In this document: in pieces, positions 1 to 64,000 of the stretch
Layout of the letters: the number at the start of each line of letters is the position of its first letter
Position numbering within the stretch: the first letter of the stretch is position 1
IMG/VR virus record: IMGVR_UViG_3300047157_000174
Coordinates: 32,095 to 96,094 of that record
DNA length: 64,000 nt
Reading direction: 5' to 3' (one strand)
Source of the DNA: a virus
Notes under the pieces: model-generated
Seen by the model: the letters and a program-made list of their open reading frames with translations, nothing else
What the model was told of the DNA's origin: nothing
Databases searched by the model: none
Made by a program: the position numbers and the translations under genes

Positions 1-1
1 T

Positions 2-928
2 ATGTGTAAGTGTAATGTTAGAACCCGATACAAACTTAATATCTTGATTACCTGAACCTGCACCACTTTCTGTTAATCTTAACATTATATCGCCCGAATC
101 ATGGCCTATGAGTGTAGAAGTATCTACAAAAGAGGTAGCATATTCATTTTGTGTATTTGTATCAGTGTTAGCAATATAAGCAGGTATTCCGAAAGTTCCG
201 TCATGTTTTAAGAAATGCCCCGCCGTTCCCGCCGAAGGAACTAGACCGTTATTTCCTGTGGAAATAGCAGAAGAATATGCTACATCAGCAGTTCTCGCCA
301 AAGTTCCTGTCGTAGATGGAAGAGTAATAGTAGCAGAACCTTTTGTTAATGTTCCATCAGGATTAATTCTAGTAGTTTCAGCACCACCATTTATTGCAGA
401 AAAGCCTCTAGAAGTTTGTACATTTCCTGTTAGCCATTGTACATCTCTATTAGTAGCATTATTTGCAGAACCCGCAGTGTATTTAATCAAAGCAATTGGT
501 ATATCTCCATCCTTCAATTCTGCTACTGTTTCAGTAGTAGTGTTAGCCTTGCCTGTTACTGCCCCTTCCCTGAAATACAAGTTGTTTAACGTTTCACCGC
601 TTTCTGTACCGTCTGCAATTACAATTAAACCGTACCAATTTTTAGATGCGTTTGCTGTACTTGTTGTTGTGATATTTTTATATGGTACGGACACAACAAG
701 ACCATTTCTAATTGCTGTTAAAGCATCACTACCATTGTTTGTTTTTTCAACTTCATAAGCAGTATAACTACTACTAGTACCCTGAGTAAGAACAGCAGTA
801 CTGATTAATCTATTTTGACCCATAGCAGTATTAAGAGTTTTAATTATACCAGTATGTATTGCATCTGTTCCATCTACTAATTGTGTTGTAGCGCCTAATC
901 TACTGATAAATCCTGTATTGTCAACCAT
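2..928 (-). CDS. Putative tail fibre / receptor-binding protein, runs off the window edge
   Basis: Not in the ORF track. Manual translation from ATG at 928 (MVDNTGFISRLGATTQLVDGTDAIHTG...) stays open to the window edge. G/T/S/A-rich, with an ITLPSTTGTLA fibre-like motif, and last gene of the tail operon. Confidence 0.7.
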   Translation of the reverse strand, partial: MVDNTGFISRLGATTQLVDGTDAIHTGIIKTLNTAMGQNRLISTAVLTQGTSSSYTAYEVEKTNNGSDALTAIRNGLVVSVPYKNITTTSTANASKNWYGLIVIADGTESGETLNNLYFREGAVTGKANTTTETVAELKDGDIPIALIKYTAGSANNATNRDVQWLTGNVQTSRGFSAINGGAETTRINPDGTLTKGSATITLPSTTGTLARTADVAYSSAISTGNNGLVPSAGTAGHFLKHDGTFGIPAYIANTDTNTQNEYATSFVDTSTLIGHDSGDIMLRLTESGAGSGNQDIKFVSGSNITLTH

Positions 929-1290
929 TATTTCAACTCCACTCTAATTGTAAAAGACACCGTATCAGATGCCGCGACTACGCCTGTGCTAGTGAATGTT
1001 ACTCTTGTTAACATTGCGCCCGCATTAGAACCACTTCCTGTACCGTCATGGAATATACCTAATTCACTAACTCCCGAAGTTGGTATTTGAGAACCTAAGA
1101 AATCTACATTCCAAATTAAAGTAGAACCAACTCTAGTCGGAGTTACATTAGTAGCGTGTGTATAAACAACATGGTCTAAATTAAGTTGTGATGGAGAAGT
1201 GCTATCCGAACCATCACCTATCTTAATAACCGTATATTTAGACATAATATAATTCGCCATTATTTCTTCTTTACCTGTATTCACTATCAT
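928..1290 (-). CDS. Baseplate / fibre-attachment protein
   Basis: IKIGDG...SELGIF...RVTF pattern typical of tail-fibre collar/attachment domains; sits between the hub and fibre genes. Confidence 0.55.
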   Translation of the reverse strand: MIVNTGKEEIMANYIMSKYTVIKIGDGSDSTSPSQLNLDHVVYTHATNVTPTRVGSTLIWNVDFLGSQIPTSGVSELGIFHDGTGSGSNAGAMLTRVTFTSTGVVAASDTVSFTIRVELK

Positions 1291-1292
1291 AC

Positions 1293-4200
1293 TTATACAT
1301 CCTTTTCACTCTTGTAGGTTTTTAATGTTGTTGACCCTGCCCCGAATCCTAACAACGTATCGAAACCTAATGCACTATCAAAACCTAAATTAGCACTAGA
1401 CCTAGTTATTTTATATTCTATTGTGCCGTTTTGTATTGTAAACGAATCAAATACACTCTTTCCTACAACACTTTGTACTGAGTTTTTACCGAATAAAGTA
1501 AATGAACTGCTTGTTTGTTTACTGGAAAGTTCTCCCAATCTTTCAGCAATTGTTTTATTAAAAGTTCCAACGGTAATAGTTGATACTCCATCCAAGATAT
1601 TTTCAATTTCAAAGACTTGATAATCATTAATTGGTATGTCGTGATTCGGGAAATCTAAAGTTAAAATATCTCCCGCCTCTAATAATTCTAATCCTTCTTT
1701 TTGTATTTTTAATTTTATTTTTCTTATATCTGCATTGTGTATTTCTAACAATTGTGTTGCTTTTATTTTCGCATCTGATAATGATTTAATTGAAGAATCT
1801 ACATGACGAATAGTTCTAGTCCTTTTAGTAGTAGGTATTTCTGATTCTGCTTTGACACCATCACCAACTACAATTATTTTATTTGCTTTATCCAATAAAG
1901 ATTTATTACTTTCTACTGAAATTAAATTATGTCCCGATTTATAACTAATAGAAAATCTCCTAAGACTGTGAACATCTTCTACGTTCTTCGCTATTATTTC
2001 ACCATTAGATATTTTATAATCTAATCCTCTTTTACTAGCCAAATGATTAATTGCAGTGAATGAATCTACGTCTTCAAATTGTGCATCTGAAATAAATATT
2101 TTATTATTACGTTTAATTAATTCGTCATACGAAGAAGGACTAAAAACAATATTATCAAATGTTATAGTAGTATTGCTAACGACAGTAACCTTACCTACTA
2201 AATAACCTTCTTGAGTGTAAATAACATCATTTACATCAACTCCAATCGGTTTATTTACACAAGTTATTACATTACCATTAACTGAATCTACTAAATTAGT
2301 CGTATATTCTTTAAGACTTTGTTCATAATTCATATCTAAACCGGATTCTTTTGCTATCTCTTCAATAGCATTATTTATTTTAGAACTAATATTTACTATT
2401 GTACCCATAAAACATTTTTTAGGTTTTATGTTTATTTTTTTAGGAACGGTTATAGTATTTATCTTACCAAAAGAAACACAACCATTTCCTGTTATAGTGC
2501 CATCGTATTCAAATTTAAGTGAAGTGTTAGTTTTAGTAACAGACAAAGATTTCTTTTGTTCATTTATACCATCACTAATAAAACAATCAATCTCTTCTCC
2601 ATCGGTAAACATACCCATGTTAGTAAATAGCCTTCTTTCTAAATATGTATTAGTCGTATCTATTTCTAATAGCATTTGCATAGAATACACACCTTCCGAA
2701 TCAGTAGATTTAGTCCCCTCAGTACCTCCTGTTTTAAAGTCGGCAAATACCTTATCATGTTGTAAGCCTGAGTCATCCATTACATTAATTTCAAAGAAAT
2801 CAGGTGTTTCATCAAATGTGGTTTCTGATATTCTCATTAATCTATATGTACCCACAACACTCAAATCTTTATCAAAAGTAATTGTATGTTGCCATTTGTT
2901 ACTAACTACTTTTTTCGTATGGCTAATTATTTTACCAATATATGATGGAGTACCTCTTGCAGTTATATTTGGCCCAACTATATATTGTCCTGTTAAATCT
3001 ACCATATAGTGTAACCAATGATGTGTAGAACTACTATCCATAGTTCTAGTAATCACATTAGGAGAACTACTATAATCACCCGACACAATATTAAATCGTG
3101 GTTTAATTAACATCTGAGCAGCAAATATTTTTCCATGCTCATCATCATTAGAAACCTCATTATGTATAGTATCGGCATCATTATCTCCACTTATTTTATT
3201 TATATTTAGAAATTTATTCGCATTAATTAAAGGGTAGTTTTCTGTTTTCATTCCTATAAATGAGGCGGGTAAATGTCTTTGCCCACCTAAATTATATCCT
3301 TTTCTGACTAAAAGGTTTTTAGAATGTTGATTCTGAGAATTTGTGGATAAATCAATATTTGTGTTATTATAATCATTATCTATGGTAAGTAAAGAACTAG
3401 AATCAAAATCATATAAATTACTTGCATCTTTACTAGTTATATTTTTAATATTTCTAAATACAGCAACACAATTATCATAGATAGTTTTAGACGGAAAATC
3501 AGCATAATAATGTGGAGTTACAATTCCATTACTATTACCCAATAAAGGTGAGGATAAACCCGACAAAACTGCTGAACGATGATACAGGCTTCCGTTAGCA
3601 CCGCCCTCTACCGAGCCAGTAGGCGCACCCATTATGCCGTAATGTACTCCCGATTTAACAAATGCCTTAGTATTAGAAGTACCATCATTAGTAAATGTTT
3701 TAGATATAATTGGTAAAAATACATTATGAACATCATAACCAAAATTACTACCATTTTTTAGAGCATTGTAAGCAAAATACTGTTCTCCTCTATGTGTTAA
3801 TGCTAAATTAGGTAAAGCAAAATATGCAAGAGTAAAATTAACACCCTCACTACTGTATGTAGCAGCATCACCAACACTATACAAGTAATCATCCGAAGAC
3901 AATAATAATGGCGATTGAGGTCTATTTGTATTGTTCCAAATAACCCCACTTTCTTTATCTGAAAACCTACTTAACTGTGTAATAGGAACTTTAGATATTT
4001 CATCCCTATTTTTTAACGAATCTGAATCTATTGGATTAAAATGCCAGTCAAATGTTGATTCAACCAATCTAATAATACCCCATCTTCTCAAATCTTTAGT
4101 ATTTGTTATTGCTGATTCAGTTATAGAAGAGGTATCATAATCTTTGTCTTGAATAGATACTGAACTAGTTTTACCTTGATAATTACTATGTGATATTTGG

Positions 4201-7200
4201 TCTGTATTAGTTCCGATACCTTCCCACAACATTCCATAATTAACAACTTGATTTGATTTTCCATTATATGAAATATGATTGTAACGTAAATACGAATCAG
4301 GAAATAAATCACCCGCTACAAAAAATTCATACGTTCTAGTCCTGTAATCTTTCTGAACAAATAACTCAACTTTATCATCGAAAGTATTATTCAATACACT
4401 AGCATTAAATCTTGTATCTGTTGAAAGAGCATTCATTTCCCAATAGTTACTAGTTGCACTATTAGATTGACCGTCTGTAACCATAACATTTGAAGTTCTT
4501 ATTGTGTTGGTTGTGCCTGTTTCTGTAAAGTTTTGAATCAAATTATTATTAGTTACAATTGATGTGTCCTTATCCATTCCTTCAAATGTAATATTATGTG
4601 CTAAAGTATATCCACTTATTTTACTAGGTTTTTTACCATCCAAATATATACTATCAGAATCATTAAAATTAATTGTTCCAGAATTAAAGGATTGTAAATC
4701 AATATATCTAAAAATATCATTTGATGTGTAAAAATTATTAAACGTATTATCTAGTTTATGTATATAGCCACCTCTAGGTAAATTAGTATTTAATAAATAT
4801 ATACTAGCAGATTTAGTGTGATTAGAATTAATTCTAGTATCGGAAGAATTTTCATCTATTAACCCTAAAGAAACTGGAAAAATAGGACTAACGTTTATAC
4901 TAGTTTTATTTGTTTCCGATTCAATTATATCTACAACAGACATATAATTAGAACTTTGAATCATTTTTATTGCTTTATTAACATATATTTCATTTTCTTC
5001 TGCTAGTTGAAATAAAAATTTAGAATCAAATTCACTAATTGAATTGATACTATGTAAATCATAACCCATTTTATCTTCTGTTTGGAGTAAAGTATTCTTA
5101 CTAATGTCTTCTAATTCTAAAGATTGATTAAAAGAAAATCCTTGTTCTATTCCTATTCCTTTTTCAGAAGCCCCTTCTAAAGTAGTTGGTCTCAATGACA
5201 TTAATTTATTAGATGACATGGCTTTGTTGAGAGATAAATAATTACCTGTTGTAAATGGATTATAATAGTAATATGTTGTTCCATTACTTATAGAAATATA
5301 TGAATTATCTAATAATGTTATTGTGCTAGTTCCTGATGAATGGGTTATATTATCAACTTCTCCTATCAAAACTTTGTTTGTGTTAAACAATAAAGTATAT
5401 TTTGTAAATAAACTAGTCTTATCACCGCTTACGGTAACAGTCGTGTTTGTAGTATTGCTATTAATACTAGTAGCAATTTCATCTATCGTTCCGGTAACTT
5501 GAGTTAATGTTAAATTAGGATTTAATGAAGATTTGATAATATCTGAAGAAAAATTAAGATTTTTATTAACAGTAGTAGTCAACAATTTAGCAACATCATC
5601 CCTTCCCGAAACTGTATAAGTCATCATCCCATTTTCATTTTTAGATTCTATATCTTCCACATTACCGTTGAATATTTCTTCATTTAATGTAAAACTACCA
5701 TTGTAATAATACATTCTAGAAATGGGTGTCTTCTGATAATACTGTTTCGTTGATTCTAAAACTGTCAAATATTTATGTGTCTTATCTCCATAATTCACTC
5801 TTAAATCATGTCCTCGTCTATTAGTTATTGACAATCTAGAATTGTATAGTTTTGTATTCTCCACTTCTATTGTTCTATCCTCTAGGGTTAATCTATCGCT
5901 TTGGTCGTGTCTTACTGTTGTATCTGCTGCGAACTCAACATTTAGTTTATTGTTAGAATAAGGAACTATGTAACAATCAGCACTAGTAAAAGTATGAACA
6001 GTAGCACCACCAACAAAAACATTACTGTTTACAGTTTTTCTAGCATCTATTGTAAAAGTTTGAGTTGTTAATGTATAATTTCTAGCAGCAACCGACTCTA
6101 CAACATAATGATAACCGTCTATTTCTAAGATAGTATTATCTGATAGTATTGAAGAATAATCATATTCTCCGGTTAAACCATTTATAGTAATAGTATTAGA
6201 ACTAGAACTTACTTTGTGTTCAATTTTTTTAAGTTTCATACTATCCGAGAATAAACCATTTCTAACTACCATTTTAGAATCTTCTGTAACTTTCAAATGT
6301 TGAGTACCGCTATTATCTAAAGTAGTAACAGTAGCAATTTTACTCATTTTATTTTTAGGATTATTTACTATTGTATCTAATGTTGTAGGTATTTTATCAT
6401 TCTTTAAGGAAGCAGTTTCAAATGTTATATATTTCATAGCACCGTTTAAATTTTCACTTTCAGTCCAAACATTACCCGAAAAAGAATGTGCATCGGTAGA
6501 ACTTCTTTTCATTAAAGGGAACGCTTTATTCCAATACAATGGGTCGAAACTACTATCATCTTCATCATCTATTAATGTATTATCAACTAATACGGCATCC
6601 ATCAATCCTCGACCCTTATTTTGTATGGTATTGTCATATTTTTTTTCTGTTTTGAAAACTACATTTTGTATTGTATGTCCTATTTTTAAGTCGGCATCTG
6701 TTGAGGCCGATATTGCTATTCTAGCAAAGTCTAACCTAGCATTATACACCCTACTTTCAATTGCTCCACCGTCATCTCCTAAAGATTCTATGTTACCAAT
6801 ATATGTTCCGCTTGAATTAAACAATGACATTCCTTCTGTCAACTTATCCCAATTTGCTTTTTTAGCCGTAGAAAATTGAATTTGTCTCCCACCTCCACCA
6901 ATTGCATAAACATCATGTTCATTAATTACACTAGTAGAAATTGTAGATAAAGTAGTTTCCCAAATTCTATTAGATGTTACAGTGTATTTTTCATTGTAAT
7001 CTAATTGGTCTTTTTCTTCTAATCTATCATTATAAAAATAAAATGTAGGAGTATTTACATTACATATTTTATCATATTTATTTGTTGTAGCAGAAGTATC
7101 TCCTCTAAGACCGTATGATACTGCTACTAAATCTGTATCTGTTTTTGCTGCACCCTTGTATATTTCAAACTTAGTTCCTTTCGGTATTTCACCATTATAT

Positions 7201-7748
7201 TTAGGACTGAACTCTACACCATCACCAAACTCATCAAAGGAAACTATTCTAGTTATTTTAGCAAAATGTGCGTTAACAGAATCAACCCCCATTCCATTTT
7301 TAGTATCTACAATATCATGGTTTAAAATTATAAAATAATCATAATCTTCTATATCAAAACCTACTCTATTAGGAGGGAAATTTAAACTAGAATGATAAGT
7401 TGCCCGAAGGTTAGTAGCAACATTACTAACAGTTTCATCATCAAAATTAGAATCATATATTTTCACTTTGAAAGAAGGGGTAGTTTCTTTGTTTGTAGTT
7501 CCAACTATTTTTGTTTGAACTGTTCCATCTTTTCTAGGTGATTTTCTTATTTCAGTAAATATAGTTGAGGCAACTGGATTCGTGGAATCGGATTCTTCTT
7601 GTAATCCGGCAGTATATAATGTAGGATTTACTGAAACATTTTTGAATGCTTTAGCCTTTGCATTAGTTCCATTTCTATCAGTATAAGTAGCAGTAACATC
7701 AGATTCACTTACACCCGTATTCAAAGGAAATAACATTCGACCTGACAT
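1293..7748 (-). CDS. Large baseplate hub / tail-tip protein (2151 aa)
   Basis: Hub-like segments (IFNGNVEDIE...YTVSGRD; ANKIIVVGDG; LEAGDILTL...YQVFEIE) flank a long insertion; downstream of tape measure. Confidence 0.6.
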   Translation of the reverse strand: MSGRMLFPLNTGVSESDVTATYTDRNGTNAKAKAFKNVSVNPTLYTAGLQEESDSTNPVASTIFTEIRKSPRKDGTVQTKIVGTTNKETTPSFKVKIYDSNFDDETVSNVATNLRATYHSSLNFPPNRVGFDIEDYDYFIILNHDIVDTKNGMGVDSVNAHFAKITRIVSFDEFGDGVEFSPKYNGEIPKGTKFEIYKGAAKTDTDLVAVSYGLRGDTSATTNKYDKICNVNTPTFYFYNDRLEEKDQLDYNEKYTVTSNRIWETTLSTISTSVINEHDVYAIGGGGRQIQFSTAKKANWDKLTEGMSLFNSSGTYIGNIESLGDDGGAIESRVYNARLDFARIAISASTDADLKIGHTIQNVVFKTEKKYDNTIQNKGRGLMDAVLVDNTLIDDEDDSSFDPLYWNKAFPLMKRSSTDAHSFSGNVWTESENLNGAMKYITFETASLKNDKIPTTLDTIVNNPKNKMSKIATVTTLDNSGTQHLKVTEDSKMVVRNGLFSDSMKLKKIEHKVSSSSNTITINGLTGEYDYSSILSDNTILEIDGYHYVVESVAARNYTLTTQTFTIDARKTVNSNVFVGGATVHTFTSADCYIVPYSNNKLNVEFAADTTVRHDQSDRLTLEDRTIEVENTKLYNSRLSITNRRGHDLRVNYGDKTHKYLTVLESTKQYYQKTPISRMYYYNGSFTLNEEIFNGNVEDIESKNENGMMTYTVSGRDDVAKLLTTTVNKNLNFSSDIIKSSLNPNLTLTQVTGTIDEIATSINSNTTNTTVTVSGDKTSLFTKYTLLFNTNKVLIGEVDNITHSSGTSTITLLDNSYISISNGTTYYYYNPFTTGNYLSLNKAMSSNKLMSLRPTTLEGASEKGIGIEQGFSFNQSLELEDISKNTLLQTEDKMGYDLHSINSISEFDSKFLFQLAEENEIYVNKAIKMIQSSNYMSVVDIIESETNKTSINVSPIFPVSLGLIDENSSDTRINSNHTKSASIYLLNTNLPRGGYIHKLDNTFNNFYTSNDIFRYIDLQSFNSGTINFNDSDSIYLDGKKPSKISGYTLAHNITFEGMDKDTSIVTNNNLIQNFTETGTTNTIRTSNVMVTDGQSNSATSNYWEMNALSTDTRFNASVLNNTFDDKVELFVQKDYRTRTYEFFVAGDLFPDSYLRYNHISYNGKSNQVVNYGMLWEGIGTNTDQISHSNYQGKTSSVSIQDKDYDTSSITESAITNTKDLRRWGIIRLVESTFDWHFNPIDSDSLKNRDEISKVPITQLSRFSDKESGVIWNNTNRPQSPLLLSSDDYLYSVGDAATYSSEGVNFTLAYFALPNLALTHRGEQYFAYNALKNGSNFGYDVHNVFLPIISKTFTNDGTSNTKAFVKSGVHYGIMGAPTGSVEGGANGSLYHRSAVLSGLSSPLLGNSNGIVTPHYYADFPSKTIYDNCVAVFRNIKNITSKDASNLYDFDSSSLLTIDNDYNNTNIDLSTNSQNQHSKNLLVRKGYNLGGQRHLPASFIGMKTENYPLINANKFLNINKISGDNDADTIHNEVSNDDEHGKIFAAQMLIKPRFNIVSGDYSSSPNVITRTMDSSSTHHWLHYMVDLTGQYIVGPNITARGTPSYIGKIISHTKKVVSNKWQHTITFDKDLSVVGTYRLMRISETTFDETPDFFEINVMDDSGLQHDKVFADFKTGGTEGTKSTDSEGVYSMQMLLEIDTTNTYLERRLFTNMGMFTDGEEIDCFISDGINEQKKSLSVTKTNTSLKFEYDGTITGNGCVSFGKINTITVPKKINIKPKKCFMGTIVNISSKINNAIEEIAKESGLDMNYEQSLKEYTTNLVDSVNGNVITCVNKPIGVDVNDVIYTQEGYLVGKVTVVSNTTITFDNIVFSPSSYDELIKRNNKIFISDAQFEDVDSFTAINHLASKRGLDYKISNGEIIAKNVEDVHSLRRFSISYKSGHNLISVESNKSLLDKANKIIVVGDGVKAESEIPTTKRTRTIRHVDSSIKSLSDAKIKATQLLEIHNADIRKIKLKIQKEGLELLEAGDILTLDFPNHDIPINDYQVFEIENILDGVSTITVGTFNKTIAERLGELSSKQTSSSFTLFGKNSVQSVVGKSVFDSFTIQNGTIEYKITRSSANLGFDSALGFDTLLGFGAGSTTLKTYKSEKDV

Positions 7749-8858
7749 TTACTCACCAAATGTATAATAAAATAAAATGTTACTGTAACTAGGCGTTAAA
7801 GTATTGATTGTCAAACTTGGTTCTTTTCCTTTGTGCATTGAGATTTCAAAAAGTTCTCCCATAAATTGTTCACTAGTAAGAGTCCCTTTACCTATCCTAG
7901 ATTCACCATTATTAGTAGTTGAATCAAACTCAAAAGTAGGAACTGAAAGAGTTTGAGTTTTAATAGATTGATTGTTAACATACAATTCTATTTGTCCGTT
8001 TTTCCTATACGAACAAGAAACCTTGTAAACTTCTTCTAAATACAATGCTTCTCTAGGTTGTGAAACATACACATCTCCTGTAATTGTGGAAGATTGAGAT
8101 AGAGATAATGTAGCAGTAGTAGCATTTTTACTAATAACTTTGCCTAAACTAACTCCACCACTACTAAATATTTCACTACCACCATTACTATGTGTTCCTA
8201 ATTTTCTCATTATTGCTGTTTTTTCAGCAGATGTACCGCTAGTAAAACTAAGTTGTGTTCCTGTAATACTAGCAACAGAAGTTAATTTAGTTAAACTAGT
8301 GTTATGTTTTTCATAATAACCATTAGAATCATAATAACCGTGTAAAGTATTAACAGCAGTAATAATAGGATTATCGCTAGAAATAGTAGTAGTTAAACCC
8401 GAAGTGTTTGTAAAATCAACACATAATTTATATTCAGCAGGTTGGTTATAATTAGTAGTTGTAGTATTCTGCAAATAAAACTTAAACTTATTATTGTAAA
8501 ACAGCATCATTTTATGAGATAGCCTATTAGTAACGTGGTTTGTATAATCTCCTGTTCCAAAGTATCTAGAACTTTGATATAAGTTAAAATTGGAGGGCGA
8601 ATTATCTGTCGGTGTGGGTGGAGTTCTAGTGGAAGTTATTGTATCTTCTCTAATACTTATATCATCTTCTTGAAATCTCCCGTTTCCATTAACGTCATAT
8701 GGCGTTATTATTGCTTCAATGGTAAAACTATCAGTATGATTCCAAAAGTTGCCTTTAGAAGCGGCTGTGCCTACTGTATCGGCATCTAATTTTAAATAGC
8801 CATCACACATAACAGGAAATACTAATGCTTTAGAATCTCCAATATATACGTTAGCCAT
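7749..8858 (-). CDS. Tail-tip protein with LamG/concanavalin-like fold
   Basis: SFTIEAII, IELYVNN and RIG...FMGELFEI motifs typical of LamG domains; tail operon context. Confidence 0.55.
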   Translation of the reverse strand: MANVYIGDSKALVFPVMCDGYLKLDADTVGTAASKGNFWNHTDSFTIEAIITPYDVNGNGRFQEDDISIREDTITSTRTPPTPTDNSPSNFNLYQSSRYFGTGDYTNHVTNRLSHKMMLFYNNKFKFYLQNTTTTNYNQPAEYKLCVDFTNTSGLTTTISSDNPIITAVNTLHGYYDSNGYYEKHNTSLTKLTSVASITGTQLSFTSGTSAEKTAIMRKLGTHSNGGSEIFSSGGVSLGKVISKNATTATLSLSQSSTITGDVYVSQPREALYLEEVYKVSCSYRKNGQIELYVNNQSIKTQTLSVPTFEFDSTTNNGESRIGKGTLTSEQFMGELFEISMHKGKEPSLTINTLTPSYSNILFYYTFGE

Positions 8859-8869
8859 TTTTCTTCACC

Positions 8870-9568
8870 TCAATCAAAGAAATTATCGCCTATCACTTTT
8901 GCTTCTTCAAAATTTAAACTAAACCCAACTTTAGGAAATTCGGAAGCAACTATGTTTGTTGTAAATGAACGCATAAATCCTGTAATTCCTGTATGATTAT
9001 TACTTTTACTAGCATCGTCAAAAATTTTGGATTGACTATCCATTGTATTTCCTGTACCAAAAGCAAATGAATTATCATAAGCCCTGTTTTTAAAAGTAAA
9101 CGGTATAATCGGCAAGTCTTCTATTGGAGTATTTTCTGTTACATTAGTTCTATAATCAAATTCATTATTAACTCTACTAGGATAAAAGAATAATATTTTA
9201 CTAATATTTTGGTCGTCTTGTAACGCACTAGAATCCGCATATGAATGTATTAATTGTGCTATTTCAAATGAAGTCATAACCACGTTTTTTACACTTCCTG
9301 TCCCTGTTGTTTTCTTGATAGTTTGTTCAGTTAAAACTCCTTGAATATCTATTGTCTTAGATGCAAGCCCCATGTCAAAAGCAATATTCAAAGATTCGCC
9401 CCTAACCGCACCCGAAAGAGGAATTGGAATATTAGGTACAGTTTTATTAGTAGCAATATTAATAGTTTCAACGTGTAAGGCTATTCTATTAGTGATAGCA
9501 TCACTACCAACTTCATTTCTTCTAGACAATTCTAACATTACCATATTGTTCGCATCTTTAGCACTCAA
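8870..9568 (-). CDS. Distal tail (Dit-like) protein
   Basis: Immediately after tape measure; TIDIQGVL and C-terminal FSLNFEEA beta-strand pattern; TTG start with GGTGA SD. Confidence 0.5.
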   Translation of the reverse strand: MSAKDANNMVMLELSRRNEVGSDAITNRIALHVETINIATNKTVPNIPIPLSGAVRGESLNIAFDMGLASKTIDIQGVLTEQTIKKTTGTGSVKNVVMTSFEIAQLIHSYADSSALQDDQNISKILFFYPSRVNNEFDYRTNVTENTPIEDLPIIPFTFKNRAYDNSFAFGTGNTMDSQSKIFDDASKSNNHTGITGFMRSFTTNIVASEFPKVGFSLNFEEAKVIGDNFFD

Positions 9569-11127
9569 AAGTTATTCACCCCACTACTTGTTCTACTCAT
9601 TCTTAGATTGATTTCTCTAGCAACCTTATTTGCTATATCTCTTATTTCTGCATCTGATGCACCAACTCTACCATTGACATGAACATTAATTGTATTTCCA
9701 CCCGAACTTGCTACCATTCTTTTACTATCTGCATTGGAATGTACTCTTGAACCTCTAGGTAAAGATACTAATTCAGCACCTCTTTCTCCTACTAATTGCA
9801 TATCAGAATTAACAACTCCACCTGCATGGAAACCAAGAACGTCTAAAGCCCTTCCACCCATATTAACAAATTCTTTAGCATTGGATAAAATTGCACCACC
9901 TATTGCTAGGGCAATCCATTGTCCTAGAGTCAATATCCAAGCACCTGATGTAAACCATACAACAGCAACTCCAATTAAACCTGCTACTAACATCACTTGT
10001 CCTATGGCTTTTAAAATACCGTTTAACGCTTCGAACGATTTTATACCATTTTCCTCTATATCTCTAACCGCATCGTATATCCCACCTAAAATTAATGACC
10101 CTAAAGCCGCTATTGCTGTTCCAAGTATTGTAACTGCCAACATTAAACTAACAACAACTGCACTAACCATTAATTGTATCAGTCCTTCTAACACCATAGC
10201 AAAATCTCCCGTAAACATTCCCATTAGTATTTTGCCTAAACCTTCAAAGGCAAATACTATCCAAGTACCAAACCAACTAAACCAATCTTGTATTATTTCT
10301 ATTTCGGTAAATATATATTTAAACATAGGTAAAGCAGTACGAAATATTAACATTAGCCCCGTAAAAACAAGCATTCCTATTAAGAGAGCCTTACCAAATG
10401 CTAACATTATAGGAAGTGTTGCCTTTAACCAAGGCCCGATTGCTTTGAAAAAATTACTAATTTTAATTTTCTTTTCCAATAAAAACTTTCTAAACTTATC
10501 TTTAGAGTCATCATCTGCATCCATACCATATATTTTCATTTGGTCTCTAAAGTTTTTTCTAAACTTGCTTGCTTTTTCAGACTGTATTTTTCGTAAGTTT
10601 AGTTCATCCATTTGTGGTTGGATAAAACCTTTAACTGCTTTCAAAACTTCTCTTCTGTCATCAATATTTTTCGGTTTCTTACCACCTAAAACATCTTCTT
10701 CAATTTTAGAAAATCCCGCTATCTTTTTACTAAGCGATACATACTGTGCTTTTGTTAAATTAAACTGACCTTTTTTAGCACCTGATTGATATACACTTTT
10801 AGCATCAAATAATTTTTTAACTCCACTTTTATCCATTATTCTTTCCATTTTTTCTAAATCTGCGTATGCGGCCATAGCCTCCGCGTGGTCTTTAGCGGCT
10901 TTTTCCTGTCGTTTGTAATATTGTTGAAAAATAACTGTTATGGCTCGCATTTTGTTTTGTACAGACCAAAAATTAGGAAAAATACCTGAAGACATTCGGC
11001 TAATAATACCCCATGTTGGAGACTTAGCGAGACTATCCATAGTGTCTTCAAACTTACCGGAAGTTCTTTCGAGTTCTTCCATAGCCTTTTGAATATTGTA
11101 AATATTATCAGCAGGGGTTTTAGCCAT
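9565..11127 (-). CDS. Tape measure protein
   Basis: Helical with hydrophobic stretches; C-terminal GFHAGG..VGERGAELV.LP.GS.V motif typical of TMPs; follows the tail chaperone. Confidence 0.8.
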   Translation of the reverse strand: MAKTPADNIYNIQKAMEELERTSGKFEDTMDSLAKSPTWGIISRMSSGIFPNFWSVQNKMRAITVIFQQYYKRQEKAAKDHAEAMAAYADLEKMERIMDKSGVKKLFDAKSVYQSGAKKGQFNLTKAQYVSLSKKIAGFSKIEEDVLGGKKPKNIDDRREVLKAVKGFIQPQMDELNLRKIQSEKASKFRKNFRDQMKIYGMDADDDSKDKFRKFLLEKKIKISNFFKAIGPWLKATLPIMLAFGKALLIGMLVFTGLMLIFRTALPMFKYIFTEIEIIQDWFSWFGTWIVFAFEGLGKILMGMFTGDFAMVLEGLIQLMVSAVVVSLMLAVTILGTAIAALGSLILGGIYDAVRDIEENGIKSFEALNGILKAIGQVMLVAGLIGVAVVWFTSGAWILTLGQWIALAIGGAILSNAKEFVNMGGRALDVLGFHAGGVVNSDMQLVGERGAELVSLPRGSRVHSNADSKRMVASSGGNTINVHVNGRVGASDAEIRDIANKVAREINLRMSRTSSGVNNF

Positions 11128-11131
11128 ATTA

Positions 11132-11349
11132 TCACTTCTTGTTCTGTATTTTTTGTATTTCTTCTTGTTCTATATCCTTTACTACTGATTCTATCAGTAA
11201 CATTCTTTTCATTAATTCTACGGGAGTTTCTAACGCATCCTTTGGGTTAATACTAAACGCTTTACAATAAGAGTAAAACAATATATCCAAAATTATTTTT
11301 GGATTTTTAACATTGCTTCCCTTTAAGACTCGTTTGTACTGTTTTCGTT
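11132..11349 (-). CDS. Tail assembly chaperone -1 frameshift extension (lambda gpGT-like)
   Basis: Open -1 frame of 72 codons (RKQYKRVLKGSNVKNPKIILDILFYSYCKAF...QNKK*) begins at slippery heptamer G GGA AAC (11347-11353). Confidence 0.75.
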
Positions 11350-11709
11350 TCCCGTATCATCCCCCATCATATCGGTGAAAGGATTAGGGAGAATTTCTTT
11401 AAGTTGTGCGCCAACATAAGGGCTTAATCGTAGTAAATCAACAGACGTTAAAACTGGGTCTGTTTTTTCAACAAAGTTTTCAACCATAAATCTGTACATT
11501 TTATTCAAATCTAAATCAAAAGATTTACTTGTTGAATCAATGTTCATCACGCTTGACAACGCTTGTTCTACCTGTAACCAAGTTGGTTCTTTAATCCAAA
11601 CTTGGAGGTATTCATCACTATCAGGGGCTACCCTTATGTGATGGCATTCTGTATTTACTGCGGCAAATAGCCTACTCTTATCTGTTATTGCTTTCTTTTC
11701 TTCTACCAT
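11323..11709 (-). CDS. Tail assembly chaperone (gpG-like)
   Basis: Between tail tube and TMP; ends with a GGGAAAC slippery site. Confidence 0.75.
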   Translation of the reverse strand: MVEEKKAITDKSRLFAAVNTECHHIRVAPDSDEYLQVWIKEPTWLQVEQALSSVMNIDSTSKSFDLDLNKMYRFMVENFVEKTDPVLTSVDLLRLSPYVGAQLKEILPNPFTDMMGDDTGNENSTNES

Positions 11710-11796
11710 GTTTTTCCACCTAACTATATACTAACAAACAAACGATGTTAGTGGAATGTGATATTGAACTATTATCTAATTTAATAGTCCTCCGTA

Positions 11797-13542
11797 TTAA
11801 TGCATTAAAGCCCATTTACCTTTATATTGTGCATTGTTTAATGTTCTTGCTGATGCTGTAAATGAAACCTCTATTGCACCTTTATCTTCGGGGAAAGGAA
11901 TATCAACAGTGTTTATTATAAAATCTGTTAATTTTAATTTAATAAATTCTCCTGATTCCTTAGTAAAGTTCAATTCAATAAAACCTACTGATTCATTATC
12001 TTTTCTTAATTCATCCCAAAGTGTTGTATCTGTAATCAATGCTGTCATTGAAATCTCATATGTTCTTTGTGCAGGTATATGTTCATTCATAACTTGCCTA
12101 CTTGTATTTCCGATGTATCTAGCAGGTGTAATATTATTATTTATAGTGATAGAACCTGATTTAACTCTAGCATATGTTTCACTAAACACTTTCAACGCAC
12201 CATCAGAAAACATAAATGGGTAATTATCTGAAGCAGTAGCACTAAAGTTTTGTAAATCACTTGTGTTTAATTTACCATTATGCGGCACATAATCATCTGC
12301 TTCAAGCATAACAATTGCTCCAACCGGAAAACTAGAAGTTAATGCTGTAATTGTTAAGGTGTTAGTTGATTTTGCAGACCATGTAAACTCAACTCCGTTA
12401 ATAGTACCTCTACCTGTACTTCCAAAGCCACTAGCGTCAGCAAGAACTAATGATGTAGCGTTAGCAGTATAAGCAGTAGCGACGGTATTTTGAACTACGG
12501 AATTAGAAGGTGCATCAAAAACTCTCCTACAAACTAAATCTAAACTAGTTTTTAATTCTGATTCTGATTCAAAATTAAGAGTTAAGGTATTAACTTGACA
12601 ACCCGTAAATATCCGAGAATATATATTCTCATGTGGGGTTAGATTATCAACGGGAGTGCTTGCAGACACACCTGCTTTTCTATATGATACATCTAACCCG
12701 AAAGAAGGAAGGGAAGCACCGTTGGTTTCGTCAAAAGTATAAGTCAAAAAATCAGCAGAAGCAATTTCATCATAAGCAGGTAAGTTACTAAGAGTGCCTT
12801 CGACAGTATCGGTTGTCGTTGAAAGAGGTGGGTATTCTATTCCCCCTGTTATCACTCTCGAAATACCAACCCCCCCACTATTGTAGATAAATTTATTTTC
12901 AGTTGAGGCATCCCATGCTTCCGAACTATCACTGCCACTATTTGTTAATGCAGATACTTTTCCTAAAGCATAAAATAACCAAGAACCGTTATTCATTGAT
13001 ATATCTAAAGAACCTCCACTAACGGTTTCTGCACCTTTATATTGTAAACCAATATTTCTAGTATTTCCTCCTACTAAGTTTAGTGAAACTAACTGAGCGT
13101 CAACGCTAGGAGGTGAGAATGAATTAACTAACCCTAACCAATTATCTGACAATAATTTAGGACTTCCTAATGCACTATTAGTATAACTAGTAGGTGCAAT
13201 AACAGGAGCGCCAAAACTCAATAATGTAACATGAACGACTTCTGTACCTGTGGTTATCACCGATACATCACTATCTAAAGTAAAACTTTTAGAATCATTA
13301 GAATTGACACTAGCGTAGAAAACAGCCCCTCCTGTTCCGCTTACAACCTTTACCCTACATCCTTGATATAAATTAGTAATAAGTTTAAATTTTTCTTGGT
13401 CGGTTGTTTCCAAAACTACAATGTTTAAATTAGGAACTTCGGCTGAACCAAAAGTAACTACACAATCATCAAAATACATATCCATTTCAGGCACTAAAGT
13501 AGCCATTGTCCCTGCGCCTACAAACACTTCATTACTTACCAT
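11797..13542 (-). CDS. Major tail tube protein with accessory domains
   Basis: ETVSGGSL, FTGCQVNTLTL and SGSITINNNI motifs typical of archaeal-virus tail tube proteins; upstream of chaperone. Confidence 0.75.
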   Translation of the reverse strand: MVSNEVFVGAGTMATLVPEMDMYFDDCVVTFGSAEVPNLNIVVLETTDQEKFKLITNLYQGCRVKVVSGTGGAVFYASVNSNDSKSFTLDSDVSVITTGTEVVHVTLLSFGAPVIAPTSYTNSALGSPKLLSDNWLGLVNSFSPPSVDAQLVSLNLVGGNTRNIGLQYKGAETVSGGSLDISMNNGSWLFYALGKVSALTNSGSDSSEAWDASTENKFIYNSGGVGISRVITGGIEYPPLSTTTDTVEGTLSNLPAYDEIASADFLTYTFDETNGASLPSFGLDVSYRKAGVSASTPVDNLTPHENIYSRIFTGCQVNTLTLNFESESELKTSLDLVCRRVFDAPSNSVVQNTVATAYTANATSLVLADASGFGSTGRGTINGVEFTWSAKSTNTLTITALTSSFPVGAIVMLEADDYVPHNGKLNTSDLQNFSATASDNYPFMFSDGALKVFSETYARVKSGSITINNNITPARYIGNTSRQVMNEHIPAQRTYEISMTALITDTTLWDELRKDNESVGFIELNFTKESGEFIKLKLTDFIINTVDIPFPEDKGAIEVSFTASARTLNNAQYKGKWALMH

Positions 13543-13554
13543 TTTTTAATCACC

Positions 13555-14082
13555 CTATGTATTCCGTCCAATCCGTTTCATTTCAACTGATAACTTGTAC
13601 CCTAATAGTCTTTTACCTCTATCATTAGCCTCGCTTCTACTTGTTAACTTTAGTAACTCGGCACTTTCCTCTATCGTTCCTGAAGTTCCCCCACCAACAT
13701 AAACAGTTGGACGTAGGGAGTTATGTTCTAAAATGTATCGCGCGATTCTATACAAGGCTTGTAGTCTATCTCTAGAATAAGTAGCATTAGGAAAATCTCT
13801 TCTGTGTAAAACTCGTATGTGTAAAGTAAAGGTAAAAGTTTCATTTCTAACTGCATAATCTATTGTAGGATATTCTGTATTCGCACTCTCTTCAAACACC
13901 ACAATTACCTCTTGAGAATCAATATCAACTCTTCTCCCTTCCTTTGGTTCTATTGAACGTACATCAATAAACTTTGGAGTTACTGCATGACTTGCAATAA
14001 TACTACCATTATTTGTTAGAGTTGTAGCAGTAGAAGCCCAATTATCATTAAGTAATCTAACAATAAAAGTTACTTCATCCAT
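13555..14082 (-). CDS. Tail terminator / completion protein
   Basis: Size and position between adaptor and tail tube. Confidence 0.55.
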   Translation of the reverse strand: MDEVTFIVRLLNDNWASTATTLTNNGSIIASHAVTPKFIDVRSIEPKEGRRVDIDSQEVIVVFEESANTEYPTIDYAVRNETFTFTLHIRVLHRRDFPNATYSRDRLQALYRIARYILEHNSLRPTVYVGGGTSGTIEESAELLKLTSRSEANDRGKRLLGYKLSVEMKRIGRNT

Positions 14083-14276
14083 GCACTCATCTCCTTTTCA
14101 ATATCCTTAACTAATTCTGCACTAAGAACATCTATTGCATTATTCAAAATATCATCTTCTGAAAAACTAATATCGAACCCCAACTCTGATTCTAATTCCT
14201 TTAGAATTAGATTACGTTCCTCTTGTATTCTAATTAATTCAGTAAGTCTTTGATGAAAGTTTCTCATATTAATCAC
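14070..14276 (-). CDS. Hypothetical protein (neck region)
   Basis: Co-oriented ORF overlapping both neighbours. Confidence 0.55.
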   Translation of the reverse strand: MINMRNFHQRLTELIRIQEERNLILKELESELGFDISFSEDDILNNAIDVLSAELVKDIEKEMSAWMK

Positions 14277-15349
14277 GAAATAAAATGTATTAGATTTTTC
14301 TTACCATCAATAATTTTATTTGCCTCTTCAAGTAAAATATCATGTTTAGTTTTCAAATCTATGTTAGAACCTGTCTCTGCAATCATAATAGAATTATCAT
14401 CATGTCGAATAACTTCTGCTGCTACTAATTTAGTAGCGGCTTCGTGTATAGGAGCAGGTACTCTTCCATCTCCGGCTACATAAGTTACTCTAATAGAATG
14501 GTTTTGTACATACGGAAACTCTCTTCTAAAAAATATCTTACCTTCACTATCAATAGTCCAATAATCTCCCATTCTATTTTGGTCTTGATTATCAGTAAAA
14601 CTTGTAACTGAACCAAAGTTAGAAGTCAAAGTACAGGCTGAACCATCCTCACCCATTAATAAAGAAGAAATAATTACAGTTTTACTATCTTCTGAATCAG
14701 TAGTTGCATAAAAGAAATCCGAAATATGCACATTAGTATTACCATTTGCAGTAACAGATTTAGGTGCTACCTCTCCTGTAAACTTAGCAGTTTTATGTGG
14801 GAAAACTTCATTGATAGCATCCACTAACTGACTAGCAGTAGTTTTAGGGCCGAAGTTATCATAAAAATGCGTACTCTCAACTAAGTTAAAAGTGTAAGAA
14901 CCTACTGTTAATGAAATAGTCCAAGCACTATTTGTTACAGATGTTGGTAATGTTATTTTAGCAGTAGCAGAAGCCAAATCTTTGTATTCATTTCCCTGCC
15001 AAACTTCTAATCTTACTATTTTCTGAACTTTAGGTTGCGACAATTGAACAAAACCAACATAATCTTTCCATATAGATACAGGATAAGCCCCTTTATTCCA
15101 ACCATCAAAAGAAAAATATTCATCCTTATGTATTATAGGACGATATGATTGTTTGATACCGTCATCTATTTTTTCTTCTACTCTTTTTATTATCTTACCA
15201 ACTTCTGCTCTTGTAGGAGTAGTACTATCACTAAAAGCACTAATTTGTAATAGATTAGAAACATCTGTATGAGTAGTATAATACCCAAATCCAATATTAT
15301 AATTTACGTCTATATTTGTGAAATCGCTTGGTGAACTTACTTTACCCAT
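14273..15349 (-). CDS. Head-tail adaptor / connector
   Basis: N-terminal YTT..DV and C-terminal IRVTYVAG...VPAPIHEAATKLVA, typical of gp6/gp15-like connectors, with a central insertion. Confidence 0.75.
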   Translation of the reverse strand: MGKVSSPSDFTNIDVNYNIGFGYYTTHTDVSNLLQISAFSDSTTPTRAEVGKIIKRVEEKIDDGIKQSYRPIIHKDEYFSFDGWNKGAYPVSIWKDYVGFVQLSQPKVQKIVRLEVWQGNEYKDLASATAKITLPTSVTNSAWTISLTVGSYTFNLVESTHFYDNFGPKTTASQLVDAINEVFPHKTAKFTGEVAPKSVTANGNTNVHISDFFYATTDSEDSKTVIISSLLMGEDGSACTLTSNFGSVTSFTDNQDQNRMGDYWTIDSEGKIFFRREFPYVQNHSIRVTYVAGDGRVPAPIHEAATKLVAAEVIRHDDNSIMIAETGSNIDLKTKHDILLEEANKIIDGKKNLIHFIS

Positions 15350-15353
15350 ACTA

Positions 15354-18300
15354 TCATACCCTTCCTTCTTCTCTCGAATATCTGTTTCTTGCAGGTAATA
15401 TTATATCAGTAATTGCGTCTCTTTCCGGTTGACTTAATCTTTCGGGAACATAATCTATTACCTCAATCATTTTATTGTTCACTTCCCTTTTCCTTCCGGT
15501 AGGTTTTGCAACTTTTTTAGGAGGTCTTCTATCAGAACTCCTAAACTTATTAGTTTGACCTGCGGGTTCAAAATCTATTTTATCCATAGAATCAAAAGTA
15601 GATTTATTTTCCTTCAAAATGGGTATAAAAGAAACATCCTCCAAAACTTCAGCAAATCCTTTTTGTTCTATTTTTTTATTATATATTTCCTTTAAAAACA
15701 TTATACTATACGCTGCTTTGATACCGTCTATATCATACTGTCCTTCTGTTTTTTTAGGTAAACTTCCACTAAGATTAGATGTAAAATCAGGGTCTAATAA
15801 ATCAATCAATCTAACATTTTTACTATCATCAAAAGTAAACTTTAATAGTGAAAAATCTTGGAAAGCAGCCTTTACATTTTCTCTAACGCTATCACTCATC
15901 CAAAAGAACATCCAATAAAATACATCGTCTTCATATCCGCTTTCTATATCTGCTTTTAATAACATTTTACCAAACTGTTCATAATAATTATTTTCTTTCG
16001 CTTTCTTTCTTCTAGCAAGTTCAGCCTGACTTTCTGCATATTCATCACTTGCTATATTTTTACTAGGTTTGGGTGGCTGTGTCATCTCAAATCTTTTAGC
16101 ATCTCTATCATATCTATCTTGAGCAGTTTCCATATCCATCTGTTGTTCAGGATTTTTAAATTCATCTGTTGAACCATCATCTATATCATCGAGGTCTAAT
16201 TTTTTATTCTTATTATAATTATATTTTATTGTTTCTAATATATTCTTTATATAATCCTCGTTTTGTTTATCTAAAAATTCCTTATTTTTTTCAAAGTATT
16301 TTTTAGCATCTTGACTCAAACCAAACATTATATCTAAAACTTTTTTCCATGTGTTTAAACCAAAAATTTCGTTGTCAAATTCTTTAATTTGTTTTTCATT
16401 TAAGGTCTCAAACCATTTTATAAAAGGCTCATTTCTTACTTTATAATATTCATAATATGCCTCATAATCATCGGGTCTTATTGTATATTCTCCACCGCCA
16501 CTATAAATTTCCTTTCCTCTAAGTTCTTCAGCAGTTCTAGGACTATCTTTGTAACGTGTCGTAACGTATTCGCCTGTTTCGGGGTCTTTCTCTAATTGTA
16601 AAACATCCTCAAAAGACACAGTTTTTTCTTTGAAGTATTTTTCCGGCATCCCTAAATTTTTAATCTCTTCAATATACATTTCTATTGCTTCTATTAATTT
16701 AGGCTCATTTAATTTATTAGTGTTAACTAATTCTGTAATGTTAATTCCTTGTTTTTCCTCGATACTTTCTATTTTTCTATCTAAGACAGTCAAATCCCTA
16801 TTTATTGCGCTTAATAGTGTTTTAATATTTTGAGACTTTTTACTTCCTGTTCCATAAAAGAACCCCAATACAAAATCATCTAAATCTTCATCGTTAATTT
16901 CTTCCTTTAAAGGAGTTGCTTTACCTTTAGTATATTCAAAGAATTTAGTATTTTCAAATGCACCTTCTAAAGAATCCTTTAAGTTTTGAGTACCTACTAA
17001 TATTTTATCAATTTGATTGATTGCTTTCTTTTTTGCATCAATTTCAGATTGGTTTTCTTTATCTTCATAAGTTTCTAAATATTTTTTCAATCCTTCTACT
17101 AATTTATCATCCAAAATATTTTTTTTCTCTGTATTAATCCCACCCTTAGCATCTGCACCTTGATGTTCGTTAATATCTTTTTTACTAATAAAATACTTAT
17201 AATTTAATTTCATTTTACCGACTTCTAATTTTCTATTAACAGGAGTTAATCTCAGTAAAATATCACTTCTAATATCTGCTAATCCTTTTATTGGCTTAAC
17301 TTCGTCTAACAATATTTTTTGTATTCTTAGTTTTACTTTATCTTCATCTGATAAGTTTTCAACCTCCTTTTTAAGTTCTTTAATGACATCTCGCGTGGAA
17401 AGTTTTTGTTTTTTTGTATTTGACATTATAGAATAAAGTGTATAGCCACCATATTCATTACCGCTTTTTCCCATCCAATCTTGCACATGAGTTATTAATC
17501 TGTCATCTTTTTTTGCCAACATTTGTTGTGCTACCATTCGGTCTTTTACTTTAACAGGTATTGCGGGCAGTATAATGTTGCCTAGTTCATTAGTACCCAA
17601 AACTTCTCTCATAGTCTCAAATAAAATCTCTCTTTTTTCCTTTTCCGGTATTGCATTTATTGCCGCTTCTAATATATTTTCTTCCTTTCTAATATCAAAT
17701 ATTCTTTCTATCAATATAAGAGAACCCTTCGGTGTAGATTTACTTTCCACCAATTTACCTACTCTTTCTTCTTGTTTAATAATAGTAATAGTTTCTAATA
17801 CTGATTTCAATAACTGTTTAGAAAAATCCATTTTTTCTTCTTCATCCTCTTCAGGATTTTTATACGCTAACAGACCTTCTGAATCTAATTCGACATCATC
17901 ATCAGTATTGCCTTCTTCGTCACCATACTCCCCTTCTACTGTTTCAGAATACTCAGAATCTCCACCTTCTTTTTCTCTGTATATTTCCTTTATTTTGTTT
18001 ACTATTTCTTTAATATCATCAACGTCTAATTCTTTTTCTTTAATGTAAGTATTACTATTATCTTGCATTAAACCAATAACATCTTTAATCATATTTTCAG
18101 AAAAATCTATTTCTTTTAACGCATTAGTAGTATTACTTAGAGATTCCTTTTTACGTTTAATTTCTTCTTCTCTTTCATTTTGATATTTTTTATATTTAGC
18201 ATCAGATTCTCCTTTCTTTTGTTCTCTTTCTGTTCTAACAAAAACTCTTCCTTCAATTATATTATCCAACCAATCATATATTTCACCATTGTTGTTACCA

Positions 18301-19334
18301 AAATTGTTAAACTCTTCAAAAGCCTCTTCAAAATTCTCATCCTCATCTTTACCCGAAGAAGTAAATACAAAACTATCTGTACCTAATGTTCCCATATTTG
18401 CTTCTATCATCAACTCTTTCATATATTCATATGTATCTACTGTGATAGAAAATTCAGTATCATTTGTAGTTATTTTAATATGTTTCATTAGTTTTTTAGG
18501 ATTAAAAATTGGATTAGATTTATCAGCAGCATTGATTATTTTGTTATCCATCCTCGCCCCGATATTCTTTATTCTTTTTGTTTCTTTTCTTAAATCTTTT
18601 TTTGTCATAGGATTATCAGTTTCCTGAGAATCATCATACTGTTGATTGAGTTTTTCCAATTCTCTTTCTAGATAATCCTTTTTTTCTTCACTCGTTTTAT
18701 ATTCCTGTCGTTTACCCGTCTTAGTATAATCTTCATCAACTGCTTGGTTAATTTTTTCAGAGTTTAAATCTGCTAGTTTTAAATCCTTCAAACGCTCAGT
18801 TATGTTTACAGTAAGTACAGTTTTACCATTTGGTTTAATTAAAAAATCATTATCCTCCAATGTTTTTAATACCGCAATTATTTCAGATTTCCCTATTATT
18901 TTATTAACTTCTTTAATACAGTCTTCTAATTCGTTTAGCATTTCATCTGCATTATTAGGATATTCTCCTTCAATATCATCTTCATCTATATTCAAATATT
19001 GAGAATATCTTTTCTCACTATCTTTCGCTTTGTTTGTATTGTTTTTGTTTCCTATAAAAGTTTTTGAAATCAAGAAATCTAAAAAGAATCCTTTTACGCC
19101 ATCAGAAACTCCTTCAAAACTTTTATCCACAACAATACTATAATTTGCGGGCTTATTTGTTATATTTTTGAGTTCCTTTTCATCAGTTATTGTAACTAAT
19201 TCACCTTCCACTCTTTTCTTATAAACAGGTTTTAATGTAGAAGTTAAAGGTTTTATTTTTTTAACTTCTTTTAAAGTTAAATTAAAAGAAACAGGTACGT
19301 CATTAATTCCAATGTCAGTACTAATTTCTACCAT
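15354..19334 (-). CDS. Very large charged protein (1326 aa), possible internal virion protein
   Basis: Long K/E/D-rich ORF in the structural operon; internal LLK-S, IIK-Q and LLK-A sites after acidic linkers. Confidence 0.5.
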   Translation of the reverse strand: MVEISTDIGINDVPVSFNLTLKEVKKIKPLTSTLKPVYKKRVEGELVTITDEKELKNITNKPANYSIVVDKSFEGVSDGVKGFFLDFLISKTFIGNKNNTNKAKDSEKRYSQYLNIDEDDIEGEYPNNADEMLNELEDCIKEVNKIIGKSEIIAVLKTLEDNDFLIKPNGKTVLTVNITERLKDLKLADLNSEKINQAVDEDYTKTGKRQEYKTSEEKKDYLERELEKLNQQYDDSQETDNPMTKKDLRKETKRIKNIGARMDNKIINAADKSNPIFNPKKLMKHIKITTNDTEFSITVDTYEYMKELMIEANMGTLGTDSFVFTSSGKDEDENFEEAFEEFNNFGNNNGEIYDWLDNIIEGRVFVRTEREQKKGESDAKYKKYQNEREEEIKRKKESLSNTTNALKEIDFSENMIKDVIGLMQDNSNTYIKEKELDVDDIKEIVNKIKEIYREKEGGDSEYSETVEGEYGDEEGNTDDDVELDSEGLLAYKNPEEDEEEKMDFSKQLLKSVLETITIIKQEERVGKLVESKSTPKGSLILIERIFDIRKEENILEAAINAIPEKEKREILFETMREVLGTNELGNIILPAIPVKVKDRMVAQQMLAKKDDRLITHVQDWMGKSGNEYGGYTLYSIMSNTKKQKLSTRDVIKELKKEVENLSDEDKVKLRIQKILLDEVKPIKGLADIRSDILLRLTPVNRKLEVGKMKLNYKYFISKKDINEHQGADAKGGINTEKKNILDDKLVEGLKKYLETYEDKENQSEIDAKKKAINQIDKILVGTQNLKDSLEGAFENTKFFEYTKGKATPLKEEINDEDLDDFVLGFFYGTGSKKSQNIKTLLSAINRDLTVLDRKIESIEEKQGINITELVNTNKLNEPKLIEAIEMYIEEIKNLGMPEKYFKEKTVSFEDVLQLEKDPETGEYVTTRYKDSPRTAEELRGKEIYSGGGEYTIRPDDYEAYYEYYKVRNEPFIKWFETLNEKQIKEFDNEIFGLNTWKKVLDIMFGLSQDAKKYFEKNKEFLDKQNEDYIKNILETIKYNYNKNKKLDLDDIDDGSTDEFKNPEQQMDMETAQDRYDRDAKRFEMTQPPKPSKNIASDEYAESQAELARRKKAKENNYYEQFGKMLLKADIESGYEDDVFYWMFFWMSDSVRENVKAAFQDFSLLKFTFDDSKNVRLIDLLDPDFTSNLSGSLPKKTEGQYDIDGIKAAYSIMFLKEIYNKKIEQKGFAEVLEDVSFIPILKENKSTFDSMDKIDFEPAGQTNKFRSSDRRPPKKVAKPTGRKREVNNKMIEVIDYVPERLSQPERDAITDIILPARNRYSREEGRV

Positions 19335-19347
19335 TCATTAAACCACC

Positions 19348-20061
19348 TTAAGCAAGCCATTTGGCCCATGCAACTGCTTTACCCAATCCTTGTGCTAGAC
19401 CTAGACCACTTTGAGGTGGAGTATATGTTGGTTGACCTGTTTGTGGGTCAATCCAATAAGGATTATTCATGTTGTCATAACCACTAGGAGGAATAGGATA
19501 ACCGCTACCGTTGTTCATAGCCATTTGTTGTTGGTTTAGAGTATTGTTAAAATTAGTACTCATGTTTCCTCCTTGTATTTGACTTGGATTTAACCCTTGA
19601 GGATTCATACCCATTTGAGGATTCATACCCATGTTGGTAGAAGGAGCAGGTGCAGATGGAGAACTAAACCCTTGTGCTTCGAGATACTGTTGTTTAGCCA
19701 TTCTTCTTTGCATTACAACTTCACTATTGATAGCAGTAGCCAATAGATTTTGTATATCTAAATCAATATTTTCTTGCGTTATAGCAGTAAATTCATTTAA
19801 CGCATCGGGTGTAATAGAAAGGTTTCCACTAGAACTTTGACTAAATTCTAATTTAACTAACATCTGACTAACACTTCTAGTAACTGTATCTTCAATTAGT
19901 TTTTCTAATGCCGTTAAGAATGATTCTCCATGATATTGAAAGAAATCTTCTACATGGTTTTCTTGTAAAGTTAGAAGATTATTCATTGCCTTGAATTGTG
20001 TTTGTTGTTGCGCTCCTATTTGAGTCGCAAGGTTACTATTACTTGTACCAAATAATCCCAT
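19348..20061 (-). CDS. Q/M/N-rich protein with C-terminal amphipathic helix
   Basis: MNPQ(M)G repeats; ends GLAQGLGKAVAWAKWLA; starts MG. Confidence 0.6.
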   Translation of the reverse strand: MGLFGTSNSNLATQIGAQQQTQFKAMNNLLTLQENHVEDFFQYHGESFLTALEKLIEDTVTRSVSQMLVKLEFSQSSSGNLSITPDALNEFTAITQENIDLDIQNLLATAINSEVVMQRRMAKQQYLEAQGFSSPSAPAPSTNMGMNPQMGMNPQGLNPSQIQGGNMSTNFNNTLNQQQMAMNNGSGYPIPPSGYDNMNNPYWIDPQTGQPTYTPPQSGLGLAQGLGKAVAWAKWLA

Positions 20062-20064
20062 TAA

Positions 20065-20754
20065 TCACTCCCCCCCTGTTTCAACATTGACAACGTTAAC
20101 GCCTTCGGTTAATAGAGTTTTGACTCTTTCATTAATATTGTTAGTTTCAATAATTAATCTAAATAATTCTTCTTCTTTATTTTCAACACCGTTGTTTGGA
20201 GGTCGGATAGTCCAACCCATAGCAGAAAGAGATTGCATATCTGTTTGTTTTAATGTTGTCATTGGGCCTGATGTTACTAAGTTAACAGGATTTAAACTTT
20301 TAGCAGATGGAATATATGCACTAAAAGAAAGACCATGTTCCTCTGCTAATATTTGCTGTTCTAACATCTCATATTGTCTATGAATTGCAGCGTGTTTTTC
20401 ACAATATGTTCCTCTCATGGGATAGCCTTTTCTTACTTTATGTAAAGGTAGAGGAGGTCTCCTAACATCACCTGATTCCCAAACTTTTTGTGAACCACAA
20501 ACCACACATCTATCTTTTAAATTATATTTGAATCGGTATGGTATTTTCAAAAATTTCTTTTTTTCGGGCATCAAAACTTTGATTATTTCTTTCAATTGTT
20601 TTTTGGGCTTTAGGTTTTTATACTCATATTGTATAATTGAACCTGCTGCTCTTGCGGCAGAAAATCTATCTAAAAATGGGTTAGTTCCCACATGGGCTGA
20701 CTGTGCGCCAATAAGGTTTGTTGGGTTGTAGTTCATTGTCATGTGGTAATTCAC
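20065..20754 (-). CDS. Zn-finger and coiled-coil hypothetical protein
   Basis: CVVC...YCEKH motif and C-terminal heptads. Confidence 0.55.
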   Translation of the reverse strand: MNYHMTMNYNPTNLIGAQSAHVGTNPFLDRFSAARAAGSIIQYEYKNLKPKKQLKEIIKVLMPEKKKFLKIPYRFKYNLKDRCVVCGSQKVWESGDVRRPPLPLHKVRKGYPMRGTYCEKHAAIHRQYEMLEQQILAEEHGLSFSAYIPSAKSLNPVNLVTSGPMTTLKQTDMQSLSAMGWTIRPPNNGVENKEEELFRLIIETNNINERVKTLLTEGVNVVNVETGGE

Positions 20755-20756
20755 CC

Positions 20757-21425
20757 TTAGTAGTCCTTTATCATTGTTAGGATTCCTCTATATACCATCT
20801 CTGAATCAGATTTGGCACTTACTATATATTTGTAGCATGGTATTCCTTTATCATTTAACTTCTGCATACCATTTCTAAAGGATTCAAATATTGGATGTTT
20901 TTCTATTGTTTCATAATCATATTTGTCTTTCCACAAATCATGTTTGTTAGCCCAAAGACCAACTGCTACGGGATAATCATGTAACTTTTTCTTTTTTCTT
21001 TTTCCGCCAATATTCCAATAAGGACTACAAATAGTATCTACCAAAAAAGTCCAACATAATTGTTGTTCTATATCATAGTGCTTATCCATATGTCTATCAT
21101 CTAACATAAAAATTATATATTTAACTTTTCGAGTTCTCATATCTTCTACCCACTCTTGCCAAAATACTGTTTCACCTCCGACATCAGCAGTTTTAACAGT
21201 ATGAGCATCACCGTCTAATTTTACATATTTTCTTGAGGCTCTATGTAGCCCTACGGTTCTATCTGTAATAGAAGGAACTTCACCTCTAGTTCTTAATTGA
21301 TGATGTAATGTAGTTTTACCTGCTTTACTTGCTCCATATACCCCAAATGGTATAGAATGTAATCTTTGGTAAACTTTATTCATACCTTCTACTAATAGAA
21401 TAGCGAAGCCCGCCATTACTGACAT
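20757..21425 (-). CDS. Small GTPase, Arf/Sar-like (Ras superfamily)
   Basis: G1 GASKAGKT, G2 T(VG), G3 DVGG, G4 NKHD and G5 SAK all present; hydrophobic N-terminal helix. Confidence 0.85.
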   Translation of the reverse strand: MSVMAGFAILLVEGMNKVYQRLHSIPFGVYGASKAGKTTLHHQLRTRGEVPSITDRTVGLHRASRKYVKLDGDAHTVKTADVGGETVFWQEWVEDMRTRKVKYIIFMLDDRHMDKHYDIEQQLCWTFLVDTICSPYWNIGGKRKKKKLHDYPVAVGLWANKHDLWKDKYDYETIEKHPIFESFRNGMQKLNDKGIPCYKYIVSAKSDSEMVYRGILTMIKDY

Positions 21426-21431
21426 TATATA

Positions 21432-21656
21432 TCACCATAAATGATGCCATAAATTAACTATCCCATTCCATGTAGAAGTAAACAAATTATAACCAAACAA
21501 AGATATTGCATGGCCGACCAAGAAACTAATTCCACAAGCAATACCACTCCAAAGAAAAAATCTTGCTCTTAAAAACCAAATATCAGCAGAATGCGCTCTT
21601 TGTAAATCATAGGCTAATGTGGATTCATCGAACCCCATTAGGATTTCTCCTACCAT
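21432..21656 (-). CDS. Small membrane protein
   Basis: Hydrophobic segment FFLWSGIACGISFLVGHAISLFG plus an amphipathic tail. Confidence 0.6.
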   Translation of the reverse strand: MVGEILMGFDESTLAYDLQRAHSADIWFLRARFFLWSGIACGISFLVGHAISLFGYNLFTSTWNGIVNLWHHLW

Positions 21657-21664
21657 ATAATCAC

Positions 21665-22090
21665 CTACTCATTGAACCCTGTTAAAAATGTTGGGCTAAT
21701 TGTATTCCCTTCAAACTGTTGTGATTGTTGTTGCATTGCAGGTAAATTAGCATCTCCATAGAAAGGTTGACCGAATGATTGATTGAAACTTCTAAGTGAT
21801 TCTCTAACTCTTTTACGATTTTCCTCATCTCTTGCTTTTCTATTCCAATAAGCATCTATTTTTCTTTGTAATAAAAAATCTTCAATAATATCATTTAACA
21901 TTAAATCAAATAATGCCTTCAATAACATAATACCTCCTACTGTACATATTCCAAACAGTACTGCGTGGGATAATCCCGTGTATGGAAAGTCAACTCCATA
22001 TATAGTGTAAAAATAAATGTTAGTGCCACTAATAGCACCAACGAAAAGTATAGTCATTACTAATCTTGTATCTGTATCAATACTAGGCAT
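21665..22090 (-). CDS. Two-TM membrane protein (holin-like topology)
   Basis: Two N-terminal hydrophobic segments and a charged coiled C-terminus. Confidence 0.6.
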   Translation of the reverse strand: MPSIDTDTRLVMTILFVGAISGTNIYFYTIYGVDFPYTGLSHAVLFGICTVGGIMLLKALFDLMLNDIIEDFLLQRKIDAYWNRKARDEENRKRVRESLRSFNQSFGQPFYGDANLPAMQQQSQQFEGNTISPTFLTGFNE

Positions 22091-22094
22091 TGTT

Positions 22095-22370
22095 TCAACT
22101 CCATGTGCAAGAGTATGAACCGCCCGAACCTGTTAGAATTGCAGTTATTCCTGTACCCATTGACCTATTGTGCATATCAAATTCTATTGTGCTATTAGCA
22201 GTTAGAATTAATCTAGCAACCTCATCTGCTGAACCAACAGATGTATTGTTATGGTCGTATATTTTTAATGTAGCAGTTCCGGTAGAACAAAAATGGATGC
22301 TTGTTAATTTGCACCTGCCATCATTTACTACTGCACTTGCAGTTTTTACAGGACTACCTGCGGAAACCAT
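22095..22370 (-). CDS. Small beta-rich protein, possible capsid decoration
   Basis: Close to the MCP; ATLKIYD...IEFD...GI beta-sandwich pattern. Confidence 0.45.
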   Translation of the reverse strand: MVSAGSPVKTASAVVNDGRCKLTSIHFCSTGTATLKIYDHNNTSVGSADEVARLILTANSTIEFDMHNRSMGTGITAILTGSGGSYSCTWS

Positions 22371-22825
22371 TACTTCACTTCCTTTTTAGTAGTAGTCTTT
22401 TTTGCAGGGGTTTTCTTTTTTGCAGGGGTTTTCTTAGCGGCAGGTTTTTTCTCTATTACTTTTTCTTCCTTCGGCAATATAGTTTCAGTTACAGTATCCA
22501 CAACATTTTCTACTGCTGCTTCAACCTTTTTCTTTACAGGAGTTTTTGCTTTCTTAGGATATAATATATCAAGAATATCTCCCTCAACACCTAAGTGCCT
22601 ACGAATTGCTTTTACTCTATTTTCCGGTAAGTTTGCAATATCCTTTTTATCATCTTCTGTAAAGTCTATTTCTATTGATTCATCTCCTAAATACAATGCT
22701 GCGATTCTTGCAGGTACTTCGCAAGGAGCATTTGCATTAATGGAATACAGTGTTTCCCCTGCCCCTCTTATTACTAGTTCGCCATTTCTATGTGTTTTCA
22801 ATTTTACTAAAGCCATAATTATCAA
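22370..22825 (-). CDS. Hypothetical protein with Lys-rich PAKK tail
   Basis: Directly after the MCP; KKPAAKKTPAKKKTPAKK repeats. Confidence 0.6.
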   Translation of the reverse strand: MIIMALVKLKTHRNGELVIRGAGETLYSINANAPCEVPARIAALYLGDESIEIDFTEDDKKDIANLPENRVKAIRRHLGVEGDILDILYPKKAKTPVKKKVEAAVENVVDTVTETILPKEEKVIEKKPAAKKTPAKKKTPAKKTTTKKEVK

Positions 22826-22839
22826 CCCTTTTTTATAGG

Positions 22840-22881
22840 GTAGTAATCCCTACCCCGATACTTCGGAGTAGAGACTACTAC
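22840..22881 (-). terminator. Hairpin downstream of major capsid gene
   Basis: Inverted repeat GTAGTA..TC.CTAC / GTAG.GA.TACTAC in the short intergenic gap after the MCP stop. Confidence 0.45.
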
Positions 22882-22909
22882 TTTACGTTTTCACTTATTA
22901 CCAAGTACC

Positions 22910-24313
22910 TTAAGCACTCTTTAGGTTTGTAATTTTACCTTGTCCCTTGAAGAAAGAACAGCAAGTTTCTCCCATAGTGCGGTACATTCCTTGATTTCCA
23001 AGTTTACCAACACCGAATGGGTTTCCACTAGTAATACCATCTTCGAAGTATTGTGTAGGTTTCATTACAGATAGCCATAGGTGGTCGGTATCTAGAACTA
23101 ATATATCACTAATTCTGTTAGATGTGGACTTACCTGTTGACGGCATATCTTTAGCAGGGATGATTGGTATGTCATAGTATGTTGCAACTCTGAAACCAAC
23201 TTCTTGACCCTTGACACCACGAACACCATTATGGGAAGGAACGATTTCTTTCCTATCCATAAATCTCTCTTGTGATTGTAGTAAATCGGAGATTTTCTGA
23301 ATGGTATCGTATCCTGTAATGATAACTTTAGGGTTTCCACCGTTAGTACGGATTCTTCTAATCATATCATTAAGAATACTTAGTGTTAGAACTCTACATT
23401 CACCTGATGTATAACCTGCACCGAAATCAACTTCTGCATCTAGGAAAGATGGAACACCTGTGTAGGTATATGCTCCACTTCCTCCTGATGTGTTAACAGT
23501 AACAGTTCTAGTTGAACCAAAGATAGTAGTAGCATCAGCAAGTTGTGCTGCTGTACCGTTATTTGTTTGGTTGTGGTAGAATACGTCATCATCGGCCATA
23601 GTTGCAATTTCAACAGCAGAAGAAACTATCTTCATCAAAGAAGTGTAGTTCTTCTCAATACCAGTAGTACCGTTCTCTGAGTATTTCTCAAGAGGCATAA
23701 CTAACATTTTGCTCTGAACCTCTGCGTGTAATTTACCCATGTCTTCTCTTACAATAGCACGAATATCACCAACACCATCATCTATTGCAGCCATTTCCAT
23801 TCCTAGTTCTGAGAACTCGAATAGATGTGCAATAGTCTTAGGGCTAACATATAGTTTAGTATATTCAGGAGCAATTGCTCTGAAACCATCTGCACCACCT
23901 AATGTTGCGTTTTCTCCAACACCACCAATTTGGTCTGCTCTAGGAGTTGCTGCATCTGCTGATGAAATACTAGCGGTAACTGCATTAGTACCTGTACCGA
24001 ATGCTGCGTCACTACCACCAATAGGTCGTGATTTCAGAACTCTCCATCCACTAGATGTGTATGGTCTCTTAGCAAGCATTGCTAGAGGGTTTACTTCTTG
24101 GTTTAATACAGACCAAACTTTCTGTCCATATAGTAGGTTGTACAAATCACCTAGACCTGCTGCACCCGTAAATGCATTAGCACTAGTATCGTGAGGAGTA
24201 CCGAAACCACCTACAACTCCACCTGCTTTAAGCAAGGCATTGCCGCTTCCTGTTCCGCCATATCCGTATGTTGCTGCTTCTAAATCTTTCATTGTTTTAA
24301 TATATCCACTCAT
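22910..24313 (-). CDS. Major capsid protein (HK97 fold)
   Basis: Follows the prohead protease; LYGQKVW..LNQE, IRTNGGNPKVIITGY and VATYYDIPII motifs resemble archaeal head-tail virus MCPs. Confidence 0.9.
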   Translation of the reverse strand: MSGYIKTMKDLEAATYGYGGTGSGNALLKAGGVVGGFGTPHDTSANAFTGAAGLGDLYNLLYGQKVWSVLNQEVNPLAMLAKRPYTSSGWRVLKSRPIGGSDAAFGTGTNAVTASISSADAATPRADQIGGVGENATLGGADGFRAIAPEYTKLYVSPKTIAHLFEFSELGMEMAAIDDGVGDIRAIVREDMGKLHAEVQSKMLVMPLEKYSENGTTGIEKNYTSLMKIVSSAVEIATMADDDVFYHNQTNNGTAAQLADATTIFGSTRTVTVNTSGGSGAYTYTGVPSFLDAEVDFGAGYTSGECRVLTLSILNDMIRRIRTNGGNPKVIITGYDTIQKISDLLQSQERFMDRKEIVPSHNGVRGVKGQEVGFRVATYYDIPIIPAKDMPSTGKSTSNRISDILVLDTDHLWLSVMKPTQYFEDGITSGNPFGVGKLGNQGMYRTMGETCCSFFKGQGKITNLKSA

Positions 24314-24325
24314 AATTTCACTTCC

Positions 24326-25510
24326 TTAATTTCCCCTCACAAGAGAATGTACGTCATCCCAAGTCATATTGGCTGCTGCCTCTAAACTTGTAGGTATTCC
24401 TTCCGGTAATGCCATTGACATTTCCGCGCTCTTGCGAATTGTTTCGTCTTTCTCTGATAGAGATTTTCGTAGTAGAGCAAACTCTTCTTTTAGTGCTGCT
24501 ACATCTGTTCTAGCATCGTATGATGCGGATTCTGCTGCTGATTTCTTAACTGCAAGTTCTTCTGAAAGTCTTGCTTCAAATTGCTTAGAAAGATTATCGT
24601 ATGCAAGTTTTTCCATCTGCTCTGCTTTGAATTGTGCATATGCTTTCTCAACATTTTCTGCACTTAGGTTAAGAGTACTAAAGTCCGAAGCCTCTAAGCC
24701 TTCACTCTTTAGTTCAGTAGGTGCAGCAGTAGGCTTACCGCCACTTACTACTAATTCACCTGCTTCGTAGTCTCTAGTTGAATCTTCATCAAGAGCCTTC
24801 TCTTCCATTTCAGATTCATCCATAGATTCTTTTTCCATTTCCTCATCATCATCGGCATCCATATATGCCATTTCATTCTTCGTTACTTCGTCATATTTTC
24901 CTTCCTCTCCGAGTCCGTTAACTTGTTTCATCAAGTCATTCAACTCTTCGAGTGCTTTTTCCAACTTCTCACTCATTGTTTTATCCTCCATTTTTAAAAT
25001 GTCGAATTTTGCTTCGGGATTAATCCCCTTTTCACAGATAGTTACTTCGTGTAACTCCAATCTGTCTATCTCATTGTATTCACCGAACTCATCCGATGTT
25101 TTTTGTTTCTTAGAAATCGCTTGACCTCCAATACTAAAAGAACGTAAAGTTCCTTTTCTAATACTTCTTGAAATTTCTTTTGCTTTTTCTATGTCATCTC
25201 TTAATTTAATAACAACATAAAACCCTACATCATCTACTCCTGTCTTGTGTAGAGTACCATTAGTATCTCTATACTTTTCAATGACTTCTCCTACCTGTAC
25301 ATTAGAATGATTAGACATAACATTCCTATATTTCTTTTCAGACATATATTTTTCAACTGCTTCATCTAACGCCTTCAATGTAATTAAATCATTTTGCTTA
25401 TCTACAATTTCTATTGAAGCATAGCCTCCAATAACTAAATCATCAGACTTGAGAATAGTAAACTCATGTTCTTTATCTACTTGCATTAAAATAGATGGCT
25501 GCATGAGCAT
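24326..25510 (-). CDS. Prohead protease fused to scaffold
   Basis: IGGYAS..VDKQND, NHSN, SFSIGG, LHEVT..GINPEA (HK97/U35 protease); acidic coiled-coil C-terminus. Confidence 0.92.
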   Translation of the reverse strand: MLMQPSILMQVDKEHEFTILKSDDLVIGGYASIEIVDKQNDLITLKALDEAVEKYMSEKKYRNVMSNHSNVQVGEVIEKYRDTNGTLHKTGVDDVGFYVVIKLRDDIEKAKEISRSIRKGTLRSFSIGGQAISKKQKTSDEFGEYNEIDRLELHEVTICEKGINPEAKFDILKMEDKTMSEKLEKALEELNDLMKQVNGLGEEGKYDEVTKNEMAYMDADDDEEMEKESMDESEMEEKALDEDSTRDYEAGELVVSGGKPTAAPTELKSEGLEASDFSTLNLSAENVEKAYAQFKAEQMEKLAYDNLSKQFEARLSEELAVKKSAAESASYDARTDVAALKEEFALLRKSLSEKDETIRKSAEMSMALPEGIPTSLEAAANMTWDDVHSLVRGN

Positions 25511-25543
25511 TATTTTTTTGTCTTTTTAGTTTTACTATATTAA

Positions 25544-28153
25544 CTAATCGTTAATTTTAGGTGGAAATTCTAAATTGGAATATTTATCCTCTTGAATATT
25601 CCAAACATCTACGTCATCTTCATCCTTCAACATATCTTGTTTTTTACCTGTCCAAACTATCCATGTTTTTTTCTCATTAAGAGGCACTACTCTAACGTGT
25701 ATTCTAGTGTCGAACTTATCTCCTTCTAATTTATATTCATGGTAGCCATCCTTTTGGACTCCTAGAATAACATTTCCCTTGTCTATAACTTTACCACCGT
25801 TTATTTTTTCTGCTACAATAGCAGGGTATTTATTCGATTTACCAAATAAATTATACACATCATCAGTATCTTCAATGTCTATTAACCAAGCAAACCGTTT
25901 TTTCTTATAATCAATTATAAAATTAAGATTGCCGTCTTCTTGTTTAGTTATTGTAAACTCGCCCGTTCTAGATTCTTCTTTATGAATAACCATATCATCT
26001 GTATCTTTTTCTAAAACTTCTTCGTTAGACATGAAAGTATTAGGGTGTTTGTAAATGAACGAATCTTGTTTTTTCATCCAATTCATTAATTTAGATTCGA
26101 GTGAATCAAAAAGACTTTGGTATAAATCCATATGATTTTTTCTAACAAATAGTAATATTTTATCAAACTCTAGAGCATCTTTACCACTATCTAATATTTC
26201 ATTACGAATTGATATTCTTAATTCGGAACGTTTACTTTTTATTAATTGATTTAATTCTTCTTTCCACAAATCAATATTATGCAGAGCATTTTTCTCCATT
26301 AAATTATCGCCCTCAAATCCATATAAAGTATAGCCTTCTAAATTTTCCTTTAATATTATTTCAGCAACACCGTGCGTATCATCTGTAATATAATATCCTT
26401 TCTTAAGTTTTTTAGGTTTTACTAAATCGGATTCCATACCACTCATAATTCTAAATGGCTTAGGAACTTTACCTGCAAGACCCTGTACTAAAGTGCTAAG
26501 AGATTTCTTACTTTTGCTTGCTAATTTTTCTAAAGTAGCAATATTATCAGATTGTGTTACTTCCGGTATTTCTATTACTTTAGCAGAATACAAACTGAAT
26601 CCGTTTTTCTTCTTAGTTACTTCATCAACTTTAACTCTAACAATAGAGCCTATGTCAACATTTATTTTTGTGTTGAGAGCCTTACCAACTTCTAAATATG
26701 CTTTATCTTCATAATCAACAGTAGAATAGTTTCTAGCAACTTCTGCTGTAACAGGGCCGATTCCCATAGTATAAGAATGTAGATTACTTTTTGTCTTTCT
26801 ATCGTTTAATACCACTACATCTAAATCAACAAATTTTTTCCACTTAATCCACTTTGGATTTTTTCTATTTCCTATGTAATATGTAGATTCAATGTCTTTG
26901 ATAACCACACCTTCTGACGCAGGTAGTTTCATAATATCTTGAGAATAGTTTTCAACTTCTTTCTTTGAATCTGCTATTCTAGTATCTTTCTTAGATGGGA
27001 ATGCTAGTTTTTCTGAGGAATGTTGAGCGTATTGATATAATAAAATATTAATTCTTTCTCTTAATGGAGTATCTGTAATATCTTTACCTTCGTGTAACAT
27101 AATATCAAAAACGTGAGCCTTCAATGTGCCTTCTGTTTTTTTGTGGAATACATGAGTGATAGTATCTGCTCGGTGTAACGGTTCATCTTCCATAAACAAC
27201 ATTAATTCTGCATCTAAAATACAATCTCCAAACTGTTTCTTTTCCATATGCTTAACTTGTTCTGAACATTTAGAAGTAATATCCTTTTGATTAAAGGAAT
27301 ATATTTTAACTTCATCATTGAACTTGTGTATTTGTATTCTCATACCATCGTATTTTTCTTGAACAACAAACTCTCCCGTTAACCCCTTAATGTCATCTAA
27401 ATCATCTATCTCGAAAATCCGATACATTGGTTTGTTAGGTTTAATAAAATCTATACCTGCTTTTTTTTCTTGTTCATCATCTGCCTTTGAAATGTCTAAT
27501 TCTAATAATGAATCCCATTGTTCTTCATTATATTTTTCTAGATATATTTTTTCTAATTGTTTAAATCCCTTTTTACATTTAGATTCTATTCTTCTGTTAT
27601 CAGAATCTTCATCACCATAATGTTCCAATATGTAAATAGGTACATCTTTAGGTTCTAAGTCTAACCCCATATATCCCTGCGTTATTTCATCGGGTTTCAT
27701 ACCATGTGCTTTCCAAGATTTTTCCGGTATAGTATTAGCATGAGACCTTACAGCATAATGAATAAATGCTAATAACATTGATTCATTTTTTAGAAACTCT
27801 TTGATTACATTATCTCCTAATTGTTTAGAAAAAGGGTCTGATATTTTATCTGATTTAAACCTAAGATTTTTTACTCCTTCATATATTTCCTTTGCCTGTC
27901 TTGAAGTAGGGTCATATGCCTCATCGGAAAAAGCAGTATCTTCTTTTAGATGTCTTTTCAATTCTCTAGTAAAATCTCCCAAAGAATCATATTGGTCTCT
28001 TACTTCTTTAACTGTTTTTTTCCATTTATTTCCATACTCGGAAGGATTCTCTTTTGCAGAAAGATATGAATATCTTACCCTTTCAAAAAAGTCTAGAACT
28101 CTTTTAGTTAAAGAACTCTTTTCCTTTTCAAATAAAAGTCCTGTTTGTGGCAT
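25544..28153 (-). CDS. lig: ATP-dependent DNA ligase with N- and C-terminal extensions
   Basis: Motif I EKYDGMR, ILDAE, VFD, EGVVIK and KWIKWK, then an OB domain. Confidence 0.92.
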   Translation of the reverse strand: MPQTGLLFEKEKSSLTKRVLDFFERVRYSYLSAKENPSEYGNKWKKTVKEVRDQYDSLGDFTRELKRHLKEDTAFSDEAYDPTSRQAKEIYEGVKNLRFKSDKISDPFSKQLGDNVIKEFLKNESMLLAFIHYAVRSHANTIPEKSWKAHGMKPDEITQGYMGLDLEPKDVPIYILEHYGDEDSDNRRIESKCKKGFKQLEKIYLEKYNEEQWDSLLELDISKADDEQEKKAGIDFIKPNKPMYRIFEIDDLDDIKGLTGEFVVQEKYDGMRIQIHKFNDEVKIYSFNQKDITSKCSEQVKHMEKKQFGDCILDAELMLFMEDEPLHRADTITHVFHKKTEGTLKAHVFDIMLHEGKDITDTPLRERINILLYQYAQHSSEKLAFPSKKDTRIADSKKEVENYSQDIMKLPASEGVVIKDIESTYYIGNRKNPKWIKWKKFVDLDVVVLNDRKTKSNLHSYTMGIGPVTAEVARNYSTVDYEDKAYLEVGKALNTKINVDIGSIVRVKVDEVTKKKNGFSLYSAKVIEIPEVTQSDNIATLEKLASKSKKSLSTLVQGLAGKVPKPFRIMSGMESDLVKPKKLKKGYYITDDTHGVAEIILKENLEGYTLYGFEGDNLMEKNALHNIDLWKEELNQLIKSKRSELRISIRNEILDSGKDALEFDKILLFVRKNHMDLYQSLFDSLESKLMNWMKKQDSFIYKHPNTFMSNEEVLEKDTDDMVIHKEESRTGEFTITKQEDGNLNFIIDYKKKRFAWLIDIEDTDDVYNLFGKSNKYPAIVAEKINGGKVIDKGNVILGVQKDGYHEYKLEGDKFDTRIHVRVVPLNEKKTWIVWTGKKQDMLKDEDDVDVWNIQEDKYSNLEFPPKIND

Positions 28154-28163
28154 ACTACCTCAC

Positions 28164-28379
28164 TCAGTTAGAATCTTTCTTTTCTTTTCCTTCTATATTA
28201 CTAGTTTTAGGTAGCGGCACTTCTTTAGGATTTTCTTTAGGTCTTTTCACTTTAACTTCTTCACCTGTTAATGGTTCATCTATTTCCATTGTATTTACAT
28301 TAGCCTCTTGTAATACTTCCTTTGCTTTAGCGATTGCTAGTTCTAATAATTTCTCTTCTCTTGTTACTTTTTCCGGCAT
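28164..28379 (-). CDS. Hypothetical protein
   Basis: ATG at 28379 with a GGAG SD (MPEKVTREEK...). Confidence 0.6.
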   Translation of the reverse strand: MPEKVTREEKLLELAIAKAKEVLQEANVNTMEIDEPLTGEEVKVKRPKENPKEVPLPKTSNIEGKEKKDSN

Positions 28380-28381
28380 AC

Positions 28382-28612
28382 TTATCTCTCCATAGTAGTT
28401 ACTAGTTCGTGTATGTCTTCCCAAGCCATACTCTTTTTGATAGTATTATCCATTGGAATATTATTACTATCCATTCTAGGAGAAGGGGAATCCACCACAA
28501 CTAATCCTGATTTCATAAGTAGGTTATCTTTGTGATAAACTGCTTGTTCTAAATGTTTCACTTTAGATACCAATTCTTTCAATAACATTAACATTTCACT
28601 ATCTTCACTCAT
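28382..28612 (-). CDS. Small scaffold-like protein
   Basis: Coiled coil; C-terminal MAWEDIHELV matches the protease/scaffold C-terminus MTWDDVHSLV. Confidence 0.55.
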   Translation of the reverse strand: MSEDSEMLMLLKELVSKVKHLEQAVYHKDNLLMKSGLVVVDSPSPRMDSNNIPMDNTIKKSMAWEDIHELVTTMER

Positions 28613-28681
28613 ACAAACCATTCCTAATTAATAACGCTACTAGTTCTTCTCTTAATAAAGTTTTAAGTTCTGCTTTCATAT

Positions 28682-28834
28682 TCATCTCTTACTCACCATC
28701 TCTTCAACTGCCTGTTTTAAATCATCTATAATTTTTCTAAGTTTCATTCTAAAAGTCAAAGGAATTTCCATAGTGCTTATAGTTTCTATAATTGTTTTTA
28801 ATGTTTGAATTGTTCTTTGGTCGTATTTTGTCAT
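28682..28834 (-). CDS. Small hypothetical protein (50 aa)
   Basis: Manual translation MTKYDQRTIQ...EMVSKR*, preceded by AGGTGATTTAGA. Confidence 0.55.
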   Translation of the reverse strand: MTKYDQRTIQTLKTIIETISTMEIPLTFRMKLRKIIDDLKQAVEEMVSKR

Positions 28835-28845
28835 TCTAAATCACC

Positions 28846-29169
28846 TCAATAATAATCCCACGCTAAGTATTTTCTTGTTAACTTACCTCTTTTATCGAAC
28901 TTATAAGTAGCAACTGTATATTCTGGAATAGGTTCACCATCATCTATACCAACATCAAGATAATATGCCTCATCTTCATCAAGATAACTTATATCAAGAA
29001 TGTAGTCTTTTAATTCATCTACATCATAACTTTTTTCCCTTAATTCTTCTAATTTGGTTTCATTGTAATCATCTTCGCCAAATATATGTTGATTAAAGAA
29101 ATCATCTACTGCTTTATCTAATTTCTTCGGATGCAATCTTTTTATTTTTAGTATATCTTCCCAACTCAT
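28846..29169 (-). CDS. W-tag hypothetical protein (MSWEDILK)
   Basis: ORF with SD and shared N-terminal motif. Confidence 0.7.
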   Translation of the reverse strand: MSWEDILKIKRLHPKKLDKAVDDFFNQHIFGEDDYNETKLEELREKSYDVDELKDYILDISYLDEDEAYYLDVGIDDGEPIPEYTVATYKFDKRGKLTRKYLAWDYY

Positions 29170-29185
29170 TCTAAATCACTCCACA

Positions 29186-29455
29186 TTACCTAATCTGACT
29201 TTTATTGATACCTACACCTCTGACGGTGAATTTCGCTGTCTCTCTAGGTCTATCTTTTGTTCCCATTAGACATCTAACAAAAATAGGCAGGTCAAAACCA
29301 AGAACAGGTTGTGAGGAAGAGGAATAAATAACGTCGGATTTAACACCAAACTTCTCATCTATCATTTTCATGATATCTTCTAAATCCCCCTCTTCTCCTA
29401 TCAGTTCCTCTAACTCTGCCATTACATCTTTCTTTAGTATATCTTCCCAACTCAT
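29186..29455 (-). CDS. W-tag hypothetical protein (MSWEDILK)
   Basis: ORF with shared N-terminal motif. Confidence 0.7.
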   Translation of the reverse strand: MSWEDILKKDVMAELEELIGEEGDLEDIMKMIDEKFGVKSDVIYSSSSQPVLGFDLPIFVRCLMGTKDRPRETAKFTVRGVGINKSQIR

Positions 29456-29778
29456 TCTAAATCCCCCTTACTCTTTGGATAAACCAAGTCTCGTATTTGC
29501 CGATACAAAGTTTCGTAATCTTTTCTAAGTTCTGCTGCTGATGAAACTATTTCTAGATTCTTTTCATCAAAGCCCTCGAACTTTTTTTGAAGTCTTTTAT
29601 CAGACTTAATTAAGTCTAATTTTTTCATCTCATCTAACAGGTCTGAAAGATGTGTCATCTCTTGACCCATGTATTCAGTAGGCTGAGTTTTTTGAAGAAG
29701 TTTCTTAAGTTTCTTCTTTTGTTTAGCATCAATTTTTTCTAAAATTGAAGGTGATTTTAGTATTTCTTTCCAACTCAT
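29452..29778 (-). CDS. W-tag hypothetical protein (MSWKEILK)
   Basis: Helical ORF with shared N-terminal motif. Confidence 0.7.
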   Translation of the reverse strand: MSWKEILKSPSILEKIDAKQKKKLKKLLQKTQPTEYMGQEMTHLSDLLDEMKKLDLIKSDKRLQKKFEGFDEKNLEIVSSAAELRKDYETLYRQIRDLVYPKSKGDLE

Positions 29779-29828
29779 ACTCAACCACTTTGTTTATCCG
29801 TTCCTACAACTAGTTTATCAAATTATCT

Positions 29829-31667
29829 TTATTCTTTATTTTTCTTAGAAGTAATGTTGTTGCCAAATGTTTTATCGGCAAGTTGCCTTGCTTCTTCCGA
29901 TGTTATCTTAGATTTAGATTTATATTTCTTTTTTCTTCGTCTATATTTACCTGTATCTAATTTTGGTAATTTTTTCCTAGCCTCTTTCTGTTCCTTATTA
30001 TTAGGTTTAATAGTAAATTTATCTCCATTTAACCGTCTTAATTTGGTCTCTTCTACTTCCTCCATATATTCATCAGAAGGAATAAATGAAGACAATTCTT
30101 TAGGGTCATATTCTTTTTTTGGTTTTCTTTCATTAGGCATTGTTTTATATTCTTCAACATTTATTCTTTCACCAAAAGGTCTAGGGGGAAGTTTAAGTTT
30201 TGTCTGTCTGAGTCCATAATCAGAAAGCCAATCTCTTCCAGTTCTTTCTAGTTCCTTTATGTCTTCTTGAGAAATGCTATCAAAGGTAAATTTGTCTTGA
30301 TGTATCTTCTTCTTCGGTGAGTTTGTTTGTTTAGGTTTAGTTTCTTTAAATTTAGTTCTTTGAGAATATTCTGCTTTATCTGAACCGAGTTTGAGTTTGT
30401 AAGGTAGTATATTTTTCTCAACAAGTTCGATGTATGTCTTCATTAAATTTTCTATTTCTTTATTTTGTACTTCTCTATCCTCGAAAAACTTTAAAGTTTT
30501 ATCTGAATATTCATCTGAATACTTATCTTCTTCGGACAAACCTTCTTTTTCTTTCAAAAAATCTCCAAGTGTTTTTGTTAATGATTCAAGTTTTTCCTTT
30601 ATATCCCTTTCAATGTTTTCCATTTCGGCATCTTGTTCAAAAATTCTTTTTACATCTTTTCCTTCTGAATTATCTGCAATACTATCAGAAATTCTATTTC
30701 TTAAATTTACATAAACTTCAAATTTATTTTCAACCTTTGTAAGATTTTTTATTTCAGCACTTATTTTTATAAGTTCTTCATTTATGTTCGCTTTAAAATC
30801 CTTTTCTCTTTGTTCAGCGTTTTCATCAACAACAAGGTTTCCCTCTCCCGATGGTGATTGTGTTCTTCTAAACGATTGAGGATTCTCTAGTTTTTTCTTG
30901 TATAGATTTCTTAATAAATCCATTTTTTCTTCCGGTAAGAATAGACTAGAATCAAGAACAACCCCCCTCGTACTCATATAGTCTAAATCTTTTTGTAAAT
31001 TACTAAGACTTCTAGCAGATATTCTATACGAAGGTACTTTACTTATCTTAGCCATAACGTCTAATGCATTATTCAAATACACAATTATTTCGAAATTAGA
31101 TTCTAATGTATCTTTAGCCTCAGATAATACCTTACTACCTTGCAATCTAGTGTCTTCTCTAATATCATCTTCCAAAATCGCAATTCTAGAAATTAATTCT
31201 AAAACTAAAAATTTATTTTCTGAATTGAACAGAATAGATATTTCAGAATCTTTCATAGCATCTAATAAAGATTCGGGATTCGATGTGCTTAATCTTTTAA
31301 TAATAGGTTTTAATTCTGTTAATTTAGAATCATATTTAAAATTAATATAATTATTGAATGCTTCTCTATTTGGGTTTTTAGTGGCATACTTATTTTTCTG
31401 TTTAATACCTAACTTTTTAAACAAACGATATAATTTTTTTTCATTGTTATCTCTGTCTGCTTCAATTAATTCACTATATCGTTTAGGTAGAATACCACCT
31501 CTTAAAAAATAATTATTTAAGTCTTTATACAAATTTCTAAGAAGTTTTTCTTTCTCTTCATCTAGAGAATCTTTGTTTAATATTTCCTTAAACAACCTTA
31601 GTTCTTTTTTTAATTTAGATTCTTTATCGTCCCTTTTTTTATTTTTTAAAATATCCATGAACGACAT
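29829..31667 (-). CDS. Large charged protein with tag variant (MSFMDILK)
   Basis: 612 aa, GGAGG SD, K/E-rich. Confidence 0.7.
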   Translation of the reverse strand: MSFMDILKNKKRDDKESKLKKELRLFKEILNKDSLDEEKEKLLRNLYKDLNNYFLRGGILPKRYSELIEADRDNNEKKLYRLFKKLGIKQKNKYATKNPNREAFNNYINFKYDSKLTELKPIIKRLSTSNPESLLDAMKDSEISILFNSENKFLVLELISRIAILEDDIREDTRLQGSKVLSEAKDTLESNFEIIVYLNNALDVMAKISKVPSYRISARSLSNLQKDLDYMSTRGVVLDSSLFLPEEKMDLLRNLYKKKLENPQSFRRTQSPSGEGNLVVDENAEQREKDFKANINEELIKISAEIKNLTKVENKFEVYVNLRNRISDSIADNSEGKDVKRIFEQDAEMENIERDIKEKLESLTKTLGDFLKEKEGLSEEDKYSDEYSDKTLKFFEDREVQNKEIENLMKTYIELVEKNILPYKLKLGSDKAEYSQRTKFKETKPKQTNSPKKKIHQDKFTFDSISQEDIKELERTGRDWLSDYGLRQTKLKLPPRPFGERINVEEYKTMPNERKPKKEYDPKELSSFIPSDEYMEEVEETKLRRLNGDKFTIKPNNKEQKEARKKLPKLDTGKYRRRKKKYKSKSKITSEEARQLADKTFGNNITSKKNKE

Positions 31668-31679
31668 AATCTAACCTCC

Positions 31680-31910
31680 TTAGAATGGTATATTTTCACT
31701 ACGCATATTCTTTCTTTTAGGAGTTATCATAACGTCAGGAATATTACTAGGTGCATCATCAGTTTTATTTTTTAATGTTGTACTTGGGTCAACACCTACA
31801 ACAGAATAATCCCTACTAATAGTAACATTATTCTTCTGCTCTGCACCTTCTTTAATTCTCGCTTGCTTTAATTCTCTTTCTAATTGTCTTACACTTTTTT
31901 CTTCACTCAT
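31680..31910 (-). CDS. Hypothetical protein
   Basis: GGTGA SD then MSEEKSVRQLE. Confidence 0.65.
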   Translation of the reverse strand: MSEEKSVRQLERELKQARIKEGAEQKNNVTISRDYSVVGVDPSTTLKNKTDDAPSNIPDVMITPKRKNMRSENIPF

Positions 31911-32079
31911 CTTTTTCACCTCTTACTTTTTTATTTCTAGCCATTATTTCTGCTAATAAATCTGCTTCGTTTTTCTTTGTTCTTTCTGCCGCTTCCTCAT
32001 CTTGGGGAAGTTTGGAAGCAGTAGTTGAAACTCTATCCATAGGAGTTTTATTTTTCTTGAATATATCTTTCCAACTCAT
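31903..32079 (-). CDS. W-tag small protein (MSWKDIFK, 58 aa)
   Basis: Manual translation MSWKDIFKKNKTPMDRV...GEKDE*, below the track length cutoff; preceded by the repeat. Confidence 0.65.
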   Translation of the reverse strand: MSWKDIFKKNKTPMDRVSTTASKLPQDEEAAERTKKNEADLLAEIMARNKKVRGEKDE

Positions 32080-32085
32080 TCTAAA

Positions 32086-32448
32086 TCACCTTCCATCTTT
32101 TCTTTCCGATGGAGGAACCATCTCCGGTGGATATTCATTAAAATGTTCCATATCATTCCATTCATTCTCTTCTATCTGTCGCTCAGACATTCCTTCATTT
32201 CTTGAATCTTCTAACATTTGTTCATATTGATTTCTTTCTTCTTGTGGAGTTTGTTCTCTACCCTTCTGATTCATCACATTGCGTGGTTGTTCATTTCCTG
32301 TTGCATTAATCATGTCTTGTATCTCTCTCCGTTTTTTGGTCTTTTGTCTTTCATTAGTAAAAGAAACTGGACTACCATTTACCTTTCTATTCAGACTTAA
32401 TTTTTTTCTTGTCGTATTTTTTCTTTTAACAATGTCAAACCAACTCAT
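32086..32448 (-). CDS. W-tag hypothetical protein (MSWFDIVK)
   Basis: ORF with shared motif and upstream repeat. Confidence 0.7.
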   Translation of the reverse strand: MSWFDIVKRKNTTRKKLSLNRKVNGSPVSFTNERQKTKKRREIQDMINATGNEQPRNVMNQKGREQTPQEERNQYEQMLEDSRNEGMSERQIEENEWNDMEHFNEYPPEMVPPSERKDGR

Positions 32449-32518
32449 TCTAAATCACCTGCTATTGGTAAATTCATTCCTACTTGCCACACTATTATAT
32501 CTGAAAATAATCTTAATT

Positions 32519-34196
32519 TCATCCTACTCTCCTCTCTGTTCTCTTATCCACATTTTGATTACCTGCATCTTTAGGTAATCCCTTAAATCTTTTATCCGGC
32601 CCAGTATTCATACTAGGTTTGTTTCTAGTCTTAGGTGGTTCATCAGATTTTACTTTTTCAGGTTGACCTGCTTCTGCTAAACTAGGTTTAGTTCCCGCTT
32701 CCATCATTTGACCTAATTGACTAGCATCAATATCTGTTCCCGCATATGGGTCTGTTTTAAAATCGTCATCACCAGTTTGAGTTTTTCCTTGCTCATCACC
32801 CTCAACAGGTTTGGGCTTAGTATAAATAAATCTACCTTCATCATCCATTTCTACTTCAAATCCTAAGTTCTTTAATTGACCTGCAATGTTAACTTCTATT
32901 TCTCTCTTTCGTAAAACTGCAATTTCATCTTCTTCTTCTGATGGAGGTAAGTTTAAGTTCCCAATCAGTTATTCCAAACTTGAGTTGTAACAAATGGAAA
33001 CACATAATTATTCCAAATAGTTTGAGCCATTTCTACTGCTCTATTAGTAACAAGTATTTGCATACCTTCGTTATTTAATCCTCCACTAGCAGAAGCATCA
33101 GACATAAACACTTTACTAACTCCATAGAAACCCTGAAATCCTATCTCTCAAATCATCTTTAACAGAAATATAGTCCATTTCTTTTAGACTGTCCATAAAC
33201 TTAACCCATTCAATAGAACCCTTACCATTTTCTGCTTCTATTCCCATTACAGGAATAAAGTGTGGGTCTTGTTCCATCTTTTCTTTAACGCCTCTCCAAA
33301 ATGATTTCATAGAATCAATGTTTCTTGTTTGAACAGCCAATAATCCTCTTCGGCATTCTTGCCTTAGAATAAGAAGAATTGACATAATTTTCCATAGCCA
33401 ATAGTGTTGTAATATGATTCCACAGTGTAATTATCGGAGACATCCCATACAAACGTGAAGGAGAATATTTACTGAAATGTACTACTTCTCCCTTAACAAA
33501 ATACTGTTCCTCTCCATTCACTCTATTTACATAATGAACAGGATATAATTCCGAACTACAAGTTTCACATAATTCAGTTTGATGTTGATGTACTCTATCT
33601 CGATGCCTTAAACACACAAATCCGCCTTTACCTCTTTCACCTAATTCATTTGAATAAATATGCATAGTAACAGGGTCTCCTCTGAACACTTCTTTTATTC
33701 GATGCATTCTAACTTTAGAGTTATTATCTAAATAATATTCCTTTACTAATACTAAGTAAGCATCGTCCATTATGTTCAAATCGTCTTCTAATTCTTTAAG
33801 AACATCAATAAATAATTGCTCTGAACAATTAACATATCCATCTAAAAACTTTTTAGCGTATTCTAATTGTTTTGGGTCGGGTTTCTTTAAGTTAGTAGAA
33901 GAACAATCAGAACACATCTTTACTGGTGAAGAGTGTTCTTTACCACAATCTTGACATTTAACTACGAACTTTTCCTCCCAAGTATATCCCCTTCTAAATA
34001 TTTCTTGTTTTAATTGAGTAATACAAGTTCTAACAATAGTGGATTGTTGTACTATGTGGTAAATAATAGGACTTGTCAAAAGATAAGAATTATCTCTTTC
34101 TTGTATTCCCAAATTGTAAACTGTTCTATCAGCAGGTTTAGGAGTGCTATTTCTGAACAAATTAGTGAAGGCAAATCTTCTTTTTTCTTCCGCCAT
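32519..34196 (-). CDS. Portal protein, broken by about 4 single-base insertions
   Basis: Portal motifs (DDAYL, GEVVHF, LYGMSPI, ARMP-RGLL, ISGF-YGVS, SGGLNNEG) continue across ORFs 33315-34196, 33116-33385 and 32519-32848. Removing 4 nt gives 1674 nt = 558 codons. Confidence 0.85.
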
Positions 34197-35521
34197 TAAG
34201 CAATCACTCCTTCTAATTTATCCATCTCAAACATTTTACATTTATCATGCAGTTTAGCGACAGTAGTAATATCTATTCCATCTTTAGAAAAGTCATAGCC
34301 AACATGGTCTTTATGATTTTCATATTTCATCAATTGAAATAATTCAGTTTTCCTTTCATTATACCATTCTGCTTTTTTATAGGATTTTTTCATTCTTAAT
34401 AACTCCAATAATATATCTGCGTTTTTCCCTTTCATTTTAAAATGTGGGCGACATTTCGTTAATAGTTCTACAACATCATCGTGCGAATAAAAGTTTAACC
34501 TATTTACTGGCCTAGTGTCTTGTGGAGATTTTTGGTCTAAATGTAGTCTTCCACATCCTAATGATTTATGCATTTCCATCATAAATGCTTTTCCTCTCTC
34601 ACCCGTAGCCACTAATCCTACTCTCGGATTAAATTTTTTATCCATAGTAATATATCCATCAGAATCTATGAAAGCAGCAGTATAAGCATAAATATCCTTT
34701 TTAATATCATCACTAAACTTATAGAAAGCCCCGTTAACATTAGTAACATTGCAAGATATAGCCATTTTAGAAATTATACTTGGAGTAGTTTTATTGAATA
34801 GATTTTTAGGTAATCTTTCGTGAATCTGTCTAGCAGATATTCCCGATTCTTCACTAACTAATTTTGCAATATTATGTTTGATTATTTCCTTTTTGTCTAT
34901 ACTTTTCATATGTTTTTTAATTAATGCTTTGAAGGCTCTTTTGGATATTGACATCTCTTTAGACAGATTACAATATTCTTGATTATAATTTATAGTATTT
35001 CTATCTATTTTCGCTTCCCAATATTTACACAATGTATCTACCATTTCTCTTCTTGTATTTTCATCATCTACATATGATAGTTTGATTAGTTGGTCTTCGC
35101 TACAAGTCATATCTTGTACTTGAGGTTTATATTTACTTAACCAATAAATATTATCAATACTATTTTCTAAATGATTAGCGTAACCGTCAATTAAATTATC
35201 AATTGATTTTGACATTTGTATTCTATCTTCTCCTTTCAGAGTTCTTCTATACTTACGCATTTTTTTAACCATCTTAGGGATATCTGTTCCTTCGACTTCA
35301 TATTTTTTAAGTTTATATTCAAGATGTTTTCTTGCATCTGTTAAAGATAAATCAAACTCTTTAGCAAATGTTTTTTCCAATTGAGTATGGTCTGATATAG
35401 AAGAATCAACTAACCAACTTCTCTTCAAATCTTCTGTTATTCTTTTTTGTTGTTCTTCGAGGGATTCTTCTTCATCGGCAAGGTCTCCGAGTTCTCTTAA
35501 TTTGTCTCCCTTTTCACTAAT
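34196..35521 (-). CDS. LAGLIDADG-domain protein with N-terminal helical and HTH region
   Basis: AYTAAFIDSDGYI and LGCGRL motifs; GISARQIHERL HTH. The frame is open upstream to an ATT at 35521 preceded by GGAGGTGA. Confidence 0.75.
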   Translation of the reverse strand: MSEKGDKLRELGDLADEEESLEEQQKRITEDLKRSWLVDSSISDHTQLEKTFAKEFDLSLTDARKHLEYKLKKYEVEGTDIPKMVKKMRKYRRTLKGEDRIQMSKSIDNLIDGYANHLENSIDNIYWLSKYKPQVQDMTCSEDQLIKLSYVDDENTRREMVDTLCKYWEAKIDRNTINYNQEYCNLSKEMSISKRAFKALIKKHMKSIDKKEIIKHNIAKLVSEESGISARQIHERLPKNLFNKTTPSIISKMAISCNVTNVNGAFYKFSDDIKKDIYAYTAAFIDSDGYITMDKKFNPRVGLVATGERGKAFMMEMHKSLGCGRLHLDQKSPQDTRPVNRLNFYSHDDVVELLTKCRPHFKMKGKNADILLELLRMKKSYKKAEWYNERKTELFQLMKYENHKDHVGYDFSKDGIDITTVAKLHDKCKMFEMDKLEGVIA

Positions 35522-35544
35522 ACTCTCACCTCCGCTACTTGCCT

Positions 35545-36978
35545 CTAGAAGTTCAGTCCTAGCATACCGCCTAAAGAGTTATTCGTAGGTTTAGGACTAT
35601 CGAACAACCCCATATCATCTAACAACATAAATACATCTTGTGAATTTTGGGTGGCGGCATTGGCTAAAGCCAAACTCATTACTAAGTCATCGTGTGCGCC
35701 CACACCTTCAAACTTTCCTGAATGAGTAATAGAAAACATTGACAATTCTTCAATTAACATATTGGTTAATTTTTTACTAGAGTTATCACCATAGGGAAAG
35801 TTAATTTTTCCATTTTCTATGTTCATTTGTAGGTTGAGAATTATTTCCTGTTTTCTTTTTCTTGTTGTGTTAAAATCTGTTACGTTCAAATCTGAAACGT
35901 TCCTTAGTTCTTGAGTAAATGCCTTAGCAAACGTATTTGTTTCGTATAGGATTTCTTCGGGTTCAAATATTTTACCTATCAATCTAATCTTATCTATATT
36001 TTCTCTAAACTCAACATTTTTAGCCCTATCAACATGAACTATTGTTTTGTTCTTATTCTCATCCACTTCTAAAACAGTAATTACGTTATAATCTCCATCA
36101 GTTGAGATAGCAGGGTCAACACCTACATAATATTTGTATCCCTTATCCTTTCTATGTCCTAATTTCAAAACATAATCCTTATTTTTACATTTCATAACAA
36201 ACTCAGGATTAAATAATGCAGTTCCGGTAGAAATAGGCACACAAAGATATTCTCTTGTAAACTTCAAAGAACCAATTTCTGCTTTTCTACGCATAAGAGC
36301 ATCGTAGTCCCATCTTTCCGGCCATAACGGTTCATTTAGTGCATTAAGACAGGGATATTTAGTAACATTATATGCCTCATTTTCTTCTAATTGCGAAAAT
36401 ATATCAGTATATGTAAATGGTGTACCAATCATTCTCAATTTAGAAGTGTGGTGTAATGTCGGTATCATATCTCCGAAAAACCAATCTGTAACTTTCTCAA
36501 TACCTACTAAACTGAACTCTTTCAAAGGGTCATCAATTATAATTTCTTGAGGGTGAAGTCCTCTAATCTGAGAACCAACAGAACGTTCTAAAATTGCGTT
36601 ACCATTTGTTAATTGAATGTTACCGATAGCCCAACCCCTGCTAGGTTTAAACTGTTTAAGTGCCGGATGATTAAAATACCTATCAATTTCTCTCATGTGA
36701 ACTAAAGTCTGCTTTTGGTTGGAAGAAATATACAACATTTGGAAAGGCGGTTCTTGAAATATAAGATTCCATACTACCCAACTATGCATAAAGACAGATT
36801 TCCCATGGTCACGACTACAAATAATAACTGTTCTATCAGTAGTATTCATAGATTCTAACCATTCTTGCATATATTCGGGATACATCATACCTAAAACATT
36901 TTTAAAAAAATATGGAAAGGAAGTTTTAGATAATTCCATATCCATTTGAGTTACAAAATCTAATTCGTTTAACTCCAT
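35545..36978 (-). CDS. terL: Terminase large subunit
   Basis: Walker A SRDHGKS, Walker B IIIDD, IGTP, nuclease GVDPA and HDDLVMSLALA. Confidence 0.95.
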   Translation of the reverse strand: MELNELDFVTQMDMELSKTSFPYFFKNVLGMMYPEYMQEWLESMNTTDRTVIICSRDHGKSVFMHSWVVWNLIFQEPPFQMLYISSNQKQTLVHMREIDRYFNHPALKQFKPSRGWAIGNIQLTNGNAILERSVGSQIRGLHPQEIIIDDPLKEFSLVGIEKVTDWFFGDMIPTLHHTSKLRMIGTPFTYTDIFSQLEENEAYNVTKYPCLNALNEPLWPERWDYDALMRRKAEIGSLKFTREYLCVPISTGTALFNPEFVMKCKNKDYVLKLGHRKDKGYKYYVGVDPAISTDGDYNVITVLEVDENKNKTIVHVDRAKNVEFRENIDKIRLIGKIFEPEEILYETNTFAKAFTQELRNVSDLNVTDFNTTRKRKQEIILNLQMNIENGKINFPYGDNSSKKLTNMLIEELSMFSITHSGKFEGVGAHDDLVMSLALANAATQNSQDVFMLLDDMGLFDSPKPTNNSLGGMLGLNF

Positions 36979-36979
36979 A

Positions 36980-37570
36980 TTAATTCTCCATTAACATAAA
37001 AGAAATTGCTTCTGATTCAGTTAAAGATTTTAATATATTCCAAGCCTTGTTCATAGAATTAGGATTCCAAACTAATATTTTATCCCCGCCAATTCTTTTT
37101 CTTTCACTTTCAACTGCTTCCATTGGTAATCCTTCAGGAACTTCTTCATCGGTAGGATTTTTAATCCAACCTCTTCTTTCAAATGCAGCCATCCAACCAC
37201 TATCGGGTATAGTTTTATTATTTATACTAACTAAAATAGGTTTATCCTTTATCAATTGCATTCTTTTATCTATTAAATTAGAAGCAATTCTTTTTCCTCT
37301 ATATGGAGTAGCAATGTTGCTTCCGGCTAAAACCACATAACTATTTTTTTCAGACCAACCCGAATAACCCACAATCATATCTCCGTCTAATGCAATTAGA
37401 TATTTTACATTATCAACAGAATATGGACTTAAAGTGGGGCGTGTTTTTCTAGGGTTTTTATTTTGAGCATATATTTTTTGCCAATTTTCTTCGCGGGATT
37501 CTCCCCATTGACTATTCCATAGTTCTAACATCTCTGCTTCTGTATATATTTTACTAGGGTATGTTATCAT
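36980..37570 (-). CDS. GNAT-family acetyltransferase
   Basis: IVGY..W and motif A PYRGKRIASNL; C-terminal KAWNILKS. Confidence 0.75.
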   Translation of the reverse strand: MITYPSKIYTEAEMLELWNSQWGESREENWQKIYAQNKNPRKTRPTLSPYSVDNVKYLIALDGDMIVGYSGWSEKNSYVVLAGSNIATPYRGKRIASNLIDKRMQLIKDKPILVSINNKTIPDSGWMAAFERRGWIKNPTDEEVPEGLPMEAVESERKRIGGDKILVWNPNSMNKAWNILKSLTESEAISFMLMEN

Positions 37571-37574
37571 AATA

Positions 37575-40265
37575 TCACCTAAAGTTAGCCTTTAAGAAAT
37601 ATACACTTTCTTTAGGAACTCCATGTTTAATCCCTATTTCTCCAAAAGAATCTACTTCATTAACAATAGAACTTATTTCATAGGCCGAAACATCTACATT
37701 ATAATCACTCTTCATTATATCAATAGCAGCATTAACATGGTTAAAATTACTTAAACTAGAAGTATTGTAATAAATAGGTTTACCAACCATCTTCCTTATG
37801 TTATCGTGAGCCTCTAACATTTTTGCAACTACATCTTCTTGTTTATTTCTTAATGATTCAACAATATCTACAAACTCATAGATAATAGAACTGCGCCCGC
37901 CTTGACTATCCATTTGTTCTAGAGAACCTCTATTATTATATATCTCTTTAATAATATAATTTAAGGGGTATATTTTATTTTGATTATATTTTTCAGCCCA
38001 TTCTTTAGGAGTTTTTCCGTTACTATTAGGAAACTTTCCCTGTGGATTTTTTTTACTCTCTTCCGCCCATATTTTATAATCATCCATTAAATTATTTTTA
38101 GTCAATATATTATGTAAAATATTACCAAACTCTTCATTTACCCCTTCTTTAGTTATCTTATCCCTTCTATCTAAATTTGCTATTCGTATTACTAAATTTC
38201 TACCTTCTTTAATTCCATCAACTAATTTTCTAATATTTTGTATTTTACTTGGGGTGGAAATGAAGGTTAAATATGCTGTCAACTCTTTAATATGTCTCGG
38301 TTCATATTTAGTATATCCTTTAGTTTTATCTTCGGACATCACATACGAAAATACTGATTCATTAGGATTATGACTTTCTATTATTCTAAATATTCTTTTT
38401 TCAAGTCCATCTACATCTAAACCAAAATTATCATCAAAGGGCAAATTTGTAGAATACATTGGAGTTATGAAGAAGTTACTAACTTCTATTAACAACTCGT
38501 CCAGTTCTTCTTTTACATTTTCTAATTTCTCATATTCATTTTCACTAGCAACATTCCCTAGATTTTCTATTACAGGTCTAATTAATTCACTAGTCTGCGT
38601 TGGGTCTCCACCCTTACCTCCGTATGGTTTTGTTCCGGTTTTAGAAGGCGCTACACTTTTGAAATCATCAGGCTCAAACAATTTAGAAAAGGCTTTCAAG
38701 AAGCCTATAATATATTTGATATTTTTATCAGACCCTTTTCCTTCTCCTTGTACTAATTTAGACATAGTTGTTTTTGTTAGTGGGAGGAAGTATTTTCCGT
38801 CTTCACTTACATCAGATGCTAACTCCTTAAGTCGTTTTATGTATTCAATAATTTCAAAATCTATATTAGTATTCATAGCGGCTTCATATTTTTCACCTTC
38901 TATTAATAATAATTTTTCTAATCTTTTTACTTCTGTTTCAAAAACAGGGGTAGGTTCTTTAAACGCCTTATCATTATATTCTACATAATAAATCGGGTCA
39001 ACTTCAATTTTTTCTATTCCATCTAATACTCTTCCTAAAGTTATTAATCGCTGTTGGTCTAACTTACCCTTACCTTGACTAGAAGAAACCTCTTCTGTTA
39101 TACCTGTCCTTTCATCGTCTTTCCCGTAAGTATTTACAGTTATACTTCCACCATCAGATTCATTTTCAAATTCTTTTTCTGCTTGAACTAACAAACCGTT
39201 TTCATCTAAAATGTTATTAAAAAGAGCAACGTGTTTGTTGGCTTTCTTGTGTGATTCTACTTGCATAGGTTTGAAAGCACGAATATAATTCAACTCACCA
39301 TTGGTAATTTCATTTGAATAAGATTTCAAATCTTTAATAGCGTCTTTCAAATCCCCTTCAATTCCTTCAATCCCTTCTATTGCAGAAATAAAATCTAAAT
39401 ATGCTTTTTCAAAATCTTTATATTCACCGTGTTTCTCTTTCCAAAAAGCATAAACATCCTTTCTATTTTGTAATGATTTAAAATCCAAATCTCCGATAAT
39501 ATCCACTTTATCAATATTAATAGTAAAACGACCTCCCTTTTTTTCGTTTGAATATTGTCTTAGTATTTCTCTAATTGGTCGTAGAGTTGATTTTTCATCA
39601 GCATTTAAATTATCAATGGTAAGTAAATAATTATCTATTTGCGGTTGTGTTAAAGTGCCGCTACTTAATGAGGCAGTTTTTACATCCAATTTATTTTTAT
39701 TTGTAAATACATTTCTATATGTAAGTTTCCTACCTGCATAATCTTCAAACTTTCCAAGCATTTCATTTACATCTTTACTTTCATCAGTATATTCTTTTCT
39801 ATCCCGAAGAGTGGTAGTAGTTTCTAGACCTTTATCAGAAGAATATCTTCGAATAACTTCGGTAAGCATTTCTTCTATTTTATCCTCATAGTTTTCAATT
39901 CTATTACTTCCTTGCCCTAAACCTATGATACCATATTGTAAAGGAAGTGCTTTGGTTCTCATCATATTTTTTAGTCCCTTGACATTCCTATTAGTAAAAT
40001 TAACTCCATCTTCTTTAATTGTTTTTTTAATATACTCTCTTAACTCATTGTCCTTTTTAACTAATTTATGTAATCTACTTTTATCACTATAAATATCTGT
40101 CAGTATTTCTGATAATACTATTTTTTGTTCACTTGTAGGTAAAGAAGGATTTTTTTCTTCTATTATGTCTTTAATTTCAGGAATAATACTCTTGACCCCT
40201 TTTTCATGTTTAACAGCATCTTCAAAAAGCCGTTGTTTTTCATTTTCATTTTTAATATATTTCAT
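37575..40265 (-). CDS. Large hypothetical protein (896 aa)
   Basis: Long co-oriented ORF with no recognisable motif. Confidence 0.65.
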   Translation of the reverse strand: MKYIKNENEKQRLFEDAVKHEKGVKSIIPEIKDIIEEKNPSLPTSEQKIVLSEILTDIYSDKSRLHKLVKKDNELREYIKKTIKEDGVNFTNRNVKGLKNMMRTKALPLQYGIIGLGQGSNRIENYEDKIEEMLTEVIRRYSSDKGLETTTTLRDRKEYTDESKDVNEMLGKFEDYAGRKLTYRNVFTNKNKLDVKTASLSSGTLTQPQIDNYLLTIDNLNADEKSTLRPIREILRQYSNEKKGGRFTINIDKVDIIGDLDFKSLQNRKDVYAFWKEKHGEYKDFEKAYLDFISAIEGIEGIEGDLKDAIKDLKSYSNEITNGELNYIRAFKPMQVESHKKANKHVALFNNILDENGLLVQAEKEFENESDGGSITVNTYGKDDERTGITEEVSSSQGKGKLDQQRLITLGRVLDGIEKIEVDPIYYVEYNDKAFKEPTPVFETEVKRLEKLLLIEGEKYEAAMNTNIDFEIIEYIKRLKELASDVSEDGKYFLPLTKTTMSKLVQGEGKGSDKNIKYIIGFLKAFSKLFEPDDFKSVAPSKTGTKPYGGKGGDPTQTSELIRPVIENLGNVASENEYEKLENVKEELDELLIEVSNFFITPMYSTNLPFDDNFGLDVDGLEKRIFRIIESHNPNESVFSYVMSEDKTKGYTKYEPRHIKELTAYLTFISTPSKIQNIRKLVDGIKEGRNLVIRIANLDRRDKITKEGVNEEFGNILHNILTKNNLMDDYKIWAEESKKNPQGKFPNSNGKTPKEWAEKYNQNKIYPLNYIIKEIYNNRGSLEQMDSQGGRSSIIYEFVDIVESLRNKQEDVVAKMLEAHDNIRKMVGKPIYYNTSSLSNFNHVNAAIDIMKSDYNVDVSAYEISSIVNEVDSFGEIGIKHGVPKESVYFLKANFR

Positions 40266-42649
40266 TCAAACAACCCCTTTCCTTTAAGCCATGTCAAAGG
40301 CTCAAACCGAACCCCTTTTGTTCCACCAGTAGTCTTGCTTCTAAGAGTATTTTCTTCTAACGTTTGAATTACAGATTCTTGTATTTCTTTCAATAATGCT
40401 TTTCTCATATCATTATATCTAAGTAAAACCTGTCTTCTAAAATCTCTAAGAGGGGCTTCAGCATTTTCATCTGCATCTATTTTTTCATTTTTATTCTTAT
40501 CTATCTTATTGTATAAATCATTCAAATTTTTATTACCGTTTAAGTTACTATCTAACCCCTTACAAAACTTTGCAAATTTCTCAAATAACGTGGTAAAAAC
40601 ATATTCGTTAACTTCAATATCAGGAGTAGTCCCTGCCTCTTCTTCTTCATCAAGTTCTTGTTTTATTTTTGTAAGAAGTTGTTTAGGTTTAGATGCTATA
40701 CCTTTTCTTGGACTATAAACATCCCCACTTAATACCATACTTTCTAAAATAGTTTTTATATTTTTATGTGTTTCCTTCGGTAAAAAATCTTCAAGAACTT
40801 CGTCAACCTCCACAAAATAAATTCTGTCTATGGTATCCGGCAGAGGTATCTTTTTATCATTTTCTAATAATTCTATATAATACAAAATTGCATTCCTCAA
40901 ATCTTCTGAAATTGTAAGTGTACCGGAAAGAGACTCTTCTATTTCAGGTAATAAATCAAGAAGTCTAGTTTTAATATCTTGAGTGTCTTCATCATCTCTA
41001 TTCGAGGGTTTTATTATTTTATACCATTCTATATTTGAAACAGAACCTTTAGATTTTATTCTTTTATATTCATTCGTTAAGAAATCTATAATATCATCAT
41101 CCATATCAACATAAGACCTAATTCTATCTCTATCATTTAGTGATGCTAGTGTTTTTAATTTTTCTAAAACAACATTTGTTTTTACAGAAGTAGTTTCCGT
41201 TTTCAATATAGAATCAAGCACCGATTCTAATTCTTTACTGTTTTTATTATCGAAAAATATGTCAAATACTCTAATGTAAGAATCAAAATTTCCTATCTGA
41301 TACCTAAACCATTTACCTGTTCCCTTTAAAAATTTCAGTTGTTCTTGTTTTTTTGCTGATTTTGCACCCGAACGCATAACTTCATAAAAATATTCAATTA
41401 ATATTTCTTCATTTATTTTTCTATCTCTACTAATGGTCTTTGGTTTAGAAATAGTTTTCCTATCACCTGCAATAATTTGAGATTTTTGAGGTTTTCTTCT
41501 AAATTCAATATAGGGTTGTAGTTGAAGTACCTTAGCAATAGGAGTGCGATTAACACTTATTTTTTTTCCTGTTTTAAAATTTTCTATCATATCTAAATCT
41601 AAAGTTGTTTCTTTGGATTCATCTTCAAAACTAGGTAACTTAAAATTACTATCCAAAACAACACCCCCTGCGAATGGGAGTATTTGTTCTCTAGTTACAT
41701 ATTCAGGAAATCCTGTAAAACCAAAAGCAATTTTTCCGAAAGAGATTTCTTCTTCCAAATATTTACGAGATTTGGGGTCTTCGTCTTTTCTAGCCCTTTC
41801 TTTAGCCTTTCCTTTAGATTTTTTTGAACCTACTCGACCTACGCCACCTTCTCTTACTATTTTACTAGATAAAGTAGCAGTTATGTCCTTGCCTTCCATC
41901 ATCATTTTTCCATCTTTATTTTTGACAACGGGTATAACGGGTTTTAATTTTAATCCGCTATTATCTATAATACTATCAATTTCTTCACTATCAACAGGTA
42001 AAACAATAATAGTGCCTTTCTCTATTTTATATCCTACAACTTCGGGTTTTGAAAACGCTTCTGCATTGAGTAGTTTTTGTCTTGCGGATTTGTTGTTTTT
42101 TAAGAGAGAAGAAAAATTCTTTAATCTCTTTTCAATACCACTTTCATTAACTTCTTTTTTAGTTTCAACTAATTCTTTTTGGTGTTGAAACTTAAGTCTA
42201 TCAAAACTAATCTCCCCATTTAGATATTGAACCATCTTATCGTATTCTTCATCTTCATAGAGTTTCTTAATTATTTTACTATTTTCTATAATATTACCCT
42301 CTTTGTCTATACTTTTTATGATTGTTTCAATTTTAGAAAGTTTGTTCATAAAAGGACTAAGTTTACTTTTGTTTTCATAGACATTTTTAATGTTAAAGGG
42401 TTCTTCATTGAAATAATCCCCTCTAGGAATATTTCTATAATCCCTATCGTAGCCCTCTCTTAATCTTCTGTCCAATCTAGTAACTGCTTCCAGTATTTTT
42501 GGGATTGACATATTCTTTTTATTCACGAAATCCACAACACCTTCTTCTAACTTATCATCACTAAGAGAAAGTAATGCTCTAGCAACTTTTCTCATATCAT
42601 CAGAAAGTTGTTTTTTTCTAGGTGCTTTTAGAATATTTTGCCAACTCAT
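40262..42649 (-). CDS. Large W-tag protein (MSWQNILKA, 795 aa)
   Basis: Long ORF with shared N-terminal motif. Confidence 0.7.
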   Translation of the reverse strand: MSWQNILKAPRKKQLSDDMRKVARALLSLSDDKLEEGVVDFVNKKNMSIPKILEAVTRLDRRLREGYDRDYRNIPRGDYFNEEPFNIKNVYENKSKLSPFMNKLSKIETIIKSIDKEGNIIENSKIIKKLYEDEEYDKMVQYLNGEISFDRLKFQHQKELVETKKEVNESGIEKRLKNFSSLLKNNKSARQKLLNAEAFSKPEVVGYKIEKGTIIVLPVDSEEIDSIIDNSGLKLKPVIPVVKNKDGKMMMEGKDITATLSSKIVREGGVGRVGSKKSKGKAKERARKDEDPKSRKYLEEEISFGKIAFGFTGFPEYVTREQILPFAGGVVLDSNFKLPSFEDESKETTLDLDMIENFKTGKKISVNRTPIAKVLQLQPYIEFRRKPQKSQIIAGDRKTISKPKTISRDRKINEEILIEYFYEVMRSGAKSAKKQEQLKFLKGTGKWFRYQIGNFDSYIRVFDIFFDNKNSKELESVLDSILKTETTSVKTNVVLEKLKTLASLNDRDRIRSYVDMDDDIIDFLTNEYKRIKSKGSVSNIEWYKIIKPSNRDDEDTQDIKTRLLDLLPEIEESLSGTLTISEDLRNAILYYIELLENDKKIPLPDTIDRIYFVEVDEVLEDFLPKETHKNIKTILESMVLSGDVYSPRKGIASKPKQLLTKIKQELDEEEEAGTTPDIEVNEYVFTTLFEKFAKFCKGLDSNLNGNKNLNDLYNKIDKNKNEKIDADENAEAPLRDFRRQVLLRYNDMRKALLKEIQESVIQTLEENTLRSKTTGGTKGVRFEPLTWLKGKGLFE

Positions 42650-43302
42650 TGTAACTTACTCTCCATTTGTTTTCTAACATCTAGCCAAACTTCAGGGTGA
42701 TTTTGTGCTAAGACTTCCTTGATAACTTGCATCTGATGAACAATAATTGTATCTTGTCTCTTGTGAACTAACTTACCTTTGAACTCCATCAAGTATCTCA
42801 AACTCTCACGGACTTCCTTTGCTAACTTAGTTAATGAATCTATATGTTTTGGGTCTAACTCATCTGATTGGAAAAGTAAATCTAATTTAGTATCTAGCCT
42901 AGAAATGTTAGCACTCAATGTATCTACTTCATTTATTTCTTTCATAGCAATCATGTTTGCTGCTGATTGTTGAACTAAAGGTTGTACATGATTTTTCATA
43001 TGACGAACTACTTGGTCGGGAGTACATTCTAACATTGACCCAACTTCTTCGGGTGTAATTACAGAATCATGTATTTGTAATTCGATTGCACTTCTATGTT
43101 CGCTAGTGCAAACTTTACATTTTGGATTAGAAGAATTGACATATCCTTCCATGTGATTTCTTTGGTGTCTTGAAGCAGTACCGCTAGGCCAATCCATTTG
43201 AATATCTAATTCATCAGCAGTAATTATCATGTTATCTAATTCATCTTCTAGGCTCTGCCTATTTTCTAAATTACAAAAAACACAACGCTTTCTAGTTACC
43301 AT
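42646..43302 (-). CDS. Putative terminase small subunit with tandem CxxC..H..H Zn/HTH repeats
   Basis: CVFC...RHQRNH and CKVC...RHMKNH, then a coiled oligomerisation region; three genes upstream of terL. Confidence 0.6.
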   Translation of the reverse strand: MVTRKRCVFCNLENRQSLEDELDNMIITADELDIQMDWPSGTASRHQRNHMEGYVNSSNPKCKVCTSEHRSAIELQIHDSVITPEEVGSMLECTPDQVVRHMKNHVQPLVQQSAANMIAMKEINEVDTLSANISRLDTKLDLLFQSDELDPKHIDSLTKLAKEVRESLRYLMEFKGKLVHKRQDTIIVHQMQVIKEVLAQNHPEVWLDVRKQMESKLQ

Positions 43303-43313
43303 GTTATCACTTT

Positions 43314-43625
43314 TTATTGACTCCAAACTAATTCATATTCATCGGAATAATTGATTAGTTCCGATGGACTTAACTTTCCATATATATCGGGAGAATCTTC
43401 ATTAATTTTATCAATATCATCCTGTTCAAGTTTTGTTCCATCGGGCAATATAATATCAGTAACATAAACTCCAATTTCTCTCATATATGTTTCTCTTTGT
43501 CCGAAGGAAAACTCCCACTCAATTATTGCCTTTCCTTCATCCTCATAATCCACAGGTGTTCTAAATGCGAACCCATGCATTGCACTTTCCGGCTGTAAAC
43601 GTTTTACTATTTTTTCCCAACTCAT
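43314..43625 (-). CDS. W-tag hypothetical protein (MSWEKIVK)
   Basis: Start reassigned to ATG 43625 with a GGAG SD. Confidence 0.65.
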   Translation of the reverse strand: MSWEKIVKRLQPESAMHGFAFRTPVDYEDEGKAIIEWEFSFGQRETYMREIGVYVTDIILPDGTKLEQDDIDKINEDSPDIYGKLSPSELINYSDEYELVWSQ

Positions 43626-43703
43626 CTTAATACTCTCCACAATAACTACACATACAACAAGAATAATTATCCTCATCTATTTCCATATTACAACATTCTA
43701 ACA

Positions 43704-44861
43704 TTATGTCACCTTCAATATATCAGCCCAACTTCTAACGGGTTGGTTGAAACTAGTTTTTTTCTCTTCTGAAAAGTTTTTCAGTTTAACAGTATTGTCC
43801 TTTCTTCCTGTTTTTGGTAATTCATATTTTTGATTTTTCTCATCTAACAATATTACTGCCGCTTGATTTATTACACCACGACTTATTTTGAAATACCCTC
43901 TATTTACTGTAAGAGTTTCGGGTATTCCTAATGTTTGTCTAACTCTATCTTGGAAATCTTTTCTTCTTGGTATAGTCCACTCTTTTCCTAAAATCAAATC
44001 TCTAACCTTTTTATGTGGAAAATTACCTGCGGGAGTAGCCATGTTCGGGTTAAGATGAACTGTTATCAGTCTTCTAATACTGTTGATTTCTAATATTTTT
44101 TTAGCCCAACCTTTCTGTCCCTTTGTTCCTAATACAATAGGATTTTCTTCTGATGTCCCCAAAGGTTTTTCTAATTCTTCTATCGCTTGTTCTACAATTT
44201 CATGTAAACTTTTAGTATTTGCAATTTTAACTTCTCCACCCCTACCATAAATTACTTGCCAAAATGGAGGAGTTGATGTTCCCCTAGCACCATACCAAGA
44301 ACTAGGACACGCTGGCATAGGTGCTAATTCGGGTAATCCCTTTTCTCTACGTTTCATATTTTTGAACTCTCTTTTTTCCTGATAGTTGTCAGTACGATAG
44401 TGTCCGTATATTTCCTCTTCATTAACAACTTTACCACTTGTAGAATCTATTTCTTTATCAGTAAATAAAATATTTCTAGGGTTATTGTCATGTTCGTCAT
44501 CTGAATATTCATCCATCAATTCTTTAAGTTTAGTTAACTCATCAATTTCAGATATTTCTATTTCACCACCATCAATAATATTTCTAATCATTCTATCTAT
44601 TTCTACTCCGCCTTCATTCTGATTATTAGGCATTGGATTTCCCATCAACCTACCTGTTACTCCCTGTTTCAAAAACATCTGAAATAAATTAATTTCGTTA
44701 ACCATAAATACATCATCACCACTAACCTTTCCTAATGCAGAAGCCCATTCAGAATAGAGTTTTTCTAATCCTTCTAAATCAGGATTTCCTTCTAATACAG
44801 TACCGGAAGGAGTATTAATTAAAACACTATTTGTCTTTCCTAACTTTTCTTTTTTTGCCAC
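43704..44861 (-). CDS. Hypothetical protein with C-terminal tag (SWADILKVT)
   Basis: GTG start at 44861 with a GGAGGT SD. Confidence 0.7.
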   Translation of the reverse strand: MAKKEKLGKTNSVLINTPSGTVLEGNPDLEGLEKLYSEWASALGKVSGDDVFMVNEINLFQMFLKQGVTGRLMGNPMPNNQNEGGVEIDRMIRNIIDGGEIEISEIDELTKLKELMDEYSDDEHDNNPRNILFTDKEIDSTSGKVVNEEEIYGHYRTDNYQEKREFKNMKRREKGLPELAPMPACPSSWYGARGTSTPPFWQVIYGRGGEVKIANTKSLHEIVEQAIEELEKPLGTSEENPIVLGTKGQKGWAKKILEINSIRRLITVHLNPNMATPAGNFPHKKVRDLILGKEWTIPRRKDFQDRVRQTLGIPETLTVNRGYFKISRGVINQAAVILLDEKNQKYELPKTGRKDNTVKLKNFSEEKKTSFNQPVRSWADILKVT

Positions 44862-44988
44862 GTTTTTTACCTCCTTTTGATGAAATAGATTTATTGTTAA
44901 ATAAAGATGAAGTTCCACTATTACCAGTAGTAACAGCCCCCGCCATTCGTAGTATAGTAAACCATTTACTGTTAGGGATAGTTGCCAC
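44827..44988 (-). CDS. Small basic protein with tag (KWFTILR, 53 aa)
   Basis: Manual translation MATIPNSKWFTILRMAGAVTTG...KKRGKKRKVRKDK*. Confidence 0.5.
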   Translation of the reverse strand: MATIPNSKWFTILRMAGAVTTGNSGTSSLFNNKSISSKGGKKRGKKRKVRKDK

Positions 44989-45114
44989 TTGTCTAAGCGC
45001 AACAACAATTAGACTATGAATGTTTCACTAATTACTATTGTTTTTTATTTTTCCTAACTGCAACCCATACCCAAAATTCATTTGATAAAGTCCAAAAAAA
45101 TTTCTCTATTCTAT

Positions 45115-45447
45115 TCAAGAACCTTTTCTCCACTTCTTGTTTTTCTTTTCCTTAGTTTTACTAGGACTCCACTTTACTTTATCAGCCCAGTAAGCGGCAG
45201 ACATTTTACCACGTTTAATATTCTTAGCGTGTCTAGATTTGAATGCTTTTCTTTGTCCGGCAGTTTGATTAGTCTTTACTCCTTTTTGACCGAACCTAAT
45301 AGTTTTAACTTTATCTCCATCTTTTACAACAACAATGTGAGATTTAGTTTTGTGCTTAATTCTCTTAGGTTTACTAAAGCCACTCACACCTGCTCTTTTC
45401 AACGCAGGGTGTTTGCCCTTCTTTTTTAGAACATCAAACCAAGTCAT
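45115..45447 (-). CDS. W-tag basic protein of a widespread phage family
   Basis: MTWFDVLK, then VKTIRFGQKG..RKAFKSRH..SAAYWADKVKW, a motif recurrent in phage proteins. Confidence 0.7.
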   Translation of the reverse strand: MTWFDVLKKKGKHPALKRAGVSGFSKPKRIKHKTKSHIVVVKDGDKVKTIRFGQKGVKTNQTAGQRKAFKSRHAKNIKRGKMSAAYWADKVKWSPSKTKEKKNKKWRKGS

Positions 45448-45899
45448 TTATTTCCCGCCTTTTTCTTAGCACATTCTTTACAAATAGGAACACCACTTTC
45501 AGAAACAGTCATATGTCTTCTAGACAACACCTTAGTACACCAACCACATTTATTTTTAGGCATATTGGTAACATTTCTTCGTCTAGATTTTCTTCCGCTA
45601 AAGTTAGGATTACCTACTCTAACATCTCCCTCTTCGGCTTTACCACTACCTGCTCTAGTATTTACTTCACGAACTAATTTTTTACCTGCCCTTCTAACAG
45701 TTTTTTTCGGTAATTCTATTCCCCTACCTATCGGTCTTTTATTTCCTTCGGGCGCTTGACCTCTTTCTTTAATTGCCTTTATTCTTTTTGATTCGGGCAT
45801 TTTTTCTCCACCCATAATATCAGGAGGTCTATCTTTAGGTCTCCCTCTCCCTCTATTTTTCCTACTTCCTTTATTTTTAATAACATCAAACCATGTCAT
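45444..45899 (-). CDS. W-tag basic protein with C-terminal Zn finger
   Basis: MTWFDVIK; CGWC...CKEC. Confidence 0.7.
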   Translation of the reverse strand: MTWFDVIKNKGSRKNRGRGRPKDRPPDIMGGEKMPESKRIKAIKERGQAPEGNKRPIGRGIELPKKTVRRAGKKLVREVNTRAGSGKAEEGDVRVGNPNFSGRKSRRRNVTNMPKNKCGWCTKVLSRRHMTVSESGVPICKECAKKKAGNK

Positions 45900-45911
45900 T
45901 TTTATTCCTCT

Positions 45912-46433
45912 TTACTCTATTCTTTCAGAAGGTATGTTAAAATCGAAATCATCCACTTCTGATAAAGTTCCTAAATCTGTACTCAATTTACTTAAGTTAA
46001 TTTCTATTTGCAATAGGAGTTCTCTAATTGCATCATGGTCGTATTGATTGTCTTCGGTTTTAGGTGTATTATGCAAAGCCCTTCTTGTAACGTCAATACC
46101 CTCGATTAAAACATTTAAGTTTTTCATCATCTCTTTCATACTGCCCGCATCTATTTTTTGTTTTATTACAGTAGTTTCTTTACTTAGGTGTTTCAATGCC
46201 TTTTGGCTTAACTCATTAAAATGATACAGTTTTTTACTTTCTCCTTCAACGTGTTTACTACCACTCATAAGTGTTCCATCGGGATGTTTATGTGTATCTC
46301 CAATATACTGTTTTCCATCTTCAAAGAAATGTCTTTCACCCTTTCCTTTCTTTACTTCTACAACCATACCATAAGTTTTGCATGGGTCTTTTCCACAACC
46401 ACAATTTTTCTTAAGTATATTTTCCCAACTCAT
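45912..46433 (-). CDS. W-tag hypothetical protein (MSWENILK)
   Basis: CGCG..C and THKHPDGTLMSG..H motifs. Confidence 0.7.
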   Translation of the reverse strand: MSWENILKKNCGCGKDPCKTYGMVVEVKKGKGERHFFEDGKQYIGDTHKHPDGTLMSGSKHVEGESKKLYHFNELSQKALKHLSKETTVIKQKIDAGSMKEMMKNLNVLIEGIDVTRRALHNTPKTEDNQYDHDAIRELLLQIEINLSKLSTDLGTLSEVDDFDFNIPSERIE

Positions 46434-46438
46434 ACTAA

Positions 46439-46783
46439 TCACTTCTGCGAGAACTTCTTTCCGGTAGGAACGTGTTGTTTCCCCTTTTTAGTTCCTTCTC
46501 TTTTTTTCCTATCTTGATATTTCAATCTAGACTTAGAGGTTTTCTTGTAAGTTCCCTTTGGCATATACCTACCCTTAGTTTTAGACTTAGGAGTTTTGCC
46601 TTTTTCTTTTGCACTATGTTGTTCGGCACTACCCCACTCTTCATTAGTCCAATTCTGTAAATCTCTTTGTGCGGGTTTTAATGTTCCCTTATTTTTATTT
46701 CTTCTCTGTTTTTTCTTATAGGATTTAGCACCCTTTCTTCTTCGGGGTTTGTTTTTTTTCCTAATTACATCAAACCAATTCAT
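46439..46783 (-). CDS. W-tag basic protein, resembles the C-half of DUF5872
   Basis: MNWFDVIR; Q..L..WT.EEW...GRYMPK...RKKR.G...GKQHV. Confidence 0.65.
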   Translation of the reverse strand: MNWFDVIRKKNKPRRRKGAKSYKKKQRRNKNKGTLKPAQRDLQNWTNEEWGSAEQHSAKEKGKTPKSKTKGRYMPKGTYKKTSKSRLKYQDRKKREGTKKGKQHVPTGKKFSQK

Positions 46784-46784
46784 T

Positions 46785-47210
46785 TTATCGCCTTTCTATT
46801 TCTAACTTAACATTTGGAGTTCCAAACAAACCATCAATAATTCGCCTGTATGGTTTACGAATATAACTATTGTATGCAACAAAATCTATTAATTCTTGTA
46901 CGGAACTAAATTCTGTCTTAGTTAAATATTGTTCTATTTCTTCAGAATCCCACATAAAATGCCCCCCGTTAGAAAACGAATTACCATCCGGTCTTTTAGG
47001 AGAACCACGCTCATCATATTTTTTATATTGTAATCCTAATCTAGATGCTGTGTTTTTAATTTCTTCTTCAATTCCATTAGACCAAGCGATAGGAATATAA
47101 CCGATTGCTTTTTGTTGATTTGAATTAAACATATTTTCTAATTTATTTAGTTCATTTAGATTATGTTCTTTGTCGAACCTTGTATTTTTAATAACATCAA
47201 ACCAATTCAT
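46785..47210 (-). CDS. W-tag hypothetical protein (MNWFDVIK)
   Basis: ORF with shared motif. Confidence 0.7.
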   Translation of the reverse strand: MNWFDVIKNTRFDKEHNLNELNKLENMFNSNQQKAIGYIPIAWSNGIEEEIKNTASRLGLQYKKYDERGSPKRPDGNSFSNGGHFMWDSEEIEQYLTKTEFSSVQELIDFVAYNSYIRKPYRRIIDGLFGTPNVKLEIERR

Positions 47211-47484
47211 AATCCCCTCTCGGATTTAACCAATCTCTTTTCTTACCTTCTGCTGTAATTTCATGCCAAATGTAGCCATTAACTGTTCCTATATTATCTC
47301 CAATCCATTCTAATAATTCATCTTCAATATCTTCTTGTGTAAAATCTTCTTCAATACCTAATTCTTTAGCAGTAAGAAAAGCATTTACAGTAATATCCTC
47401 GTAGGGTTCATCTTCGGTGGAATAAGATTCGATTACAAAAACTCGTTCTTGTTTTTTAACAATTTCAAACCAACTACTAATCAC
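47197..47484 (-). CDS. W-tag acidic protein (SWFEIVK)
   Basis: GTG at 47484 preceded by GGTGG. Confidence 0.65.
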   Translation of the reverse strand: MISSWFEIVKKQERVFVIESYSTEDEPYEDITVNAFLTAKELGIEEDFTQEDIEDELLEWIGDNIGTVNGYIWHEITAEGKKRDWLNPRGDYELV

Positions 47485-47680
47485 GATAACCACCACCTGC
47501 TTTTTTGTAAGCGGCTGCAAGCATCTGTGCTTTTCTTGCAGACCATTGACCTGCTGCTCCTCCTTTACTACCTGCCTTAATTCTTTGAAATTGTCTCTTT
47601 CTCATTTTTGGCTTAGTATAGTTACCTGCTGAATTAACAGTAGATTTCTTTTTCTTCTTAAGAACTTCAAACCAAGTCAT
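47477..47680 (-). CDS. W-tag basic protein, resembles the N-half of DUF5872
   Basis: MTWFEVLK; YTKP.MRKR...IKAG.KGG..GQWSARKAQMLA..YKKAGGGY. Confidence 0.7.
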   Translation of the reverse strand: MTWFEVLKKKKKSTVNSAGNYTKPKMRKRQFQRIKAGSKGGAAGQWSARKAQMLAAAYKKAGGGYRD

Positions 47681-48528
47681 CACAAACCTCTCCATTTTCT
47701 TTCTGCTTCTGACATTGGCCTATACGATTTAGCCCGCATTTCTATTAATCTGCCTAATTGTTCATCATCTTTTTTATTCCACTTAGTTCCTAAATCTCTA
47801 TGGTCTATTCCTAATTCATCATGAATAGTATATTTAGTTATATCTTTAGGTGCAACACCTCTACCTATGAGTTGGTTTATTATTGTCATTATTGTAGTTT
47901 CATCTTGCATTGGAATATCTGTACGCCTTAGTCCATCTTTCCATTTTTCATTATTTTGTTCTTTTGTTTCTGAAGGCATTAAACCGATAATACCTTCTAT
48001 TGCTTCGGGTGTAACTCCATGAATCACATCTAACGTTCTAAGGAATGAGTCTAATTCATAGGGCAAGTTCCATCCATATTCGTTTGCCATATCAATAAAC
48101 TCTTTACCCGATTGATTATATCGTCTATAAGATTCCAAATCTTGTTCTGCTCTTTTTTTCTCATTTTCTAAACGTGATAGTTCATCTCTGAATGGCCGCG
48201 CTTGTTTTTTATATTGTTCTTCAAAATCTCTAATTTTACTCATTTCAGTTTTTTCAGCAATAAGTTTTCTGTGATTATCCTTAAATGCCCTTTTCATATC
48301 TCTTATACTTATACTCAAATCATTATGTTGGTTTTCAAACGATTTCATTCTTTGCTCTATTTCGGGCAACTCTAACTCTGCATTATTTGCTATTATTTGT
48401 AAAAACGCATCTCTATTTTTATTTTCTAAATCAACCCTTTCTCTGCTATCATAGTCTCTTCGATTAAACCAAGACCAAGACCCATCTGAATTACGTACAT
48501 AATATTTCAAAATACTAAACCAATCCAT
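47680..48528 (-). CDS. W-tag coiled-coil protein (MDWFSILK)
   Basis: GGTGA SD and shared motif. Confidence 0.7.
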   Translation of the reverse strand: MDWFSILKYYVRNSDGSWSWFNRRDYDSRERVDLENKNRDAFLQIIANNAELELPEIEQRMKSFENQHNDLSISIRDMKRAFKDNHRKLIAEKTEMSKIRDFEEQYKKQARPFRDELSRLENEKKRAEQDLESYRRYNQSGKEFIDMANEYGWNLPYELDSFLRTLDVIHGVTPEAIEGIIGLMPSETKEQNNEKWKDGLRRTDIPMQDETTIMTIINQLIGRGVAPKDITKYTIHDELGIDHRDLGTKWNKKDDEQLGRLIEMRAKSYRPMSEAERKWRGL

Positions 48529-48674
48529 TTTATCACCAAACCTGTGGGTACTGAAATGTTTTACCTAATGAAAACTGAAAAATGGGCTGTAATTTTTTTA
48601 CCACTAGCGCGAATTTTAATTTTAAGTAGTATCCATAACCAGAATAAGAATAATACTTTAACATTTTTTAACAC

Positions 48675-48920
48675 CTAGAAAAGTTTTTTTTGTTTTGAAT
48701 TAGGCTTAATTTTATTAGCACTAGCAGGTTTGCTAGGTTTAGGCTTACGATTAAAATTAAGGTGTTTAATAGGTTTACCTTTATCATCCACAGCGACAGA
48801 AGCCCCGTCAGTTAATTCTTTAGGCAATTTTGTTTGTTTTGTATTCTTTTTATTCATTGGATTTTTATTATTATTTTCGTCCTTTATTATGCTAAACCAA
48901 ATAGGGTCAGCAGACGACAT
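48675..48920 (-). CDS. Small basic protein with tag (IWFSIIK)
   Basis: ATG 48920 (MSSADPIWFSIIKD) with an AT-rich TATA-like box about 23 nt upstream. Confidence 0.55.
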   Translation of the reverse strand: MSSADPIWFSIIKDENNNKNPMNKKNTKQTKLPKELTDGASVAVDDKGKPIKHLNFNRKPKPSKPASANKIKPNSKQKKLF

Positions 48921-49061
48921 GGTGTCGCCTAGAGTGCTGATGTTAATTAATTTAGTGATAGTAAATAAAAAAAAAATAAAAAAAATTTTAATGCAAAGCA
49001 TATGGTTGGAGATATTATTTGGTTATCCAACCATATGGAGGGGTAGCGTCTTACACTATAC

Positions 49062-49085
49062 TTAGTTTTCTTCATCATCAAACAT
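49062..49085 (-). CDS. Minigene MFDDEEN
   Basis: GGAGGTG SD 8 nt upstream; paralogous minigenes at 49179 and 50794. Confidence 0.45.
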   Translation of the reverse strand: MFDDEEN

Positions 49086-49178
49086 TAACGGTACACCTCC
49101 TGATGTGGTAGCGCATCTATACTGATGCTACCATATGGTTGGGGGGATACTCCCATGTGGTAGACTTAAATTATTTAT

Positions 49179-49199
49179 TTAATCTTCTTCATCGAACAT
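49179..49199 (-). CDS. Minigene MFDEED
   Basis: GGGAGGGA SD upstream; coding sequence identical to 50794-50814. Confidence 0.45.
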   Translation of the reverse strand: MFDEED

Positions 49200-49339
49200 T
49201 AGTATCCCTCCCGAATAACCCCGTGTGGTAGCACAATTATTCATTGATGCTACCATATGGTTGTAACTTTGTGTTACACTAACCCCGAAGGGCTACTATT
49301 CCTAAGAGAAATAGTAGTTTTTCGTGTTCAAATCTTCAT

Positions 49340-49588
49340 TTAGTCCCTATATATTGTTACAGGTGGTGTTGACATAACGTGAAGAAGATACTTGCCAAAA
49401 TCATAGCCATCACGGTAGTATTTCCAAAGATACTCACTCCCATCTCCTATATTAACAATGAAGCGGGAACAATCATCGGCTACCTGTGCATATTCTTCGG
49501 AGTGAACCATCCCTTGTTCTATAAGGCCATCCTGTATCCCGCGTTTGAATGCTAGATTAAGTCTGTATGCAAAGTCCAAGTCAATCAT
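49340..49588 (-). CDS. Cassette hypothetical protein (MIDLDF...)
   Basis: ATG overlaps the TGA of an upstream 32-aa ORF (49588-49686). Confidence 0.6.
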   Translation of the reverse strand: MIDLDFAYRLNLAFKRGIQDGLIEQGMVHSEEYAQVADDCSRFIVNIGDGSEYLWKYYRDGYDFGKYLLHVMSTPPVTIYRD

Positions 49589-49685
49589 CAATCTAACAAC
49601 CCCATTTCTTCCATCCATTTCAGGGTGTTCGGCTGCCAACACTTGTGTAACAAACTTGGGTTATTCTTTGACTTTATCCTAGTCA

Positions 49686-50090
49686 TTAATAGACCCCCGC
49701 ATCCTTAAATGAGTCTGTCATTTCAATACCTTCTTTTGCTAACATATAGTGTTTCCACGCTCTGTTAGCGCGATACTGTTGTTCTTGTTGTCTTCCATAT
49801 TCCCATTCTTCTTCTAATTCATACCAAGTCATATCGGTTGCTTCGGATAATTGTTCTTTAGCGAGTTGGTCGATTGATTCGTTATCAACATATTTAGATA
49901 AGGAATAAACACCCGACTTTTCTACATAATCTCTAATAAACTTACGTTCGATAGGTTCGTAATGTATTGAAACACTGCCATCTTCATGCTTTACTCCTAT
50001 ATATCCTATATTCATCCAAGTTCCGCTATGAACTATCACATCGTTTGAAGTATCACTCCATTTCTCTCTTTCTTCATTCATCTTCATCAT
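49686..50090 (-). CDS. Cassette hypothetical protein
   Basis: 134-aa ORF downstream of the cassette promoter at 50131-50140. Confidence 0.65.
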   Translation of the reverse strand: MMKMNEEREKWSDTSNDVIVHSGTWMNIGYIGVKHEDGSVSIHYEPIERKFIRDYVEKSGVYSLSKYVDNESIDQLAKEQLSEATDMTWYELEEEWEYGRQQEQQYRANRAWKHYMLAKEGIEMTDSFKDAGVY

Positions 50091-50215
50091 ATCCTATGCT
50101 TATCTGCATATTATTAGTAAATTTTCAACATATATGAGGTAATAACAGCACAAAGTTACTTACCATATGGTTGTGTTTAACTTTGTGTTAACTAAGACCC
50201 CGAAGGGTTAGGTTA

Positions 50216-50467
50216 TCAGGCGACTAAATAATCGCCCGAATTAACCTTTTTTCGTATTTCCTTAATTGAATCTTCCTCTAAGAATTGAAGGAGATAATAG
50301 TTTGTAGTCATTGAATACATATCCCAATATGGGTTATACAATGTTACTTCATCGCCGTTAATTGTTGCGATTTGTGAACCGTAAGACATGAAATGTTTAC
50401 CATGTTCATCGAATACCTCAAATTGATTTTTCGCAGGTTTTCCCTTTTTTGTTATCATTGCTCTCAT
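50216..50467 (-). CDS. Cassette hypothetical protein
   Basis: NQF...F.SY.S.IA...WD.YS.TT..Y..QFL, a small family common in phage early regions. Confidence 0.7.
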   Translation of the reverse strand: MRAMITKKGKPAKNQFEVFDEHGKHFMSYGSQIATINGDEVTLYNPYWDMYSMTTNYYLLQFLEEDSIKEIRKKVNSGDYLVA

Positions 50468-50649
50468 TGTTTCACCTTCGGCCTTTTATTAAAATCACCT
50501 GTTAAGATGAAATTATTTCTCCTGATGGTTTTTTGTTGTTCAGTCCAATAAGGACTTCTTAACATAGCATCAAGAGATAACTGTGCGTTCTTTTTTAGTT
50601 GTATATTATTTTCAAGACATTTAGGTCTAGGTAATTTCACTCCTTCCAT
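50464..50649 (-). CDS. Cassette hypothetical protein (leaderless)
   Basis: ATG 22 nt from the promoter box; ATGA overlap with the next gene. Confidence 0.65.
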   Translation of the reverse strand: MEGVKLPRPKCLENNIQLKKNAQLSLDAMLRSPYWTEQQKTIRRNNFILTGDFNKRPKVKQ

Positions 50650-50793
50650 ACTATTAGGAGTTTTTTACAATATGTAAGGTATATCACAAAGTTCCCTACC
50701 ATATGGTTCGAGCATCGTATAACTTTGTGCTTTACGATGTGCGAAGAACCCCGATGGTCTTTTCAGACCAAAGGGCTACCACACTTTTCGAGT

Positions 50794-50814
50794 TTAATCT
50801 TCTTCATCGAACAT
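50794..50814 (-). CDS. Minigene MFDEED
   Basis: TAATG coupling to the upstream ORF and a GAGGTGG SD. Confidence 0.45.
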   Translation of the reverse strand: MFDEED

Positions 50815-51152
50815 TATTCCACCTCAATTTCTCTAATTTCAAAGAATTGCGTGTTTATTAAATCTCTAATTTGATTAAATCTATCATATCCACTACCTCT
50901 TCTAGTTTTGAATCCAGCAAGACCAATAATTTCATCCATCATGTTACTAGTCATTTTAGTTTGAATTTTATTTACAGTTTCAGTTGCTTTACTTTTTGAT
51001 GAATACAACTTTTCCATCATTTCACTAATTCGATAACTTCTAACTGCTTTTGTAACTTCGACATATGCCGGATACAAGTGATGTTCGATATCATCACTAA
51101 ATTCTTTCGCTTTTATTTCATATACTACTTTTGGGTCTCTACCACTTCTCAT
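50814..51152 (-). CDS. Cassette hypothetical protein (MRSGRDPK...)
   Basis: Start reassigned to ATG 51152, 22 nt from the promoter box. Confidence 0.7.
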   Translation of the reverse strand: MRSGRDPKVVYEIKAKEFSDDIEHHLYPAYVEVTKAVRSYRISEMMEKLYSSKSKATETVNKIQTKMTSNMMDEIIGLAGFKTRRGSGYDRFNQIRDLINTQFFEIREIEVE

Positions 51153-51259
51153 AGTATGTGTCGAGATTGGATATATATAAGGTAAATAATGACACAAAGT
51201 TACTTACCATATGGTTGGAAATACTTTGTGCTTTCAAACCCTATATGTAAAACTCTTAA

Positions 51260-51545
51260 CACACAATAGGGCTTCAAGGGATAATTAACGGTAAAACATA
51301 TAGAATATGTTCAGAGTTAACTGATAAATTACTGTTTTCCGTGTATAACCGTTTGACTTATTGGTAGATGATTGGATTACTAACCGAAAAGACTCTAATC
51401 TAGAATAGTCTACATAGTTTTCATTTCACAATATCGAATCCTCAGTTCTAAGTTATACACTCGGATTTGTGCCTTAAGGTCACGTTTCCTGTGAGAGTAT
51501 AATTACCTCTATCCGCCCTATTGGTGTTGTTCGTTTCGCGTTGAA
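51260..51545 (-). ncRNA. Putative structured RNA of about 280 nt
   Basis: ORF-free. Nested complementary pairs: CAATAGGGC(51264)/GCCCTATTG(51515), GTGTATAAC(51341)/GTTATACAC(51452), plus several local hairpins. Confidence 0.5.
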
Positions 51546-51561
51546 CGTACGCTTGGGAATT

Positions 51562-60218: not shown

Positions 60219-61566
60219 TGGTGGAAATCAAATAACATCAAGCCTTCTATTAAGAATCGAAAACAAAAACAAGAACATATTCCGCACATTATATGAGCGA
60301 AATATAAACCGTCCCAAAAGTACATTACTTGCTAAAAAAATGGGTCTAGACTCATATAGACACTTGCGTAATGCGGATAAGATTTATGATTATAACACAA
60401 AAAATCTAAATTCTTTCGGTGAAAGAATTATTACTTGTAGAAGAACACACATGAATACCACAGTAGAAGGTGCTGACCCCGTTCTAGAATCTCTTTCTAA
60501 AAAGGTTGAGGAAGTACTTTTTCCTCACAAACTTTACGATACGAATAAAGATAATTTTATGAATACTATATCATTCAAATATTACAACGGACAGACTAAA
60601 ATATTCTACGGCAGAACGAATAAAAGATATTATATCAATGGCCTACCTAGAAACAAAGCAGATGTAGTCAAGGCGATTAGTAAGATAATTCTAAGAGCAG
60701 CATTAACAAGATGTTCAAAACAATTAACTACTTACACATTAAAGGTTACTACCTTCCCCCACAATGTTCTGTATGCTTTGGAAAATAGAACACCATATCA
60801 TTTCAATCATCAATTGAGACAGACAGAAGTTGTTATTAATACCAAATTAATTAGTGATGATGAATGTGTATTAGAAATATCTGACAGTGTTTGGGGCGTT
60901 TTATCTACTAAAGAATTGAGTACATTTATTGATTACTTTAAGTTCGGTAAGAAAAGAAGTAAGAAGTGGAATGTTGGCGTTACCAATGAGTTCCTTTGGG
61001 AGCAAACGATGGGTAGTAAACCAACCTCTACCGAATTAGAAAAGATGACACAATGGTTGTTACAACATAGAACTTCGGACATTGTAGAAGATAGGGCAAC
61101 TAAATTATTGTTCGACATTGCAGCAGAAACACCCGAAATTGATTTCGTACAATTTAGAAATCCTAAGAATAAAGCGTTGTTTGTTCATGGTAAATATTGT
61201 GATTGGCTTATTACTTATACAGGTGATGGGATGAAAAGAGGTAATCAAGATGTTTCTACACATCAGATTGTTGGTTTTTCCGAAGATAAAGGAAATTGGC
61301 ATGGTATGAAACTTTCCGGTTCTATCTGTATTGACAATGTTTCTAAAGGGGCTAGTATCGGAGACCAATTAACTGCAAGAGCATTAGCATTGATAAATGA
61401 AGATATAGCAGCACATCACCTATACACAATTAGGCCATTAATAACAGAAGAATTAAGAAACGGAAGTAAGGTTATGGCTAGGTTGGACAGAAGTAAATTA
61501 AACCATTGGTCTCAAAGAAAATGTGACGAGTACTTACACAAGAAAAGAATGAAGGAGAATAAATAA
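60184..61566 (+). CDS. Hypothetical protein with C-terminal GSICID...GDQL..RALAL motif (candidate E2-like/acceptor)
   Basis: 460 aa with a Cys motif; function inferred only from context. Confidence 0.4.
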   Translation: MKIKYIIPTVGDGGNQITSSLLLRIENKNKNIFRTLYERNINRPKSTLLAKKMGLDSYRHLRNADKIYDYNTKNLNSFGERIITCRRTHMNTTVEGADPVLESLSKKVEEVLFPHKLYDTNKDNFMNTISFKYYNGQTKIFYGRTNKRYYINGLPRNKADVVKAISKIILRAALTRCSKQLTTYTLKVTTFPHNVLYALENRTPYHFNHQLRQTEVVINTKLISDDECVLEISDSVWGVLSTKELSTFIDYFKFGKKRSKKWNVGVTNEFLWEQTMGSKPTSTELEKMTQWLLQHRTSDIVEDRATKLLFDIAAETPEIDFVQFRNPKNKALFVHGKYCDWLITYTGDGMKRGNQDVSTHQIVGFSEDKGNWHGMKLSGSICIDNVSKGASIGDQLTARALALINEDIAAHHLYTIRPLITEELRNGSKVMARLDRSKLNHWSQRKCDEYLHKKRMKENK

Positions 61567-61650
61567 AATGAAAATATGTAATAAATGTAAAAAAGAATTA
61601 GGAGACCTTCGGGTCAAAGATGGCGATTGTTGTAGGATAATGGTGATGAA

Positions 61651-62580
61651 ATGAAATGTGTTGAATGTAATTGCACCACCACAACTTTCGATGAAAGAAT
61701 GGGTGAAACTATTTGTGCTGATTGTGGTTTGATATTATCAGTAAATATATTTGAAGAAACTACTAAAACTATTTTTATTCAAGATGATGGTAAAAGTGGT
61801 AGCGGAGGGGTTTACTCTAGAACTAGTGACCTAAGTAAATTAGGTTCTATTATTCAAAGGAAGGATGTTAAAAGTAAAACTGATTATAGTTTGATAACAA
61901 ACAATATAAGAATTAATCATAATGATTCAGAAAATAAAGTATTAGTTGCTACGGGTATTTATCTTTCATATTACAATGGCGGTAAATTAAAAAACGAAGT
62001 TATTAAAAAATATAGAATATTAAAAGATGAACATTTAGTTAGAGGTTTACCTTTAGATGATGTAGCAGCAGGTATTGTATATTATGTACTAAAAGAAAGA
62101 GGAGTTCCCGTCTCTCTCAAAGATTACTCTAAGAGAACTAAAGTTCCAATAAAGAATATTATGAGAACTACTAAAAGAGTAACTAGAAAGTTTGGTAAAC
62201 CGCACATATTTAGTCAACTAAATACAGACGAAATAGTTTCTAGTATTATAGATAAACTAAACTCTAGAGAAAAAACTAGATTTAAAGAAAAGATAGAAGG
62301 TGATATTAGAATGGATTGTTATAATTTTGTGGATTATGCAAAACAATGTTATGACAATTTTGATTTAACCTTTACTACTAGTGATATAGTAGCAGCATTA
62401 TGGATTGTAGGACAGACCTACAATTCACGAAGTATTACACAACTAGGACTTGCAGATTGCAGTACAGTTAGTGAAGTAACAATAAGAGAAAAAGCAAGAA
62501 AAATGTGTAATAATCTTAATTTAAATAAGAATAAATTAAGGTCTTATACAACAAAAAATATAATGAATGGAGTAAGATAA
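61651..62580 (+). CDS. tfb: Transcription factor IIB (TFB) homolog
   Basis: N-terminal Zn ribbon CVEC...GETICADCG and two cyclin-like repeats (VAAGIVY; ITQ..LA....VSEVTIR). Confidence 0.85.
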   Translation: MKCVECNCTTTTFDERMGETICADCGLILSVNIFEETTKTIFIQDDGKSGSGGVYSRTSDLSKLGSIIQRKDVKSKTDYSLITNNIRINHNDSENKVLVATGIYLSYYNGGKLKNEVIKKYRILKDEHLVRGLPLDDVAAGIVYYVLKERGVPVSLKDYSKRTKVPIKNIMRTTKRVTRKFGKPHIFSQLNTDEIVSSIIDKLNSREKTRFKEKIEGDIRMDCYNFVDYAKQCYDNFDLTFTTSDIVAALWIVGQTYNSRSITQLGLADCSTVSEVTIREKARKMCNNLNLNKNKLRSYTTKNIMNGVR

Positions 62581-62581
62581 A

Positions 62582-62866
62582 ATGATAAGAAGAAAAATGA
62601 CAATGGAAACAACAACAGGAAGAACTACAATAGATATTAATTATTGTACTGCTTTTTCCATAAGAGAAATAACAAAGAAAGGAGTCTTGTCTAAGGCAAA
62701 GTATGAATTAGATATTCATATGCAAAGCGGTACTATTTTTACCGCTACTGTTACAGATAAAGAACTACTAATCTTTACAAACTTATGGGAAACAGAACGA
62801 GAATATCACTTGTCTCTTTCTGAAACAGAACCAAAAGAAATATATGAAAAAGAGGAATTAGAATGA
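62582..62866 (+). CDS. Hypothetical small beta-rich protein
   Basis: Operon ORF; pattern similar to 57072-57398. Confidence 0.6.
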   Translation: MIRRKMTMETTTGRTTIDINYCTAFSIREITKKGVLSKAKYELDIHMQSGTIFTATVTDKELLIFTNLWETEREYHLSLSETEPKEIYEKEELE

Positions 62867-63492
62867 AAACAAAGAAATTAAAACAAAGAAAATTATTGAT
62901 AATTGGAGCAGGTGGAATAGGTAGTTACCTAGCATCCTTCCTAGAAAGAATTAGCGAAGGAAGACAGGCATTGTATGATATTACAATCTACGATGATGAT
63001 AAGGTAGAAGAAAAGAACCTATCCTATCAAAACTTTAGTGTAGAAGATATTGGTAAAGCCAAAGTAAAGGTGCTTGGTAATAAAATTGGAATACAATCTG
63101 CTATCAACGATAAAAGAGAACACCAAGTTCTTACTGCTAAACAATTAACTGAAAAGAAGTATGATTTAGTTATCTGTTGTGTAGACAATTTAGCGGCTAG
63201 AAGACTCCTTTACAAAACAGGACACGGTGAAGACAGTGCTGTTAAGTGGTTAGACCTTAGAGCGCAAGGTAGGAACGGAGTATTGATTTCTTACAAAGTT
63301 AATCCAATACTAATACCGGATTTACTTGTCGGTGCAGAAGGTTCATTCAGTTGTCAAGGTGGAGATTGGGATGGTTCGGCTAAAGATATTAGTACTATGC
63401 ACATTGCCATAGCAGGTATTGCAACCCAATGGATTCAACGTTGGTTTAATGATAATAATGACGTAGCAGATAAAATGGTAGTGAATGTATGA
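62863..63492 (+). CDS. ThiF/MoeB/E1-like adenylyltransferase
   Basis: IIGAGGIGS, DDDKVEEKNL.YQ, CVDN..AR and a candidate catalytic Cys in SFSCQ. Confidence 0.9.
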   Translation: MKTKKLKQRKLLIIGAGGIGSYLASFLERISEGRQALYDITIYDDDKVEEKNLSYQNFSVEDIGKAKVKVLGNKIGIQSAINDKREHQVLTAKQLTEKKYDLVICCVDNLAARRLLYKTGHGEDSAVKWLDLRAQGRNGVLISYKVNPILIPDLLVGAEGSFSCQGGDWDGSAKDISTMHIAIAGIATQWIQRWFNDNNDVADKMVVNV

Positions 63493-63731
63493 GTGAAGAA
63501 GATACAGAAATAGATGATTTAATAGAAGAAGATGTAGGTAATATAATGAATGTTATTGCAACAGATGGTTTTTACTTACAAGCAGAAATAGTAAAGGTAT
63601 GTTGTCCTGTTTGTCTAGAAGAGTTCATGGGAACTAAAAGACACGCAGGTGGTTTCATAGCCGGACATAGAGCATTCCATGAGTTTGAGAACTCTCAAGA
63701 CTTTATGGTAGAACAAATGGGGGGAATATAA
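63489..63731 (+). CDS. Small C2H2-type Zn-finger protein
   Basis: CPVC...HRAFH. Confidence 0.65.
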   Translation: MSEEDTEIDDLIEEDVGNIMNVIATDGFYLQAEIVKVCCPVCLEEFMGTKRHAGGFIAGHRAFHEFENSQDFMVEQMGGI

Positions 63732-63733
63732 AA

Positions 63734-64000
63734 ATGAAAGAAGAAAATAAAGAAGAAATGAATAATGAAGAAAATAAAGAAGCAATGAAGGACTTTGATT
63801 GGAAAGAACACATTAGGAGTGTTTACAAAGATATGTCTAATAGTGAAGGTGGTGTTAATTTTGTTAGACCATGTGCAGATACAGAAATGTTTCTATCCGC
63901 TATTTGGCAAATGTCTGATGAAGTATTAGAGGGCATGGAAGTACAAGTAGTAATAGATGACAAAGATGATTTGTATATTAGTAGCGGTACACCCGCTTTC
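63734..64000 (+). CDS. Probable JAB/MPN metalloprotease, N-terminal part (truncated)
   Basis: FL..IW.MS.....G.EVQVVID fits the JAB N-terminal helix plus catalytic Glu strand; the HxH motif would lie beyond the window; adjacent to E1. Confidence 0.45.
   Translation, partial: MKEENKEEMNNEENKEAMKDFDWKEHIRSVYKDMSNSEGGVNFVRPCADTEMFLSAIWQMSDEVLEGMEVQVVIDDKDDLYISSGTPAF

Follow-up and report, generated by a model that had tools for sequence, protein, structure and literature searches.

A five-gene cassette with an Arf-like small GTPase among the late genes of a tailed magrovirus: a candidate membrane switch

What does a small GTPase do among the late genes of a tailed archaeal virus? The question is raised by five co-directional ORFs on the minus strand (19348-22090) of the window, i.e., the whole stretch of 64,000 nucleotides of viral DNA analysed here, which belongs to the complete 96-kb genome of a tailed magrovirus infecting Marine Group II (Poseidoniales), abundant archaea of the ocean. 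The main players in the egress of tailed archaeal viruses were called "completely uncharacterized" in a 2024 review (PMC10791045), and the cassette is a candidate means by which these viruses could act on the host membrane or exit through it, in the form of five concrete genes that can be tested. No description of this cassette was found in the literature searched.

Layout and setting of the cassette

The five ORFs lie in the late operon with intergenic gaps of 2-8 nt, and the distances from the cassette to the flanking late genes are 4 and 13 nt. From the capsid gene to the neck gene, the features are as follows:

22910-24313, minus strand: major capsid protein (HK97-type), upstream of the cassette (Pfam SU10_MCP, 1e-10; PHROG major head protein, 4.5e-23)
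22370-22825 and 22095-22370: two further genes between the capsid gene and the cassette
21665-22090, minus strand: membrane protein with two transmembrane (TM) segments, 141 aa (ORF and hydropathy/charge scan)
21432-21656, minus strand: membrane protein with one TM segment, 74 aa (ORF and hydropathy scan)
20757-21425, minus strand: Arf-like small GTPase, 222 aa (motifs, family profile, AF2 model)
20065-20754, minus strand: zinc protein, 229 aa (invariant ligands, homology between two lineages)
19348-20061, minus strand: Q/N/M-rich protein, 237 aa (composition, core homology between lineages)
15354-19334: hypervariable ORF of 1326 aa, between the cassette and the adaptor-like gene
14273-15349, minus strand: adaptor-like (neck) protein, downstream of the cassette and the 1326-aa ORF (phrog_17057, 1.7e-19; weakly, head-tail adaptor phrog_442, 6e-4)

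The cassette does sit between capsid and neck genes, as the initial annotation had it, with the qualification that the two further genes and the 1326-aa ORF share this interval. The gene order (2-TM protein, 1-TM protein, GTPase, zinc protein, Q-rich protein) corrects the earlier idea that membrane proteins flank the GTPase on its two sides: both membrane genes lie upstream of it. No lytic-enzyme family was found among the 39 ORFs of the window scanned with Pfam, in agreement with the early remark that no endolysin is evident.

Metatranscriptomic libraries of two studies yielded contigs that cover parts of the cassette, one of them bridging the junction into its first gene, and this cover is consistent with transcription of the cassette, not proof of it. 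In the RNA libraries, the capsid and protease genes had a greater contig depth than the cassette; such depth cannot rank genes, and the uncovered parts of the cassette prove nothing. Matches from a promoter and terminator scan stayed at or below the shuffle expectation.

The GTPase and its partner proteins

The motifs G1 (G31-x4-GKT38), switch-I T57, G3 (D81-V-G-G84), G4 (N160-K-H-D163) and G5 (S203-A-K205) follow one another in the GTPase, i.e., the full series of a Ras-superfamily/TRAFAC small GTPase (G1 GxxxxGK[ST], G2 Thr, G3 DxxG, G4 NKxD, G5 SAx, in order). G1-G5 are invariant in 20 homologues (62-85% identity), and in a 23-sequence alignment reaching down to 18% identity the Gly and Lys of G1, the Asp and Gly of G3 and the Asn and Lys of G4 are invariant. 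Glu85 (DVGGE) occupies the position of the catalytic Gln, and the mechanism of hydrolysis is unclear, since members of the family may have E, Q, H, D or A here. Switch I reads R-T-V-G, versus P-T-I-G in the Arf family, and a polybasic insert (KRKKKK, residues 142-147) precedes G4; a K/R-rich insert at this place is kept in both magrovirus lineages described below.

The AF2 model predicts an N-terminal helix over residues 2-22, composed of about 12 hydrophobic residues and then a basic amphipathic part (hydrophobic moment 0.3-0.4). It stays below the hydropathy of a transmembrane helix, no 19-residue window reaching a Kyte-Doolittle value of 1.4, and the segment has neither the length nor the apolar character that a transmembrane anchor needs. 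Thus both the complete G1-G5 series with DVGG and the hydrophobic N-terminal helix, read from the letters at the outset, were borne out, and a hydrophobic or amphipathic N-terminal segment is predicted in all 23 aligned members. Proteins of the Arf family work by GTP-dependent insertion of their N-terminal helix into the membrane. The helix and the K/R-rich insert, present in both lineages, are candidate membrane-binding elements of the viral GTPase.

As for its family, the GTPase of the window stays below all Pfam cut-offs, with SRPRB as the best match (22.2 bits; the cut-off of SR-beta, PF09439, is 25 bits), and with Arf (17.8 bits; the cut-off of PF00025 is 22.3 bits), Roc and MMR_HSR1 also matched. 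Three distant members of the family pass the Arf cut-off, at 25.5-36.5 bits. Over 23 members, the best E-value among Pfam families is that of Arf, and the family matched by most of them (12/23) is MMR_HSR1, a family of GTPases that bind ribosomes. A narrow profile of the GTPase retrieved nothing better than E 0.01 from the PDB. The family-wide profile found Asgard ArfR as its best match (8oun_A, 4.3e-14), over the full length including the N-terminal helix, and after it Arl3, Arl8, Arf1, Arf6 and Arl1 (1e-10 to 1e-8), with Ras at about 2e-8 or weaker. The AF2 model (pLDDT 68, pTM 0.69, with the switch region at pLDDT <50) has a small-GTPase alpha/beta fold; it matched Rab and Ras chains in Foldseek (probability 1.0, E about 1e-6) and gave Z scores of 12-13.4 over 160-180 residues in VIA-align, a likeness that does not tell Arf apart from Rag, SR-beta, G-alpha or Rab. 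Because the family-wide profile matches ArfR and Arl/Arf best, comparison of the sequences supports an Arf-like GTPase of a new and very divergent viral family. The original label, Arf/Sar-like, is therefore kept in a looser sense, as the protein itself falls under the Pfam Arf cut-off, has SR-beta as its best single Pfam match and has a predicted fold that does not discriminate.

The GTPase matched no PHROG family, and tblastn against the GenBank phage collection gave no match. No cellular source was found in one genome per GTDB species, searched with patterns from the close lineage. The most distant relatives (P0152, P0176, P0179, P0191, P0203 and others) are singletons on short contigs; viral and metagenome scans for P0176, P0179 and P0203 gave nothing usable, and the sole locus recovered for such relatives, L171, holds only the last 78 residues on a GC-rich, probably bacterial contig.

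None of the four partner proteins has a match to a known family or fold. In the 141-aa protein, which has no Pfam, PHROG or NCBIfam match, the hydropathy/charge scan places TM segments at 10-28 and 43-61; a basic helix and then a tail rich in Q come after them, and the positive-inside rule would put the two ends of the protein in the cytoplasm. The 74-aa protein has a TM segment at 33-51 and an aromatic-rich C-terminal tail (hydropathy scan). In the zinc protein, the ligands C83, C86, C118 and H121 precede a helical region, and C83, G87, G110, M113, C118 and H121 are invariant across both lineages, with a nearby Cys instead of C86 in some relatives; the zinc finger of the initial annotation, a CCCH set here, has three invariant ligands. 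Since the relatives align from M5, the true start is probably the ATG at residue 5 (20742). An assignment to the ArfGAPs (CxxC-x16-CxxC-x4-R) was considered and rejected: the candidate Arg finger is not conserved, the protein reads C-E-K-H-A-A-I-H-R, and its final Arg is replaced by Lys or Met in close relatives and, in the second lineage, by His. Nor did Pfam give an ArfGap match at E <= 1. Complex prediction for the GTPase and the zinc protein scored 0.00 in both runs, which, with the zinc protein's own fold uncertain, speaks neither for nor against binding.

The Q-rich protein (Q 11%, N 10%) has MGLFG at its N-terminus and a conserved core of the helix-hairpin-helix type (about 36-130). The core is followed by a disordered stretch rich in Q, M, N and P, by a small beta motif (about 190-215) and by a C-terminal helix rich in Gly, Ala and Trp; the AF2 pLDDT is 57.6 overall and 70-84 in the core. 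Its composition agrees with the early description as a Q/M/N-rich protein, and the amphipathic helix said to end it (223-236) is predicted only at low confidence. The MGLFG N-terminus and the long helical hairpin suggested ESCRT-III/PspA, a candidate that we rejected, there being no Pfam Snf7 match and nothing in Foldseek at E <= 0.001. The fold search gave no significant match; its top-ranking rows (prefoldin, MarR, V-ATPase stalk) reflect a helical likeness of a generic kind, to a model of pLDDT 58. Neither this protein nor the zinc protein had a match above noise level in the ESM Atlas.

Conservation and possible function

The order of the cassette is kept in 80/80 close IMG/VR relatives, as far as each contig reaches. 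The 141-aa protein (45-96% identity) lies upstream of the GTPase wherever the contig extends that far, and the 74-aa protein retains 57-95% identity. Purifying selection acts on each of the five genes, with tighter constraint on the GTPase than on the capsid protein (dN/dS of 0.02-0.06 versus 0.06-0.14); the values are 0.09-0.26 for the 141-aa protein, 0.08-0.20 for the 74-aa protein and 0.08-0.11 for the Q-rich protein.

In a second lineage of magroviruses, with a GTPase about 30% identical, a cassette of this gene order stands at another site, 20-23 kb away from the capsid gene, with a p226 homologue and the terminase block directly downstream. Homology between the two lineages is demonstrable for the GTPase, the zinc protein and the Q-rich protein: the zinc protein matches the gene just downstream of the second-lineage GTPase (hmmsearch 2e-6; hhalign 96.8%, E 2.7e-10) and the Q-rich core matches the second gene downstream (hhalign 93.1%, E 3.2e-7). 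At the position of the 141-aa gene there is a 2-TM gene with no significant homology (hhalign E 0.011), and at that of the 74-aa gene a 1-TM gene of 73-99 aa, likewise with no significant homology. Synteny across magroviruses, the check proposed with the initial annotation, thus came out in favour of a co-conserved group of five genes. As the second-lineage cassette occupies another site and is again near late genes, the five genes move together and remain in the company of late genes; in both lineages it lies inside the late morphogenetic gene block.

Tentatively, and with somewhat less than even confidence, we propose that the cassette encodes a virus-made, membrane-docked GTPase switch, which would act late in infection on the host's cytoplasmic membrane, from its inner side, and most likely remodel or breach it for virion exit. 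This proposal draws upon the intact GTPase with the strongest constraint in the region, its Arf-family affinity, the fixed order with membrane proteins kept in both lineages, the tight gaps and late flanking genes, and, together with the 39 ORFs free of lytic enzymes, the precedent of Haloferax ArvA, a small GTPase with an N-terminal amphipathic helix that drives vesicle budding, is annotated as MMR_HSR1 with Arf as its best remote match, and acts with the zinc-ribbon protein ArvC encoded nearby (PMC10927574). In such a scheme, the two small membrane proteins would mark or form the site, with their charged and Q-rich tails toward the cytoplasm, and the GTP-bound GTPase would dock there via its N-terminal hydrophobic/amphipathic helix and the conserved polybasic hairpin. 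The zinc protein may regulate the nucleotide cycle, GAP-like by analogy with ArvC and the ArfGAPs, and the Q/M-rich protein may be a recruited effector or scaffold. The boldest version, a self-contained GTPase-driven membrane-deforming machine (membrane receptors, Arf-like switch, zinc regulator, Q-rich coat or scaffold) that would release tailed virions by timed rupture or by budding/vesiculation, we regard as distinctly unlikely.

The same anatomical evidence would fit a cassette that remodels the membrane for a purpose other than release, such as a replication or assembly site, ArvA-like vesicles serving as decoys or for transfer, or a surface change that blocks superinfection; indeed, ArvA, the only tested archaeal functional relative, makes vesicles and does not lyse cells (PMC10927574). 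Sequence alone does not separate such remodelling from egress. However, the apparent co-expression with genes of the head, the neck and packaging in the two lineages is better fitted by a late function than by early takeover or exclusion, and we consider this alternative, the likeliest of those weighed here, to be rather unlikely.

The position within the head-neck gene block would also suit an assembly or virion protein. Ejection proteins active on membranes are commonly encoded in structural operons, those of T7 (gp14/15/16) and P22 forming a channel through the envelope at DNA entry, and the cassette, placed between capsid and adaptor genes and adjoining the hypervariable 1326-aa ORF, could likewise supply ejection/pilot channel proteins, or its GTPase could be a head or neck assembly factor. 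Nevertheless, the second-lineage cassette lies far from the capsid gene, all five N-termini are without W-x-D-I-L-K (a putative capsid-loading tag), the GTPase has no PHROG match and we know of no Ras-superfamily small GTPase that is a component of a tailed virion; such a role thus seems improbable. More improbable still is a non-membrane target (the ribosome and translation, or a host signalling protein), with the membrane genes linked to the GTPase by operon history only, a view favoured by the MMR_HSR1 matches and by translation GTPases whose Z scores are only 1-2 below the top structural matches, but opposed by the facts that those MMR_HSR1 matches span the generic G domain only, that ArvA shares the misleading annotation (PMC10927574), and that the strict co-inheritance of the cassette, despite relocation and about 70% sequence divergence, points to a joint function.

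Should the boldest version above, the self-contained membrane-deforming machine, prove true, tailed archaeal viruses would have their first known egress system, and an Arf-type membrane machine would exist beyond Asgard archaea and eukaryotes, on viruses that could carry such genes from one archaeal lineage to another. Arf-type GTPases have a central place in the debate on how eukaryotic membrane traffic arose. The Arf picture is widened by a distinct and deeply diverged Arf-like family in viruses of a different archaeal phylum, and also by ArvA in Euryarchaeota.

Comparison with known systems

SR-beta is an Arf-related GTPase held at the membrane by its N-terminus. In addition to its place as the best single Pfam match of the window's GTPase, it provides the second-best structural match (2fh5_B, Z 13.2). 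Nevertheless, its score remains below the cut-off, the N-terminus of the viral protein falls short of a full transmembrane helix, a partner resembling SR-alpha was not detected, and the viral gene stands in a late-operon context. Giant eukaryotic viruses also encode Ras-superfamily GTPases (mimivirus Rab, PDB 5XC5, is a structural match at Z 12.8), but these are recent captures of host Rab, Ran or Arf, whereas the magrovirus GTPase belongs to an isolated family in a tailed archaeal virus.

With the holin lysis cassettes of phages, the viral cassette has in common small 1-2 TM proteins with a charged cytoplasmic tail, late genes, and membrane proteins without detectable relatives; it differs in having no endolysin among the scanned ORFs and in a host without murein. 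The cassette's membrane proteins matched none of the PHROG or Pfam holin families, and their topology of 1-2 TM segments with a charged tail is compatible with a holin. To our knowledge, holins have no sequence signature from which their function could be read, and no known holin system contains a GTPase.

The Arf, Arl, Sar1 and ArfR proteins (GerdArfR1, PDB 8OUN/8OUM; 10.1101/2024.02.28.582541) share with the viral GTPase a DxGG-type G3, an NKxD G4 and a predicted N-terminal helix before the P-loop. Measured against DxGGQ, the viral protein has DVGG followed by Glu in place of the catalytic Gln, and it carries about 40 extra residues, including the polybasic hairpin before G4. ArfR is reported to be almost exclusive to Asgard archaea (10.1101/2024.02.28.582541), whereas the viral GTPase comes from a virus of Poseidoniales.

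The closest tested analogue is ArvA-ArvB-ArvC (OapABC) of Haloferax volcanii, other Euryarchaeota and DPANN, with a demonstrated role in deforming the cytoplasmic membrane outward (PMC10927574). A six-frame HMM search of the whole 96-kb genome for OapC (PF09845, ArvC) and OapB (PF09846, ArvB) gave none at E <= 0.01, while controls including Haloferax volcanii responded, and the two membrane proteins and the Q-rich protein of the virus are additions absent from the Arv operon. Set side by side by description only, as far as ArvA itself is concerned, the two systems have in common a GTPase with an N-terminal amphipathic helix, its matches to MMR_HSR1 and Arf, and a zinc protein encoded in the same operon.

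The cassette and its surroundings

The source record is a complete virus of 96,094 bp with direct terminal repeats, of which the window covers bases 32095-96094. The following genes mark the setting of the cassette:

35545-36978, minus strand, large terminase
33315-34196, minus strand, portal-like protein
25544-28153, minus strand, ATP-dependent DNA ligase
24326-25510, minus strand, prohead protease
22910-24313, minus strand, HK97-type capsid protein
14273-15349, minus strand, adaptor-like protein
11797-13542, minus strand, tail tube protein

A DNA ligase gene inside the structural module has been described as a hallmark of group A and group B magroviruses (PMC5434244), and the window virus is therefore read, from its gene content, as a putative magrovirus infecting Marine Group II archaea (Poseidoniales).

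The cassette consists of five minus-strand ORFs (19348-22090) with intergenic gaps of 2-8 nt, 4 nt from the upstream late gene and 13 nt from the downstream 1326-aa ORF. ORFs, hydropathy and motifs agree with the five genes as described in the initial annotation, and their position between capsid and neck genes holds, but three further genes share that interval and both membrane genes lie upstream of the GTPase gene instead of flanking it. By hydropathy scan, the first protein (141 aa) has two hydrophobic helices followed by a basic stretch and a Q-rich tail, and the second (74 aa) a single hydrophobic helix. The GTPase (222 aa) carries all of G1-G5, as had been claimed, including G1 (31-38), the switch-I Thr (57), the Arf-type DVGG (81-84), NKHD (160-163) and SAK (203-205), unchanged in 20 of 20 homologues at 62-85% identity; Glu occupies the position of the catalytic Gln, and a K/R-rich insert (142-147) ahead of G4 is retained throughout the family. 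The AlphaFold model (pLDDT 68) shows a small-GTPase fold and a predicted helix at the N-terminus (residues 2-22), which is hydrophobic and amphipathic, in line with the helix noted earlier, but below the level of a transmembrane anchor. The fourth protein (the "zinc protein") has a conserved Cys/Cys/Cys/His site and probably starts at an ATG four codons in. The fifth, rich in Q, N and M, contains a helix-hairpin-helix core that is conserved.

Several neighbouring features were also observed. Just past the capsid gene stop lies an inverted repeat (22841-22880, minus strand), imperfect over ~16 bp and with a loop of 8 nt, followed by CCCTATAAAAAAGGG; it may form an RNA-stabilising or attenuating hairpin, raising capsid transcript over downstream genes. 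The 151-aa protein directly after the capsid gene (22370-22825, minus strand) contains 17% Lys overall, has a Lys/Pro/Ala/Thr-rich C-terminal tail resembling that of histone H1, and diverges fast (28-98% identity between relatives). The 1326-aa ORF separating the cassette from the adaptor-like gene (15354-19334, minus strand) is K/E/D-rich, matches no family and is scarcely conserved: comparison with close relatives gave no match or partial matches of 23-45%, with 92% at a single locus. It could encode a hypervariable virion or injected protein.

In two studies, marine metatranscriptomic libraries yielded contigs that are 90-100% identical to the region; they cover the capsid and protease genes and, in part, three genes of the cassette. 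One identical 374-nt contig reaches across the boundary into the cassette's first gene. These contigs are compatible with co-transcription and no proof of it, because DNA carry-over is possible and they give neither strand nor level.

Conservation and relocation of the cassette

The cassette is real and strongly conserved. Candidates drawn from 5.8 billion protein clusters gave 364 GTPase relatives at E <= 0.001, with 140 confirmed matches in IMG/VR. In the close lineage (the window virus and 80 close loci), the order was the same in 80/80 retrieved loci, as far as each contig extends, which bears out the expected co-conservation of the five genes. The GTPase is the most conserved cassette protein (75-100% identity, versus 65-100% for the capsid protein, over 80 loci), and dN/dS, from comparisons with three or four relatives for each gene, was 0.02-0.06 for the GTPase, 0.08-0.26 for its four partners and 0.06-0.14 for the capsid protein. 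Judged from these sequences, the conservation of the cassette is beyond chance. When one genome per GTDB species was scanned for close-lineage motif patterns, two matches only emerged, both in contigs of 'MAG: Maricaulis sp. isolate IN14' (L169, NZMJ01000101.1, and L170, NZMJ01000024.1), whose GTPases share 76% and 62% identity with that of the window; we take them, with near certainty, for magrovirus contigs mis-binned into a bacterial MAG.

The family is small and isolated, since just 87 clusters reached E <= 0.001 when 1.84 billion representative proteins were searched exhaustively by HMM. These clusters include full-length GTPases (~240 aa, ~30% identity) of a second magrovirus lineage, whose genes lie on another 80 IMG/VR contigs, several of them 90-118 kb long, together with a capsid protein gene whose product is related to the window's (46-54% identity, C-terminal part). 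The gene order of this lineage is 2-TM, 1-TM, GTPase, a ~300-aa gene, a ~210-aa Q/M/G-rich gene and an extra small membrane gene, mostly with two TM helices. In profile-profile comparison, the first gene after the GTPase proved homologous to the zinc protein of the window (96.8%, E 2.7e-10) and the second to its Q-rich protein (93.1%, E 3.2e-7); the membrane proteins were positional counterparts only. The synteny across magroviruses envisaged in the initial annotation holds for gene order. At the level of sequence profiles, we regard this as proof of a three-gene homologous core (GTPase, zinc and Q-rich) common to both lineages. Residues ~190-215 of the Q-rich protein (window 19411-19480) form a motif, Y-P-I-P-P-S-G-Y ... 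N-P-Y-W-I-D-P-x-T-G-Q-x-T-Y, that is invariant in the close lineage and not present in the second; a small beta sheet is predicted there (pLDDT ~85), which is reminiscent of a WW domain's first half.

In the second lineage the cassette lies 20-23 kb away from the capsid gene, directly upstream of a homologue of p226 (the protein of window ORF 42646-43326), with the large terminase further on. Its order intact and its place with respect to capsid and terminase genes changed, the cassette has thus been relocated as a block, still inside the co-directional late gene block. The p226 protein itself (minus strand, 226 aa) bears a conserved C-x-F-C-Q-H motif at its N-terminus and is 34-36% identical to the gene directly after the cassette in 80/80 second-lineage loci; because these homologues weakly match HTH and small-terminase families, its gene may open the packaging block. 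In one second-lineage branch, a 48-67-aa ORF (MSRHVSVVM.DDLFAK.EAARG...) lies directly upstream of the cassette (L083 7136-7282, L085 7114-7317, L088 about 7190-7350), and its resemblance to ribbon-helix-helix regulators would suggest cassette-specific regulation there. Additionally, the capsid-gene match in a 118-kb relative (L161, G002:C1:39694-40275) contains one in-frame TGA; a frameshift, recoding or an error in sequencing might account for it.

Family placement of the GTPase

The window GTPase fell below all Pfam cut-offs (SRPRB 22.2 and Arf 17.8; also Roc and MMR_HSR1) and matched no PHROG family, and a profile of its close relatives yielded no PDB match below E 0.01. The whole-family profile retrieved Asgard GerdArfR1 (8oun_A) best, over the full length (4.3e-14), followed by Arl3, Arl8, Arf1, Arf6 and Arl1, with Ras ranking later. 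Three distant members passed the Pfam Arf cut-off, and Arf gave the best E-value among Pfam families over 23 members. The Arf/Sar assignment made initially therefore survives as a family-wide affinity, but not for the window protein by itself. Structure comparison, proposed as a means of placing the GTPase, did not discriminate: the predicted model scored alike against LokiRagO (13.4), SR-beta (13.2), Arl2 (13.0), mimivirus Rab (12.8), Arf6 (12.8) and G-alpha-i (12.7). Our reading is a new viral family that belongs with the Arf/SR-beta/G-alpha-like members of the superfamily, closest to Arf and at most a putative member of Arf proper.

A possible membrane role and the Arv precedent

Our tentatively favoured reading is a GTPase switch docked at the membrane late in infection, which would remodel or breach the host membrane, a mechanism we consider plausible. 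Arguing for it are the Arf-family affinity with two conserved candidate membrane-binding elements, the obligatory association with small membrane proteins, the charged tails of which are expected to be cytoplasmic, the constant embedding among late genes, the tested archaeal precedent of ArvA, and the acknowledged gap that tailed archaeal viruses have no known egress machinery (PMC10791045). The membrane evidence would equally accommodate remodelling that serves another purpose, which we think unlikely. A role in the virion, in ejection or in assembly is more doubtful still: the second-lineage cassette lies far from the head genes, and the proposed capsid-loading tag of the window virus is not at any of the five N-termini. 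That the GTPase acts on a non-membrane target seems improbable.

The membrane switch would belong to an Arf-like GTPase system for which no describing paper was found in the literature searched; nor did we find there any combined treatment of magroviruses and GTPases, and the magrovirus papers examined mention no GTPase. New here are the homologous core, the relocation map, the dN/dS ranking, the GTDB check, the RNA-library contigs and the comparison with ArvABC.

In Haloferax, ArvA, which has an N-terminal amphipathic helix, is annotated MMR_HSR1 and has Arf as its best remote match, drives vesicle budding, modulated by ArvC, a zinc-ribbon protein from the same operon (PMC10927574). For the cassette GTPase, too, an amphipathic helix is predicted at the N-terminus, its Pfam matches resemble those of ArvA (MMR_HSR1, Arf), and its gene is accompanied by one for a zinc protein. 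OapB (PF09846, ArvB) and OapC (PF09845, ArvC) models found no match in a six-frame search of the viral genome while control genomes responded; the likeness between the cassette and the Arv system lies in shared logic, not in family membership.

Follow-up and report, generated by a model that had tools for sequence, protein, structure and literature searches.

The magrovirus genome of IMG/VR record IMGVR_UViG_3300047157_000174 is 96,094 bp long, and we analysed positions 32,095 to 96,094 of this record as one window of 64,000 nt to which all coordinates below refer. Besides a major capsid protein (MCP), the virus encodes terminase, portal, prohead protease, and tail tube proteins. A block of 20 kb on one strand adjoins the genes for terminase, portal, protease, and MCP and contains, as we confirm here, about eighteen otherwise unrelated genes whose products share a tag of 8 residues with the consensus M-[STND]-W-x-[DEN]-[IV]-[LIV]-K and a short amphipathic W/I/L face (Table 1). 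The tagged genes are co-oriented and tightly packed with terminase and portal, and they form a hypervariable, ORFan-rich stretch that is located upstream of terminase near a divergent control region. Magroviruses rank with the most abundant viruses of archaea in the surface ocean and, together with their Poseidoniales hosts, constitute a globally abundant, uncultured virus-host pair; to our knowledge, most of their genes lack an assigned function and the viruses are not available in culture. The magrovirus papers that we searched do not mention the tag.

Table 1. Tagged genes and motif-bearing head genes in the window (positions in the 64,000-nt window).
Feature	Position	Strand	Basis or remark
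MCP, SU10/halovirus-like, HK97 class	22910..24313	-	SU10_MCP, phrog_24667; presumed docking partner
Prohead serine protease (S78) and coiled-coil scaffold fusion, 394 aa	24326..25510	-	Pfam, PHROG
C-terminal tail of the fusion, M382-T-W-D-D-V-H-S-L-V	24335-24367	-	core M-[ST]-W-x-[DE]-[IV] in common with tag
79-aa protein, C-terminal M-A-W-E-D-I-H-E-L-V (28400-28429)	28382..28621	-	scaffold-type motif
Tagged, 107 aa, acidic, MSWEDILK	28846..29169	-	strict-pattern match; 7-member tagged cluster in relatives
Tagged, 89 aa, MSWEDILK	29186..29455	-	strict-pattern match
Tagged, 108 aa, MSWKEILK	29452..29778	-	largest tagged family in relatives (45 members)
Tagged, 612 aa, Phe variant MSFMDILK	29829..31667	-	translation
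Tagged, 58 aa, MSWKDIFK	31903..32079	-	strict-pattern match
Tagged, 120 aa, MSWFDIVK, then basic stretch	32086..32448	-	strict-pattern match
GNAT	36980-37570
Tagged, 795 aa, MSWQNILK	40262..42649	-	strict-pattern match
Tagged, 103 aa, acidic, MSWEKIVK	43314..43625	-	strict-pattern match
434-aa ORF (true start uncertain), ends RSWADILKVT*	43704..45008	-	cargo-type motif at 43713-43730
Irregular, 53 aa, very basic, GTG start, KWFTILR at residues 8-14	44827..44988	-	weakest member
Tagged, 110 aa, pI 11.4, MTWFDVLK	45115..45447	-	core is a widespread marine-phage family, tag absent elsewhere
Tagged, 151 aa, pI 11.2, MTWFDVIK, C-terminal CxxC..CxxC	45444..45899	-	strict-pattern match
Tagged, 173 aa, MSWENILK	45912..46433	-	strict-pattern match
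Tagged, 114 aa, pI 11, MNWFDVIR	46439..46783	-	phrog_14910 covers residues 35-114 only
Tagged, 141 aa, MNWFDVIK	46785..47210	-	strict-pattern match
Irregular, 93 aa, acidic, (I)SSWFEIVK...	47197..47481	-	no ATG; translation
Tagged, 67 aa, pI 11, MTWFEVLK	47477..47680	-	phrog_17747 (E 2e-32) covers residues 8-66, just past tag
Tagged, 282 aa, MDWFSILK	47680..48528	-	strict-pattern match
Irregular, 81 aa, MSSADPIWFSIIK	48675..48920	-	five extra residues ahead of motif; translation

The strict DNA pattern ATGNNNTGGNNNNNNRTHNTNAAR, which encodes M-x-W-x-x-[IV]-h-K (h left as written), matches the window 13 times, always on the minus strand, compared to an expectation of 0.06 from 100 dinucleotide shuffles that each gave 1 match at most. 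When relaxed to M-x-[WF]-x-x-[IV]-[ILVF]-[KR], the motif is the exact start of 15 ORFs (MSFMDILK and MNWFDVIR among them), and 3 further ORFs have an irregular copy near their start (KWFTILR, SSWFEIVK, and IWFSIIK). Six-frame scans and translation reproduced every N-terminus listed in the original prediction and confined the N-terminal copies to 28.8-48.9 kb of the window on the minus strand, and a six-frame scan of the 96,094-bp genome found no N-terminal copy anywhere else. The earlier statement that the motif occurs only in a head/packaging arm thus holds for the head-assembly strand and region, but the arm label is loose, since an ATP-dependent DNA ligase, an HNH endonuclease, and a GNAT are encoded there too. 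Among the irregular members, the 53-aa ORF and the 5′ end of the 434-aa ORF overlap in different frames, the SSWFEIVK ORF (47472) has a possible ATT start at 47479-47481 that straddles the stop of the upstream gene, and IWFSIIK of the 81-aa ORF is preceded by MSSADP. The Phe variant was seen again in relatives (MSFMDILK, MTFMDVLK, and MSFMNILK). No match in Pfam, PHROG, PDB, or ESM Atlas was obtained for the 612-aa and 795-aa tagged proteins and their 896-aa neighbour.

BLAST groups about 625 tagged proteins of IMG/VR relatives into about 300 clusters, with 4-18 tagged genes per genome. Five near-complete relatives have 33 vs. 0 pattern matches on the two strands (and 0 matches of a reversed control pattern), 80 MCP-centred loci have 127 vs. 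2, and 96 motif copies in relatives lie at index 2, i.e., as M-x-W. Prokaryote genomes (596 Gb) gave 36 singleton matches compared to roughly 26 estimated from the information content of the pattern, i.e., chance level only, in a scan with a DNA pattern that a host motif written in other codons could escape. The tag is a general and specific trait of magroviruses, and it appears not to be cellular because these matches about equal the chance estimate. The cultured halovirus relative HVTV-1 has no shared terminal tag in its head module, and its portal-protease slot is occupied by a “head assembly” protein and a 1313-aa zeta-toxin protein.

The core of the tag is also found at C-termini. As originally proposed, the tag resembles the end of the protease-scaffold fusion, and this tail is conserved: M-[ST]-W-x-[DE]-[IVL]-H is present in 65 of 67 distinct close homologs and also in lineages of ~30-40% identity, W384 is invariant in 67 diverse homologs, and M-[ST]-W-x-[DE]-[IVL]-H-x-L is a conserved motif of the extreme C-terminus in close and distant homologs alike. 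An AF2 model of the fusion places the tail in a terminal helix (384-392) that follows the protease fold (22-172), a disordered linker, and a helical hairpin (284-362). Protease P0137, for which no relative was found in IMG/VR, has Tyr in place of the Trp in its tail. The 79-aa protein lacks matches in Pfam and PHROG, and its scaffold-type tail is present among the ~84 homologs listed. All 6 orthologs of the 434-aa ORF with aligned C-terminus retain W-x-[DN]-I-[LM]-K there. The core M-S-W-x-D-I at the ends of the protease-scaffold fusion and the 79-aa protein, with W-x-D-I-L-K ending a third family, is new. Of the two C-terminal copies noted earlier, only this SWADILK of the 434-aa ORF is upheld; AWNILK of the GNAT has the wrong spacing (W-x-I-L-K), lies 17 residues off the end, and is missing from the single ortholog aligned. 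Past the fourth motif residue, cargo tags diverge systematically from scaffold tails (W-x-D-I-L-K vs. W-x-D-I-H-x-L-V). Covariation of tail and tag across clades gave no readable signal in 160 loci and 150 distant protease homologs, as both are too conserved.

The tag is a strictly terminal module at the protein level that is found on unrelated families, some of them pre-existing. This is best illustrated by the 110-aa family, whose untagged homologs in bacterial marine phages (with genome contexts from cultured phages only) start M..KDPRL while magrovirus copies start MSWEDILK-RKKDPRL, i.e., with the tag as a bare 8-residue prefix. The phrog_7595 profile begins at residue 10 of the 110-aa protein, and a structural model (pLDDT 66) shows the tag as a detached low-confidence helix (residues 3-9). 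PHROG profiles of two other tagged proteins (114 aa and 67 aa) likewise begin past the tag. Within the 110-aa family, 61 of 65 members match phrog_220, “minor head protein and DNA pilot” (best E 1e-9), and Pfam searches with 140 tagged-cluster representatives gave single matches only (PAP2, pentapeptide repeats, 2H-type phosphodiesterase, HsdM_N, and DEK_C). The carriers are soluble, with predicted transmembrane helices in 1 of 111 tagged ORFs vs. 63 of 507 untagged ORFs on the same strand. Substitutions in the tag are conservative (I/V, L/I/V/M, and K/R), all six Leu codons are used, and synonymous differences within families are as frequent in the tag (0.417) as in the rest of the genes (0.441). 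Synonymous sites in the tag therefore drift at a normal rate and selection acts on the peptide. The prefixed 110-aa family, the PHROG profiles starting past the tag, the ~300 clusters, and this normal drift all bear out the earlier view of a portable tag on unrelated proteins.

It could be argued that the shared starts are a by-product of gene swapping in which the Shine-Dalgarno sequence and the first eight codons serve as a recombination joint and the peptide itself has little function. DNA identity reaches into the Shine-Dalgarno spacer at several starts (e.g., GGTGATTTAGA ATG AGT TGG), and codon choice is skewed at Ser2 (AGT in 104 of 108 Ser codons vs. 27% background), Ile6 (ATA 77% vs. 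48%), and Leu7 (CTA 43% vs. 18%), indicating that the tags share descent by DNA copying. However, an AGT bias is what selection for Ser should produce given the AGY/TCN barrier, codons for Asp5 and Lys8 match background usage, and synonymous sites diverge as elsewhere in the genes while the residues stay conservative. Three protein families also conserve this peptide at their C-termini, a place without any gene-start joint. We regard a mere joint as quite improbable; recombination is a probable means by which the tag spreads, yet it leaves the retention of the tag unexplained.

Even less probable, and in our view close to negligible, is that the tag tunes expression or stability, be it as an initiation enhancer or as a signal for N-terminal processing, acetylation, or an N-degron that might be read by the GNAT. 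Its strict N-terminal position, the small residue at position 2, A/T-rich codons behind a strong Shine-Dalgarno sequence, and the GNAT gene beside terminase would all fit such a role. Initiation needs neither the invariant Trp nor the conserved I/L/K pattern, though, and drift at synonymous sites of the tag is normal. The conserved copies at the C-termini of three families, including the 79-aa protein and the 434-aa family, further show that the signal works at either end, which argues against a role in translation initiation.

Comparative analysis instead leads us to favor, with somewhat better than even confidence, that the tag is a portable docking label. This 8-residue peptide would have been copied from the C-terminal tail of the virus’s own prohead protease-scaffold protein and would draw a variable assortment of small, soluble accessory proteins into procapsids as they assemble. 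Tail and tag would both bind the capsid interior, either the inner face of the MCP or the scaffold core, as suggested by HK97, P22, 80alpha, and herpesviruses. The cargo would then ride with the DNA into the next host; highly basic cargo could coat the DNA, and the targets of acidic or uncharacterised cargo could be the host or its defences. Recombination with a Shine-Dalgarno-plus-tag cassette already in place would give new cargo genes their tag. In HK97 gp4, P22, 80alpha, and the herpesvirus assembly protein and protease, scaffold and protease tails serve as capsid-docking elements, and we assume that the scaffold tail binds the capsid in magroviruses as well. Targeting of the tagged proteins to the capsid is reasonable because their tag shares its core with the scaffold tail and such tails dock to capsids elsewhere. 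The placement of the tags on one strand beside the head genes, the solubility of the carriers, the phrog_220 matches, and the content of the portal-protease slot of HVTV-1 also speak for this reading. Several observations weigh against capsid docking. The binding sites of cargo tags and scaffold tails may differ given their divergence past the fourth motif residue, and eighteen cargo species, two of them of 612 and 795 aa, are many for a capsid of roughly 96 kb. In addition, the position upstream of terminase near the divergent control region also fits early host-takeover genes, and HVTV-1 as a cultured relative does without such a tag.

Some of these points would equally suit docking of the carriers onto a hub other than the capsid, such as the prohead protease (via a substrate or degron signal), a virus chaperone, a ubiquitin-like/E1 system, or a host factor, with the carriers as unpackaged host-takeover proteins. 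The W-x-x-[IV] string resembles the Atg8-interacting motif and the genome encodes a ThiF/E1-like protein, the amphipathic W/I/L face is typical of linear docking motifs, and both the hypervariable gene block beside the control region and the divergence of tags and tails past W-x-D-I would fit. However, conserved carriers outside the cargo are limited to the protease-scaffold fusion and a small head-module protein, and this pair points towards the procapsid. A relationship to minor head/DNA pilot proteins of phages is seen for one tagged domain, and every tag lies on the structural strand amid terminase and portal genes. Such a hub therefore seems unlikely to us. Docking to the capsid remains our preferred reading, while its broadest form, one universal scaffold-derived eight-residue address code by which hundreds of ORFan families, as a repertoire with fast turnover, would be loaded into the capsid and co-injected, is tentative and in our estimate falls slightly short of even chances.

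Head loading through short peptides has several precedents. The internal proteins IPII and IPIII of phage T4 have a capsid-targeting sequence (CTS; PMC9958956). Like the CTS (about 10 aa), the magrovirus tag is a short peptide at the extreme N-terminus of otherwise unrelated proteins (15 exact and 3 near-N-terminal copies) and in principle transferable. The only indirect hint that the tag could carry a foreign protein into the prohead is a fusion made by nature, namely the prefix on the family shared with bacterial phages. The T4 carriers are small, often basic, and non-essential; in both systems the cargo comes from variable loci, and it would be delivered with the DNA in magroviruses as it is in T4. 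Unlike the CTS, the tag has no L/I-x-E, the site cut by the gp21 protease of T4, and shows no sequence likeness to it, and magroviruses have a Peptidase_S78 of the HK97 gp4 type. T4 also has just a handful of carriers compared to 4-18 per genome and about 300 families in magroviruses, whose tag copies the scaffold/protease tail and occurs at C-termini too. Targeting and cleavage are demonstrated for T4 and putative for the magrovirus tag. The N-terminal signal of P1 DarB is another precedent for head loading (PMC9024508). Known N-terminal signals or propeptides of this kind bring anti-defence or ejection proteins into heads, but they are longer (9-30 residues or more) and protein-specific, unlike the magrovirus consensus common to all cargo.

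For the docking tail itself, the HK97 protease tail reportedly provides a precedent (work by Duda from 2013). As in HK97, P22, 80alpha, and herpesviruses, the magrovirus core is found at the extreme C-terminus of the protease-scaffold protein as a short helix after a flexible linker in the AF2 model. The tail of those viruses occurs only on scaffold or protease, whereas in magroviruses the core is an N-terminal prefix on hundreds of unrelated proteins. Scaffold C-termini contact the N-arm of the MCP (PMC12749128). Encapsulin cargo-loading peptides (PMC8346489, PMC8802124) resemble the tag, with its putative addressing function, as short portable peptides at either terminus of diverse cargo for an HK97-fold shell. 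Encapsulins, however, are cellular DNA-free compartments with one or few cargo types and another consensus, unlike a DNA-packaging tailed virus with genes for protease, scaffold, terminase, portal, and tail tube.

If capsid docking is true, the virus has turned its own scaffold-docking tail into a general cargo signal, linking phage CTS, scaffold tails, and encapsulin peptides. From sequence alone, the label would then assign at least a fifth of the accessory genes to a capsid-riding class. It would serve as a readable marker for the effectors that an uncultivated virus group injects, and it would indicate which proteins of a globally abundant virus-Poseidoniales pair are candidates for host takeover and anti-defence. 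With its HK97-fold shell, the label would also form a natural plug-and-play cargo system and a bridge between viral scaffolds and cargo loading in encapsulins, offering a compact natural tag for loading HK97-type shells as well as a concrete peptide-shell pair for in vitro work.

A weaker addition to the docking model, which we find doubtful, is that the S78 protease would clip the tag after its Lys. The last residues of the tag are [IL]-[LIV]-K, an invariant A-L-L-K-[AS] occurs in the MCP (within the conserved N-A-L-L-K-[AS] at residues 25-30), and the protease has F-x-I-L-K-S in its disordered leader; the cleavage site of HK97 is Lys103/Ser104. The original prediction of a capsid-targeting, protease-cleaved cargo tag keeps its portability, its location in the head region, and the scaffold-tail core, but cleavage after Lys is not clearly supported. 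The junction-like strings that it had pointed to (FTILK-S and FDILK-M of the protease, ALLK-A of the MCP) are present and conserved, but a likeness of three residues is weak given that [IL]LK triplets are common (28 in about 20,000 residues). Furthermore, FDILK forms the final beta-strand of the protease fold and its conservation can be accounted for without a role in cleavage. A cut after Lys would also not release the C-terminal W-x-D-I-L-K of the 434-aa protein.

The DNA ligase encoded in the tag-bearing region, for which no relative was found in genome_contigs, contains W-K-x-T-V-K near residue 44; this string is conserved but lies inside a folded region.

The main genes on the window, which forms the final 64 kb of a single virus contig of 96,094 bp, are compiled in the table. 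Cultured relatives of its major capsid protein (MCP) are restricted to the haloarchaeal siphoviruses HCTV-1, HVTV-1, and HCTV-5 plus a few methanogen viruses, and more than 588 further relatives are found in IMG/VR, many of them on marine contigs of 87 to 98 kb. Based on these relatives and the gene for a TFIIB-type factor, the genome seems to fit the magrovirus type as described by Philosof et al. (PMC5434244).

Features of the window, listed from 49 kb downward and followed by the plus-strand genes
Feature	Position	Strand	Remark
Small-gene block	from 49 kb down	-	
110-aa protein	45115-45447	-	N-terminal tag
434-aa protein	43704-45008	-	C-terminal motif
226-aa protein	42646-43326	-	few genes upstream of large terminase
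Large terminase	35545-36978	-	
HNH endonuclease-domain protein (410 aa)	34196-35428	-	between large terminase and portal
Portal	32949-34196	-	broken
Small genes		-	after portal
Protein with split tag in some orthologs	29452-29778		
79-aa protein	28382-28621		C-terminal motif
ATP-dependent DNA ligase-domain protein (869 aa)	25544-28153	-	within head module, directly upstream of protease
S78 prohead protease fused to scaffold	24326-25510	-	after ligase-domain gene
MCP, SU10/halovirus-like	22910-24313	-	followed by tail genes
UvrD-type helicase, DNA glycosylase, TFIIB-type factor, ThiF/E1-like protein	beyond 54 kb	+	

The N-terminal motif that the original prediction had noticed on otherwise unrelated ORFs is real: the strict DNA pattern of this eight-residue tag (M-x-W-x-x-[IV]-h-K; e.g., MSWEDILK) has 13 matches in the window, all 13 on the minus strand, compared to 0.06 expected from 100 dinucleotide shuffles. 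With F allowed for W and R for K, the motif starts 15 ORFs and lies a few residues inside the start of 3 more. All copies fall within 28.8 to 48.9 kb, and no N-terminal copy was found in the remaining 76 kb of the genome. A strong Shine-Dalgarno (SD) sequence, either GGAGG or GGTGA, lies ahead of every tagged start (-12 to -7), and the tagged proteins span 53 to 795 aa and pI values of 4.1 to 12, with no credible Pfam match for any of those in the window.

This tag is a family-wide trait of these viruses. Across 80 loci picked by MCP alone (1.03 Mb), tagged ORFs number 127 on the MCP strand versus 2 on the opposite one, the motif is located at index 2 (M-x-W) in 96 cases, and internal matches fall on a conserved structural site in the MCP and another in the ligase. 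Five near-complete relatives have 4 to 10 strict copies apiece (33 versus 0 between strands; none for a reversed control pattern). Searching IMG/VR with the tag-coding DNA pattern gave 117 loci, 84 of which have at least 2 genes in common with this genome; the others are mostly short fragments or ORFan-rich stretches of ~95-kb contigs. In 596 Gb of prokaryote genomes, the same pattern has 36 scattered single matches versus ~26 estimated by chance from its information content; none of the 36 is in Poseidoniales, though the pattern would not detect a host motif that uses different codons. Clustered by BLAST after removal of the first 12 residues, 625 tagged proteins fall into ~300 clusters, and only a handful of 140 cluster representatives have Pfam matches. 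Some orthologs of the protein at 29452-29778 have a split tag, M-T-W-D-[FY]-Y-E-E-G-K-E-[FI]-x-[IL]-K, in which an insert of seven residues separates W-D from I-L-K.

The resemblance of the tag to the scaffold C-terminus, also part of the original prediction, is borne out by close homologs of the protease-scaffold fusion. This protein ends in N-M-T-W-D-D-V-H-S-L-V-R-G-N, and M-[ST]-W-x-D-[IVL]-H-x-L is found at the tail of 65 of 67 distinct close homologs and kept in lineages of as little as ~30% to 40% identity. In an alignment of 67 diverse homologs, few residues beyond the protease fold are invariant; W384 is one of them, with M382 and H388 coming close. In an AF2 model, residues 22-172 form the protease fold and residues 284-362 a long helical hairpin, joined by a linker that is disordered and acidic; after the hairpin, a flexible segment leads to a short helix at the end of the protein (384-392). 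This predicted arrangement is that of a scaffold equipped with a tail for docking. Work by Duda in 2013 reportedly treated the HK97 protease tail as a capsid-docking element. Scaffold and protease tails dock to the capsid in HK97, P22, 80alpha, and herpesviruses (for scaffold contacts, PMC12749128). Among distant S78 fusions, C-terminal M-[ST]-[WYF]-x-[DE]-[IVL]-[HNE]-x-L recurs in many, some with Tyr, Phe, or Leu for Trp and some on proteins of more than 1000 aa; docking through such a tail may be common to the whole protease-scaffold superfamily.

Other C-termini carry the motif as well, suggesting that it works at either end of a protein: the 79-aa protein ends in the scaffold-type motif in the ~84 homologs listed, and all 6 orthologs compared in the 434-aa family end in the cargo type W-x-[DN]-I-[LM]-K. 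Since the motif occurs at both termini and its opening Met is conserved even where it is no start codon, a role as translation-initiation signal is unlikely.

Selection acts on the peptide. Replacements in the tag are conservative (I/V, L/I/V/M, K/R), Leu is encoded by all six codons, and synonymous differences between same-residue codon pairs within gene families are alike in the tag (0.417) and elsewhere in the gene (0.441), so there is no additional DNA-level constraint. Among the 108 Ser codons at position 2, 104 are AGT, ATA at position 6 and CTA at position 7 are over-used, and DNA identity between tagged starts extends into the SD spacer; because of these features, the tags seem to share descent through copying of an SD-plus-tag cassette, after which the AGY/TCN barrier would hold Ser2 at AGT. 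Recombination explains the spread of the tag but not its maintenance: the conservative swaps, the similar synonymous rates, and the conserved C-terminal copies in the 79-aa and 434-aa proteins and the scaffold tail with its invariant Trp make a pure recombination joint improbable, and likewise a signal for translation or stability.

A membrane helix is predicted for 1 of 111 tagged versus 63 of 507 strand- and size-matched untagged ORFs, which rules out a secretion signal and suits cargo of a protein shell. The portal-to-protease slot occupied by tagged genes in this genome is taken up in HVTV-1 by a "head assembly" protein and a zeta-toxin protein of 1313 aa, both similar in kind to large proteins carried in the virions of other phages. 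It is less probable, though well worth considering, that the tag docks its carriers to another hub such as the protease as such, a chaperone, a ubiquitin-like system, or a host factor, as might suit a tagged block that is hypervariable, ORFan-rich, and near a divergent control region.

For a tag that would target cargo to the capsid, the original prediction had also proposed cleavage after the Lys, and this part is not supported: it rests on a three-residue likeness, and [IL]LK occurs 28 times in ~20,000 window residues. FDILK (169-173) makes up the final beta-strand in the fold of the protease, inside the Pfam profile, so its invariance requires no cleavage role. FTILK-S (17-22) in the disordered leader immediately ahead of this fold (AF2 model) and N-A-L-L-K-[AS], invariant in the MCP, are candidate cleavage sites. 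A cut after the tag Lys would yield an N-terminus near that of untagged homologs; it would leave the C-terminal tag of the 434-aa protein in place. The consistent difference between cargo tags (W-x-D-I-L-K) and scaffold tails (W-x-D-I-H-x-L-V) could mean that one form is cleavable and the other is not, or that the two have different partners.

Portability of the tag, in turn, is well illustrated by the 110-aa protein, a member of a very large marine family (at least 7,990 matches). Uncultured untagged homologs of 75% to 80% identity start M..KDPRLxRAGVSGF, and magrovirus copies start MSWEDILK-RKKDPRL or MTWFDVLKKKGKHPAL, i.e., with an eight-residue prefix on a phage family; PHROG profiles of this and two other tagged proteins begin downstream of the tag. 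Copies without the tag occur in podophages and siphophages that infect bacteria (roseophage SIO1, Celeribacter P12053L, CRP phages, HMO-2011, and cyanophages). Identity is 62% to 72% to roseophage, Celeribacter, and Lentibacter phages, with a match spanning only half the protein for SIO1, and 42% to 54% to cyanophages and HMO-2011. For a gene that an archaeal virus has in common with bacteriophages, the 62% to 72% and the 75% to 80% are unusually high. Of 65 family members, 61 match phrog_220 ("minor head protein and DNA pilot") in their core, with a best E of 1e-9. The protein is small and basic, also in the relatives' loci L198, L236, and L237.

Terminal capsid-addressing peptides are known from the T4 CTS (PMC9958956), P1 DarB (PMC9024508), and encapsulin cargo (PMC8346489). 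Unlike in these systems, one consensus is common to hundreds of families here; this, its apparent origin in the scaffold tail, and its occurrence in an uncultured archaeal virus group seem to be new, and a keyword search of magrovirus papers found no mention of the motif.

Several other genes stand out. The portal gene has at least 3 reading-frame changes between 33397 and 32949 (intact portals of relatives have 545 to 556 aa), reflecting either assembly indel errors or a defective copy, and irregular tag starts at 47472 and 44964 may have the same cause. The 226-aa protein is a possible small terminase subunit; its N-terminus is zinc-ribbon-like (M-x-T-R-K-R-C-x-x-C-x-H-E-D-R in orthologs), and a search for a family match found none. 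The HNH gene is kept in relatives, and HNH genes likewise flank the HVTV-1 terminase. The ligase-domain protein, kept in 95 ORFs of relatives' loci, has its ligase domain at residues 259-439 and, in the N-terminal region around residue 44, a conserved sequence that resembles the tag (K-W-K-x-[TI]-V-K).

Follow-up and report, generated by a model that had tools for sequence, protein, structure and literature searches.

As judged from their conservation across related genomes, the very short acidic reading frames (mini-ORFs) described here are real, selected mini-genes; they are very probably translated, because related viruses retain readable genes at these sites. Within one magrovirus sub-lineage, they are modules of the array of early-gene cassettes. 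Members of this family comprise 6-14 codons, are led by a Shine-Dalgarno site (SD) or leaderless, and encode 3-8 Asp or Glu residues soon after the start, with a stop following nearly at once. The Asp/Glu run is the sole constant content of the family and is usually preceded by Phe or Tyr. No description of these mini-genes or of the associated palindromes was found in the literature searched.

The window, i.e., the whole 64-kb stretch of DNA analyzed, represents the right 64 kb of a 96,094-bp genome with direct terminal repeats. Features of this genome (i.e., terminal redundancy with a size in the ~100-kb class, SU10-type capsid, terminase, ATP ligase and UvrD helicase) point to a magrovirus-like, archaeal tailed virus, and the genome also carries archaeal-type information genes, including TFB (TFIIB zinc ribbon) and PolB. 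SD use is general in this virus, with an SD 5-mer at 38/103 ORFs as compared to a background of 3.5%. A Bacteroidota (crAss-like) host with TAnnTTTG promoters was rejected because of the TFB gene, the general SD use and the leaderless pattern of a TATA-like motif followed by a start at 21 nt. DNA searches of the region against GenBank phages yielded no matches, and the relatives of the virus originate from marine metagenomes. The virus itself is uncultured and comes from the ocean, with uncultured archaea as its host. Magroviruses, which infect marine group II (MGII) archaea, rank among the most abundant viruses of archaea in the surface ocean.

An earlier note on this DNA had described three acidic mini-ORFs (A, B and C), each led by an SD; all three were confirmed at the positions given in Table 1, and all are located on the minus strand. 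In the whole 96-kb genome, SD-led acidic mini-ORFs occur exactly three times (A, B and C), while none were found in 100 dinucleotide shuffles and the reversed control pattern also yielded 0. All mini-ORF copies show a D/E-rich cluster within approximately the first 10 residues, as do leader peptides of intrinsic ribosome destabilization (IRD; see below); among the long ORFs of the virus, only 2/49 have three or more D/E in residues 2-7. The SDs (GGAGGTG, GGGAGGTGA and AAGGAGGT) are located 4-9 nt from an ATG or GTG. The copies in the window have 6-7 codons, as compared to up to 14 in relatives. Mini-ORFs B and C are identical at 21/21 nt and A departs from them in having TTT instead of TTC and in conservative codon changes, in agreement with the note's observation that the copies differ synonymously or conservatively. 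The note's further observation that a similar leaderless peptide, MQISIGYDEDE, starts at the exact promoter spacing also held, as its 21-nt distance from the TATA-like motif is found at 9 other cassette first ORFs of the virus and its relatives.

Table 1. Acidic mini-ORFs, neighboring features in the window and orthologs in related genomes (L numbers); peptides are written without the stop.
Feature	Position	Strand	Remarks
Leftward early array end	48960-49041	minus	12-bp hairpin of two palindrome cores, T8 and T10 runs; "tag" gene block next
Anti-SD arm of A, TACCCCTCC	49037-49045	minus	8/9 pairing with SD region; overlaps next palindrome core; fold z = -2.0
Mini-ORF A, MFDDEEN	49062-49085	minus	100-bp palindrome-to-palindrome cassette
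SD of A, GGAGGTG	49094-49100	minus	8 nt upstream of ATG
5' hairpin of cassette A	49105-49133	minus	stem covaries among relatives
Palindrome P1	49130-49139		right half begins stem of A 5' hairpin
B stem 3' arm, AGTATCCCCCC	49141-49151	minus	pairs with SD arm, encloses mini-ORF; fold z = -4.5
Mini-ORF B, MFDEED	49179-49199	minus	122-bp cassette
SD arm of B, GGGAGGGATACT	49201-49212	minus	contains GGGAGGGA
5' hairpin of cassette B	49226-49255	minus	overlaps palindrome P2
Palindrome P2	49252-49261		overlapped by 5' hairpin of cassette B
Leaderless uORF, MQISIGYDEDE	50074-50109	minus	overlaps start of 134-aa ORF (49686-50090)
TATA-like motif of leaderless uORF	50131-50142	minus	ATG of uORF 21 nt downstream
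Cassette 3' hairpin, GGTAGCCC ... GGGG	50745-50786	minus	immediately after mini-ORF C
Mini-ORF C, MFDEED	50794-50814	minus	ATG overlaps cargo ORF stop (TAATG)
SD of C, GAGGTGG	50819-50825	minus	inside last codons (EIEVE, then stop) of 112-aa cargo ORF
Cargo ORF, 112 aa (ORF112)	50814-51152	minus	16 full-length homologs
Orthologs of A			L176 MFDDEE; L005, L173 GTG start, MDEEEEE(E)QE; L013 MDEDEEEEQE; L007 MYDDED; L180 MYDEED; L109 MYCDDE; L195 MNDDDA
Orthologs of B			L176 MFDDED; L007, L180 MFDEED with TGA stop; L185 MYDDTDDE
Ortholog of C			L176, L175 MFDDDE with TGATG overlap; cargo 65% identical
Ortholog of E			L176 MQISIGYDDDE, one third-position change

Five settings were distinguished for the mini-ORFs, i.e., the cassettes of A and B, the stop-coupled C, copies standing alone behind a full promoter (D-type) and the leaderless uORF (E). 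Mini-ORFs A and B occupy two kinds of ~110-135-nt cassette limited by ACCATATGGT palindromes; as claimed in the earlier note, which gave ~120 bp, each has its own cassette, and flanking CCATATGG cores are spaced by 100 bp (A) and 122 bp (B). The ACCATATGGT palindrome is present at every junction (7 exact copies as compared to 0.05 expected); these junction palindromes are perfect, 10 bp long and have promoter-proximal CAAAG/CTTTG arms. Every protein cassette is equipped with a promoter of its own. The D-type copies (L005, L173 and L013) show the same palindrome and TATA-like promoter as the protein cassettes with no other substantial ORF, and in L005 and L173 an additional leaderless frame of 7 codons overlaps their start. 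The 3' hairpin that follows mini-ORF C also follows these D-type copies. The T8 and T10 runs after the 12-bp hairpin at the array end are likely to represent an archaeal terminator.

Mini-ORF C shares base 50814 between its ATG and the TAA of ORF112. All 16 full-length ORF112 homologs are metagenomic and have C-termini of EIEVE or EIEFE; an alignment search of IMG/VR found no members of this family. Fusion of MFDEED with the cargo protein via frameshifting or readthrough was rejected, as no slippery site is present and the frames match simple termination-reinitiation. An origin of the mini-ORFs from the N-terminal "WFD" tag of neighboring genes was set aside, as just 7 nt are in common.

At least 9 related genomes carry approximately 20 distinct homologous mini-ORFs. 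An SD-like site, an acidic run and a stop are present in every one of them, and a canonical start lies 4-9 nt past the SD in each except L186, which lacks such a start at this spacing. The orthologs vary in peptide (e.g., MFDDDE, MYDEED, MDEEEEEQE, MKDDEEEEEN), length, start (ATG or GTG) and stop (TAA or TGA), while the SD-start spacing and the frame are kept. Among 19 distinct short palindrome-to-palindrome intervals in relatives, 17 contain an SD and an acidic mini-ORF, with an orientation that always follows the 5' hairpin. The codon-level comparison proposed in the earlier note found changes almost only at third positions; in orthologous pairs, 15/16 sense changes are at codon position 3 (binomial P ~8e-7, the events being not fully independent) and 3 more changes are stop-to-stop. 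In the relatives carrying C, for example, 4/12 acidic-codon bases have changed, all at third positions, and the 3' flank is nearly identical. These comparisons show that the SD, start, acidic codons and stop are maintained by selection. The note had interpreted the mini-ORFs as translated micropeptides and had named loss of the ATG, stop or SD with retention of the nucleotide motif as grounds for abandoning this interpretation; with the exception of the L186 start, the relatives instead keep SD, start and stop while nucleotides and peptide change, which favors translation. Exact MFDEED in IMG/VR yielded, besides one relative, only 3 matches, which lack an SD and resemble the ends of longer ORFs. 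Scanning for the cassette 3' hairpin identified no further relatives, and an exact 14-mer scan of IMG/VR (palindrome plus hairpin start) gave mostly chance matches.

Predicted structures and their covariation show that the stand-alone copies are embedded in a conserved RNA fold in which either the SD or the start is masked. Both the SD-masking stem and the 5' hairpin show compensatory changes, G.U pairs being formed on the sense strand. Where the B stem of the window has an A.C mismatch, L007 has G-C and L180 has A-U; L180 also has U-A in place of a C-G pair of this stem. The 5' hairpin stem of A exists in the variants TGGTAGC/GCTACCA, TGGTTCAT/ATGAACCA, TGGTTGCA/TGCAACCA and GGTGGG/CCCACC, and stronger equivalents of the anti-SD pairing of A are present in L195 (7+4 bp) and L186 (8+6 bp). 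A search of positions 48000-54100 against Rfam at a permissive threshold retrieved only two chance miRNA matches.

With regard to function, which is inferred only, we tentatively propose that the selected property is a short polyacidic nascent chain acting on its own ribosome, so that the mini-ORFs would represent ribosome-engaging RNA modules; we favor such an effect over a free peptide acting in trans. In these modules, opening of the masking stem or arrival of a ribosome from the coupled cargo ORF would serve as the trigger, after which the ribosome would load on the mini-ORF and would abort, or terminate slowly, on the acidic run; the altered ribosome occupancy could then alter RNA structure or fate at the cassette ends. 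The free interchange of D and E and a run length of 3-8 agree with charge-dependent ribosome effects, and the full promoter of the D-type, the start of E at leaderless spacing and the general SD use support the status of the mini-ORFs as genes. In bacteria and eukaryotes, acidic runs just after the start destabilize the translating ribosome (IRD) (10.1101/2021.02.02.429294; PMC12673854), and in MifM of Bacillus subtilis a literal DEED cluster (residues 86-89), the D/E residues of which are redundant, blocks the peptidyl-transferase center (PMC4423224). The IRD leader of MgtL (MEPDPT.., enterobacteria) resembles the mini-ORFs in having an acidic cluster in the first codons of a very short ORF and in the importance of charge over sequence (10.1101/2021.02.02.429294; PMC12673854). 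However, MgtL controls a downstream gene via alternative RNA structures, whereas most mini-ORF copies have nothing downstream, and the mini-ORFs also differ from this leader in their immediate stop, their usual preceding Phe/Tyr, their viral location and their multiple copies.

Several observations count against an action on the ribosome. A bulky residue ahead of the acidic run counteracts IRD in E. coli (10.1101/2021.02.02.429294), and most copies have such a residue (F or Y) before the run. MifM-type arrest, which regulates yidC2, requires a long upstream nascent chain with ~20 tunnel-contacting residues (PMC4423224), whereas the mini-peptides, with 6-14 aa in total, are too short to provide these. 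With a stop straight after the run, release would not need abortive translation. The A, B and D units contain no downstream ORF to regulate, and only E overlaps the start of a cargo ORF. The L186 homolog, as noted, has no canonical start, and the presence of exact FDEED in the distant L109 hints at sequence-specific recognition rather than bulk charge. To our knowledge, IRD has not been demonstrated in archaea, which also counts against this model. A more specific proposal, in which the polyacidic family destabilizes or stalls the archaeal ribosome and thereby resets, under control of the stems, ribosome traffic or RNA fate at the junctions early in infection, is rather unlikely; if true, it would be the first case of an IRD-type element in an archaeal system as well as in a virus. 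A mini-gene family with selection on consecutive negative charges immediately behind the start provides a compact natural test case for whether archaeal ribosomes, like those of bacteria and eukaryotes, are perturbed by acidic nascent chains, and the elements are short enough for in vitro study without culture of the host.

One possible alternative is that the free peptide is the product, i.e., that Phe or Tyr, Asp and at least three further Asp/Glu residues form a small acidic mimic that binds a basic host or viral pocket in trans, with several gene copies and strong SDs providing the dose. This would fit the D-type copies, where the mini-ORF is the sole cargo of a full promoter cassette, as well as A and B, which are terminal units; moreover, the run begins with F or Y followed by D in ~16/21 distinct copies, FDEED is identical in the window, L007, L180 and L109 with synonymous codon differences, and each genome has 2-4 copies. 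We nevertheless consider this explanation doubtful. D and E are exchanged freely in the acidic run, the length of the run ranges from 3 to 8, several copies such as MDEEEEEQE, MKDDEEEEEN and MNDDDA have no aromatic residue, and no partner was identifiable. Peptides as short as 6-14 residues are weak binders and in most cases undergo rapid degradation, which also speaks against a free peptide; a secreted signal finds no support, as no signal peptide is present and the peptides have only 6-14 aa. It is also conceivable, if improbable, that the ORF is incidental to a structured non-coding RNA or to a palindrome-bounded DNA hairpin with an attC-like role in recombination or regulation, in which the G-rich "SD" would simply form one arm of a stem and the GA-rich tract would serve just as a loop or as a motif for protein binding. 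The strong folds (z = -4.5 to -5.2) with covarying stems, the L186 homolog and the inversion of cassettes between genomes with 99-100% identical helicases are consistent with this explanation. On the other hand, the SD-spaced start and the in-frame stop directly behind the acidic run survive complete turnover of spacer and peptide, substitutions show codon periodicity, the C, D and E copies carry a like ORF without the A/B fold, and neither an integrase or resolvase in the genome nor an Rfam match was found.

Functionless by-products, i.e., leftovers of acidic gene ends or GAA/GAT microsatellites carried along in palindrome shuffling, are very improbable. Near-identical genomes do differ by whole GAA units (5 to 7 Glu), and more distant relatives encode cassette proteins of 160-210 aa whose C-terminal EEE falls at the corresponding position ahead of the junction hairpin; every copy, however, has its own SD and start, the D-type has its own promoter, the SD stem is maintained by compensatory change, and the mini-ORFs are retained, with conservative changes only, over a range of helicase identity from 100% to 62%. 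The least probable of these explanations is that of toxic minigenes such as lambda bar or archaeal CreT, which would shut down host translation by trapping peptidyl-tRNA or titrating peptidyl-tRNA hydrolase. A strong SD, an efficient start, a very short ORF, a nearby stable stem-loop and several copies are shared with features listed for CreT (PMC8501985) and toxic minigenes (PMC2490762). CreT of CreTA (Haloarcula hispanica, Halobacterium hubeiense) likewise is archaeal and combines a strong SD with AUG or GUG and a short ORF (4-6 codons); it requires a stem-loop and acts by being translated and not via its peptide (PMC8501985). CreT is accompanied by an adjacent CreA antitoxin with CRISPR-repeat-like sequence, beside cas genes; the mini-ORFs are located in a viral early region. 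However, CreT depends on a pair of adjacent rare codons and on a rare tRNA, while GAA and GAT rank 2nd and 3rd among 61 codons in virus usage, which makes a CreT-type rare-tRNA sink unlikely. Synonymous codons and Asp versus Glu also vary among orthologs, and thus no single tRNA is targeted; a scan of the 64-kb window found 0 tRNA genes that could spare the virus itself. The A and B stems enclose and mask the start region rather than following the ORF, so that the SD is masked and not exposed. Lambda bar and synthetic minigenes of 2-8 codons, which cause peptidyl-tRNA drop-off (PMC2490762), share with the window copies the layout of SD, start, very short ORF and stop, which is phage-borne in lambda bar, but bar ORFs have 2 codons and no conserved peptide character, as compared to the selected acidic run, masked SD and up to 14 codons of the mini-ORFs.

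The mini-genes and palindromes also mark a cassette array that has been reshuffled and inverted between nearly identical genomes. This array resembles integron attC cassettes in its short units, its structured inverted-repeat bounds and a content and orientation that vary among close relatives. It differs from integrons in the absence of an integrase or resolvase from the genome, in its perfect 10-bp palindromes, which do not have attC architecture, and in the separate promoter of each protein cassette. As the 96-kb genome showed no match to integrase or resolvase families (PF00589, PF00239), integron-type recombination was rejected. Inverted cassettes were observed in L013 as compared to L005, and in L007 and L180 as compared to the window; the helicases of these genomes are 99-100% identical to that of the window.

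The four small ORFs reported in the earlier note, i.e., three acidic mini-ORFs led by Shine-Dalgarno (SD) motifs (A, B and C) and one leaderless upstream ORF (uORF), were all confirmed on the minus strand (see Table). The virus genome contains exactly three SD-led acidic mini-ORFs, as compared to none in 100 shuffles; SD motifs were found for 38 of the 103 virus ORFs, against a background of 3.5%. Small transcription units are arrayed at about 48.96 - 52.5 kb of the window and are divided by a 10-bp palindrome, ACCATATGGT, which is present in 7 exact copies (0.05 expected), in many cases with CAAAG and CTTTG arms on either side. The palindrome and its arms persist in relatives down to 46 - 50% helicase identity, and the palindrome may function as an operator, in recombination, or as a promoter-proximal site. 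Just past mini-ORF A, the leftward array terminates with a 12-bp hairpin plus two T runs (T8 and T10). Beyond these lies a block of genes that encode proteins with a common N-terminal tag, WF-x-[VI]-[ILV]-K.

Features in the window, the remainder of the virus record (G000) and related metagenomic loci (L-numbers)
Feature	Location	Strand	Remarks
Mini-ORF A	49062-85	minus	MFDDEEN, stop
Mini-ORF B	49179-99	minus	MFDEED, stop
Mini-ORF C	50794-814	minus	MFDEED, stop; start overlaps TAA of 112-aa ORF (TAATG)
Leaderless uORF	50074-109	minus	MQISIGYDEDE, stop
Palindrome cores	49130, 49252, 50162, 50698, 51206, 51834, 52468 (window 49130-52477)		separate every early cassette; copy at 51834 sits between divergent promoters
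TATA-like motifs	50131-50142, 50668-50680, 51173-51186, 51805-51816	minus
TATA-like motif	51858-51869	plus
Inverted units	L013:1458-1585, L007:6525-7299, L180:1678-2324		relative to window 49029-49262
MKGGMLP frame	L005:7344-7364	minus	identical in L173
Cassette proteins ending in EEE	L021:4243-4749 and 6018-6533, L023:5387-5893, L017, L063, L068, L090
Possible homolog of the proteins ending in EEE	51935-52366	plus
polB match	G000:C1:10794-14123		left of window
WF-tagged genes	45441-48921 and 32442	minus

Units that encode proteins have a TATA-like motif, (A/T)ACC-Y-Y-ATAT, after the palindrome. Of approx. 20 such instances from this virus and its relatives, 10 have an ATG at a distance of 20 - 21 nt past the motif (exactly 21 nt in 9); the ATG of the leaderless uORF, for which promoter spacing had been claimed, is among these. 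A distance of 20 - 21 nt between TATA-like motif and ATG is the arrangement that leaderless mRNAs have in archaea. As the ATG of the first ORF lies exactly 21 nt past the motif in 9 cassettes, the sequences suggest that the early mRNAs are leaderless.

Using the helicase near the mini-ORFs as probe, we collected approx. 120 related loci; all genomes compared were metagenomic assemblies. Homologous acidic mini-ORFs were found in at least 9 distinct genomes (62 - 100% helicase identity) and in five settings, and the sub-lineage that bears them is small; many relatives with the palindrome array have no such elements. A-type elements are palindrome-to-palindrome cassettes of 105 - 130 nt comprising a 5' hairpin, SD, mini-ORF and 3' arm (peptides MFDDEE, MDEEEEEQE, MDEDEEEEQE, MYDDED, MYDEED, MYCDDE and MNDDDA), and B-type cassettes are similar, with a long stem joining the SD and a C-rich tract (MFDDED, MFDEED and MYDDTDDE). 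In C-type elements the mini-ORF start overlaps the stop of one of three unrelated cargo ORFs, i.e., the 112-aa protein (TAATG or TGATG), a 27-aa zinc-ribbon ORF in L007 and L180 (TAATG), or a 177-aa protein in L109 (ATGA, yielding MMGVFDEED). In the D-type (L005, L173 and L013), the mini-ORF is the sole real ORF in a unit with full palindrome and promoter, and encodes MKDDEEEEEN, MKYDDEEEEEED or a 14-codon form. The E-type is the leaderless uORF, which reads MQISIGYDDDE in L176. When all palindrome-to-palindrome intervals of 60 - 160 nt were listed irrespective of ORFs, 17 of 19 distinct intervals contained an SD and acidic mini-ORF, always oriented according to the 5' hairpin; the other two were plain hairpins.

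For the 112-aa cargo protein, 16 full-length homologs from metagenomes were identified (58 - 88% identity). All of them end in EIEVE or EIEFE, and these terminal codons at the same time provide the SD for the mini-ORF coupled to the cargo gene. Distant relatives encode one or two paralogous 160 - 210-aa cassette proteins ending in EEE right before the junction hairpin; judged by eye, the window may encode a homolog in a plus-strand ORF. In L005 and L173, a 7-codon leaderless frame (MKGGMLP, then stop) at 21-nt promoter spacing extends across the SD, and its end overlaps the D-type mini-ORF (ATGA); ATC replaces its ATG in L013, and the frame is thus not conserved.

The earlier note had regarded these elements as translated, in which case homologous sites should not lose ATG, stop or SD while keeping the nucleotide motif. 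No such loss was found, except in L186, where TTA occupies the position of the relatives' ATG and the only remaining candidates for a start are a GTG within the SD and a non-canonical CTG. Homologs vary in spacer, start codon (ATG or GTG), first residues, run length and stop (TAA or TGA); constant in all but L186 are an SD-start spacing of 4 - 9 nt, the frame, and a stop 0 - 2 codons past the acidic run. Comparison of 12 orthologous pairs yielded 16 sense substitutions, 15 of them at codon position 3 (binomial P ~8e-7, although events are not fully independent), and the remaining one, at position 1, changes N to D; three additional changes are stop-to-stop, and all eight indels are whole codons. 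Between mini-ORF C and its L176 counterpart, four third-position changes are spread across four acidic codons; the 3' flank is nearly unchanged, and the cargo protein is just 65% identical. A purely nucleotide motif does not account for this pattern; a GA-N periodic protein-binding site, for instance, would need no SD, start or stop. From the third-position bias and the retained SD, start, frame and stop we conclude that purifying selection maintains the mini-ORFs as acidic coding sequences.

Stand-alone cassettes fold much better than shuffles (z = -4.5 for B; z = -5.2 for its L007 ortholog). In B, the SD arm is predicted to pair with a C-rich arm 3' of the ORF; where the window has the sole A.C mismatch of this stem, L007 has G-C and L180 has A-U; L180 also has U-A in place of a C-G pair. 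In every case, the 5' hairpin begins within the right half of the palindrome, and covariation of its inner pairs gives four versions. The location of G.U pairs on the sense strand points to RNA rather than a DNA cruciform. The element masked in A-type cassettes is the SD in the window, L176, L195 and L186 and the GTG start in L005 and L013; in the D-type, the ATG lies within a 7 - 9-bp stem made with the cassette's 3' hairpin. Because SD or start lies in predicted stems, structure, according to these models, gates translation of the stand-alone copies.

The cassettes also differ in arrangement among close relatives. The helicases of L005 and L013 are 99% and 100% identical to that of the window, respectively, and cassette content and orientation differ; L013 carries the A cassette in inverted form, so that L005 and L013 differ in its orientation. 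The inversion in L013 involves a mini-cassette, while L007 and L180 have a multi-cassette segment, the entire B-to-A segment, in the opposite orientation to the window. Maintenance continues in the inverted copies: between L007 and L180 their changes are conservative and their stems compensated. No gene for a tyrosine or serine recombinase was found in the genome.

Judging from the homologs, the selected property is negative charge near the start; D and E replace each other freely, and the length of the run varies. Selection for translation alone was rejected, as any codons would then do. CreT is a rare-tRNA sink (PMC8501985); a sink of this kind was rejected as well, as GAA and GAT are the second and third commonest codons of the virus and codons vary. 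The selected property, with its D/E interchange and variable run length, is a hallmark of effects that acidic nascent chains are known to have on ribosomes. These are intrinsic ribosome destabilisation, described for both bacteria and eukaryotes (10.1101/2021.02.02.429294; PMC12673854), and the action of the redundant DEED cluster of MifM at the peptidyl-transferase centre (PMC4423224). We therefore tentatively favour the possibility that the mini-ORF is a ribosome-engaging module, whose acidic nascent chain would alter elongation or termination. The main alternative, a free aromatic-acidic peptide working in trans, appears less likely; it would fit with D-type units carrying nothing else, with A, B and D copies lacking a downstream gene, and with retention of exact FDEED in the distant L109.

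The virus record is 96,094 bp long and has direct terminal repeats; the window covers its bases 32095-96094. The window encodes an SU10-type major capsid protein, large terminase, ATP-dependent DNA ligase and UvrD-type helicase; further genes of the virus specify a B-family DNA polymerase and a transcription factor with a TFIIB-type zinc ribbon, and all relatives come from marine metagenomes. This gene set and the marine relatives fit the putative identification of the virus as a magrovirus, one of the tailed viruses infecting marine group II archaea; the magrovirus literature searched does not mention the repeats, promoters or mini-genes. The polB match is split over two separate ORFs (566 and 308 aa) with small ORFs in between, and the gene may be split or interrupted. 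A common N-terminal tag, M-x-W-F-[DES]-[VI]-[ILV]-K, opens at least 8 genes and may represent a packaging or targeting signal; several WF-tagged products are very basic.
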